Shown here: positions 1 to 42,338 of the stretch, piece by piece
Layout: every line of letters starts with the position of its first letter
How positions within the stretch are numbered: position 1 is the stretch's first letter
DNA from: Malassezia furfur
Taxonomy: Eukaryota
Strand: one strand, 5' to 3'
Assembly: GCA_052055015.1 (NCBI GenBank)
Contig: JBQJIT010000001.1
DNA: 42,338 nucleotides
Made by a program: the position numbers and the translations under genes
The notes under the pieces: model-generated
Database searches by the model: none
Seen by the model: only the letters and a program-made list of their open reading frames with translations
What the model was told of the DNA's origin: nothing

Positions 1-171
1 GTGCTCCTCTTCGATGCGGTAACGCTGCTCATAGTAGGACACGTAACTATCGCTCTCAGCCAGGAGCGTCTTGAATGTTTCGAGCAGCACGTTGGCCAGC
101 TCATTGGGTGTGATGAGTGCACCGGGCGCAGCGCCGTGCGCGCTAAAGGCCCCTTTTCCGTCGCGCTCCAT
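1..171 (-). CDS. 5' end of a probable F-BAR/FCH-domain protein (runs off the left edge)
   Basis: ATG at 171-169 opens a stop-free frame to base 1: [68 protein letters not shown] resembles the FCH 'R..IEeeY' motif. Divergent from the cyclophilin. Absent from the ORF track because it has no stop in the window. Confidence 0.5.
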
Positions 172-308
172 GGTCGACAGCACCGTCACCGGGTCCGTCC
201 ACACCCCAACGCTCACGCGCTCGTCGTTGGCGTGGTCGAAAGGCGCCACCCCCACGCTCGGCCGAAAAAGGGCGCCCCGCGCGCTCACCGCCCGTTCCCC
301 CGGAAACC

Positions 309-957
309 ATGTGGATGAACGTAGGTCGTGTGCTGAGCCTGCTCGCGCTCGTGTGTGCTACGGCGTCGCTCGCGCTGTCGCACAAGGACGCGAAGGTCAC
401 CAACTACGTCTACTTTGATATCGAGCAGGGCGAAAAGACGCTCGGTCGCGTGACGCTCGGTCTCTACGGCGAGACGGCACCCAGGACCGTCGAGAACTTC
501 GTGGCGCTGGCCCAGCGCGGCGAAGGCCGTGGCTACGCCGGCAGCAAGTTCCACCGCGTCATCAAAAACTTCATGATCCAGGGCGGAGACTACACGCGCG
601 GCGACGGCCGCGGCGGTCTGTCGATCTGGGGCAAGAGCTTCCCGGACGAGACGTTTGCGTTGACCCACGAGGGCCCCGGCATCCTCAGCATGGTACGTCC
701 CCTACGCCACGCTCACACAGGCAAACGCCGGCCCGGACTCGAACGGCTCCCAGTTCTTCATCACCACGGTCAAGACGCCGTGGCTCGACGGGCGCCACGT
801 GGTCTTCGGCCGCGTCGTGGACGGCATGGACGTCGTCAAGGCCATCGAGTCCACCAAGACCTCCTCGGGCGACCGCCCGGTCGAGGACGTGGTCATCGCC
901 GACTCGGGCATCCTTACCGATGTCGAGGCGGGCACGCCGTCCAAGGATGAGCTCTAA
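309..957 (+). CDS. CPR5: ER cyclophilin B-type peptidyl-prolyl isomerase
   Basis: Signal peptide, [15 protein letters not shown] 28-nt intron at 693-720 restores [32 protein letters not shown]. Ends KDEL-stop. Start could be ATG 315. Confidence 0.93.
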
Positions 958-964
958 GTAGCGA

Positions 965-2593
965 CTACATACGCGCGCCGCCCTTGAACCAGCCCATCAT
1001 TGCCGGCTTCGTCTCGTTCCATAGGTGCTTGGTCTCGACATACTCGTCCAGGCCCTTGCTCCCGAGCTCGCGCCCGTTGCCCGACAGGCCGAAACCGCCC
1101 CACTCCGCCTGCGGCGTGTAGGCACCGTACGTGTTGACCCACACCGTGCCATGGCGCAGGCGCCGCGCGACGCGCTCTGCACGCGCCGTGTCCTTGCTCT
1201 GGACGCCGCCTGCAAGGCCATATTGCGTGTCGTTGGCAAGACGCACCGCCTCGTCCTCGTCGCCATCCTTGAAGCGCTCCACGGTCAGGATCGGGCCAAA
1301 GGTCTCCTCTTGCACGATCCGCATCGACCCGTTGCAGCGGTCCACGACGGTGGGCAGGAAGAAGTAGCCCTTGGAGAGCTCCGGGTGCTCCTTGGCATCG
1401 GGGCGGCAGCCGCCACACAGCACCTGGCCGCCCTCCTCGCGCGCGAGCTTCACGTAGCCCTCGACCTTGGCGAGGTGCTCTGCCGAGACCAGCGGGCCCG
1501 TCTCGCTCTCAGGATCCAGACCGCTGCCCATGCGAATCTGCTTGGCACGCTCCACGACGCCGGCGATGAGGCGGTCCGCAATCGAATCCTCGACAATGAG
1601 GCGCGCGCCCGACGAGCACACCTGGCCCGAGTGCGTAAACACGGCCGTGAGCACGTTGTCGATGGCCAAATCGAGGTCGCAGTCGGCAAACACCACGTTG
1701 GGGTTCTTGCCACCGAGCTCGACCGTGCACCGCTTGATCGTCTCGGCGCAGCTGCGGATGATGTTGCGGCCGGTCGACAGGCCGCCGGTGAAGGACACCA
1801 GGTCGACGTCCTTCGACTCGGTGAGCGTCGGTCCAACCGACGCGCCGGACGCCGTCAAGAGCTGCACGCTCTTCGACGGGAAGCCGGCCTCAAGCAGCAG
1901 CTTGACCAGGTAGATGGTGGAGAGCGGCGTGACCTCCGAAGGCTTCACAATCACCGCATTGCCCGTCGCCAGCGCGGGCGCAAGCTTCCAGCACAGCTGC
2001 AGGATCGGGTAGTTCCAAGGCGTGATCAGCACACACACGCCGACCGGCTCGTGCACCACCGTACTGCGCACCGTCTCGGGGATGAGTTCGCCAGTGACCT
2101 GCTTGTCTTGGTCGAGCTTGCAGGCCTCCTGTGCATAGAAGCGGAACACATTGGTGACGTCGTCGATGTCAATCTCACTCTCTTTCAACGTCTTTCCCGT
2201 GTCAAGTGTCTCAATCTGCGCGAGCTTGGGCTTGTGTTCCTGCAGGAGGTCGGCGTAGCGGCTCAGCAGCGCACAGCGCTGCTTGCACGACTGGCGCGGC
2301 CAGTCGGACGTGTCGAAAAACTTACGGGCAGACGCAATTGCACGCTCCGCCTCTTCCGGACCGGCCTCGTCGACCTCAGTGAGGACCTGCGCGTCGTACG
2401 GGTTAATCGTTGGACGCGTCTTGCCACTGCGGGCCGACGTCCATTCGCCGTCAATGAACAACGTGGGACGTTGAGGGATATCGACAGCCATTTTCACACT
2501 CGAAAATTGCCGCACTGTATAAGAACTCGGTCCTTGCAAGGCAGCCGATGCACACGACGCCCGCCACACACGCAGCAGCCCGGATCGCAGCAT
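965..2593 (-). CDS. Betaine-aldehyde dehydrogenase-like ALDH (GbsA type), intronless
   Basis: ITPWNYP, KPSEVTPLS, SFTGG, ELGGKNP, SGQVCSSGAR (catalytic Cys), QEETFGP. First ATG at 2593 gives a leader-like N-terminus; second in-frame ATG at 2491; C-terminus ARM. Confidence 0.92.
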   Translation of the reverse strand: MLRSGLLRVWRASCASAALQGPSSYTVRQFSSVKMAVDIPQRPTLFIDGEWTSARSGKTRPTINPYDAQVLTEVDEAGPEEAERAIASARKFFDTSDWPRQSCKQRCALLSRYADLLQEHKPKLAQIETLDTGKTLKESEIDIDDVTNVFRFYAQEACKLDQDKQVTGELIPETVRSTVVHEPVGVCVLITPWNYPILQLCWKLAPALATGNAVIVKPSEVTPLSTIYLVKLLLEAGFPSKSVQLLTASGASVGPTLTESKDVDLVSFTGGLSTGRNIIRSCAETIKRCTVELGGKNPNVVFADCDLDLAIDNVLTAVFTHSGQVCSSGARLIVEDSIADRLIAGVVERAKQIRMGSGLDPESETGPLVSAEHLAKVEGYVKLAREEGGQVLCGGCRPDAKEHPELSKGYFFLPTVVDRCNGSMRIVQEETFGPILTVERFKDGDEDEAVRLANDTQYGLAGGVQSKDTARAERVARRLRHGTVWVNTYGAYTPQAEWGGFGLSGNGRELGSKGLDEYVETKHLWNETKPAMMGWFKGGARM

Positions 2594-2648
2594 CGCCGCC
2601 CACGCTACGCACCTGGTGGAGTGGGAGGACGCCGGCGCACCGACACGG

Positions 2649-2656
2649 CACGTGAC
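2649..2656. promoter_or_regulatory. CACGTGAC E-box (Cbf1/bHLH-type) in the 85-nt ALDH/MRPL22 divergent promoter
   Basis: Exact motif between the divergent ATGs at 2593 and 2679; the CACGTG core recurs in seven other promoters here. Confidence 0.55.
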
Positions 2657-2678
2657 ATCTTTCCGACGTTCTTCCGTG

Positions 2679-3524
2679 ATGCTTCTCCGGCCGGTGTGGG
2701 CGTCGCTGCGGGTACCGCGCGTGGTGCCGCGCGTGGGCATGCGTGCTTTCGCGACCAGCACGCCGCGCACCAGCTTCTGGGACACTGTTTTGCCGCTCAT
2801 TCAGGGCAACCGCCGCGAGCGCAAACTCCAGCGCCAGCAGGGCGGCCTCCTTCCCGAGGACTACGAACGCGTGCAGCGCGACCAGCGCCGCGACGAAATG
2901 ATGGCTGCACAGTCATCTACGGGTGATGCACTCGTCGATGATGTGCTCAGCTCGCCTCACGCACGTTCTGACGAGGTCGAGGCGCGTCGCACCGAGGCCA
3001 AGCGCACCAAGCGCCTACTGCGCAAGCGTTGGGGTGGCCTTGACGAGAATGGCGTTGAAAAGCAGGAGCACAAGTACAGCACGGCTGTGTTCCGCATCTC
3101 GCCGCGCAAACTTAACCTCCTCGCGAACCAAATTATCGGGAAACCGATCGACTTTGCCATTGTGCAGATGCAGTTCAGCGCGAAGCGTGCCGCGCGCCGC
3201 GTACGTGCGACGCTCGTCATGGCGCGCGACCACGCCATTGCCAAGGGCATGGACCCGACCAAGCTGCTGGTGTCGGAGGCATGGGTCACCAAGGGCACCT
3301 ATTTCGCGCGCCTTGAGATCAAGGGCCGCGCGCGTCACGGCATCATGCACCATCCGCAGGCCAAGCTGAACGTGGTGCTGCGTCCGGGCAAGACGTGGGA
3401 GGAGCGCGAGGAGGCCGCACTCGATCTTGCACGCCGCCGCATGCGCCGCCTCGGCAGCGGCGGCGTCACACGGACCAACCGCAAAATCGTGAACGGATTC
3501 CAACGCCCTGGATGGGCATGGTAG
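2679..3524 (+). CDS. MRPL22: Mitochondrial ribosomal protein uL22m
   Basis: Arg-rich leader; FRISPRKLNLLANQIIGKPIDFAIVQMQFSAKR and AWVTKG...IKGRARHG are L22 motifs. Confidence 0.9.
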   Translation: MLLRPVWASLRVPRVVPRVGMRAFATSTPRTSFWDTVLPLIQGNRRERKLQRQQGGLLPEDYERVQRDQRRDEMMAAQSSTGDALVDDVLSSPHARSDEVEARRTEAKRTKRLLRKRWGGLDENGVEKQEHKYSTAVFRISPRKLNLLANQIIGKPIDFAIVQMQFSAKRAARRVRATLVMARDHAIAKGMDPTKLLVSEAWVTKGTYFARLEIKGRARHGIMHHPQAKLNVVLRPGKTWEEREEAALDLARRRMRRLGSGGVTRTNRKIVNGFQRPGWAW

Positions 3525-3564
3525 ATAAACATACCCCGTGCATAGTATGTGAGTGCATGCTAGT

Positions 3565-4251
3565 CTACGTCTCCAGCCCACGCTGCTGCCGCCATGCGTG
3601 GATCCATTGGACGACGCGCTCGACGTTCGATTCCATCTCATCCGCATTTTCGCTCGTGAGCGTCACGATGCACTCAGGCGCGTATGACTCGCGCGCATCT
3701 TCGGCCACGACGCCCATGATCTCTGCCTCGTTGTTTTCGGCAATCTTCTTCTCGGCATACTGGCTGCAACGTTAGTGTACATTACGCACCGTTTCTCCAA
3801 GCGCTTCCACAGCAGTTGGTGGTCGCAGCGCAGCACAATCACCAGATCTGCCCATCGCTCCGGCCACGCGTCACACGTGTGCCAGTCGAGCAGGAGGCCA
3901 CCACGCGTCTCATTGTCGTCTCTCACCTGCCGTGCGTCCTCGCACGCATCCGGGTCGACATCCTGAGGATCGGGCGCCGAACCGCCCGAAAGTGGCTCCA
4001 AATAATCTAGCAGCTGGTCTTCGTCCACCTCGTACGTCTCCCACTCGGGGTCGTACGACTTGTGAAAGCCGTGCTTCTTGATGAGTGTGCCCACATCAAT
4101 GTGCCGGAGGGGTCGCGACCCAGTGGGGCCCGTGAACGCCTCGCAGATCTGCTGTGCCAGAGTCGTTTTCCCGGTCCCGGGTGTGCCTGTGACAACAATG
4201 TTGGGGTAGCTGGCTTGTCAGTCCACGCTGCAGCACCTACGACCGAACCAT
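3565..4251 (-). CDS. FAP7: Adenylate kinase 6 / Fap7
   Basis: Spliced MVRSYPNIVVTGTPGTGKT (P-loop), LLLDWH, KRQYAEKKIAENNEAEIM. Introns 4210-4240 (31 nt) and 3764-3789 (26 nt). Confidence 0.9.
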
Positions 4252-4338
4252 GATGCAGGAAAATGCACCGTGCTCTCTCCACATGCACCCAATGGGGAAT
4301 TAAGTGCACGGCCCGGCGGTTGCACCACAACAGCGATC

Positions 4339-5742
4339 ATGGACGAGAAGTACGGTACGTGCGCGCACCGCTGACCCCCAGACGCCGTCATTCTTGGCAC
4401 AGGTGTTACGGAGTGTGTTCTCTCTGCGCTTCTGTCCGTCGACGGCAAAAAGGTTCTGCACATCGACCGTAATGACTACTACGGTGCAGAGTGTGCGTCG
4501 CTTTCCCTGTCGCAGCTGTACAACAAGTTCCGCCCGGGTCAGCCGGTGCCCACGGACATGGGCCGCGACCGTGACTATGCGATCGACATGATCCCAAAGT
4601 TCATGATGGCGAACGGCGAGATTGTCAACATGCTCGTCCATACGGATGTGACGCGCTATCTGGAGTTTAAGCAGATTGCGGCCAGCTATGTGTACCGTGA
4701 CAAGCGCATCGCAAAGGTGCCCAGCACAGAGATGGAGGCTGTGCGGTCGCCGCTTATGGGCCTATTTGAGAAGCGCCGCGCGAAGCGCTTCTTCGAGTTC
4801 CTGCAGAACTGGCGCGACAACGACCCCAAGACGCATCAGGGTGTGGATCTCGACTCGTGGCCCATGGAGAAGGTGTTTGCACAGTTTGGCCTGGAGCCGG
4901 GTACGCGTGACTTTATCGGCCACGCCATGGCGCTGCATCTCGATGACGGCTACCTGCAGCGCCCGGCTCGTGAGACGTATGAGCGCATTTTGCTGTACAT
5001 GTCCTCCATGGCACGCTACGGCAAGTCGCCCTATATTTACCCGCTGTATGGGTTGGGTGAGCTGCCCCAGGGCTTTGCACGTCTCTCTGCGATCTACGGC
5101 GGGACGTACATGCTTGACAAGCCCGTGGACGAGATTGTAGTCGACGAGCAGGGCAAGTTTGTCGGTGTGCGTTCCGGCGACGAGACCGTCAAGGCTGACA
5201 TGGTGGTGGGCGACCCCAGCTATTTCCGCACGAATGCGGGCAAGTCGCGCGTACGCGAGACCGAGAAGGTCGTGCGTGCGATCTGCATCCTGAAGCACCC
5301 CATCCCGAACACGGACAACTCGGACTCGGTCCAGCTGATTATTCCCCAGAACCAAGTGGGGCGCAAGCACGGTACGTGGCGATCACACTGACCAAAAGAC
5401 ATCTACATTGCCGAGGTGTCTTCGACGCACAACGTGTGCCCCAAAGACATTTACGTGGTGCAGGTCTCGACCGTGGTGGAGACCGACAAGCCAGAGTTGG
5501 AGCTGCGGCCGGGTCTGGACTTGCTAGGCCCGATCCACGACAAGTTTGTCACGATCACCACGCTCGAGGAGCCGGTCGATTCGGGCAAGGAGGACAATGT
5601 GTTTATTACGCGTTCCTACGACCCCACATCGCACTTTGAAACGGTGGTGGAGGACATCCACGATGTCTGGCGTCGCATTACCGGCCAGCCATTGGTGCTT
5701 AAAAAGCGCGAAGAATCTGAGGGTGCTCAAGTGCAGGCGTAG
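4339..5742 (+). CDS. GDI1: Rab GDP-dissociation inhibitor
   Basis: MDEKYDAVILGTGVTECVLS...HIDRNDYYG and SPYIYPLYGLGELPQGFARLSAIYGGTYML. Introns 4355-4381 and 5372-5398 (27 nt each). Confidence 0.96.
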
Positions 5743-5797
5743 CCTGTTTGGTTAAGTGACGCACCTGTCGAACGAGAGCTCGCTTCAATGGGTTGGT

Positions 5798-5956
5798 CCA
5801 ATCGTCCTGCATGCTCGCTAATGCCTGGAATCGAGATGCCGAATGCGAGAGCTGTCGCATGTGATTCGATAGATTCAAACCAATCGTGTATCCGAATACC
5901 TATTTCGGGGACGCTCCCACAGCCATATCCAATCAAATTCTGATTACGTACATTGG
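5798..5956. promoter_or_regulatory. Cluster of four CCAAT boxes in the longest intergenic region
   Basis: CCAAT at 5798, 5880, 5929 and ATTGG at 5952, upstream of the ATG at 6291. Confidence 0.4.
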
Positions 5957-6290
5957 AGCGTGGGTGGAGCTTATGCACAAGTCGATTCCCGATTAAGCTC
6001 CCAGCGGCGTCGCCAACAGGCACCGGTGGTCCGGTGTGGCCAAGCGAGAGTGTGCAGCCGCGTCGCTCGACAGCCCGAAACCACTTCCATCTTTCCAGAA
6101 TTGCGGCTTCTTTGAAGAAGGACAGCTGCTTTTGAAGGCCGCGCAGCTCGTCACTTAATCTACCGAGACCTACCGCACGAGTCAGACACGGGAGCTACCC
6201 GCTCAGTGTCACACCAACTACTCGGCCCACGGTCTTTCTCACCCCTCTTACCTGCACCTCTCACTGCGTGTCACTGGACCTTTGTTAATC

Positions 6291-8495
6291 ATGGCCGCAC
6301 CAATACAAATATCGCACGCATCCTCGAGCCATTTCCATCACCGGCAACCAGTCGAGTATATGTCACTACCCGCAGCGCTACCCGCGTTGACCGTCGCAAC
6401 CCATGCCAGTCGCGCGACACCGATGGCCGTGTCATTGTCTGGCGCGTCGCGGGCAAGCGAGCTTCTCACGCAACAGCTACAGAATATCACAGTGGGCTCT
6501 CTGCGCCTCCCGCGGCGTCCGCGCCGGACCAGCTCATCTGAGAGTGATCCGCGGCGCCTTTGCTCGACGCGGAGGTCACCGTCTCGGGAGCGGGACGACG
6601 AGGGGATATCGATGCGGCTCAAGGGCCTCCCGTGCCTTGCACAGACCAGTGCGTTCCACTCGTCGGCCAAGCTGTGTATGCAGCCCTCCCGAGATCGGTC
6701 TTTGTCCCCCGTCGAGACGAGTGTGTCTCCGGTGGACTCGTGTGCCTTTTCCCCGCCCGAGATCATGACACCGTACAGTGTTTTGTTCAATCGGTCGCAA
6801 GAGGGGAGCGGGACGGAGAGTATCACCCCTGGGTCGTCGTGGTCTTCGTGTTCCAAGTGCAGTGGCAACAGCTCCGAGCCAGGCGAGACGCACAAATCGG
6901 TCTCAATGGCACTGGAGAGGACGCTTGGGAGCAAAAGCCTTTCGACGTCGCCCGAGAACGGGTTCCTTGCGCCCAGCAGCACGCTGTTCGTTCAGCGCGC
7001 ACCGGTGAAGCGTCCGGTGTACACGCGGCGGCGGAGCAAGAGCGACGTAACTCCTCGTGCTGATGCATGGTCCCTGCTGCAAGACGATACCGCAACGATT
7101 GGTGCGACCAGCGACCGTGACTCTGCGACGGCATCGTGTGCGTCGTCGATCCACAGCAGCGCCGACGACGCCGATGTGCCATCCGCGGCAACGCCTGTGG
7201 CACCCAATACCACGAGCGAGGCCGTGGAGCGCTCGCCGAAAGGCCCTCGCGACTTCTCCGCATACGTGTCGGGGATCGGCTCGCCCATTGACCCCGACAC
7301 CGAGTTCTCGTCGGTGGCCCAACTGCAGACCTTCCGCATCCACTCGCGCAGCCGCAGCGTCGGACCGGGCGACATTCGCAGCGAGCGTCTCTCGCACCGG
7401 CGATACGCGAGCGGGTTTGATTCGTCCGCACGTGCAATGAGCACGCAGGAGCGCTCGCGTGTCTTGTCGCCGCGCCCCCCGCTACTCAACGTACGCGACA
7501 CGGAGCTGATCCCGTCGCTCTCGGCCCTCGGCGCCGCGGTGTGCAACCCCGGGTACAATCTCAAACCGCACCCCGGTGCAAACGAGTCGAGCACGCGCAC
7601 CGATGAGCATGCACCGCCGGCGTCGCCGCGTCTGTGTGCACACCCCCAGGCACCGCTGATTATGGACGGCGTGCTGCACCTCGATGCGATCCCGGATGCC
7701 TCGGTCGACGAAAACGGCTTTCGCACGGTTGTCTCGCGCGGCGCGCGGCGCCGACAGCGCCGCGATAGCCAGCGTGCCTCGCGCCGCCCCGTCGAGGACC
7801 CGGAGCCAATCCGCCCTGAGGACATTCCCGAGCCCATCGAGCGCGCGCCGCGTGAGGAAGTGGACGAGGAGGACCTCCGCGGCCGCTCACGAGGTCGTGG
7901 CCGGCGCGGGCGCTCGCGTGCGACCCAGGTGCGTGTGTCGGGCGCTGCACCGCTCGGTACGAGCAACTCAGTGCTCGCTGCACGCCCGCGGCGCTCGCGC
8001 CGCACGCGGACGTCGGGTGTGACGTACGCCGCAGCGGCGACTGCCGGGCGCGACCGCTCAAGTATGACGGCCGAGGCGGCGATGGACACCCGCGGACGCC
8101 GGGGGCCGATCAAGATCGTCAACTCGTCCGAAAGTGACGGTGGTCTGACGCCGGTCCTTCCGCCCCCCCCGCGTGTGAGTGGCAGCCCGACCCCTGAAGC
8201 TGGGGACGACGACCATGTGCCGCGCCCGCGGCTGCTAAGCAACAGCGCGCATCTGCTCATGCTCAGCTTGGAACTTGCCATGATCCGCAACCACAAGATT
8301 ACGGCGCCGCTCAAGCCGCGCTGGGGCAAGCGCCGCGATGACGATTTCCGGCCGATCCCCAACCCGCAAGCACGGGCCAAGCTGCTCCTCGCGCAAGGCT
8401 GCGTGCCGACCATGGCGCCCGAGGCGCATGCACTTGCTGCATGCCCGCCGCCGGACGAATGTGGTTCGAAACTGAAACATGTCTGGTCGCTTTAA
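6291..8495 (+). CDS. Hypothetical Ser/Arg/Pro-rich, probably disordered protein with a short ordered C-terminal motif
   Basis: About 734-codon intronless ORF filling the gap between GDI1 and the next gene; low complexity except LLSNSAHLLMLSLELAMIRNHKITAPLKPRWGKRRDDDF. Confidence 0.75.
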   Translation: MAAPIQISHASSSHFHHRQPVEYMSLPAALPALTVATHASRATPMAVSLSGASRASELLTQQLQNITVGSLRLPRRPRRTSSSESDPRRLCSTRRSPSRERDDEGISMRLKGLPCLAQTSAFHSSAKLCMQPSRDRSLSPVETSVSPVDSCAFSPPEIMTPYSVLFNRSQEGSGTESITPGSSWSSCSKCSGNSSEPGETHKSVSMALERTLGSKSLSTSPENGFLAPSSTLFVQRAPVKRPVYTRRRSKSDVTPRADAWSLLQDDTATIGATSDRDSATASCASSIHSSADDADVPSAATPVAPNTTSEAVERSPKGPRDFSAYVSGIGSPIDPDTEFSSVAQLQTFRIHSRSRSVGPGDIRSERLSHRRYASGFDSSARAMSTQERSRVLSPRPPLLNVRDTELIPSLSALGAAVCNPGYNLKPHPGANESSTRTDEHAPPASPRLCAHPQAPLIMDGVLHLDAIPDASVDENGFRTVVSRGARRRQRRDSQRASRRPVEDPEPIRPEDIPEPIERAPREEVDEEDLRGRSRGRGRRGRSRATQVRVSGAAPLGTSNSVLAARPRRSRRTRTSGVTYAAAATAGRDRSSMTAEAAMDTRGRRGPIKIVNSSESDGGLTPVLPPPPRVSGSPTPEAGDDDHVPRPRLLSNSAHLLMLSLELAMIRNHKITAPLKPRWGKRRDDDFRPIPNPQARAKLLLAQGCVPTMAPEAHALAACPPPDECGSKLKHVWSL

Positions 8496-8681
8496 TTGTG
8501 GCACCTTTGTACAACACTTTTCATGTGCTCCTACTGCGTTTTTTGTACTTTACCACCGCCAATAACTGTAGTTTACGATTAGTGTACGGAGGCTGAAATT
8601 TCCCTCGAACTCCACATTGACCCTGGGCAACCGCCCGATCCGCCCGGGCCTGGCGTCCCTCGTCTTTTCATCTGATCCACC

Positions 8682-8978
8682 ATGGTGCTGTTCCGCTCGA
8701 CGAACCTGCTTCGCACCACCCGTGCGCTCCCTCGTCTGCGTGCCTACTCTACGGAGGGCCCCAAGAAGACCATCAATGAGGCCTCGCACAATGACACAAA
8801 GAAGGCCGGCAGCAACGTTGGTCTGATTACCTTTGGCCTTTTGGGCGCTGTAATTGGCGGTGTCTACTTCTTCAGCGACGACGCGAAGTCTTCGCTCGCC
8901 GGCGGCAATGCTGCGGGCGATAAGTCGGTTATCTCCCAGCAGAAGGAGGGCAAGATGGTGTCGCCGTTCCAAAAGTAA
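8682..8978 (+). CDS. Small (98 aa) putative mitochondrial single-pass membrane protein
   Basis: ACCATGG start context, Arg-rich presequence ending RAYST, hydrophobic segment VGLITFGLLGAVIGGVYFF, coding-like codon use. Confidence 0.7.
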   Translation: MVLFRSTNLLRTTRALPRLRAYSTEGPKKTINEASHNDTKKAGSNVGLITFGLLGAVIGGVYFFSDDAKSSLAGGNAAGDKSVISQQKEGKMVSPFQK

Positions 8979-9094
8979 GGTTGGTGCCACCCAGATCAAC
9001 CACTCCTTCACTCCTCTCGCCGGGGCCAACTGGCCGGTCTGGCCCTTTCCCGATGGCCTGACCGCACAAGCCCGTCCGTAATGCCCCGCCCCGG

Positions 9095-9123
9095 ATTGGG
9101 CGCACGTCCGGTGTATAGCCAAT
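9095..9123. promoter_or_regulatory. Inverted pair of CCAAT boxes upstream of CCP1
   Basis: ATTGG at 9095-9099 and CCAAT at 9119-9123. Fungal cytochrome c peroxidase genes are known CCAAT-complex (Hap) targets. Confidence 0.4.
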
Positions 9124-9255
9124 GAAAGGATGCGTATTATGCAATCATGTGCGACGCCCGAGCACCGTGCCAAATGAAATGTGGTGCGGCTCGTTCGAGC
9201 AGCCGGCGCCGCAGGCAGGTCCGCTAGCGTGCTTCCCTCGTAACCGCCGTGTCTT

Positions 9256-10629
9256 ATGTCTTTCGCACGTAACGCACTCCGTGTCTCGCGCTCCGTGCGC
9301 GGTGCCCCGGCACTGCGCACGGCCGCTGTACCGCGCTCGGCGATCCCGCGTTCTGGGCTTGGGGGCGTGCGCGCCTATAGCTCCGAGCGCTCCCGGACCT
9401 ATGCGGAGGAGTCGGGCATGTTCCTCACGGTAGCGATGGTCACGGCCGCCATGAGCTATGCGTTTATTGTCCGTGACGATTTCAAGTTCTGGCTTGCTGG
9501 TGACATGTCGGAAAACAACGAGAAGAAGACGCACCGCGGCCTCGACAAGATGAAGGACGTCAAGGTCGAGGGCATTGACAAGAAGGAAGAGGATGAGGCC
9601 CACGAGGCAGTCACTGAGGCGCTTTCCGACGAGGACGAGGAAGAGGAGAAGAAGACGGGCAAGAAGAGTGCCGCGGGAGCGGCGGGCGCGGCGGGCGCGG
9701 CGGGCGCGGCGACTCAGGCGGCCAAGCCCAGCGACGACAAGCTGCCCACGCTGGAAGACTACCAGAAGGTCTACAACCGCATCGCCGAGTCGTTGGAGAA
9801 CAACGACTTTGACGATGGTAGCTACGCCCCTGTTGTCCTGCGTCTGTCGTGGCACAGCAGCGGCACGTACGACACCAAGACCAAGACGGGTGGCAGCAAC
9901 GGCGCCACGATGCGTTTCGAGAAAGAGGCCGGCTACGAGTCCAACGCTGGCCTGCAGAATGCCCGCAAGTTCCTGGAGCCGTTCAAGGAAGAGTTCCCTT
10001 GGATCTCGTACTCGGACCTCTGGACGCTTGGCGGTGTGTGCGCGACGCAGGAGATGGGTGGTCCCGAGATCCCTTGGCGACCGGGCCGCGAGGACGAACC
10101 GGAGAGTGAGACGCATGCCGACAACCTGCCGGATGGTACCGAAGACCCCAAGCGCTTGCGTTCGCTCGGTGAGCGCCTTGGCTTCAACGACCAGGAACTG
10201 ACGGCTTTGGTCGGTGCACATGCCATGGGCCGCTGCCACACATACAACAGCGGCTACGACGGCCCCTGGACCTTCTCGCCGACCTCGTTTACCAACGCCT
10301 TTTACACCGAGCTGCTCGACACCAAGTGGTCGCCACGCAAGTGGGACGGTCCTTTCCAGTACCAGGACCCCGACAAGCAGCTGATGATGCTGCCTGCCGA
10401 CTACGCATTTTTCGAAGACCCCAAGTTTAAGGAGTACGTGAAGCGCTACGCAGAGAGCGACGACGACTGGCGCAAGGACTTTGCGTCGGTGTACTCGCGT
10501 CTCCTGGAGCTTGGTGTCCCGGAGGAGAACTTCAAGAAGGGTGCCAAGGGCCTTGGATCGGATAAGCCGATCTACTTCAAGACGCTCGCCGACCAGGAGA
10601 ACGAAAAGGAGGAAAAGAGCGACAAGTAG
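9256..10629 (+). CDS. CCP1: Mitochondrial cytochrome c peroxidase
   Basis: Distal [22 protein letters not shown], proximal [20 protein letters not shown]; bipartite leader. Confidence 0.95.
9670..9711 (+). repeat. 9-bp GCGGCGGGC-type coding minisatellite (Ala-Ala-Gly)n in the CCP1 linker
   Basis: gccgcggga gcggcgggc gcggcgggc gcggcgggc gcggcg. Confidence 0.8.
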
Positions 10630-10722
10630 GCTTAGTTGGTACTTTAAGCAGAAAGGTTAATAATGTGGAGGCCGGATGGAGTTGCGCCCGTGCCGCTCCA
10701 CCGCCCTTGATCGCGCGCGACC

Positions 10723-11690
10723 ATGAGTGTGGACCCGGTAACATTTGACATTCAGAGTCTGTACTATCAAAATGCATACCAAGGGTGCATTCTGCAGGCA
10801 AAGAAACAGGCTCCTAATGGTGTTGTTGATGACCTCAGCCTGATTCGCCTCGTATACGCGGCGCGCGCTGCCGTGGCCTTGAACGACTTTGCGCAGGCAC
10901 GTCAGCTTCTGGGGGACGACGCGGCATCGCCGGTCGCCATGTCGGTTCTGCTTCTTGCTGACTACCTTGAGGCTGCGCAAACCGACGCAGAGGATGCGGC
11001 CAGCATGATCGAACCGCTGGAGTCGCTTTTGGACATGACCGAACCGGGTGAGCTGGCAAGTGAAATTGTGCGGTACAACGTCGCTCTTGCCCAGTACACC
11101 GCTGGCGATGCGGCACGCGCACTTGAGACGCTGGGTGTCACAGGCTCGGGCGGATCGCGCGAGTTGGAGTGCATCGCGCTAGGAGTCCATATTCTTCTCG
11201 CGATCCATCGTTTGGATTTGGCAGAAAAGGAATACATGGCAGTGCGCCAGTGGGGCGACGATTCACTCCTCGTGCAGTTTATGGAAGCCTGGATTGGACT
11301 CGTTCGGGGTGGTCGGTCCTCGCAACAGGCATACTACGTGTTTGACGAGCTGAGCCAAAGTTCGGTGGTGGTGAATACTCCCAACATGGTCCCCACACTT
11401 GTCGGCAAAGCGGTTGCTACTGCGGCGCTCAACGACAGCGCTGGCGCGCTGGCGACAATCCGGGAGGCAGCATCACTTGATGCGCACAACCCAGCTGTAC
11501 TGGAGAACCAGGCGGCTTTTATGGCCCTGTCGCGCGATGCGTCGCAGGCGGATGTGGAAACCGAGGAACGGTACGTTATGCGCCTTTCTAACGCAGTGCA
11601 CTCGCCGAGGCAGCACCGGGCAGTACGTTGGCTTCGGAATATGCTCTGCGGCAAGCAGAGCTTGACCAAGCCATTGCGGCGTTCGCCTAA
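10723..11690 (+). CDS. SEC28: Coatomer subunit epsilon
   Basis: LECIALGVHILLAIHRLDLAEKE, DDSLLVQFMEAWIGL, QQAYYVFDEL. Intron 11571-11596 (26 nt) gives ...ELDQAIAAFA-stop. Confidence 0.9.
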
Positions 11691-11695
11691 GTAGT

Positions 11696-12686
11696 CTAGA
11701 AACGAGAGAGTTCGTGGAGCGCCAGCTCGAAAGCCAAAAAGGTTGCACCATTCGCAAAGGGTGCCTGCGTCAGCGAAAACACGTACACGAATGAGCGTCG
11801 GGACGATACCGCGGAAAAAGCCGTTTACGCCAGATGTTGCATAAACGTGCCGAACCACGTCCGACATTCCACGGAAACGACGCTCCGAGGGGACTAGCGC
11901 GTCGGTCTGCATGTACGACTTGATCACATCGATCGGATACACGGCAAGCCACAGCACCAGGCCTGCCGTTGCACCGGCCAGAAGCGGTACCGTAGGAGAA
12001 AGCTGCGAGCGGTGCTCAAGGTGCTGCTTCTTCATGGTTTGCTGGACAAGATAGTCATATGTCAAGAAGTAAATGCCCATGCCATGGCCCTCACGAATCA
12101 GAGTAGGAGAAAAGCCACGGAAAATGCCCGTAATGCAACCCTGGGCTTTGATTCTGGGTATGAGTGAGTCACGTACTGGCGAAGGCAGTCAAACGGACCC
12201 GAGTACGTCGCCGTCTGCTGCGTCTGCAGACGGATACGGACATGCTCAATGGGCCCAGCAAGAACACTGTTTGCGATTCCACCTGCCGCACCCGACAAGT
12301 ATAGCTGAGAGTGCGAAAGATGCAGGCCTTTCTTCCCATGCACAGCCGTATTCTGGTTTTGGAAGACGCGCTTAATGTACTGCACCACACCAAATTGGAC
12401 CGAGACACAGGCACCGACACCAATCAAAGGGAGCTCGGTACCTTTGTAGAAGCCTTTGACGCCCCCTTTCTTAAAAATGTCACCGATACACTCGGCAATC
12501 CCCGAGTATCGGCCAGGCGGAGCGGTCTGCACGCGTACCTTGACAATATCGAAAGGTCTGTTATATGAGCGCGAGGACAGTATAACTTACTGGCCCACCA
12601 ACACCTGGGCAATGCCACCCGAAGTGCCTAGGTCAGCAGATATACATACCCGCCAAGATATCTTTCACGCTTTCTGGGAGTGGCAT
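11696..12686 (-). CDS. Mitochondrial carrier (SLC25; YMC1/carnitine-carrier-like)
   Basis: Three Px[DE]xx[KR] signatures (QPFDIVKVR, GPIEHVRIR, YPIDVIKS). Introns 12628-12649 (22), 12558-12590 (33), 12154-12176 (23), 11765-11786 (22). Confidence 0.92.
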
Positions 12687-12770
12687 GGTCGATCCTGTTG
12701 ACCCTATTCACCGGCAAAACGTGCAAACGTGCGCAGATAACCCCACCTCCACAATCCAGATTGCTAAGCA

Positions 12771-13892
12771 CTATTGCGGCATCTGCTTGCGGAGACGCTC
12801 GATGTAGGTCACGAGTGAGGGATGCCGGTCCACGGCAAGACGGAGAGAGCTGTTGGCTCCAGGGGAGTCAGGTGGTGTCATGAGAATAGTGTGAACCGCC
12901 GCAAACAGAAGGCAGTCCAGAGAAGTTGCGCGCGAGGCACCCAACATCCATGCTTCTGGGTCGCGCTTCAAGTCCGCGTCCAGGCGCGAAGCACAGGCAT
13001 GCAGTGCATGAGTGGCCTGTTCCAGAATGGAATCTTGGTTGATCTGTAAGGACAGCGGGGGTTCAGCCAGGTCCTCGTCCTGAGCATTCTGCTGGGATGT
13101 GCCGCTGAAGACACCAACAAAGTCCACCGTATAGCCAGGCACAACGGAAAGCGGGTTGCGCTGATCCGCGAGGTAGTCAGCGCCAAATACGGCATTTACG
13201 CTTTGGTATGAAGCTCCGGCCGACGCAAGCTGCACCACGCGACCGAGCTCACGCTGCTCCAGCGTCGCTTCACCAGGCATGAGCGGCGCTAGTACGGATC
13301 GGAGGAATGGCTCCGATGTCTCCTTAGGCGCAAACACATTTGACTGTAGCGCGAGTAGCAATGCCCCCGCCGTAAGCCGTCCGTACAAGAGCGTCCGCCA
13401 TGCAATACTTTCATGTTTCACCTCTTCCGATGGCCAGATCGATTTTTCCTCAAGTTCAGGGCGCTCAAGCGGATAGTGGTTTTCGACATAGTGCGGGATT
13501 CCTGACATCTCAATCAACCCAGGCAGACGTTCGGTACCTTCGATCGATGCGCGCTGCGCCGGCGAAAGTTGCAAAAATGGGGCATTTCCCTCAGGAGCCC
13601 AATACACATCATCCAACGCGGCCACATCAAACTCGGCACCGCGGAGCAAAAGCTCCATTTGCCAACGCAAGCACACGGGATCCGCACTAGCCCATTGTCC
13701 AGGCCACTGTGTCGCAACGTAGAGCGTAGGTTTCTCCGACATCTTTTCCTGCTCCGGCCCAGCAGTTTCGGGCTGCGCACTAGGCCACTCGTGCAATGGA
13801 AAGCTTGTGAAAAGCTTCCGTATAAACTCCGGCATAGGCAATAGCGATGGACGCGATGCGGGACGCCCTTGCGTCGCAGAATTCGCACTCAT
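12771..13892 (-). CDS. SAM35: Metaxin-like SAM complex subunit (Sam35/Tob38)
   Basis: N-terminal PEFIRKLFTSFPL, ADPVCLRWQMELLLRG, WAPEGNAPFL, GST-C-like LGASRATSLDCLLFAAVHTIL. Confidence 0.7.
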   Translation of the reverse strand: MSANSATQGRPASRPSLLPMPEFIRKLFTSFPLHEWPSAQPETAGPEQEKMSEKPTLYVATQWPGQWASADPVCLRWQMELLLRGAEFDVAALDDVYWAPEGNAPFLQLSPAQRASIEGTERLPGLIEMSGIPHYVENHYPLERPELEEKSIWPSEEVKHESIAWRTLLYGRLTAGALLLALQSNVFAPKETSEPFLRSVLAPLMPGEATLEQRELGRVVQLASAGASYQSVNAVFGADYLADQRNPLSVVPGYTVDFVGVFSGTSQQNAQDEDLAEPPLSLQINQDSILEQATHALHACASRLDADLKRDPEAWMLGASRATSLDCLLFAAVHTILMTPPDSPGANSSLRLAVDRHPSLVTYIERLRKQMPQ

Positions 13893-13939
13893 CTGTGAAG
13901 TCGCGACAGCGAGGGATGTGGAGGCTGCTCGAGAACTTG

Positions 13940-15099
13940 ATGGTGCGTGGATCTATTGACGTGTAGTCCTTGCAGTACCTGGAAGAGTTTCAGCTATCGC
14001 TTGGTATGGTGGTGCACACACTGACACAGGCTCGGAAGTTTCCGTGTGGCAGGTGCAATGGCTCCAAAGGGGCATTATTGCCGGCCTTTCTACCGGACAA
14101 CTGGCTGTGATGTTCGTGCACTACTAACATGCAGCGACCCCGAAAAAGGTACACAACAGCCTAGCGAGAGCAATTCGCCTCATGAACTAGGCATTGTCTC
14201 GCTTTCTTCCAGCCATGATGGAAAGAAGCTTATTAGCTGCAGTATCGATGGGCAAGTCGCACTATGGAAGTGGGACGAAGCGACGCTCGTGCTCCAAAAA
14301 GCATGCAAACTAAACCAGGTCCCGATTGAGGGACAGGCCTACGGCGTGCAAGCATGGGCAACTGCGCTCCACCCATCTGGTAAAACGTTTGTGGCCGCAG
14401 GCGAAGGTCTGGATGTCGTGCTGTTCTCTGCAGAACCAGAATCATTCGGACAATGTATCGCTCGTTTTCCTGTGACGGAAAAAGAACACGAGGTGTTTGC
14501 GTTGACGGCGGCTTTTGTACGTCATTTCGCTGACTCAGAACCATGATGGTTCGCTTCTTGCTGTGGGCACAAATCATGGTTTCGTGCTTCTTTTCGACGT
14601 TGAGACACGCACCCAGCTCGCCATTATCACCGACCATGCGCAACCCGTGCGTGCCCTTTACTTTGGTTCGCCGAGCTCGAGTTTTGGCGACAACTTGTTC
14701 GTCGGCTCCGATGATCGAACGACGACCATCCATGATCTCCAGGGTGTGAGCCCCTCCCGTGCGCCCAGCACCATTACGGCGCTCCAAGGACACCAAGGCT
14801 GGGTGCTTGGCATCCAGCCCAGCGGAGACGGTCGGATTGTCGCGACGTGTGGGTCGGATGGCGTTGTGCAACTATGGGACCTCGGCGCCTCTCCTGTGAC
14901 CACCGTCGCTACGTTTACACAGCCCACGGCAGTTTGGAGCCTGTCGTGGAAACCGCAAGAAGCCAAAACCTCGGAGCAAGAGGCGGTGTCGACGCAATTG
15001 CTGGTGCCTGGCTCCGATTTTGTGACGGGTGGGGACGACGGTATGGTCCGTCGCTATCGGAACGCTGGCACGACAAATACAGCACAAGTAGACGTTTAG
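13940..15099 (+). CDS. SKI8: WD40 repeat protein, Ski8/WDR61-like
   Basis: HELGIVSL, DHAQPVRAL, GHQGWVLGI...DGVVQLWD. Introns 13943-13966 (24), 14004-14029 (26), 14112-14134 (23), 14517-14538 (22). Confidence 0.78.
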
Positions 15100-15103
15100 A
15101 TGT

Positions 15104-15365
15104 TTAATTGCCTTCGCGCTTCCTCCGCGTATATTCCTGTTTGCACCGGCGGCTGGATGAGAGGTAACACATACTAGATGAAGAATTCGTTGTGGCACTT
15201 GGACTTGTCGTGCGCATTAACTTCCAGGCACTTCATAGACTGCATAGCGGCACGTTTGCATGGGTCCGTATACTTGGTGTAGTGCCCAGCTTCAGCCCCC
15301 ATATCAGGGTTCTGCGCATCGAGGTCGAGGCCCTCCAGCGTTCCGGTCGTGCGCGCTTTCGGCAT
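15104..15365 (-). CDS. COX23: Twin CX9C intermembrane-space protein Cox23
   Basis: DPCKRAAMQSMKCLEVNAHDKSKCHNEFFIYRRCKQEY. The fourth Cys needs the 22-nt intron at 15153-15174. Confidence 0.85.
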
Positions 15366-15439
15366 GGAGGTGGAGGGGGTTCTCCAGATTCCCGGAGATC
15401 GGGGAGGGACATTGCGGCGCGTGCTTGCCTTGATCCACA

Positions 15440-17832
15440 ATGACGGCCGGCATCCAAATTGCTATCGGTACGGCACGCGGGCATTGTACTGACCACAGAC
15501 CGTGGAGGTACTTTTACAGATTGTCTAGGCCGTATCCCTGCAAAGAACCCGGGCGAGGAGCCGCGGGATATCGTGATTAAGCTTCTTTCTCGCGACCCCT
15601 CTAATTACAAGGATGCACCCACCGAAGGGATCCGGCGGATTCTGGAAGCCGCCACGGGCCGCAGCATTCCACGCTCTGAGAAGATTGCCACGCACGATAT
15701 TGGTATGCTACGCGCTTACAACAGAATACATTCGTCTTTCCACGACCGTTGCAACCAACGCACTGCTGGAACGCACGGGCGAAAAGCACGTCCTCGTGAC
15801 CACCCAAGGCTTCCGCGACATTGTGCGGATAGGCAACCAGGCGCGCCCTGCCATCTTTGACCTGGCCATCCATAAGCCCGACGTTCTCTATTCTGAGGTT
15901 CTCGAGGTTGATGAGCGGGTAACAGTGGTAGGTTACACGTCCGATCCGAAAGCGCGCGAACATGCGGTGCAATTTGTGTCGACGGTTCGTGATGCCCCTA
16001 TCAAGAAGGAATACTCGGGCACGGACCTACCGCCCAGCGCGGGCGCTGCCGGTGCCCCCTACGTGGCGCCCGACATTGTCCAGGGGATTTCTGGGGAAGC
16101 TGTCGCCGTCTTGAAACGCCCCAATCTGGAGCGCGTGCGGAAGGACCTGAAGAAACTGTACGATGACGGTTTCCGAAGCCTTGCCATTGTGTTCATGTAC
16201 AGCTACACGTTCCCAGAGCACGAGCAGGCTGTGAAAAAGTTAGCACAAGAAATTGGCTTCCCCAGCATCAGCTGCAGCGCCGAACTCATGCCCATGATCA
16301 AGATGGTTCCCCGCGCGACCTCGACTACGGCCGATGCATACTTGACACCCGTGCTGCAATCCTATATTAACGGCTTCTTTGCGGGATTCGATGCGTCGCT
16401 GCGCGATGGCACCGCCGGAACCCGGGTCGAATTCATGATGTCGGACGGTGGACTTACGTCAGTGGAGCACTTCAGTGGGCTCAAGTCCATCATCAGTGGG
16501 CCTGCCGGCGGTGTCGTTGGCATGGCGCTCACCTCGTACGACAAAGACGATGGGCGCCCCTGCATCGGCTTTGATATGGGGGGCACCAGCACGGATGTGT
16601 CGCGTTTTGCCGGCCGCTACGAGCAAGTGATGGAAACCACCATCGATGGCGTCACAATCCAGAGTCCGCAACTCGATGTCAACACGGTTGCTTCTGGCGG
16701 CTCGTCGCGTCTCTTTTTCCGGAACGGTTTGTTTGTTGTCGGTCCCGAATCAGCCTCCGCACATCCCGGACCGACGTGTTATCGCAAGGGTGGACCGCTT
16801 GCCATCACGGATGCCAATCTTGTGACCGGACGCCTGGCTGTCGAGATGTTCCCCAAGATCTTTGGTCCAAACGAAAACGAGGGACTAGACGAAGTGCAGT
16901 CGCGCAAGGCATTTGAGGACCTCACGCGCAAAATCAACCAAGAGACGGGGCGTGACATGAGTGTTGACGAGGTGGCACAAGGGTTTATCCGTGTAGCGAA
17001 CGAGGCCATGTGCCGGCCGATCCGCTCACTGACTCAGGCGCGCGGCTACTCGACCTCGAAGCATGTGCTGTCTAGTTTCGGGGGAGCTGGCGGCCAACAT
17101 GCATGCTCTATTGCGCGGTCGCTTGGGATCTCTACCGTGGTGGTCCACAAATACTCTTCGATTCTTTCCGCCTACGGTATGGCCTTGGCAGACCGTGTCT
17201 TTGAGGCGCAGCAGCCGTGCAATGAAGCATGGGAGCACACCACTTCGCCGGATCTTTCCAACGCACACGGCCGCATCCAGTCGCGCGTTGAAGAGCTCGA
17301 GAAAAAGGTCGTCCAGGAGCTCGAGCGCCAGGGCTTTGCCAAGGACCGCATTCACACCGAAGTGTTTTTGCACATGCGCTACGACGGGACGGACACTTCG
17401 CTAATGACGCTCAAGCCCGCCGACTCTTGGGATATGGAGAAGGTCTTCGTGAATGCATACCGCCAGGAATTTGGCTTTGTGCTCGACAATCGACAGATCA
17501 TTGTTGATGACGTCCGTGTCAAAGCGGTGGGTCGCTCGTTCGACTCGCTCGGTCCTTCCGTGCTTGGAGAGCATGCAGAACAGATCAAGAAGCAGGGAGA
17601 TCACGCCTTTACCAAGGCCAAAGTTCTCGATACTGCACCGCGTCGCGACGTTTACTTTGACAACTTGGGTCGCGTGCCGACTGCAATTGTGCGTCTGCAG
17701 GATTTGGAGCGCTTTGAGAAGGTCGATGGCCCTGCGATCCTCATTGATGAAACCCAGACGATCCTGGTGGAACCGGACTGCGAAGCACGTATGCTGAGCC
17801 AAGCGGTTCTCCTCGACATTCACTACAAGTAA
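15440..17832 (+). CDS. OXP1: 5-oxoprolinase, N-terminal (hydantoinase A / ATPase) half only
   Basis: [55 protein letters not shown]. Introns 15468-15498 (31) and 15703-15724 (22). Stops at LLDIHYK with no hydantoinase B half. Confidence 0.88.
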
Positions 17833-17913
17833 GCAAAGTTACGTAGGCATCCCCAATGGACCTCCCCAGCGTTCCGGTGCACAGGCCAAGTGGAGTGGGG
17901 TTCCCTCCGAATT

Positions 17914-18435
17914 ATGATTAACTGGGACCTGGTCCAGGCGCACAAGGATGCGCTGATGCAAGACGCTATCGCGGCGAAGGACTTGTCGTACTCCCCGTAT
18001 AGCAGCTACCGTGTGGGCGCTGCACTCCTGCTTGACGACGGGACGCATGTCCAGGGCGCGAATGTGGAGAATGCGTCGTACGGTACGTGGCGAGCTTATC
18101 CAGGATGTGCCATTTGCGCAGAGCGCACAGCAATTGTCAAAATGAAAACAACCCCCGAGCTGCGTACTCACAAGATCCATGCAGTTGCCGTCTCATCGGA
18201 TGGGAGTGAGCCGTGCTCGCCGTGTGGTGTGTGTCGGCAGGTGCTCCGCGAATTTTGTGTGGGGCACACCGTGTTTTTCATGCCGAATCAGCGGTGGAAG
18301 CCGCAAGGATACCAGGGCAAAGCAATGTCGCTTGCAGACCTGCAAGAAGACAACGTACTGGTCCTCGACATGGAAGCGTTGCTTCCCGTGAGCTTTGGGC
18401 CCTCGATGTTGGGCCAAGAAGACTTTTCTACATAG
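17914..18435 (+). CDS. CDD1: Cytidine deaminase
   Basis: SYSPYSSYRVGAALL, NVENASYG-CAICAER after removing the 21-nt intron 18083-18103, SPCGVCRQ zinc motif. Confidence 0.93.
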   Translation: MINWDLVQAHKDALMQDAIAAKDLSYSPYSSYRVGAALLLDDGTHVQGANVENASYGTWRAYPGCAICAERTAIVKMKTTPELRTHKIHAVAVSSDGSEPCSPCGVCRQVLREFCVGHTVFFMPNQRWKPQGYQGKAMSLADLQEDNVLVLDMEALLPVSFGPSMLGQEDFST

Positions 18436-18499
18436 GATGAGCTGCTACGAACTGCAATCGATCGCAGTTGTGCATGACGTGAGAATGTTTCGCTGCACA

Positions 18500-18912
18500 T
18501 CACTCGCCAGTGAGATAGTAGTGCAGACGGCGCATCGCCAGCTGAGTGTACGCCGGGAAGTGGAAGATGGCCAAGCCAATGCCAGAGATGAGCAATGCGT
18601 AGATCAACACTGGGTCAGTGTTACCCGCCACGTACACAAGAAGAACTGCTCCATGGGTTCCATCAGGTGGAATCCAATGATCCCCGAAATGCCCATGCCA
18701 ACGCGCCAGAGCGCGTTCACGAATGGCGTGAACAGGGTCGGCTCGTATTCCTTGGGTCGCTTCGGGGGACGCAACACAATAAAGTCCTCCTCCTCGTGAC
18801 CACGCTTGGTCTGGATGTGCGCCGGGAAAGGCTGCACTACCCCGTCGACCTCGCGCGCGTGCCGATGACGCAGCACCGAGTCCCGGTTGACGTTCGCCCC
18901 CGTACTCGACAT
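18500..18912 (-). CDS. Serine palmitoyltransferase small-subunit-like membrane protein
   Basis: FHLMEPMEQFFLLLIYALL...FPAYTQLAMRRLHYYLTGE after the 26-nt intron 18610-18635; resembles the ssSPT 'LEPWE...RxxYY' pattern. Confidence 0.65.
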
Positions 18913-18943
18913 CGGCGGAGGTGGTTCGGCAAGGACAGGAAGG

Positions 18944-18951
18944 CACGTGAC
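18944..18951. promoter_or_regulatory. CACGTGAC E-box in a 70-nt divergent promoter
   Basis: Between the ATGs at 18912 (-) and 18983 (+). Confidence 0.55.
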
Positions 18952-18982
18952 ACCACTTCTTCGTCCTTCTCGTCCCACCGCT

Positions 18983-20293
18983 ATGGCGTCTCGCGCCGGT
19001 ACGAACCGCCGCGTGCTGCGGTCGCTCGACCATCTATGGATGGGCACAAACGAGAAGTTCGCGCGTAAGCTGCGGCCATCCTATATGCAGTCGCAGCCGC
19101 CGTTCGTGCATCCAAAGGACCGTATTGCGTTCTGGAATATTGTGCCTGGGGATGTGGTCAAGCTGCGGAGCGGTGCCGTGGGTCATGACGAACAGGACCG
19201 GCAAATCCGCGGTGAGGGTATCGTGACCTCCGTGGATCGTACCAACAACCGCATTTGGCTGCGTGACCTGAACGATGAAAACAAGCGCGCGCCCAAGAAT
19301 ATCAAACACGTCATTCCCCGACTGGTCGACCCCGAGGCTGGGCCGGAGAAGGGCTTCTCACCCAACGTGCAGTCGGTGCCACGGCCGGTACACTACTCGA
19401 AAGTGATGCTGAAGGTGCCTAACACGGATATGTACGCGTCGCGCATCGAGCGCTCCAAGCCGTTCTTCGATAAGCGCAAGAACATGTTCTGCTGGAAGCG
19501 CTTTGCGGTCGTCAAGGCGACCACCGAGGAGGCCATCCGTGCCGGCCGCGCCATGGAGCGCATCGAGGTGCCTTGGCCCAAGATGCCTGAGCGCCGGCGT
19601 CCGTTTAACGAGACGCATGCCGACGGCCAGGTCGTCCAGGAGGAGACTTTCGTGCCGTGGGTGCCCGAGGACCCCGTGCTGCTGCCCATGACCAAGCCGC
19701 GCACCACGCCGGCGAATGAGGCGATTGCGGCTGAGCGTCGGGCGCATTGGGAGGCGCAGCTCGAAAAGAAGCGCACTGCACACAACGTCTCGGACGCGGC
19801 GCCAGCAGGCGCGAAGACGTATGCGGGTTTTGACTTCAAAGAGTCCATCCGCCCACCACCCATTGCGCAGGCGCCGAGCGTGTCCGAGATGGTGCGAGCC
19901 GAGGAAGAGCGTCTGGCCGATTTTGTCCGGGATGATGCGGTGCAGACGCACCTCGCGAACGGCGGCCAGGTATTTGCGGCGAGCGACTACTTGGATATAG
20001 CGCCGCGTGTGGGCCCAGCGGCCGGCGGCAACTGGGCGGCGCTGAGCACCACCGCGACAGGCTACGAGCGTGATGCAGCTGGGCGCCTCGCGTATGCGCC
20101 AAGCAAGCGCGAGGTTGATGCGATGCCGATCGAGCTCCTGATGACCAAGGACCTCGCCAACGAGCAGGGCCGCAAATGGCGCATGCGCCGGTGGAAGGAG
20201 CGGCAGCAGGCGCGCGCAGCCGAGCAGGCAGCGGAGGAGGCGGATCGCGAGGACCTCTTGCGCGAACTGGCCGTGCTGCGCGTGTCGAAGTAG
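18983..20293 (+). CDS. MRPL40: Mitochondrial ribosomal protein uL24m (KOW)
   Basis: HPKDRIAFWNIVPGDVVKLRSG...GIVTSVDRTNNRIW, PVHYSKVML. Confidence 0.75.
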   Translation: MASRAGTNRRVLRSLDHLWMGTNEKFARKLRPSYMQSQPPFVHPKDRIAFWNIVPGDVVKLRSGAVGHDEQDRQIRGEGIVTSVDRTNNRIWLRDLNDENKRAPKNIKHVIPRLVDPEAGPEKGFSPNVQSVPRPVHYSKVMLKVPNTDMYASRIERSKPFFDKRKNMFCWKRFAVVKATTEEAIRAGRAMERIEVPWPKMPERRRPFNETHADGQVVQEETFVPWVPEDPVLLPMTKPRTTPANEAIAAERRAHWEAQLEKKRTAHNVSDAAPAGAKTYAGFDFKESIRPPPIAQAPSVSEMVRAEEERLADFVRDDAVQTHLANGGQVFAASDYLDIAPRVGPAAGGNWAALSTTATGYERDAAGRLAYAPSKREVDAMPIELLMTKDLANEQGRKWRMRRWKERQQARAAEQAAEEADREDLLRELAVLRVSK

Positions 20294-20353
20294 ATTTTGC
20301 AGACACAACTACGAGACAAGCATCTGTCGTGCCCTGCGCGAGCGGTGTGAACT

Positions 20354-20420
20354 CAGCGTCGCATCAGAGCCGGTGCCTCTGCACAGCGTCGCATCAGAGC
20401 CGGTGCCTCTGCACGGCGTC
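20354..20420. repeat. 30-bp direct tandem duplication between convergent 3' ends
   Basis: CAGCGTCGCATCAGAGCCGGTGCCTCTGCA twice (20354-20383, 20384-20413) plus a partial third copy. Confidence 0.9.
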
Positions 20421-21381
20421 ACTTTTCTTCAAAAAGCCTTGGTAAGTAAGTGCAAACCTACCGGTCGTAGGCCGTGCCAATATCGGCGAGCAGATCGTGG
20501 GTCAGCATGCTACGGCCCATGCGCTCAAAGCCAATGTGCGACGTCATGCGGGTCACACTCGAGGCGCCAAACGCCGCGACGAGCGTGAGGCGCTCTTCGG
20601 GAATCTCGCTGAGCCCACGCTCCTTGTAGCGCTGCGCCCATGCCAAAAACGTGCCGAGCGTGCCGCTGAGCAGGTCGCCTTGGCCGCCACAGCGCTTCAG
20701 GCCGCCTTCGATGTCGGAAATGGCGATTTCGTTCGGGGTCGCGATGCGGTCGACGCCGCCCTTTTCGAGGATCGTGACACCACCAAGTGCCTCGCTCAGG
20801 AGCTGAGCCGTCTTGTTGGGGTCCTTTCGGTCGATGTTCTGCGTAAGCTTCATGCGTACCATCGCGTCGCACAGGCGGCCAAACTCGACCACATTGGGGG
20901 TCAGCACAGCGCGCTTGTAGCCCTGCACAGTCTTGGGGTCGTTTTGCACAAGCCAGAGCCCATCAGCGTCTACCACAAGGTAAAGATCGGCGGCACGCGC
21001 CTCCTCGATGGCCACGCGCGCGAGGTTCTGGAGCTTAGGGTCGCGCCCGAGGCCAGGGCCGACGACGAGGCTGTGCAGGCGCTCAAAGGTGCCGCGGAAC
21101 GCCTTGCGCACCACTTCGACATCCTCTTCTGGGTCGAGCAGCGGCTGCACAATCAGGTCTGGCGAGTACGTCTTGAGCGCGGGCGCCGCCTCGGGCGAAC
21201 AGATCGTAAAGGACATGTCGCACCCCAGGCGCATGCTCGATACGGAGGCATAGAACGGCGCGCCGGTGTATTCGCGGGAGCCACCGAGGATTCCAACGCG
21301 TCCGGCCTGCCCCTTGTGGAACTCGGGGAGCAGCGGAGAAATGATGGCCTTAGCCTGCTGGAGCAACGAACGCTGAGCCAT
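20419..21381 (-). CDS. NNR2: ATP-dependent NAD(P)HX dehydratase
   Basis: HKGQAGRVGILGGSREYTGAPFY, VVGPGLGRD, VDADGL, LTPNVVEF, KRCGGQGDLLSG. Introns 20839-20859 (21) and probably 20438-20461 (24; gives ...AYDRLFEEK). Confidence 0.93.
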
Positions 21382-21416
21382 CGTGGCGGAGGCGGGACAG
21401 GTGGTCCCTGCGCACG

Positions 21417-21427
21417 GCTGAGTCAGC
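21417..21427. promoter_or_regulatory. Palindromic GCTGAGTCAGC containing the AP-1/Gcn4 site TGAGTCA
   Basis: Lies in the 66-nt divergent spacer between NNR2 (21381) and the PCS60-like gene (21448). Confidence 0.45.
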
Positions 21428-21447
21428 GCCGTACCTTCGTTCCCCCC

Positions 21448-23077
21448 ATGACGACCCTGGCCTCGACCTTGTTTGCGCCGCGCACGGGCTTTGACCCGCA
21501 GGCGCTCGCCGTAGAGCTTCCGGCCTCGTCTGGAACTCCGGCTCGGTTTACCTTTGCGCAGCTCGAAAGCATGGTGAAACATGTGCAGAGCCAACTAGCC
21601 GCGCTCAACTTCGCCTCCGGCACAACGGTGAGCAGCAGTCTGATCAACAATGCGGAGTTCGTCGCTGTGTTCCTTGCAACTGCAGAGCAGGGGTAAGTGT
21701 CCAACTAATAAAGTCTCATTGCCGCGCCGCTGAATCCCAACTACAAGGAGTCGGAAGTGAGCTTCTACCTGGACGACACCAAGTCGCACCTGCTCGTCGT
21801 GCCGAGCGGCACGCTCCGTGATCCTGCCGATGCCTCGGAGGGTGCACGCGCAGCCGTTGCAGCAGCCAAAGCACTGAACGTGCGCATCGTCGAGGCGGTG
21901 CTTGACGCGCAGCAGGCCAAGATCTGGCTGCAGGACGCCGACGGACCACTGCCGGCCGCCGAGCCGTCCACTGCGTCGCCGGACCACACGGCACTCGTGC
22001 TGCACACTTCAGGGACGACTGGCCGCCCGAAAGCTGTGCCGCTCACGCACACCAACCTTGTTACCTCGATGCACAACATTCGCGGCACGTACGACCTCTC
22101 GGCGCAGGACAAGACGTACCTGGTCATGCCGCTCTTCCACGTGCATGGCCTCGTTTGCGGCCTGCTGTCGGCACTGTTTGGAGGGGGCAGCGTGGTGATC
22201 CCGCCACGGTTCAGCGCCAAGGCGTTCTGGGAGGAGCTGGTCGACACTAAGGCCAACTGGTACACGGCGGTGCCTACCATCCACCAGATCATCCTCGGCC
22301 TCGACAAGCCGAACCCGATGCCAAATCTGCGGTTTGTGCGCTCATGCTCGTCGTCGCTGTCGCCGTCGACGTTCACGGCGCTCGAGAAGGCGCTGCAGGT
22401 GCCCGTGCTGGAAGCATACGCCATGACGGAGGCCGCGCACCAAATGTGCTCCAATTGTCTACCGCCGGGAAAGCGTAAGCCGGGCACCGTCGGCATTGGG
22501 CACGGCGTTGAAGTGCGCATCTTGAATGACCAGGGCCAGGAGCTACCCCAAGGCCAGGATGGCGAAGTTTGTGTGCGGGGCAAGAATGTCACGCCGGGCT
22601 ACTTGAACAACGACAAGGCTAATCGCGACAGCTTTTTCCGCGCTGAATATGGCAACCCGCCGGACGTGGATGGGTTTCTGCGCACTGGCGACCAGGGCCG
22701 CAAAGACGAGGACGGCTATCTGGTGCTCACAGGCCGCATCAAGGAGCTCATCAACCGCTCGGGCGAAAAGATCAGCCCGCTCGAGATAGACAGTGCGCTC
22801 CTGGCCGTTCCGGGCATCAAGGAAGCGGTGTCGTTTGGGATGCCCGACGAGATGTATGGCGAGCTAGTCGGCGCGGCCGTCGTGCTGGACAGCCACGCCC
22901 AGCTGGATCAGGCCGCAATTCAGGAGGCGCTTTCGAGCAAGCTGATCAAGTTCAAGATCCCGACCAAGGTCTTTATCACCGACAGCATTCCGAAGACGTA
23001 CGTTCGCACCGTACTGACGCAGGGCCACCGGCAAGATCCAACGCCGCAACGTAGCGGCCACTTTCTTGTCTTCGTAG
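21448..23077 (+). CDS. PCS60: Oxalate-CoA ligase / Pcs60-like acyl-CoA synthetase
   Basis: LHTSGTTGRPK, MPLFHVHGL, EAYAMTEAAHQM, RTGDQG, GRIKELINRSGEKISP, IPKTATGKIQRR. Introns 21693-21713 (21) and 22998-23022 (25). Confidence 0.9.
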
Positions 23078-23091
23078 AACCTCCACTCAGT

Positions 23092-23866
23092 ATGGCGAAT
23101 GCGCGGTTGAATCGTGTGATGCGCGAGATTGCTGCATGCGAGCGCGACAAAAGTGACGGGATCGCAGTGCAGATGGTGGATGGTACGCAGTTGAAACACT
23201 CATCAGAATCCCCATTTCACTTGATTGGTACTTTTCCGGGACCTGAGAGCTCGCCGTTCGAAGACGGGCTGTTCGAGGTGGTACGTCCGCCGCCCCGCGC
23301 TACGGCTCACGCAGGACATTGTCGTGCCCGAGGGCTACCCATTCCAGCCGCTGCAGATGCGCTTCATCTCCAAGGTACGTCAGGGCGACTTGGAGCTCAC
23401 GCAGGTATACCACCCGAACGTCTCGTCGCAGAGCGGCGCCATCTGTCTAGACATTCTCAAAGGTACGTGTTCCAAACTGACCATCAGACCAGTGGACGCC
23501 CATCTATACGCTCAAGTCGACGTTGATGTCGCTGCGCTCGCTGCTGTGCTCGCCTGAGCCGAGCGACCCACAGGACGCCGAGGTGGCGAAGCACTATACG
23601 AGCGACTTTGCCTCCTACGAACAGACCGCACGGGAGTGGACACACAAATACGCTGCAGCCGATCCGCCGCAGACCACTGATGTGGCCAAGGAGCAGGGAT
23701 TGCGTGATGCCGACATTGCGCGTTTCGTCAACATGGTGCGTGCTATGCACTGACCCAGGGCTTCGAGCGGAGCAAGGTGATCGAGGTGCTCGATCGGCTC
23801 GATTACCGTAACGACCGTGTGCGCCAGATCTCGGACGATACAGTGACGGAAGCCCTACTGAAATAG
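23092..23866 (+). CDS. UBC1: Ubiquitin-conjugating enzyme E2 with UBA-like tail (Ubc1/E2-25K)
   Basis: [44 protein letters not shown]. Introns 23183-23206, 23281-23314, 23375-23404, 23463-23487, 23736-23758. Confidence 0.93.
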
Positions 23867-23876
23867 ACCTCGGCAA

Positions 23877-26252
23877 TTAGAGTGTATGTACAAGCAGATG
23901 CCCGGCAGGCGCGAGGCCGTCATGTGCGCCCATGTACCACAGAACGAGCGTCAGAAGCGACGTAGGGCGGTAGTGGTTGCGCACATAGGCCGCCGCATTC
24001 TTCGCCCATTCATTGTACACGAGACGTGCGTCCGAGTCAAGCACAGTGCCTTCCCACGGGTTTGTGCACCCCACCTCTTGGTCGTCGATGGGGTCGACAA
24101 ACGTCGGCTTGAAGTCAAGCTCCTCTTCGCCCACATTCGGGTCGCGCGAGTCATTCTCGACAATCTCCTGCCGGATCTCGGCGAGGCCCTGGATTTCGGG
24201 GAGCGACGCCGTCTCCGACACAGCAATCGAGTCGCGGCGTTCGCGCTGGCGCGTCTGCTCTGCGCGTGCCGCATTGTCGATCTCGCGCGCGAGCATACGT
24301 CGATGCTGGCGGTAGGCGCGTGTATTGGGGTCCTTCTCGGCGTGCTTGCGCCAGCCACGTAGTTCCCAAAAAAAGGACTTGCTGGTATTCTGGGTGGTGC
24401 GAATGCGCAAAATGTTTTTCTGAAAGCTCTTGAGGAAGCGCTTCGAGGGCCGAGGGTATTCCGCGCTGGAGTTGAAGTGCATGCCGCCAATATGTATTTC
24501 GTTCTTCAAACCACCAAGGTCGTCAGGAATTTCACCGTGTTTGATCTCGAACAGGTGTTTTTGTTCGCGTAGTAGGAGAACTTGTTCCATGGTCAGCGTT
24601 GCAAACGACCGGACACACTGGGGACCACTGAGTGCCGAGCCAAAGATATGCGGGAAGAGGTAGGGCAGGTCGCTGAAGTCGGTATGGTTCGACCCACACA
24701 ATGTCATGAGCCAGCCGCGGTGGTTGCGGTTCGTTGTTACTGCATCCACCAGGACACGCATCAGTTTATTGTACTGGTCGCGCCACATGCTAAAGCCCTC
24801 CGAATTAATCACATACACGGGCTTGTCCAGCTTGCCGCGCACCGACTCATCCTCTGCCGGGTCGCGCACGGGTTCCATCCAGGGATCGAGTACAATGCCG
24901 TAGGGAAAGTCTTTCTGGTCAGTGCGCAAAAACTCGATCAGTGTCGCACCGCCGAAACTATGCCCCGCGAGCGTCGGGAAGGCGAGGTCGAGCTTACCCT
25001 TCCATGGGGCAAAGAAATCGCTGCAGTGGGGGATCGATAGACGCTTACGTGCTTTGCGGAACCGCCTGGCGCCGCACAGGGCCGAACCCAGACTGCGTGT
25101 ATGCACAGACGCAAGCCACTCGCAGTCACCCGCGTTGATGCGCCGGATCACATGGAGCGCCTCTTTGATCTCGGCAGCGCGCATTGCCAGTTGCGCACGG
25201 CGCAGCGCCATCTCCTTCTCCCCTTGTTTCGCCATAAATGGCGCCAGTCCCAACGTCTCAAACGCCAGATACGGCACGGCAGCGTAATCGCACAGCGGGT
25301 CGTATTTGGCCTGTGTGCCCTCGGCCTCCGAGCCTTGCTGCGCCAGGTTAATGATAGACTCTGACGCCCCCAGAGAGAGTGCCTTGCGGAGGCGCTCTCT
25401 CTCCTTTTCGCTCATTGACGACTCGTTTGCACGGAGCACCGAGTCCACGCCGGTCCATACGTAACTGCCCAAACCAGACCCGTCGCGATGCTCGATTGCA
25501 ACAACCACAAAGCCATGTGATGCAAGGTTTCCGCAGAATTCGCTGCGTCAGCATAGCACGTACGAATACGCTAGGCGATTTCCGGCCAGGCCATGGCAGA
25601 AAAACACCACAGGGAAAGTATGCGATGCCTTGGCACGGTGATCGTTCGGCAACATCTTCTCTTTCTCTGCCGATACTTTGGCTGGATCGCCGAACGGAGC
25701 ACATACATAGGCTGGTAGCCATGCACGACACATGGTCATCAACGCCGGGAAAAAGGTGCGTGCAAGCGAACCGTACTGGCCCATGTATTTCCAGGCAACC
25801 AACGCCGTCTTTTTCAGGGGTCTGTGTAAGGCTCAGTCATGCGCAACATACCTGCCCAGCCAACTTGAGCGGGGGTATCGTTCGAGCGTGTGTTTCGGTA
25901 GATCCGAGGTCGGATAGTAGATCGCCATGAGCACGGTGCGGAAATGTAACGTCGCATTGCGCAGATGCAAGCCGTGATCTTCCAAATAGCTGAGTTCAGC
26001 TTCGCGCTCCTTCTTTGTTTCTTCGTTATCGCTTTCATTTACTTCCTGCTCGATCGGGTCATTTTGGCCGGAATGGATTTGTTCCAAAATCTTGGCAGCA
26101 CGGCGATGCTTGACTTTCTTGTCTCCGCGCACAAGCTTATTCAAGGTGATCGGATCAATGTACCCCGGGATAAAGTCGCGCGGTTTGCGCACTGTCGTCT
26201 CGAGGTCGACAATGCCGACATCGAAAGGCCCGTGATACGGCTGCAGCTTCAT
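23877..26252 (-). CDS. Platelet-activating-factor acetylhydrolase-family phospholipase (alpha/beta hydrolase)
   Basis: [47 protein letters not shown], nucleophile GHSFGG, LDPW, HTDFSD. Introns 25822-25851 (30) and 25543-25563 (21). Confidence 0.88.
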
Positions 26253-26304
26253 GGCTGACCGGAAGGAGCAGAATTGTCTCGCCCTGAACTTTACGCATGC
26301 GTTT

Positions 26305-26329
26305 CACGTGGTGACCCTGTAGCCACGTG
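26305..26329. promoter_or_regulatory. Double CACGTG E-box in a divergent promoter
   Basis: CACGTG at 26305 and 26324, between ATGs 26252 (-) and 26427 (+). Confidence 0.55.
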
Positions 26330-26426
26330 GAGTGTTGCCGATAGGTCGACGGTAATTGGTGCATGGCCATGGGGTCGCCATTCAAGCCCTGTCTACGCAA
26401 GATGGAATTCGCACGGACCAACGAGC

Positions 26427-28145
26427 ATGTCGCAGGAGTCGTCGGTGGTGTCGCCACGGCTGCAGCAAATGTTGGGCCGATTCCGAGCTCTGACGGACAT
26501 GGACCAAATTGACCACGACTTTTTGCATTCACAAGATGTACCATTAGAGGAAATGTCGGACTGGTCAGACCGGCAAGTGCACCCCTTGGAGGCACCATTC
26601 GAGGCACCCAGTGAGGCTCCAAGGTCTGGACCCTGGCCGGTATGGATAGCTCGGGGACTCGGCCTGCAACGTGCGCAAACGGATGAGCACAATGAATTTA
26701 TGAGTATGCCTCGCAGCCAATCTCTCCCCACGCGATTATCCGGCGCGGAGGTCATGGATCATGAAGAACAGCACGAGTACCAATCTTTTGTCACCATGGT
26801 GCGCACGGTTTGGTCTGCATCGCGATCGCAGACATCTATGCACCCTGCCCAGACGTCGCAACTTGATACCCCTGGCGCATGGGACTATGCTTCGCAGCTG
26901 CAAAACGAGACACGTACGGCGTCCAGGCAAGAAGATCGCCTTATACCCAGCGCACTCCGTCCTAGCACCAGCGCCCCCGACGGCCTCCGTGCGCCACAGG
27001 AGCCCACAATACGCCGCCTTTACCGCTCCGCACGTGTGTGGCTATCGATGGAAGAAGAGGAGCTCGCACCTGTACCCGCTGCGCGCCATCGGCAATACCG
27101 GCAGCGCTCGCGCCCCGTCGAACGGCACATGCAACCTATCCGCGAGGAGCGCGGCGAACAGCGGCAGGAGGATGTTGCTCTAGATGAGTATCTGGCATCA
27201 CTCGACTCGATGTTATCGTCGGTCCGCACGCAGAACCAGGGGAACCTGAGCCACGCGCACCGAAACGCCATACGCGCCAAGCTCGAACAAGGTATCGAAC
27301 GCTTGAATCGTGAGCCGCCGCCACGCCAAGTGGCCATGCGGCGTATGGAGCATCGCCTCACAATGTTTTCGGAAGACTATGCCATCCCCATGATGGTTGG
27401 CTTGGTCGTGGTCATGATGCGTATAACGCTGGTCATGATGGCGATGTTCTGCCATACGTTCGGCATCCAATACGACGCACCACAGCGACGCATCCGAGCC
27501 ACACCCGAACGCGAGACGCCGCGCAGTGAGCTTAATGGCGTGGCCTATACCCCTCCGTCCGGTACGCAGCGGTGCAGCGACGCATCGGTCTCTCCTCAGC
27601 CGCAACCGGAGTTGAATGAGTGGCTGCACGAACGGAAGGAGCAGCCTTCGCGCTCGCCTCTTTCCTTCCGCCCGTTTGCGGACGGTGCGCGGGGCATGTA
27701 CGGTGGCGTCCCACTCCAGTACCTGCTCTCTGAGTCGGCCGATCTCGTGCGTCGGCTGACCCAGGCACCGGCGACGTCGGCGGTGCCCCGGCAAGATGCG
27801 GTGCGTGCGCTTGCGTTATCGCGCGCGCCGACCGGGTCAGCATGCACTTACCCAAACCTCACACACCTGTCCGAGGTGTTTGCACGTACCGTCAAGCGCT
27901 CGCCGTTGCCCGATCAGGTGCGATTGTTGGTCCGCATGGTCGGTGCGGCGCTGCAGCATGTGGAGCAGCGCTTTGGCGTGTGGCACAACATCTCGACGTG
28001 GTTCGTGCACGGTGTATCTGGCCTGATTCGCTTTATTCAAACACACAACATCCATGTGCTCGTGGTCCGGGCCATGTTAACGACCCTCGAGTCGTTCTTC
28101 GCGGCGATCCGTGCATACCAAGCCGAGTCGCCGCCTGTCGCGTAG
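26427..28145 (+). CDS. Hypothetical membrane protein
   Basis: About 572-codon intronless ORF; central hydrophobic segment IPMMVGLVVVMMRITLVMMAMFC; amphipathic helical C-terminus; no family recognised. Confidence 0.7.
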   Translation: MSQESSVVSPRLQQMLGRFRALTDMDQIDHDFLHSQDVPLEEMSDWSDRQVHPLEAPFEAPSEAPRSGPWPVWIARGLGLQRAQTDEHNEFMSMPRSQSLPTRLSGAEVMDHEEQHEYQSFVTMVRTVWSASRSQTSMHPAQTSQLDTPGAWDYASQLQNETRTASRQEDRLIPSALRPSTSAPDGLRAPQEPTIRRLYRSARVWLSMEEEELAPVPAARHRQYRQRSRPVERHMQPIREERGEQRQEDVALDEYLASLDSMLSSVRTQNQGNLSHAHRNAIRAKLEQGIERLNREPPPRQVAMRRMEHRLTMFSEDYAIPMMVGLVVVMMRITLVMMAMFCHTFGIQYDAPQRRIRATPERETPRSELNGVAYTPPSGTQRCSDASVSPQPQPELNEWLHERKEQPSRSPLSFRPFADGARGMYGGVPLQYLLSESADLVRRLTQAPATSAVPRQDAVRALALSRAPTGSACTYPNLTHLSEVFARTVKRSPLPDQVRLLVRMVGAALQHVEQRFGVWHNISTWFVHGVSGLIRFIQTHNIHVLVVRAMLTTLESFFAAIRAYQAESPPVA

Positions 28146-28152
28146 GGGTAGT

Positions 28153-28162
28153 ATCACGTGAT
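28153..28162. promoter_or_regulatory. Perfect palindrome ATCACGTGAT (E-box) in the 31-nt spacer before FYV4
   Basis: Between the stop at 28145 and the ATG at 28177. Confidence 0.55.
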
Positions 28163-28176
28163 CGTCACCGTCTACC

Positions 28177-28624
28177 ATGTTCGCTCGACTGCTGGGTGCC
28201 TCGGCGCCGCGCGCGCTGCCGGGCGCGCTGCGGTTTGCGTCCACGGCGGCACTGCGCCCTGTTCCTGCACCAAGGGGTACGTGTGTTTCCTAATTCAGGT
28301 TCGATCAATACGCCGAAAGCCTTTCTCGAGGCCATTTCCAAGACGCGCCGCAACCTCGCGGAAAGCTCGACGTGTGTCAACGCCGTGGGTGAGGACTGGG
28401 ATGCAATGTTCCGCCTCACCTCGGAGAAGCTGAAGGGTGAAGGCGTATCGGTGCAGGAGCGAAAGTACTTGTTGTGGGCGCTCGAGAAATACCGCCAGGG
28501 CGGCGATCCGCATGCGTTCGCCTACGATGTCAAGAAGAAGAAGAAGGTGCGCGGCTGGGGGCCGCGCGTGCAAAAGGGCATCCGTGTCCGTGGCATGCTG
28601 CGCCCAGGGGAGCGCCGTGCATAG
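28177..28624 (+). CDS. FYV4: IGR-motif mitochondrial small-subunit protein mS41
   Basis: Leader, then RPVPAPRGSINTPKAFLEAI (22-nt intron 28277-28298), LKGEGVSVQERKYLLWALEKYRQG. Confidence 0.82.
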
Positions 28625-28651
28625 ATACCATGCGCAGATAGTGGGTATACG

Positions 28652-30515
28652 CTACGATGCCGCTGCGCCATTCAACGCCTGGCTGTTCCGCTTGCGCAGC
28701 CCCGACAGGCCGCGGCCAAATGGCAGCGCAAGCCCGCCGCCACGCGAGGGGCTCTTGATCTCGGCGCTGTCATCGGCCTCGGCACTGGCTAGCTGGTCCG
28801 CATTCAGGTCGGTGGCCAGTGTCATGATGCGCGGGCGCTGCGGCCGCGCCAGCCAGTCGAGCTGGCCGTCGGCGTGTAGCAGCAAGAAGCCGCGGGGCGT
28901 CACTCGCAGACCTGTCAGCATCGCACCGGGCAACTTGGCCTGCGCCGTGGGCTGGAACATGGCGACCTCGGCGCGGTGTGCGGCGGGGACAAACACGTCG
29001 TTTGCGCCGTACGGCGAGGCATGCAGACCGTATGCGTCGCTCCGACCGCCGTGTGTGCCGCGCGCAAACGCGCGCGGGCGCTGCAGTGCCGTCGGCGAGA
29101 AGTCCCAAAAGCACAAGCAGCAGTCCTCGCCGACCGACACGAATCGGTACTCGTCCTCGCCGCCGCGCGTGTACCATGGATCAAACGCCGCGGCCGTTAC
29201 AAACGAGCGGTGACCCTGCGCGCGTGCGACGATGCGTCCCTCGTGCGGCGCCCAGAGCGTCAACAGGTCGTCCTGTCCACCGGTCAGCACCAAGCGACCG
29301 TCGGGCGACCAAACCACACTCGTGAGACCACCAAAGTAGGAGGCAAAGGAGCGGACCAGGCTGGGTGAGCGGCGTCACGTACGTTTCCGAGTCTAGATCC
29401 ACGATGCGCATAATGCCATCCTCCGCAGTGATGGCAACTTGGGTGTTGGTGGGCGAGAAGGCCAAATCCGTCACGGCGTGCTTCGACACGCGCCAGTAGC
29501 CCACCGGGTTCATCTGGGCGCTTCCGCCGTCCTTGCCCTTGGACAGCCACCACCCACTGGTGCTCCCCTCGTCTCCGAGGACGTCTCGTGGGTGCGAAAC
29601 AAACAAGGCATGGTTGTAGTTCCAGCGTGCATCGGGCTCGGGGCGCTGTGCACTGCTTGCCAACTCTTCTCGCTCGCGGTCCATGACAAACACGGAGCCA
29701 TCTGCGTGTGCAGAAAGGAACAGCGACTCGCTGCGGGGGAGCCAGCGCACCTGGCGCACGCCTGACGCATTCACGGCCCCACCCTTATTGATGCGGGAGT
29801 AGCGAAGCGACACGGGATCGATCCAGATCAGGTCGCCTGAGTTGAAGCCGACGACAACGTCGAGTCGCTCGGCGCAGCGGGTAAACTGGTTAACGTCGAT
29901 GCACGTTGGCGACGTCGAAAAAGACACACGCCCAACCGGCTCTCGGATGCGCGAGCCAATATTGGCGTACCACAGCAGCGTTTTGCTCGCCAGGACAAAG
30001 GTGAGCGTGATCGGCTCGGTGCGTTGCGCCAGCAGCTTGCCGAGGTCGGAAGAGGTGGTGACACGCGTCACAAAGGTGCTGTTACTCGTCTTCATCCCGG
30101 ACTTGGGTCGCGATGGGCGGGGGGATAGTACGCCCATCCCGCACAGCAGGCCGCGAAAGTGCTCGCCGTGCACCTGCGCCGGTTCGCCCTCCGCGCCGAT
30201 CTCGAGGTAATCGGCGGGATCCGCATCGATGCCCTGGGCAGCCTGAGTTGGGTCGAGCACTGTGCCCGAGTACTGCATCTCTGTACGTCCGCGCGTATTG
30301 GGCAGCCGGATTGACACCGAACTTACCCGCGCAGGCTCCCAGTTGTTGTTGATCCGCGAGCTAAGCAGCTGCGGGTGGGTGGGCTGCTCGGTGGTCTGCG
30401 CAGCATTCCCGCCATGTTGAGCCGCGCTACGGTTGAGTACCGAATTCGCCCAGTCGGTGCACACATAGGTTCCCTCCGGCGTACGAATCTGGCTATAGCT
30501 GCTCGGATCGGACAT
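28652..30515 (-). CDS. creC: CreC/WDR20-type WD40 protein
   Basis: [83 protein letters not shown]. Intron 29361-29382 (22). Confidence 0.88.
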
Positions 30516-30595
30516 CGTCGACAACGCACGGAGCAGGTATCAATCGCACCACGTGATCATGTCTACTAAGGCCCGCCGTGACCCACGGCGGGGCC

Positions 30596-31340
30596 CTAAA
30601 ACAGCTTGGAATAGAGGATGAGGAGAATAAGCAGCACAAGCACCACAATGATCGCAGATGTCACAAGTTTCTGTTGGCGTGCCCTGCGTTAGGACGGAAT
30701 GGGCGCTTACCGTCGAATCATGCGTTGCAGAGTACGCGACGAGCGGTCGATATGCGTATTTGCGCCATGGAGCTGTGCGCGTTAGTTTTGTAGCAACGTA
30801 CCGTATCGCGGCTGTGCTCAATCTGTTCGCGCTGGCTCCGCAGGTCCTGAAGGATGTTGGCGCCAATGTCCTCCGTCTCGAGTGCGAGACGCGTCGATGC
30901 GGCCAGGCGCTCTGTGCCGTTCTCGAGCAATGATGTGCCCTGGAGGAGCCGCTGCCGCTGTGATGGCACCTCGCCGGACTCCACGTCGTTGTCGGTGTAA
31001 CTGTCAACTGGGAGGCCACTTGCGCTCTTCCCTGCCTGGGTGTACGATTTCTGGAGTGAGGTAGGCCACGTACCAGCTCGCGCCGAAGCTTGTCGTATTG
31101 CGACTTGAGGTTGCGCAGTTCGCCTGCGTAACGCTCGCGCACGCTCTGCGGGAAGGATTGCACTTCGATCTCCATCTGCACGAGGAGGTCGTGGGCCTCT
31201 TCGGCCTCGGACTCGGCATGCTGCAAGGTGGTGTTCCGCGTAGTCGCAGACAGCTTGCTCAGGTCCGCTCCAAGCCGGTCCTCGACGGAGCGCAGCAGCT
31301 GCGCGAAATCGGACGCATACGACTCGAACAGCTCGGCCAT
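30596..31340 (-). CDS. VTI1: Qb-SNARE Vti1
   Basis: MAELFESYASDF, QRQRLLQGT...ALETEDIGANILQDLRSQREQI, C-terminal TM. Introns 31051-31073 (23), 30773-30801 (29), 30684-30710 (27). Confidence 0.92.
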
Positions 31341-31431
31341 TGTGTCGTGTCTCCTCGCCGATCGCCGCTGGAGGGAGGTGGGGTCACTCGGCCGAAGAGA
31401 TCCGTGCGTCCTGCACGCGAACCACTCCACC

Positions 31432-32652
31432 ATGGCCGAGGTGGTGCGGGGTCTGCCGCGGTATGCGGTGTACGGTGCTCCGATGGAACTCCTGATCCAG
31501 TCGTTGGAGCGCAAGCCGACTCCCATCACGCTACGACAGCTACTGGCTCATGGCGGGAAGCCAGGGAAGCCGCCAACGATCGACGAGCTGCGTCGCTCCG
31601 CTGTGTATGTCCAGCATGAGCTGCCGATTCGTCTCGCGCGCCGTGTGCGCCAATTCTACTCGCTGCCATTCATCGTGGGTAGTAATCCATGGGTGCAGTC
31701 GGTGGCGCGTCTGTATGCGTCGAGTTTCGCGCGCCTCGCGACGGCGCCGCCCATCGAGACGCCCGAAGGCAATGCGCAGTTCACGCGCGTGCTGCAGCGC
31801 CTCGTAAACGATCACTCGGACAATGTGCCAAAGCTCTCGCGCGGGTTCATGGAGTGCCGCGAATATATGGATCCAGACCAGATCGCCAACTTTCTCAATG
31901 CCGCGCTGCACAGTCGTATCGGGATCCGTATGATCGCCGAGCAGCACCTGGCACTGAATGCGATGGCCGAGCAGGCCACCGAGGGACGATCGCCCTCCGA
32001 GTTCCGCCTAACACCGACGTCGATCGGGATCATCGAGACGCAGATGCGGCCGAAGGATGTCGTGGCGACCAGCGGCGAATATGTACGTGCGCTGTGTGAG
32101 GCGACGTTTGAAATGGCACCCGAGATCGAGTATGACGGGGATGTGGATGCGACGATGGTGGGAGTGCCCGTGCACTTGGAGTATGTCATGACGGAGCTGC
32201 TCAAGAATGCGTTCCGTGCGACGACGGAGAACTACCTCGCGAAAAAGCGCGAAGGTCGGACCTCGGGCGACCTTCCGCCGATTGTCGTGACGCTTGGGTC
32301 CTCGCCGAAGCACATCAGTATTCGCATCCGCGACAGCGGCGGTGGAATTCCGCCGGAAAACATGAGCAAGATCTTCTCGTACGCCTTTACCACCGCAAGT
32401 GAGCAGAGCTCGTCGAGCTCCGGAGAAGATCCGATGGACATCACCGCGCAGGCAATGCAAAGCAGCATGGGGACTCTTGCAGGTCTTGGATACGGCCTGC
32501 CCATGTCTCGTCTGTACGTCAACTACTTTGGCGGCAGCGATCTCGACGTGGTGAGCCTGTGGGGCCATGTACGTGACGATTTACTGATGCAGGGATGTGA
32601 CGCGTTCGTGCGTTTGTCGCGCCAGATGGGTAGCAGCGACGTGCCAATCTAA
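31432..32652 (+). CDS. Mitochondrial alpha-ketoacid dehydrogenase kinase (PDK/BCKDK family)
   Basis: ELPIRLARR, SRIGIRMIAEQH, ELLKNAFRA, RDSGGGI, AGLGYGLPMSRLY. Intron 32569-32592 (24, in frame). Confidence 0.92.
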   Translation: MAEVVRGLPRYAVYGAPMELLIQSLERKPTPITLRQLLAHGGKPGKPPTIDELRRSAVYVQHELPIRLARRVRQFYSLPFIVGSNPWVQSVARLYASSFARLATAPPIETPEGNAQFTRVLQRLVNDHSDNVPKLSRGFMECREYMDPDQIANFLNAALHSRIGIRMIAEQHLALNAMAEQATEGRSPSEFRLTPTSIGIIETQMRPKDVVATSGEYVRALCEATFEMAPEIEYDGDVDATMVGVPVHLEYVMTELLKNAFRATTENYLAKKREGRTSGDLPPIVVTLGSSPKHISIRIRDSGGGIPPENMSKIFSYAFTTASEQSSSSSGEDPMDITAQAMQSSMGTLAGLGYGLPMSRLYVNYFGGSDLDVVSLWGHVRDDLLMQGCDAFVRLSRQMGSSDVPI

Positions 32653-32659
32653 AGAGTCG

Positions 32660-33376
32660 TTATGTACTTGCATCGGGCCCGCCGGGCGAGGGCGCCATGG
32701 CCGGGGGGTCCGTGTTGCTTTTGGAGCGCTCTTCCTGCTGGAGCTGACGCAGGCGGCGTAGGAGCCGCGCGTCGACCTCTTCGTTACGCTCACGCTCCTG
32801 GAGACGCTCGCTGTAGAATTTCCCACATTGGAGCAGCACAATGCCCAGCAGCGCCATGGCGAGGAGGACGTGTGCGTTGGCGACCTCGCGCAAAGACGAC
32901 AAGACCTCGGCGTAGTGACTGAGCGGCTGAGAGGCCGGAGGCGGCGTAATGGAGGGGATGATCTCGATGACTGGGTTAGGTGTAAGCGCAACATACGAGG
33001 GAGGAGCTTGGTTTTGTACAGCGAGGCCACAGCGGCCACGAGGACTGCGGTCAGTGCGCGGCACACCACGTACAGAGGCTGGCGCCATCGAAGAGCCAGT
33101 TGGTCTCCTTCCCGGAAAATATATGGAAGAGGAGCACAGAGATCTGGATCGAGACAATCGTGAACAGTGTCGCGATGTACTTGTCCGACCACACGCCGAC
33201 CGTGTTAAGGTAGTAGTGCAGCGCGTAGAGTACCTCGCGGTCACGCGCAGGCTCCTGCCATAGTAGAATGTAATCAGCGTGCCAGTGCATCCATAGGATG
33301 CCTTTCATGAGCCAGCGCACGTACCCAACACGAACGACGAGCATGCCAGGAGCAGGGCGACGGTGACACCCAGCAT
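32660..33376 (-). CDS. SHR3: ER membrane chaperone Shr3
   Basis: SFVLGILWMHWHADYILLW, LFDGASL, LREVANAHVLLAMALLGIVLLQCG. Introns 33302-33324 (23), 33045-33073 (29), 32971-32996 (26). Confidence 0.82.
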
Positions 33377-33552
33377 CTTCGTGGCTCCGTTCGCGCACGC
33401 ACGCGCCAAGCCCCCCCACCCGGGGCGCCGCGGCACCATCACGTGCCGCACGCGGGGCGACGCGTCGAGCGGCGCTCGGCCGTGGCTGATGTAAGCAGGA
33501 GCGGCTCGGTACAATCTACGCTGGGGAGCCCGCGGTGTGCCCTTCAGTCACC

Positions 33553-34694
33553 ATGGCGCCGATTTTGAATGTAGGTCAACGTGCGCGCGGCTGACTCACA
33601 CCAGTTCCACCCCGGGTCTTTGCCGAGCTTTTCGCAGCGTCTCCCGAAGGGCGACTCGCTCGCTACGTACGTATCGCGGCGCCGTTACTCCCTGATACTA
33701 ACCGATCAGTGTGCAGGAGCGCGTTGCGCACAAGCTCAAGCTCGGCGAGAACGAGCCGCTCACGCTCAAGTACCTACACGAAAAGGAGCTGTACGAGCTT
33801 GAAGATGGTACGCAGTGGTCGCAATAAGGTCCTAACGCAGACGATGACTTTGACATCTTTGTTGAGCGCTACGCCGACGCTCCCGAGGCCGACATCTACG
33901 TTGAGTCCCCCGCGATTGCGCAGCACGCGCCTCAGTCCAACGGCTCGTATGGTGCTGCGCCGTCTGGCCCCAACGTCCCGGTGCTCGATGAGACGACGCT
34001 CGTGACGCGCACGCCGGCGCGCGGCAAGGGTGGTGCGATCAGCATCCACCGCGTGCCGACGGCGGCAGTGCCGACCGTGGACGAGTTCGCCTCGGCGGGC
34101 GGTGTGAGCGGCGGCGGCCGCGACAGCATCCTGTACCCCCCGCCGCAGGAGCCGCAGATGCCGAGCTATCTGAAGCCGATCTCGGCGAAGTTGCCCCCGC
34201 CTGCGGAGTCGGCGAGCGTCAAGTCGAAGAAGACGACGCAGACGCAGAACTCGAACCTGAGCCACAAGATTGCCTTTGAGGAGTTCCACTCGCAGCGCGG
34301 CGTGCGCCTGCTGCGCGGCAGCCTCGGCCCGGTGAACAACGTGCCGATGATGCTCAAGTCGGGCTACCGCCATGTGTACGTCAGCCGCAGCTTTGCGCTT
34401 GACCACGGCTTCATCCCCGCCGACACGACGCCGGGCACGTACGGATACAACGGCATTACGAACCTCGGCAAGTGGCCCGTGCAGGTCGGGTCGAAGGCCG
34501 TGCCGTGCACGGTGATGCTCGCCGAGGACAGCTACTTCCCCGTGATTCTCGGGCGCTCGTTCATGGAGAAGCGCGGCGTGCGCACCGACCCGATTGACAT
34601 GACCTCGGTCATCTTCATGGACAACGGCGAGCGTGCCGATGTCGAGGTCGTGGTCGTCCGCGACGAGCTCGGCCAGCCCGCACCGATCCCCTAG
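33553..34694 (+). CDS. Uncharacterised protein: PB1-like N-terminus plus degenerate retropepsin-like C-terminus
   Basis: Introns 33571-33604, 33667-33709 and 33808-33840 give a continuous frame with LKYLHEKELYELEDDDDF and MMLKSGYRHVYVSRSFA...VILGRSFMEK. Confidence 0.75.
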
Positions 34695-34780
34695 ACGAGA
34701 GTGCCGCCCCCTTCTTTGGGTGCGCGCTCGCCGCGTAATAGAATTTGGCTAATGGTCTTGTGTGGTTTTTGTCCTCTTCC

Positions 34781-37321
34781 CTATTTATTCTTCGCCGCGC
34801 TTGACGATGACGACGAGGTGCCCTGCTGCGAGACGGCCGCCGCCTCGGCCTCTTGCTCGGCTAGCGTGCGGCTCTGTTGGATCCAAAGCTGATGGTACTT
34901 GCCGCCCTGTGCGATGAGCTGCTCGTGCGTGCCCTGTTCGACGATCCGGCCTTTGTCCGCGACGAGGATCAAGTCCGAGTTGATAATCGTCGAGAGACGG
35001 TGCGCGATCGTCAGCGAGGTGCGCCCACGCATCAGTGTGTTGAGCGCCTCTTGCAGCTGGCGCTCCGTGTGGCTGTCGAGCGCAGACGTCGCCTCGTCAA
35101 GCAGCAGAATGGGCGGGTTTTTGAGGATGGTGCGCGCAATCGCCACACGCTGCTTCTCGCCGCCGCTGAGGCGCACGCCGCGCTCACCAACAACCGTGTC
35201 GTACCCGTCGGGGAACTCGAGGATGCGGTCGTGGATCTGCGCAGCACGCGCCGCAGCCTCGACCTCGGCATCGGTGGCATCCACGTTGCCGTACAGGATG
35301 TTGTGCTTGATGTCAGTGTTGAACAGCGTCGGCTCCTGGGGCACGATACCGATCGCCTTGCGCAGACTCTGTTGCCGGACGCTCTGGATGTCCTGGCCGT
35401 CGATCAAAATCGCACCCGAGTCCACGTCGTAGAAGCGGAATAGCAGCTTGAATACGGTCGACTTGCCCGCGCCGCTCTCGCCGACAAGTGCGACGCGCTT
35501 GTGGCCCTCGACAAGGAATGACATGTCTTGCACCACGTCGGCGCGCCGCGTGTCGTACGCAAACGCCACATTCTCGAATCGGATGGCACCATCGCTGATC
35601 ATGAGCTCCTTGGCATTGGGGTCGTCCTTGATGTCCACTGGCTCGTCGAGCAGCTCCATCAGCTTGTCCGTGTCGACGAGGTTTTGGTTGATGACGCGGT
35701 ACATGGTGCCGAGCATGTTCAGTGGCTGGTACACCTGCTGCAAATACGACACAAATACAACAAACTGCGATGACGACGTCTTGCCTTGCACGACGTTGTA
35801 CGCCACGGTCAGGATGGAAGTGAGGGTACCAAACGCCAGGATCAGATTTTGGACCAGGTTGAGCATGTGCAGAGAGAAGACCACACGGTAGCTCGCCGCG
35901 CGGTATTCGTCGAGCGCAACACGATAGCGGCCAGCTTCATACCCCTCGTTCCCGTAGCACTTGACCGTCTCGTAGTTGAGCACCGTGTCGGTGGTGATAG
36001 CACGGCACACGGTGTCAGCACTGTTGGCGTTGCGGCGCAGCTGCGTGCGCCAGGTGGTGATGCGCACGCTGCAGTAGGTAAACAGTACCATGATCACAAG
36101 CAGCTGCACCCCCACCTGCCACCCAAACGTCAGCGACAGGTAGCCGACCGCGACAAAAATGTCGACAAACACGGGCGTCAGCGAGAACAGGAAGAACTCG
36201 AAAAAGTTGTTGATCGCCGAGCCACGGTCCAGCGTGCGGATCAGTTCACCCGTCTTGCGCTTCGTGTGGTACGACATGGACAAGTTCAGGATGTGCTCAA
36301 ACATGTGCATGCTCATGTTCACCTCTGAGTACCACGCGACGGGGTACCACAGCAGGTTCTGTGCCACGGTCAACAGACCGCCCGAGCCCTGGAAGAGCTT
36401 CAGCGAGCAGTAAAATACAATCACGCCCCACGGTGAGCCGTCGCCGCTCAGCGCATCCACGACCCGGCCCAGAGCAATCGGCACCAGCAGATTCACGACG
36501 CGTGCCAACCCCAATAGGATCAGGCACATAACGGCGAGCAGCTGCAGTCGCAGCGACTTGTGTGGCCAGAGGTACGGGCCCAGCACCTTGATGCGTCGTG
36601 CCAACGTCGCAAACGACGTTGCGGGCGGTGCGGGGCGCGGCTGAATGCCCATACGCTCGTTTGCGGCGCGTGCCGCGTCCGTTGCCGCGTCCGTCGAAGC
36701 ATCGGCGGCGCGCGACACATCTTCTTGCAAAAACTGCACGCGGTCATGCCGTGCGACGAGCACGAGTACCGCGTAGAGCACGAGGCGCACAAGCACCACG
36801 CCGACCTGCGGCCAGGTATACACTGATAAGGAGTGCATTGCATACACCACGAGCAGCGCCGCGTCTGTCGCTGCACCCATGCCCGCGAGCCACGCAGCGC
36901 GCGTGCGCCCGACACTTGTTCCATCCGTGCGCTGCGAGTCCAGCAGGTAGGCGACTGCGACCAGGCCCCAGGCGAGGCTGCCGGCCACAATCTGCACCTG
37001 GAGCCACTCGTAGCCCGGCAGGCTGGGCGTCCAGATGCGCGGCGGCAGCGTCGCGACCGCCGCGACAATCGCGCCAGAAATCACGTAGGTCGCAGCCACG
37101 CCAAGCGCGAGCCCAATGAGCGTCTTATCGTAGCGCTCGTGATGCGCGACGACAACCGGTTGCGGCAATTCCTCGGCGGGCAGGTCATCGAGGTGGATAC
37201 GTCCACCGCGCACACGGCGGATCGCACGCTTTAGTACCTCGCTCTTGGTCGTGGCCAGCGTTGTGGCCAGGACCAACGCGGGCTGCAACGCGTGCAGCAC
37301 CTCGGCCCCCTGCGACAGCAT
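34781..37321 (-). CDS. HMT1: Half-size ABC transporter, Hmt1/ABCB6 type
   Basis: N-terminal extra TM domain, PYLWP, GESGAGKST (Walker A), LSGGEKQR, ILLLDEATSALD; intronless. Confidence 0.9.
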   Translation of the reverse strand: MLSQGAEVLHALQPALVLATTLATTKSEVLKRAIRRVRGGRIHLDDLPAEELPQPVVVAHHERYDKTLIGLALGVAATYVISGAIVAAVATLPPRIWTPSLPGYEWLQVQIVAGSLAWGLVAVAYLLDSQRTDGTSVGRTRAAWLAGMGAATDAALLVVYAMHSLSVYTWPQVGVVLVRLVLYAVLVLVARHDRVQFLQEDVSRAADASTDAATDAARAANERMGIQPRPAPPATSFATLARRIKVLGPYLWPHKSLRLQLLAVMCLILLGLARVVNLLVPIALGRVVDALSGDGSPWGVIVFYCSLKLFQGSGGLLTVAQNLLWYPVAWYSEVNMSMHMFEHILNLSMSYHTKRKTGELIRTLDRGSAINNFFEFFLFSLTPVFVDIFVAVGYLSLTFGWQVGVQLLVIMVLFTYCSVRITTWRTQLRRNANSADTVCRAITTDTVLNYETVKCYGNEGYEAGRYRVALDEYRAASYRVVFSLHMLNLVQNLILAFGTLTSILTVAYNVVQGKTSSSQFVVFVSYLQQVYQPLNMLGTMYRVINQNLVDTDKLMELLDEPVDIKDDPNAKELMISDGAIRFENVAFAYDTRRADVVQDMSFLVEGHKRVALVGESGAGKSTVFKLLFRFYDVDSGAILIDGQDIQSVRQQSLRKAIGIVPQEPTLFNTDIKHNILYGNVDATDAEVEAAARAAQIHDRILEFPDGYDTVVGERGVRLSGGEKQRVAIARTILKNPPILLLDEATSALDSHTERQLQEALNTLMRGRTSLTIAHRLSTIINSDLILVADKGRIVEQGTHEQLIAQGGKYHQLWIQQSRTLAEQEAEAAAVSQQGTSSSSSSAAKNK

Positions 37322-37400
37322 TCTTGTAGGACACGAGCGAACAGGCACGCCATCCAAATTCGCCACGTGGTTTGGACCGTGCGCAGCGGGAAGGCGGCTC

Positions 37401-38519
37401 ATGCAGTCCTTCATGACGTCGATCGCAGCATCGCTGCGGGCGCATCCCGTGCGTGTCGCAGCACCCTGGGCACGCTGGGCCGTACGTGCATTAAGCACGT
37501 TGCCGACCAGCGGCGCCACGCGCGTGCGCCGCTCGCTGCTCTATATCCCGGGCAGCAGCGAAAAAATGCTCGTGAAAAGTCGCTCGATCCCCGCTGACAC
37601 GCTCGTGTACGACCTCGAGGATAGCGTCGCAGAGCATAGGAAGGGAGCAACACAGGGAATGGTCCTGCAGGCGCTGTGTGTACGTGCAGCACTCACCCAG
37701 GCGGCGCCGTCCGACTCCTCGGAGCTGAGCGTGCGCATCAATGCGCCCTCGACGCAGCGCACCTTGGCCGGGTCGGATCTCGAGGTGATTCTGCAGAGCG
37801 AGCGGCTGGATGCTGTTGTCATCCCGAAGTGCGAGAGCGTGGATGATGTCACTTTCGTTGCACAGCACATTGCGCAGGCCCACACGTCGTACGTCGTACC
37901 CCGCTCACCAGACCGCCGCGCCCCATCTCGTTGATCCTGTCAGTCGAGAGCGCGTCGTGCCTCGTGCGCCTGCCTACGCTTCTGCAAGAGGCCCAAACTC
38001 GGCTTGCAGATGAATTCCGTGGCGCCGCAACCGTCGCCGCTGTCCTGTTCGCCAGCGAGGATTATTGCGCATCGACGGGCGTACGGCGGACGCGTTCACG
38101 CAAAGGCCTGCTGTACCCGCGCGCCAATATGGTGACCGTCGCCAAGGCGATGGGGATTGAGGCGATTGTGCGTGAAAAAGCTCATGCAGGACATGGTGTG
38201 TGTGGACTACAAAGACCACGCGTACCTCGAGGACGAGTGTGCAGAAGGCGCCGAGCTGGGCTTCGACGGGAAGCAGGCCATCCATCCCGCACAGCTTGAC
38301 ACGATCCGCCGTGCATTTTCCCCGACGGAACATGGTACGTGACCAGCGGCTCACGCAGACATTGAGGAAGCCAAGGCGATCCTCGCAGCGTACGAAAATG
38401 CGTCGCGAATGCAGGACAAGGGCGCAGTCGGCCTTGACTACGGCGGGCGTTCGATTATGATCGATGCGCCCATGCTCCTGCAAGCGCAGCGGACACTCGC
38501 GCGTGCACAAGGGGTATAG
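37401..38519 (+). CDS. Citrate lyase beta-subunit-like (CitE/CLYBL) lyase
   Basis: RRSLLYIPG, YDLEDSV, VRIN, FASEDY, IDMVCVDYKD, GFDGKQAIHPAQ, MIDAPM. Introns 37680-37700 (21), 37889-37911 (23), 38168-38189 (22), 38335-38358 (24). Confidence 0.9.
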
Positions 38520-38534
38520 GTGGGCATACGTAGG

Positions 38535-39063
38535 CTACTGCATTTCGACGTCGACGGCCATGTGGGACACAGCTTCAGACCACACGGTGCGTACCGCGCT
38601 GGGTGAGTGTATCAACATACTCTTGCTGTACCGCATAGGCCTCCAACTGCGCCAGCAGCCGCTCTTGCTCGGCAAGGCTCATGTCTCCGCCCGGTGCCGC
38701 GTCGATCGCCTGCTGGGTGTGGGCAAAGGTCGCGCGCAGCAAGTTGGTCTCCTGCGCAAGCTGCGCAAGTTGCGCCGGCGGAATACGCGAGGTATGATTC
38801 GTGCTTTCGCGTTGTGTCCATATGTCCATGTCCTCGTCGTCCGCAATGGCGCCCAGCGCGAGGCTCGACGACATGGTGTCCAGACCCTCGTTCGGCTCCG
38901 CCTCGTCCATCTCGGACGGCTCGACCTGGCTCGGCTCCTGCTCCGTGGCATGCTGTGCCTCTTGCAGGAGCTGTGCAATGCGCCGCACTCGCGGAACGAT
39001 GCTTGGAAGCAGCAATGGGTCCGTGACCTCTTTGGGCGCGTCCGACGCCGGCGCCGTCGCCAT
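38535..39063 (-). CDS. MED9: Probable Mediator subunit Med9
   Basis: IDAAPGGDMSLAEQERLLAQLE matches the Med9 'PG..S.eEQ' coiled-coil motif. Intron 38599-38620 (22). Confidence 0.6.
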
Positions 39064-39195
39064 GGTCGCACCTAGGTGGGGAAGGTGGAGGTCGGCGGTG
39101 CGAAATGCGTCCAAATTACAGGAGGACGTGCGAGGCCGGCGGGGCGCAAGGTTCAGGGGCAAGTTGCATCTACACGAAACCATATCTATTCATCC

Positions 39196-40410
39196 TTAGG
39201 GTGCACCAGGGTTATGGGGAACAGGGAGAACGGGGCGCCCCACCAGATTGCTCGCAACATACCAGGCCTGCGTCAGCTGCGCAACGGCCTGCGACCACTC
39301 GGCAGTGGTGTGGTTCTGGTGCCGCGTACCGGTCGTCAGCGCGTACTCCATCAGGCTCGGCTGCAAATCATTTAGGTTGACCAACAGGTCACTCCATTGC
39401 TGCGCAAAGCTCACCGCTTCTTCGGGTGATGCCGGTGCGAGCTGGGCTGGGGTCGGCAGGATGGGGTATGTCGCGGTCGCCGCTGGGTCGATGGCGTGGC
39501 TGTGCGGGTCCGGCTCGCGGCGTCCATCAGGTACCTGGAGTGCTGCTCCGCCCGCGTGCAGCGGGAGCCGAAGCCGGTCGCCGTCGAGGCCGCCGTCACG
39601 CGGCGCCTCGAGGTGGTGCTTCATCTCTTCCGGCTTGGGCTTACGTTGCTCGCCTTGCGAGGCGCGATGGCGCTTGATGATGTTGTAGACATCCATGCGC
39701 GTGATCTGCACACCAGGGGGAATGAACGATGGCGAGCTAGCAGGGATGTTCGCTGCGTTTTTCTGGTGGTCGTGGATCATTTGCACGATCTCTTTCTGGT
39801 CGCGGCCCTCGGCGACGCGGTCCTTGATCCATTCACGCACATTGTCTGGGATCCTGCTGCTCGCCCAGTACTCGCGCGTGTTGACAGTGTGTCCGTGGTG
39901 CTGGAAGCGACACACCATCGTCACGGTGTCGCTGCCGACTTCTTGGGTCGCGGTGAACGACGCAGGACACCCAATCTTGATTGAGGCGCGCCGTGACCGC
40001 CGCTTGCCCGGCGCCAGGTCCGGGTTCCGCCGGTCGCGCGGCTTGCCCGAGTGATCACACACAAAGTGTTTCCGCCAGGCGTAGCGGCGGCCCTGGGGCA
40101 GCGCGCCATTGTAGCGCGTCGATGACACGCGCCATTGCACCGTGCGCTTTAGCACGGTGACGCATTCATCGAACAGTGACGCGGGAACCTGCGTGGTGAA
40201 CGGTTTCTCGACGGGCACGTTGAGAAGAAACTGCGTCGGGTCGGTGACGTAGGGCGCCATTTGCGCCACCGCGCTCACTTCGCCACCCAGTGGCTCGGGC
40301 GGTAGGTGCACGGGATCAGGTGCATGCTGGGTGTGCCCCTCGGTGGGGACGCGCACCGCGGGGTGCATGGACTCCAGCGGCGGCGGCGCACCGGCCGTGT
40401 CGCTCATCAT
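39196..40410 (-). CDS. FAR1/WRKY-GCM1-type zinc-finger protein (MULE transposase N-terminus-like), putative transcription factor
   Basis: FVCDHSGKPR...SIKIGCPASF...HHGH, then NVREWIKDRVAEG...ITRMDVYNII. No DDE domain. ATG at 40410. Confidence 0.72.
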   Translation of the reverse strand: MMSDTAGAPPPLESMHPAVRVPTEGHTQHAPDPVHLPPEPLGGEVSAVAQMAPYVTDPTQFLLNVPVEKPFTTQVPASLFDECVTVLKRTVQWRVSSTRYNGALPQGRRYAWRKHFVCDHSGKPRDRRNPDLAPGKRRSRRASIKIGCPASFTATQEVGSDTVTMVCRFQHHGHTVNTREYWASSRIPDNVREWIKDRVAEGRDQKEIVQMIHDHQKNAANIPASSPSFIPPGVQITRMDVYNIIKRHRASQGEQRKPKPEEMKHHLEAPRDGGLDGDRLRLPLHAGGAALQVPDGRREPDPHSHAIDPAATATYPILPTPAQLAPASPEEAVSFAQQWSDLLVNLNDLQPSLMEYALTTGTRHQNHTTAEWSQAVAQLTQAWYVASNLVGRPVLPVPHNPGAP

Positions 40411-40495
40411 GACGTTGGAATGAAGCGGAGGGGAACGTTGGGGAAATAGGCAAGGCGAAAAGAACGCACCTCCATCAGCCCACCTTTTTTCTACC

Positions 40496-41082
40496 ATGGC
40501 GGACGTGGAGCTGCTCAAGTCGCGGTTTGGTAGGTAGCGTGGTGCGCTCATGTAGAATACCACCAGGACTGGCCGAAGAAGGGGATTCTGTTCTGCGATA
40601 TCCTGCCGGCGCTGCGCGACCCGATCTCGTTCGAGTTGCTGCTCACCAACATCATGTCGCATATCTTTACGGTGACGCTTCCGCGTCTGGCCGAGTCTGC
40701 CAAGGACCCGCGCATTCACTATGTGGTGGGTTTGGACGCGCGCGGCTTCCTGCTGGGCCCTTCGATTGCGCAGCGTCTTGGTGCCGGGTTTGTGCCGGTG
40801 CGCAAGAAGGGCAAGCTGCCGGGCGACTGTGCGCAGGCCACGTTCCAGAAGGAGTACGGCGAGGACGTGTTTGAGATGCAGCGCGGCGCAATGCCCGCGG
40901 GCACCAACGTGCTCGTGATCGACGACCTGATTGCGACGGGCGGCTCGGCCAAGGCTGCCGGCGATCTCGTGAAGCAGCTCGGTGCGAACACGGTCGAGTA
41001 CATCTTCGTGGTGTCGATCCCCTTCTTGAAGGGCGCCGAGAAGCTCGATGCGCCCGAGTACCACCTGGTCGAGATGGACTAG
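40496..41082 (+). CDS. APT1: Adenine phosphoribosyltransferase
   Basis: DWPKKGILFCDI, GLDARGFLLG, VRKKGKLPG, VIDDLIATGGS. Intron 40530-40555 (26). Confidence 0.96.
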
Positions 41083-41083
41083 A

Positions 41084-41821
41084 CTACCCGAGGAACTTGG
41101 TGGCCACCGTCGAGCTGATCAGTGGCTCCACGGAGTGCGGCGTGGCTCGTGCGTAATCGTAGGCATCCTGCAGCTTGTACACCTTGGATAACGCCTTCCA
41201 GTCGAGCGCTGGTTCGGCGAGTGACAGATGCGCGAGCGAGCGGTCTGCGGAGTCGGCACCCGCGGCGGCGTCCGCATCCTGCGCGGCGCTACGTGCCGCA
41301 TCGCCCGGCAGCGCCAGGCCGCCGGTGCACAACTCGCCGTCGACGAGCGCGTCCATCGCTGCGACCACCTCGACGGGATCCGGCCCTTGTGGTGGTGCGC
41401 GTGCGACGTGAACAAGTACCAATGTCTCGGTGGACGCTGAAACGCCAAAGCGGCGCAGGGCGTCGGCGATCTGGGGTCAGCCAGCGGCGGGGCGTACATT
41501 GTTGTTCGGGTTGAGCGCCCAGAGGACTTCGGAATGGATTGAGGGTGTTTTAAACCCCATCTTTGCACCGTTGCGCACACGTTCCGATGCGACGATCGCC
41601 TCGACAACGGCGGTGAGCAGCTGCGCGCGCGACACGAGGAGGCGCGCGTCGACGAACGCATAATCCATGCGCCGACGCTCGTCCGAATTTTCCGGCGACT
41701 TGGATGCGGCAATGAGCGCATCCTTGAGTGCTGCACCGTTGCGTACGTGCGCGAACTGCGCGACGTACACGCGCTCGTACGCGCCGTGCGCCCAGGCGGC
41801 CGGCAGGCGCACCGTTTCCAT
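41084..41821 (-). CDS. CGI121: KEOPS/EKC subunit Cgi121
   Basis: YAFVDARLLVS, KTPSIHSEVLWALNPNNNIADALRRFGVS (27-nt intron 41471-41497), DWKALSKVYKL, VATK. Confidence 0.9.
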
Positions 41822-41950
41822 CGTCGCGAGACTTCCACGTGACCTTTCCCCGTTTCGTCGGTCGATCGTTGGCGTACGCGCGCGCCGGAGCGAAGCGCAT
41901 CCAAAGTACCTACGCTAGGGCCGACTGCGTGGATCGGGTGGACGAGTGCC

Positions 41951-42338
41951 ATGGGATCTGTGCCGCCTCCTGGGCCGGGCCGAACGCCCAGCCCAGCGAC
42001 ACCGCGGCCTCCAGAGAGCGCGGGCGCGCCGCATGCGCGCGCCGACGGTGCGTATACCCCGCGGCCGGCGCAGTACAACAGCCCGGTGGTGACGGTGAAC
42101 CGGAGCGTGACAGGTGCCACACCCACGGCGACGCGCCCGCCGTTTGTCGTTGCGCCGCGCATCGCGTCGCCCGCGTTGCCCGCCCCGCCGCCGCCGTTCA
42201 TCGTGTCGAATTCGCTGGCGCTCGCTGCGGGTCTCCCGCCGCGCCGCGCCGGCGCCGCACACCGCAGCGCGCGGGAGCTGCGCACCGCCCTCGGTGTTGA
42301 CGTATGTCGTGCTCTTTTCCGTGTAGGCCAAGCCAGGC
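41951..42338 (+). CDS. 5' end of a Pro/Ala-rich protein (runs off the right edge)
   Basis: GCCATGG start, stop-free to the window end, divergent from CGI121 with CACGTGAC at 41836; possible intron 42302-42326. Confidence 0.45.
   Translation, partial: MGSVPPPGPGRTPSPATPRPPESAGAPHARADGAYTPRPAQYNSPVVTVNRSVTGATPTATRPPFVVAPRIASPALPAPPPPFIVSNSLALAAGLPPRRAGAAHRSARELRTALGVDVCRALFRVGQAR

Follow-up and report, generated by a model that had tools for sequence, protein, structure and literature searches.

Spliceosomal introns of 21 to 43 nucleotides predicted in a 42-kb stretch of Malassezia DNA

We identified 46 interruptions in 24 genes of a 42,338-nucleotide stretch of Malassezia furfur DNA (the window), and on sequence evidence we classify them as GT-AG introns with the positions, lengths and motifs listed below. 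They are probably ordinary U2-type spliceosomal introns that have shrunk to little beyond their three recognition elements, a reading to which we assign a probability of about 85%. The window is gene-dense nuclear DNA and is most similar, among named relatives, to M. brasiliensis (proteins 87-95% identical); its introns are found on both strands between positions 693 and 41497. The first-pass annotation had the same outer limits but counted 49 introns, three more than we recovered. Our set combines 44 introns tabulated by script with two that were added, 23183-23206 and 15468-15498.

Lengths range from 21 to 43 nt, as previously described, with a median of 24.5 (24 had been given) and a mean of 25.7. 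The counts are 21 nt, 5; 22 nt, 9; 23 nt, 5; 24 nt, 4; 25 nt, 2; 26 nt, 5; 27 nt, 4; 28 nt, 1; 29 nt, 2; 30 nt, 2; 31 nt, 2; 33 nt, 2; 34 nt, 2; and 43 nt, 1. The first two are identical to the earlier ones, whereas six introns of 23 nt and five of 24 nt had been counted before. The claimed floor at 21 nt also holds, as none of the 46 accepted introns in this single 42-kb window is shorter. The sole free-standing motif match below 21 nt (27747-27764, 18 nt) was rejected: it is in frame inside an ORF, where a homologue with 41% identity retains six residues, not beginning with a GT codon. Most of the introns are obligatory, as had been proposed for many of them, with 40 of the 46 holding an in-frame stop or having a length that is not a multiple of three. 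The other six (18083, 20839, 23183, 23375, 32569 and 37680) could be retained on sequence grounds alone, because they are open and in frame.

The introns are listed with coordinates, strand, length, gene and evidence; a slash separates profile positions in the two flanking exons.

693..720 (+): 28 nt, cyclophilin; Pfam Pro_isomerase profile 93 (exon 1) / 94 (exon 2)
3764..3789 (-): 26 nt, Fap7/AAA_18 gene; splice consensus and complete ATG-to-stop ORF
4210..4240 (-): 31 nt, Fap7/AAA_18 gene; AAA_18 frame kept only by the CAG at 4210 (AAG at 4214 rejected as acceptor, yielding five stops)
4355..4381 (+): 27 nt, GDI; profile position 8 is exon 2 residue 2, and the 5-aa first exon plus split codon fit positions 1-7
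5372..5398 (+): 27 nt, GDI; profile 330 / 332, split codon between
11571..11596 (+): 26 nt, coatomer epsilon; splice consensus and restored ORF only, no Pfam match in the 30-aa last exon
11765..11786 (-): 22 nt, mitochondrial carrier; spliced model gapless against full-length homologues, junction spanned by six of eight alignments
12154..12176 (-): 23 nt, mitochondrial carrier; junction aligned without gap
12558..12590 (-): 33 nt, mitochondrial carrier; junction aligned without gap
12628..12649 (-): 22 nt, mitochondrial carrier; junction at aa 12.3 gapless against those homologues with a local alignment extending that far, among them P0210, P0211, P0213, P0214 and P0226
14517..14538 (+): 22 nt, WD40 (WDR61/Ski8-like) gene; WD40 Pfam matches in both exons in different frames, both matching WDR61 chains in the correct order, junction position approximate
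15153..15174 (-): 22 nt, twin-CX9C (CHCH) gene; second CX9C spacing restored (C57 to C67), weak CHCH/CMC4 matches in exon 1
15468..15498 (+): 31 nt, hydantoinase/oxoprolinase-like gene; exon from 15499 aligned to Hydant_A_N starting at profile position 6 (E 1.5e-7), a match on which this version replaced the script's 61-nt choice
15703..15724 (+): 22 nt, hydantoinase/oxoprolinase-like gene; Hydant_A_N 58 / 60, abutment approximate
18083..18103 (+): 21 nt, cytidine deaminase; dCMP_cyt_deam_1 profile 49 / 53, three residues between; read-through is a 7-residue insertion in 4/4 PDB alignments
18610..18635 (-): 26 nt, small gene of unknown family; splice consensus and ATG-to-stop ORF only, no Pfam match
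20438..20461 (-): 24 nt, NAD(P)HX dehydratase, before a 6-codon last exon; splice consensus only
20839..20859 (-): 21 nt, NAD(P)HX dehydratase; read-through gaps against PDB chains total 7 residues in two of three alignments and 8 in the third
21693..21713 (+): 21 nt, oxalate-CoA ligase; 9/9 homologues with a gap of exactly 7 codons spanning three stops, AMP-binding profile 68-69 / 71
22998..23022 (+): 25 nt, oxalate-CoA ligase; spliced tail IPKT/ATGKIQRR gapless in 8 of 11 homologues; truncated or read-through models account for the remaining three
23183..23206 (+): 24 nt, probable intron, Ubc1-like E2; 7-residue gap against yeast Ubc1 in 2/2 alignments, 56 residues aligned to 49 UQ_con positions; not forced, because open and in frame
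23281..23314 (+): 34 nt, Ubc1-like E2; UQ_con 49 / 50-51
23375..23404 (+): 30 nt, Ubc1-like E2; UQ_con 69 / 70
23463..23487 (+): 25 nt, Ubc1-like E2; UQ_con 87 / 90, split codon between
23736..23758 (+): 23 nt, Ubc1-like E2; last exon begins at UBA_3 position 20, full spliced model reaches the stop codon
25543..25563 (-): 21 nt, PAF-acetylhydrolase; gap over a stop in homologues, of seven spanning five with an exact 7-residue gap, one with a 6-residue gap and one reading through
25822..25851 (-): 30 nt, PAF-acetylhydrolase; exact 10-residue gap over a stop in 6/6 spanning homologues
28277..28298 (+): 22 nt, mitoribosomal mS41; splice consensus and ATG-to-stop ORF, mS41 profile 10-68 within exon 2
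29361..29382 (-): 22 nt, second WD40 gene; WD40 Pfam matches in both exons in different frames, 535-aa ORF from ATG to stop
30684..30710 (-): 27 nt, Vti1 v-SNARE; splice consensus and restored ORF, no Pfam match in the last exon
30773..30801 (-): 29 nt, Vti1; V-SNARE_C profile 43-44 / 45
31051..31073 (-): 23 nt, Vti1; V-SNARE (exon 1) and V-SNARE_C (exon 2) in different frames, 23 nt apart
32569..32592 (+): 24 nt, candidate, PDK/BCKDK-like kinase; splice consensus only, open and in frame, followed by a 19-codon last exon
32971..32996 (-): 26 nt, SHR3 chaperone; SHR3 profile split over exons in different frames
33045..33073 (-): 29 nt, SHR3; profile likewise split, exon 2 ending at 93
33302..33324 (-): 23 nt, SHR3; exon 2 enters the profile at position 20, with the 17-aa first exon and split codon fitting positions 1-19, full ATG-to-stop model 213 aa
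33571..33604 (+): 34 nt, gene of unknown family without Pfam match; splice consensus and ATG-to-stop ORF, 344 aa
33667..33709 (+): 43 nt (the longest), same gene; splice consensus and restored ORF
33808..33840 (+): 33 nt, same gene; splice consensus and restored ORF
37680..37700 (+): 21 nt, citrate-lyase-beta-like (HpcH) gene; read-through gaps total 7 residues in 3/3 PDB alignments, Pfam coordinates ambiguous
37889..37911 (+): 23 nt, HpcH; profile 109 / 120, exons in different frames
38168..38189 (+): 22 nt, HpcH; profile 188 / 189, CLYBL residue 219 aligned to exon 4 residue 1
38335..38358 (+): 24 nt, HpcH; in-frame stop inside, splice consensus and restored ORF, no PDB match in the last exon
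38599..38620 (-): 22 nt, Med9-like gene; splice consensus and restored ORF, Med9 profile 20-64 within exon 1, no match in the 20-aa last exon
40530..40555 (+): 26 nt, adenine phosphoribosyltransferase; yeast APT1 residue 18 is exon 2 residue 3, therefore the 11-aa first exon plus split codon fit the N-terminus
41471..41497 (-): 27 nt, CGI-121 (KEOPS); CGI-121 profile 71 / 72

Homology places 17 of the 46 junctions exactly, through tblastn gaps over stops, gapless alignments of spliced models, abutting Pfam coordinates or an insertion in PDB alignments. Another 16 are consistent with homology, and 13 combine splice consensus with a restored ORF; the weakest member of the set is 20438..20461. 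Fourteen of the 16 spliced models in one batch ran completely from ATG to stop, and the two incomplete ones were a deliberate wrong-acceptor variant and a WD40 model with a wrong start. The three introns quoted in the first-pass annotation (21693-21713, 25563-25543 and 12649-12628) occur with the quoted sequences at those positions and strands, and homologue alignments confirm all of them. Its warning that gene finders mis-annotate such genes was justified too: public models at this locus are truncated, fused or read through introns.

The introns share a compact architecture. The donor was GTACGT in 25 introns, GTATGT in 5, GTAGGT in 4, GTACGC in 4, GTGCGT in 3 and another hexamer in 5, while all 46 contained a CTNAY branch box and ended in CAG (40), AAG (4) or TAG (2). 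With the branch nucleotide assigned from the motif, the putative branch A precedes the 3' end by exactly 5 nt in 28 introns (range 4-9 nt) and is never closer than 16 nt to the 5' end (16 nt in seven introns, with a mode of 17 nt in ten). All five 21-nt introns divide as 16 + 5 around it. In 37 of 45 introns, the size of the set at that stage, the longest pyrimidine run did not exceed 4 nt. The donor, branch and acceptor tallies were made by script for 44 introns and by hand from the sequence for the two that were added. Together these features agree with the earlier description of a GTRYGT-like donor separated by a short spacer from a branch box, with a short 3' segment lacking a pyrimidine tract.

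The combination of donor, branch box and YAG within 45 nt is not expected by chance at this frequency. Both strands of the window held 54 matches, versus 13.2 +/- 4.0 (maximum 27) in 200 dinucleotide shuffles of the window, and restricting the donor to GTAYGT left 28 matches versus 0.57 +/- 0.8. The 54 matches comprised 41 accepted introns, seven nested variants of accepted ones and six unrelated matches. A motif-blind gene-finder run, in which GT..AG was the sole requirement, placed 13 of the 46 final introns at their exact coordinates, including 15703-15724 and 33808-33840, which the strict motif scan had missed. Four motif-bearing candidates in the PAF-acetylhydrolase gene (24581-24618, 24790-24816, 24911-24949 and 25682-25726) were rejected as exonic by homology. 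Judging from these alignments, a motif match by itself is fallible.

Each intron is thus built from a 6-nt donor, a spacer no shorter than 6 nt, the CTNAY box and, usually, a single base followed by CAG. We suggest that intron definition by a conventional fungal spliceosome leads to its excision. On this view the 3' splice site would be picked by its nearness to the branch point, as the first suitable YAG, usually 5 nt past the branch A, and a polypyrimidine tract would play no role in this choice. The 21-nt floor may then be geometric, being the sum of the smallest distance from the 5' splice site to the branch A (16 nt) and the preferred distance from there to the 3' splice site (5 nt).

Frame breaks and stops within conserved genes could in principle reflect sequencing errors or decay, and the interruptions might then represent assembly errors, pseudogene lesions or programmed frameshifts. 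We give this reading virtually no credence, and it is refuted for practical purposes by homology, enrichment and shared motifs. All 46 interruptions run from GT to AG, have their CTNAY box at a fixed spacing and are oriented along the coding strand of their own gene; motif matches far outnumber those in shuffles, and homologues from curated annotation lack exactly these residues. Alternatively, part of the set may be unspliced, with the open in-frame and some consensus-only candidates being coding insertions or facultatively retained introns. Besides the six open candidates, this is favored by the four consensus-like PAF-acetylhydrolase candidates that are certainly exonic, and by relatives' public models that read through such introns (P0126, PAF-acetylhydrolase; P0007 and P0020, oxalate-CoA ligase). 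However, five of the six open candidates match a homologue gap: 18083 in every PDB alignment and with Pfam abutment, 37680 in all three alignments, 20839 in two of three, and 23183 in both, although with 7 residues rather than 8, while 23375 falls precisely between adjacent UQ_con positions. We consider partial retention quite unlikely and expect that the introns are excised.

The introns may also be real but processed by a modified or reduced spliceosome, for example if U2AF, SF1/BBP or U1 components have been lost or have diverged, or if snRNAs are altered; the first-pass annotation had proposed an altered spliceosome from a donor-to-branch distance of about 15-18 nt. Consistent with this, the introns lack a pyrimidine tract and have just 4-9 nt from the branch A to their 3' end. 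A branch A at 16-17 also means that the donor hexamer and the branch box are only about 6 nt apart, much less than S. cerevisiae or human extracts tolerate. Conversely, the introns carry strong, canonical motifs at donor, branch and acceptor, in contrast to the degenerate splice signals of reduced-spliceosome lineages. Moreover, passages of two papers indicate that the 5-nt spacing from branch to 3' splice site is also the norm in Yarrowia (PMC13309789), that myxozoans, whose introns measure 22-27 bp, have conserved U2AF/SF1-type factors, and that Stentor, with 15-16 bp introns, has functional spliceosomes (PMC13644364). A modified machinery seems unlikely. The evidence does not require an altered spliceosome, and under our preferred reading of ordinary, shrunken U2-type introns the splicing machinery would be unaltered.

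Introns of this size are known from several lineages, including nucleomorphs, where they measure 18-21 nt. Spliceosomal introns below 30 nt occur in ciliates (about 25 nt in Paramecium, 15-16 nt in Stentor), microsporidia, dicyemids and myxozoans, according to the abstract of PMC8997360 and passages of PMC13644364. These lineages are unrelated to Malassezia, which is absent from the PMC13644364 passage that lists lineages with introns below 30 bp; myxobolids are described there as having reduced splice-site motifs, whereas the motifs in the window are strong. The yeast Yarrowia lipolytica resembles the window in the 3' half of its intron architecture only, as far as the relevant part of PMC13309789 describes it: a single nucleotide separates ACTAAC from CAG/TAG in 72.5% of introns, so that the branch A precedes the intron end by 5 nt, the spacing seen in 28 of the 46 introns of the window. 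Its introns are long (size bins of 100-1826 nt), its donor is GTGAGT rather than GTACGT, and its ACTAAC box is stricter than CTNAY.

The closest comparison lies within the genus, where compact genomes with very short GT-AG introns have been described in parts of three papers. In M. sympodialis ATCC 42132 (Zhu et al. 2017), 5350 curated introns average 30 bp and 99% have RNA-seq support, while homology-only annotation gave fewer, longer introns (PMC5389616); the novelty implied by the first-pass annotation was accordingly overstated. Proteins of this species lack exactly the residues that the window introns would encode. In M. restricta KCTC 27527, whose annotation admitted introns down to a length of 15-20, the average is 37.2 and the median 30.0 bp (PMC6473144, PMC9241646). 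In the relevant passages and one supplement of these papers (PMC5389616, PMC6473144, PMC9241646), sizes appear as summary values and in a cumulative plot, while a floor, branch-site spacing and the splicing machinery are not discussed. The median and mean in the window fall below the published figures for both species, albeit in a 42-kb sample. Tiny introns are thus a trait already on record for Malassezia, yet many public gene models are still broken by them.

Within 42 kb we accepted 46 introns, distributed over 24 genes, and every one of them starts with GT and ends with AG. They were found by a strict motif scan, a dynamic-programming gene finder, relaxed scans and gene-by-gene modelling, and the whole set rests on sequence and homology. 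The gene finder was trained on 3,295 codons taken from homology-supported exons. With GT..AG boundaries and a flat penalty as its sole guides, it absorbed mini-exons into long, spurious introns; with motif scores it still fused the oxalate-CoA ligase and E2 genes, and it wrongly chose a 61-nt intron where we took 15468-15498 instead. The final set comprises 44 tabulated introns plus 23183-23206 and 15468-15498. Lengths range from 21 to 43 nt, with a median of 24.5 and a mean of 25.7 (n=46), a distribution centred near or below 30 bp as in ultra-short Malassezia introns.

Lengths of the 46 accepted introns
21, 22, 23 and 24 nt: 5, 9, 5 and 4 introns
25, 26, 27 and 28 nt: 2, 5, 4 and 1 introns
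29, 30 and 31 nt: 2, 2 and 2 introns
33, 34 and 43 nt: 2, 2 and 1 introns

The first-pass annotation had counted 49 introns with a median of 24 nt, in close agreement with these values. Its 21- and 22-nt classes are identical to ours, while its 23- and 24-nt classes (6 and 5) are each larger by one. The outer limits it gave, 693 and 41497, coincide with our outermost introns, 693-720 and 41471-41497.

Removal of the introns restores continuous conserved coding sequence, with junctions that are exact in 17 cases, consistent with homology in 16 and based on ORF logic only in 13. Forty of the 46 are obligatory, containing an in-frame stop or having a length that is not a multiple of 3; six are open in frame, and at five of these a matching gap was found in homologues. 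The 17 exact junctions were fixed by tblastn gaps, gapless spliced alignments, abutting Pfam coordinates and PDB read-through insertion. Pfam profile positions abut across separately translated exons in cyclophilin (93 and 94), UQ_con (69 and 70), HpcH (188 and 189) and CGI-121 (71 and 72). The spliced tail of the oxalate-CoA ligase, where IPKT joins ATGKIQRR, aligns unbroken to 8 of 11 homologues, and reading through the 21-nt intron of the cytidine deaminase gene produces a 7-residue insertion relative to all four structures in the PDB alignments.

The homology-consistent group includes introns flanked by domains of the same protein in different frames. Gaps totalling 7 residues occur in all three PDB alignments at one of its introns and in two of three at another, a twin-CX9C motif is restored by splicing, and N-terminal fits place some of the others. 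A 24-nt candidate in the Ubc1-like E2 gene corresponds to a 7-residue gap relative to yeast Ubc1. WD40 exons gave only repeat-level matches to the PDB, with no exact junction, and the last HpcH exon had no PDB match. The 13 introns placed by ORF logic are based on consensus signals and a restored ATG-to-stop frame.

Three introns whose sequences had been quoted in the first-pass annotation stand at the positions and on the strands it gave, and comparison with homologues bears them out. At 21693-21713, an exact 7-codon gap spans three stop codons in all nine homologues aligned among the 120 listed (Malassezia, Pseudozyma, Ustilago (Mycosarcoma), Mixia, Sugiyamaella and Yarrowia). At 25563-25543, an exact 7-residue gap covers a stop in five of seven spanning homologues, among them the curated protein of M. 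sympodialis; one of the other two has a 6-residue gap and one is a read-through model. Splicing at 12649-12628 and at three further introns yields a 296-aa mitochondrial carrier with no gap across the junctions. Eight homologues were aligned to this model, gapless wherever the local alignment reaches a junction, and all four junctions are covered by five homologous public protein models (P0210, P0211, P0213, P0214 and P0226).

A donor/branch/YAG pattern of up to 45 nt occurs 54 times in the window, compared with 13.2 +/- 4.0 (maximum 27) in 200 dinucleotide shuffles, and its GTAYGT-donor version 28 times, compared with 0.57. The 54 matches consist of 41 accepted introns, 7 nested variants and 6 unrelated matches; the motif alone is a fallible guide to introns.

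Several candidates were rejected. Four consensus-like stretches in the PAF-acetylhydrolase gene (24581-24618, 24790-24816, 24911-24949 and 25682-25726) are exonic by homology. Excision of 36823-36845, 19819-19841 or 21145-21169 would disrupt an ORF with coding sequence on either side, homologues align up to the last residue at 23869-23891, the AAG acceptor of 4214-4240 results in five stops, and the 25-nt stretch at 37676-37700 has one frame on both flanks. Coding support was lacking for 5960-5981, 13943-13966/75, 37379-37406 and 8545-8582. The sole free-standing candidate below 21 nt, 27747-27764 (18 nt), lies in frame within an orphan ORF, and a 41%-identical homologue keeps six non-intron residues there. 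We regard its rejection as moderately, not absolutely, secure because the homologous proteins, too, are predicted. Several introns, at 4210-4240 (-), 4355-4381 (+), 33571-33604 (+), 33045-33073 (-) and 37676-37700 (+), contain nested donors or acceptors that match the consensus and would shift the frame. If used, they are a possible source of unproductive splice variants.

Splice signals were tallied by script for 44 introns and read by hand for the two added ones. A GTRNGT-like donor is present in about 40 of the 46, with C or G at position 6 in the 6-7 others. The commonest hexamer is GTACGT (25), followed by GTATGT (5), GTAGGT (4), GTACGC (4), GTGCGT (3) and GTAAGT (2). Single cases of GTATGC, GTAAGC and GTACGG join the four GTACGC as donors with C or G at position 6, GTACGG being the only non-Y. 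All 46 introns contain a CTNAY box (CTGAC 14, CTCAC 10, CTAAC 7, CTCAT 7, CTTAC 4, CTAAT 2, CTTAT 1, CTGAT 1), whose A, the presumed branch nucleotide judging by the motif, lies 4-9 nt from the 3' end. This distance is 5 nt in 28 of the 46. From the 5' end to the presumed branch A there are never fewer than 16 nt (16 in 7 introns, 17 in 10), and the five 21-nt introns all measure exactly 16 + 5. Acceptors are CAG (40), AAG (4) and TAG (2).

These elements are what the first reading took them for, tiny GT-AG introns with a donor, a short spacer, a branch box and an AG. It had also found no polypyrimidine tract, and in our set the longest pyrimidine run is at most 4 nt in 37 of 45 introns. Mean intron G+C is 0.555. 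No donor or branch box among the 46 introns carries a U12-type signal (an ATATCC or GTATCC donor, a TCCTTAAC branch box).

Their signals suggest that the introns are most likely canonical U2-type introns reduced to a donor, a minimal spacer, a branch box and AG. That they are excised, which nucleotide serves as the branch and what state the machinery is in are inferences from the DNA. Recognition would proceed by intron definition, and the 3' site would be picked by its proximity to the branch, with a preference for YAG. At 4240-4210, a CAG 8 nt past the branch A is used and an AAG at 4 nt is skipped, because the frame requires the CAG. The 21-nt floor would arise because two minimal distances add up, with 16 nt separating the 5' splice site from the branch A and 5 nt separating the branch A from the 3' end. 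We put at roughly 0.35 the probability that this floor is a hard, physical limit for a fungal spliceosome that is otherwise complete, with the polypyrimidine tract playing no role.

A modified or reduced spliceosome, as inferred in the first-pass annotation, would also excise real introns of this kind. We consider it unlikely in this window, where the splice signals are strong and nothing demands altered machinery. Yarrowia lipolytica has the same 5-nt spacing from branch to end, where a single nucleotide separates ACTAAC from YAG in 72.5% of introns according to the relevant passage of PMC13309789. A passage of PMC13644364 further describes conserved U2AF/SF1-type factors in myxozoans with introns of 22-27 bp and functional spliceosomes in Stentor with introns of 15-16 bp. 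Should a complete spliceosome at its physical limit set the floor, about half of the introns in the M. furfur/brasiliensis clade would have been pushed to no more than 3 nt above that limit. No fungus outside microsporidia would then have shorter introns than this clade, which would also offer a model of minimal-intron splicing that can be transformed and is amenable to CRISPR, a case overlooked by recent surveys of sub-30-bp introns.

Gene finders had been expected to mis-annotate such genes, and truncated, fused and read-through public models at this locus show that they do. The PAF-acetylhydrolase models P0121 (from the window's own genome) and P0123 (M. brasiliensis) are 512 aa each and begin only after both introns; their M. 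sympodialis counterpart is 742 aa long, with an alignment that starts at 26252. About 260 N-terminal residues of the enzyme (23880-26252, -), the conserved HGLAGNR region among them, are missing from P0121 because its start lies beyond the two short introns. Seven named Malassezia models of the oxalate-CoA ligase were surveyed. By Pfam content, P0001 and P0010 are fused to the downstream E2 gene, as tblastn confirmed for P0001; P0006 ends at the intron, P0007 and P0020 read through it with 9 or 11 extra residues, and P0011 and P0014 are correct. Model P0360 (M. yamatoensis) fuses an orphan gene with mS41, and P0126 reads through the 21-nt intron of the PAF-acetylhydrolase gene. Read-through insertions in public models span 7-11 residues. 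Wrong protein models in M. furfur and its sister species affect comparative or functional work on Malassezia genes.

On the same strand, only 14 nt separate the ligase stop (23075-23077) from the start codon of the Ubc1-like E2 gene (ATG at 23092). The UTRs must therefore overlap the neighbouring gene, and this gap probably explains the fused ligase-E2 models of M. brasiliensis and M. equina. The spliced ligase (last exon 23023-23077, +) has the C-terminal end ...FLSS. AKL/SKL-type tails, which are PTS1 peroxisomal targeting signals, end the aligned Ustilaginomycotina and ascomycete homologues, and the peroxisomal targeting of the predicted ligase may differ from theirs.

Eukaryotic housekeeping genes crowd both strands of the 42,338-base window, where G+C is 55-66% in 2-kb steps. 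A Pfam match at E <= 1e-5 was found for 24 of 54 ORFs tested, which were picked from 99 ORFs of at least 150 aa. The best named matches are to M. brasiliensis and then to other Malassezia species: the largest ligase exon shares 95% identity with the M. brasiliensis protein and 69-75% with those of other named Malassezia, and the PAF-acetylhydrolase ORF shares 87% with M. brasiliensis and 48% with M. sympodialis. Judged by these identities and the eukaryotic gene content, the window is nuclear DNA of a Malassezia close to M. brasiliensis. An Rfam scan of the window gave no match and a tRNA scan found none. A metagenome scan for syntenic Malassezia DNA returned 80 loci, all at 61% identity or below and none from Malassezia, which were therefore useless for comparative intron alignment.

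Three long ORFs without a Pfam family, at 26427-28142 (+), 18983-20290 (+) and 6159-8492 (+), look like lineage-restricted genes; the first has homologues in Malassezia only, with just six matches at E <= 1e-5. The APRT (+) and CGI-121 (-) genes converge, with one base between their stops (41080-41082 and 41084-41086). A 640-aa open frame at 39199-41118 (-) overlaps the real APRT gene (+). Its coding score is confined to the 3' part (39199-40410), with a weak FAR1 DNA-binding match (E 7.9e-4), and the remainder is probably an antisense shadow ORF of GC-rich DNA.

The window shows how small a canonical intron gets with all three signals kept, and 16 + 5 offers a simple additive rule for the intron floor that merits a genome-wide check. 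If it holds genome-wide, it would provide a genetically tractable yeast for the steric limits of pairing between 5' splice site and branch, so far approached mainly in ciliates and parasites. Zhu et al. (2017) reported 5350 curated M. sympodialis introns with a mean of 30 bp and 99% RNA-seq support, compared with 3462 introns, a mean of 65 bp and 48% support in a homology-only annotation (PMC5389616). For M. restricta, the corresponding passages of PMC6473144 and PMC9241646 give an annotation minimum of 15-20 for intron length and a median of 30 bp, and a review passage calls Malassezia introns "very short" (PMC7426719). Very short introns were therefore already published for the genus, and the novelty first claimed for them was overstated. 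The literature searched, with partial coverage, held no description that we found of the Malassezia intron floor, branch-site spacing or splicing factors, and the 16 + 5 architecture rule is apparently undescribed. Malassezia is not named in the relevant passage of a 2026 list of lineages with introns below 30 bp (PMC13644364), and in the pertinent part of a 2021 fungal survey M. sympodialis figures only as intron-poor.

Compared with the mean of 30 in M. sympodialis and the median of 30 in M. restricta given in those passages, the mean of 25.7 and median of 24.5 in this 42-kb sample are shorter. Microsporidia and nucleomorphs have few introns per genome, whereas here 46 introns in 24 genes are packed into 42 kb.

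Follow-up and report, generated by a model that had tools for sequence, protein, structure and literature searches.

The gene at positions 15,440 to 17,832 of the window, a stretch of 42,338 nucleotides from Malassezia furfur (contig JBQJIT010000001.1), encodes only the A (ATP-binding) half of 5-oxoprolinase. With a probability of roughly 0.86, it is the A subunit of a two-gene 5-oxoprolinase, which derives from a single fission in an early basidiomycete and in which A and B reassemble in the manner of the bacterial CapAB. The split is real, old and intact, but it is ordinary for basidiomycetes, it is visible in annotations and its architecture is known from bacteria. The first-pass annotation had proposed that fission gave a two-subunit enzyme whose B half is encoded at another place, and this is supported by stand-alone B proteins in M. 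furfur and many other basidiomycetes. The split is not a peculiarity of this locus, as that annotation had treated it, since basidiomycete matches are as a rule A-only proteins with this same end at the linker.

Gene model and domain content of the A gene

The window is gene-dense and fungal. The 779-aa product is read on the plus strand from the ATG at 15440 to the TAA at 17832 after removal of two GT-AG introns (780 codons). Exon 1 (15440..15467), which is placed by a gap-free match to WFD46044.1, is followed by a 31-nt GT-AG intron (15468..15498) that splits the first codon of the phosphate-1 motif. Exon 2 (15499..15702) bears most of this motif, DRGGTFTD (residues 10-17), and a second GT-AG intron of 22 nt (15703..15724), found at the same site with the same length in the related locus L004, separates it from exon 3 (15725..17832), which encodes the remainder of Hydant_A_N, Hydantoinase_A and Hydant_A_C and ends with LLDIHYK-TAA at the A/B linker. 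An intact open reading frame of about 780 codons with this end had been described earlier; its length and end are correct, but not the single frame, because two introns are needed and the longest ATG-started frame without splicing is 15613-17832 (739 aa). The window protein has 96.4% identity to the annotated M. furfur WFD46044.1 over 779/779 residues without gaps, which is the same gene model, and its best protein match is M. furfur CBS9595_001348, with 98.7% identity over 709 residues.

Introns in the window are very short, with 31, 22 and probably 21 nt, the last one at 18083-18103 in the neighboring deaminase gene. The A gene of L004 (about 5750-6001) has introns of 25 and 22 nt at the same two places as the window gene, and the database models P0001, P0005, P0010 and P0363 are mis-spliced at short introns, with the phosphate-1 motif lost or distorted.

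The Pfam models Hydant_A_N, Hydantoinase_A and Hydant_A_C all score over cut-off (132.9, 322 and 33.3 bits for PF05378, PF01968 and PF19278, against cut-offs of 25.2, 22.9 and 21), and Hydantoinase_B has no match in the gene. The ATP-binding motifs of the ASKHA type, as defined for the caprolactamase CapA (PMC8453981, section 2.1), are all present. The phosphate-1 motif is the one described above, the phosphate-2 motif is DMGGTSTD (residues 361-368; 16573..16596, plus strand), which aligns with DMGGT of CapA, and the adenosine-binding motif of the GxxPGP type is SAHPGP (residues 422-427; 16756..16773, plus strand), which aligns with GANPGP of CapA and starts with Ser instead of Gly. The motifs thus show no decay, as first noticed.

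The M. furfur B protein has no tblastn match at E<=1 in the 42-kb window, and three fused fungal proteins used as TBLASTN queries give significant matches from their A halves only. The stop is located in the linker, about 9-14 residues ahead of the conserved B-half start of fused fungal proteins. The first reading that the window lacks hydantoinase-B sequence is therefore confirmed by Pfam and by tblastn with the M. furfur B, and its placement of the stop at about the A/B boundary by the alignment to fused proteins. The fused architecture, one chain of about 1,290 aa with A and B, differs from that of the window gene, which has 779 aa and its stop in the linker. The next gene is a cytidine deaminase (17914..18435, plus strand; PF00383), as first identified, which is a neighbor outside the enzyme and whose predicted start codon is uncertain.

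Split A and B proteins in basidiomycetes

A species name is attached to 85 of the best 120 among 8000 matches of 386-1229 aa. Of these 85, 84 are basidiomycetes, mostly Ustilaginomycotina and Agaricomycotina, with one Pucciniomycotina, Atractiella, and the remaining one is filed under the fern Adiantum and clusters with Exobasidium. None of these 120 short A matches has a B-half match. Among the best 120 of 7999 matches of 1230-3510 aa, 119 have the B half, and the named B-bearing ones belong to ascomycetes, Mucoromycota, chytrids and Zoopagomycota. The sole named basidiomycete among these long matches is Phlebia P0121, which has a NIF domain followed by A, without B. Split basidiomycete A proteins reach at least 834 bits (full-coverage matches), against 788 for the best A+B fusion. 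A fused basidiomycete orthologue is expected at the top of the long matches, above ascomycetes, and none is among the best 120. No named member of Tremellomycetes or Wallemiomycetes is present in any of the match lists.

An alignment was built with 17 split and 11 fused database proteins and the window protein; 16 of the 17 split proteins are full-length and one is mis-spliced at the N-terminus. The last residues of all 17 lie no more than about 7 positions from a single column, which is in the linker before the B start. Two proteins filed under the fern Adiantum nelumboides, P0030 (A) and P0253 (B), cluster with Exobasidium/Meira in the trees and are probably fungal contamination of the fern assembly. 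P0015 (a WD40-like piece and A), P0093 (A and peroxiredoxin) and P0121 (NIF and A) join the half to a neighbor gene; these, and P0619, an epimerase-named record inside a B cluster, are likely annotation artefacts.

The B half was searched with residues 745-1314 of a fused Basidiobolus protein against proteins shorter than 722 aa. By a simple N-terminal pattern, 72 of the best 120 matches are of basidiomycete type, and the other 48, mostly fragments of fused proteins, were omitted from motif counts. The M. furfur B proteins P0374 and P0376 have 590 aa and only the Hydantoinase_B domain, which covers the full model (1-519). Their metal tetrad is formed by D45, H107, D110 and H134, equivalent to D41, H99, D102 and H124 of CapB, and each metal-ligand pattern is kept in 71-72 of the 72 basidiomycete-type matches. 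All 72 have a Met-led leader, 2-39 residues long (98 in one protein), a weak indication of an own start since gene callers start at Met.

The B half is observed for the species M. furfur through other strains, from which we infer it for the assembly of the window. A and B are not adjacent in one locus. In strain CBS9595, A is on a contig of 3,076,535 bases and B is on contigs of at most 1,622,862 bases. Five further Malassezia species have both halves, which are on separate contigs in four of them (M. brasiliensis, M. obtusa, M. yamatoensis and M. caprae), making different contigs in 5/6 species; in M. japonica one contig of 2,114,519 bases carries both, and their accession numbers differ by 279.

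No B-only protein of Agaricomycotina is named among the best 120 short matches or in three cluster look-ups, one of which covered 10 further B matches and has only Cystobasidium, Puccinia, Ustilago and ascomycete members. Against representatives at 50% identity, the M. furfur B finds one basidiomycete B-only protein, Tilletia P0329, after which the nameable matches are fused or partial non-basidiomycete proteins (10 of 150 examined). P0440 is a fragment that still holds the end of A. By these matches the split appears phylum-wide to the extent that A is found in three subphyla and B in two.

The junction and the origin of the split

Eight related loci (L001-L008) were taken from 116 pattern matches. 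The order GST-like, WD40, A, cytidine deaminase, ORF18983 is repeated in L002, L003, L004 and L006, while L005 and L007 end inside A, L001 is A alone and L008 is a fused A+B gene. L001-L007 hold no B half. The fused oxoprolinase gene of L008 (5797-9438), in a locus of 41% GC, is 47% identical to the window A and provides a non-split control. The gap between A and deaminase has 81 bases in the window and 698 in L003. In L002 an S1/P1 nuclease gene (8066-9433, minus strand; PF02265, 138.8 bits) sits between the two, which suggests a lineage-specific loss or gain.

Neither an assembly error near 17830 nor a truncated remnant evolving under relaxed selection has anything in its favor besides the absent half. 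The M. furfur records P0001, P0361 and P0362 have identical C-terminal residues, the gene order is shared with L002, L003, L004 and L006, the ATP motifs are all intact and the proteins of other named Malassezia species are 75-95% identical across about 700 residues. The conserved ends and gene order rule out misassembly at 17830 as the cause, and the probability left to a misassembly or remnant is negligible. The two outcomes that the first-pass annotation set against its own proposal, such a misassembly or the lack of any B half together with relaxed selection, were both looked for and neither was found, given the shared ends, the gene order, the separate B and the lack of decay.

Another reading is splicing at the stop. 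The strong donor AA|GTAAGC that was noticed at 17829 does overlap the stop and, with the AG at 17845-17846, delimits a potential 18-nt intron (17829..17846, plus strand), probably by chance. Its use would imply trans-splicing of A to a B-half exon, the long-range alternative raised at first, or fusion of A to the deaminase by removal of the 18-nt GT-AG segment, as the deaminase is in the frame of A with a single TAA between them. Introns of 21-22 nt exist in the window, and in L003 a donor-like GTGAG lies across the stop, five codons further on, which is mild support. The two strands of the window together contain 12 copies of GTAAGC, however, and GT[AG]AG lies over the terminal stop in 6/98 stop-free stretches of at least 150 codons in the window, which is a background frequency. 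The site is not conserved either, since the stop is not preceded by G in L004 and L006, the GT contexts of L001 and L002 are only weak, and in 43 of the 116 A proteins of 660-900 aa the codon of the last residue cannot end in G. A and the deaminase share a frame in 0/4 other loci (3 distinct) and the nuclease lies between the genes in L002, by which a conserved A-deaminase fusion was rejected. The Met-led leaders annotated in the B proteins also argue, weakly, against an exon joined in trans. The comparison among loci points to a donor present by chance, and its use in either form is very improbable. It is equally improbable that the donor is a working switch by which some M. furfur transcripts would skip the stop and produce a deaminase fusion or, through a trans-spliced B, rebuild the ancestral chain. 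The donor first noticed is thus present but not beyond chance, and the trans-splicing alternative is unsupported.

The origin of the split was examined with quick trees, which have SH-aLRT support only and in which outgroups are long branches and CapAB is absent. The A trees have 44 rows (quick search, mixture model) and, with outgroups, 49 rows (LG+G4); the B tree has 60 rows. The 26 split rows form one clade in both A trees (SH-aLRT 100 and 99), which in the rooted tree of 49 rows is sister to fused ascomycete proteins (SH-aLRT 98), and the 26 split rows of the B tree form one clade (SH-aLRT 99) within fused fungal proteins. By these placements both halves are orthologous to the eukaryotic fused OXP1/OPLAH. 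The phmmer scores to bacterial CapA and CapB are 142 and 135 bits, while fused fungal proteins score as high as 788 bits. On the basis of these scores and the trees, horizontal acquisition of a two-gene enzyme from bacteria was rejected. The split A and split B clades are each among fused fungal proteins, which points to one old fission and not to a bacterial transfer.

The sequences point to fission of an inherited fused gene, most simply once. In an early basidiomycete, a single break at the inter-domain linker would have divided a fused OXP1/OPLAH gene, after which the B half would have acquired its own start and the A and B genes would have become unlinked. It is conceivable that the same weak linker was broken several times independently, since it is a natural break point, as in bacteria, recurrent gene fission is described in fungi (PMC4224340), and some basidiomycete classes are outside the sample. 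Such recurrence is nevertheless highly unlikely, because a single state change is enough on the A and B trees and no fused basidiomycete is among the best 120 long matches.

A and B as subunits of one enzyme

The halves resemble both the fused enzyme and the bacterial two-subunit ones. Relative to fused OXP1/OPLAH (EC 3.5.2.9), A is 51-55% and B 53-66% identical to the best fused fungal proteins, with ATP and metal motifs kept; the difference is that the fused enzyme, the form of yeast and humans, has one chain, whereas the basidiomycete form has two genes, unlinked in most species checked. CapAB (PDB 6YRA), the hydantoinase HyuAB and P. putida OplAB have the same A/B boundary and the same motifs as the fungal halves, and a separate B with the Asp-His-Asp-His metal site is found in M. 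furfur at the species level. In contrast to the fungal halves, which are unlinked and come from fission of a fused gene, capB and capA are neighbors in one locus, and the scores, together with trees that do not include CapAB, speak against descent of the fungal A and B from bacterial two-subunit enzymes. The prokaryotic 5-oxoprolinase PxpABC catalyzes the same reaction with several subunits but is not homologous to the CapAB/OPLAH family (PMC8453981, section 2.1).

CapAB is described in PMC8453981 as an (alpha-beta)2 tetramer with a B-B core, an A-B contact of about 3000 Å2 and a 40 Å tunnel that links the ATP site of A with the metal site of B. In the P. putida oxoprolinase, according to the corresponding part of PMC6061476, A phosphorylates bound 5-oxoproline and hydrolysis needs B. 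A large non-covalent A-B interface would make the linker dispensable and so the fission tolerable. The two domains of yeast OXP1 have reportedly been separated experimentally. The fungal A and B most likely reassemble like the bacterial CapAB. They would be translated separately and assemble as an A-B-B-A tetramer, as modeled on CapAB and the P. putida oxoprolinase, in which A would spend ATP to activate 5-oxoproline (pyroglutamate), the activated intermediate would reach the metal site in the other subunit through the tunnel, and B would there open the ring to give glutamate. The role of the enzyme would be the removal of 5-oxoproline that comes from glutathione turnover and from spontaneous cyclisation of glutamate and glutamine.

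Distances were compared in 20 split taxa, picked for having both halves, and in 18 fused proteins. The median A/B distance ratio is 1.29 in 190 split pairs and 1.25 in 153 fused pairs, and A and B distances are correlated (Mantel r 0.94, 0/5000 permutations), which reflects shared descent and not binding. As far as sequence comparison goes, there is no sign of decay in the split A/B pairs. It is unlikely, though the least improbable of the alternatives, that the genes are split and A no longer partners B as 5-oxoprolinase, having another partner or substrate or acting as a lone ATPase. Unlinked genes are free to diverge in regulation, CapAB hydrolyzes ATP even without lactam substrate (PMC8453981, Table 2), and A is somewhat faster relative to B within Malassezia, with ratios of 1.26-1.69 (10 pairs, in which two A models are mis-spliced near the N-terminus). 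Extra partners may also exist in C. neoformans and R. toruloides, each of which has three '5-oxoprolinase' entries in the sources given below. These points are outweighed by the presence of both halves in 20/20 paired taxa (chosen so) with matching distances, by an overall rate ratio that is the same as in fused proteins, and by the metal tetrad kept in nearly all basidiomycete-type B matches. The preferred reading is still that A and B form one 5-oxoprolinase.

Both halves are already separate database proteins, namely WFD46044.1 (A) and WFD48811.1/KAI3624692.1 (B, 590 aa) in M. furfur, and UMAG_00080 for the B of Ustilago maydis. The annotated halves are named '5-oxoprolinase (ATP-hydrolyzing)', each labelled as if it were the whole enzyme, and no functional test or subunit statement was found for those of Malassezia and Ustilago. 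No description of the basidiomycete split was found in the literature searched; the tables of Leonard & Richards 2012 may list it, Kumar & Bachhawat 2010 may bear on its novelty, and one small supplementary file of Durrens 2008 has no match for the fission. The division into two genes explains why several '5-oxoprolinases' are listed in omics papers on basidiomycetes. Sections of PMC7067042 and PMC11982011 mention three genes called 5-oxoprolinase in C. neoformans, two of them at the consecutive loci CNAG_06872 and CNAG_06873, and three 5-oxoprolinases in proteomics of R. toruloides. Each set of three may consist of A, B and one additional copy, or include an adjacent A/B pair.

The literature has the eukaryotic 5-oxoprolinase as a long-chain enzyme, a homodimer of single chains of about 137 kDa in the parts of PMC6061476 and PMC8453981 that treat it, and much of a fungal phylum appears to use two unlinked subunits. 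In these fungi a single knockout or a single cloned gene would represent half an enzyme, and the separable subunits would be useful for the mechanism of the eukaryotic enzyme. Should a full survey place a single fission at the base of Basidiomycota, the split would be a clean synapomorphy, and also a natural example of how a tunnel-coupled enzyme can outlive the fission of its gene.
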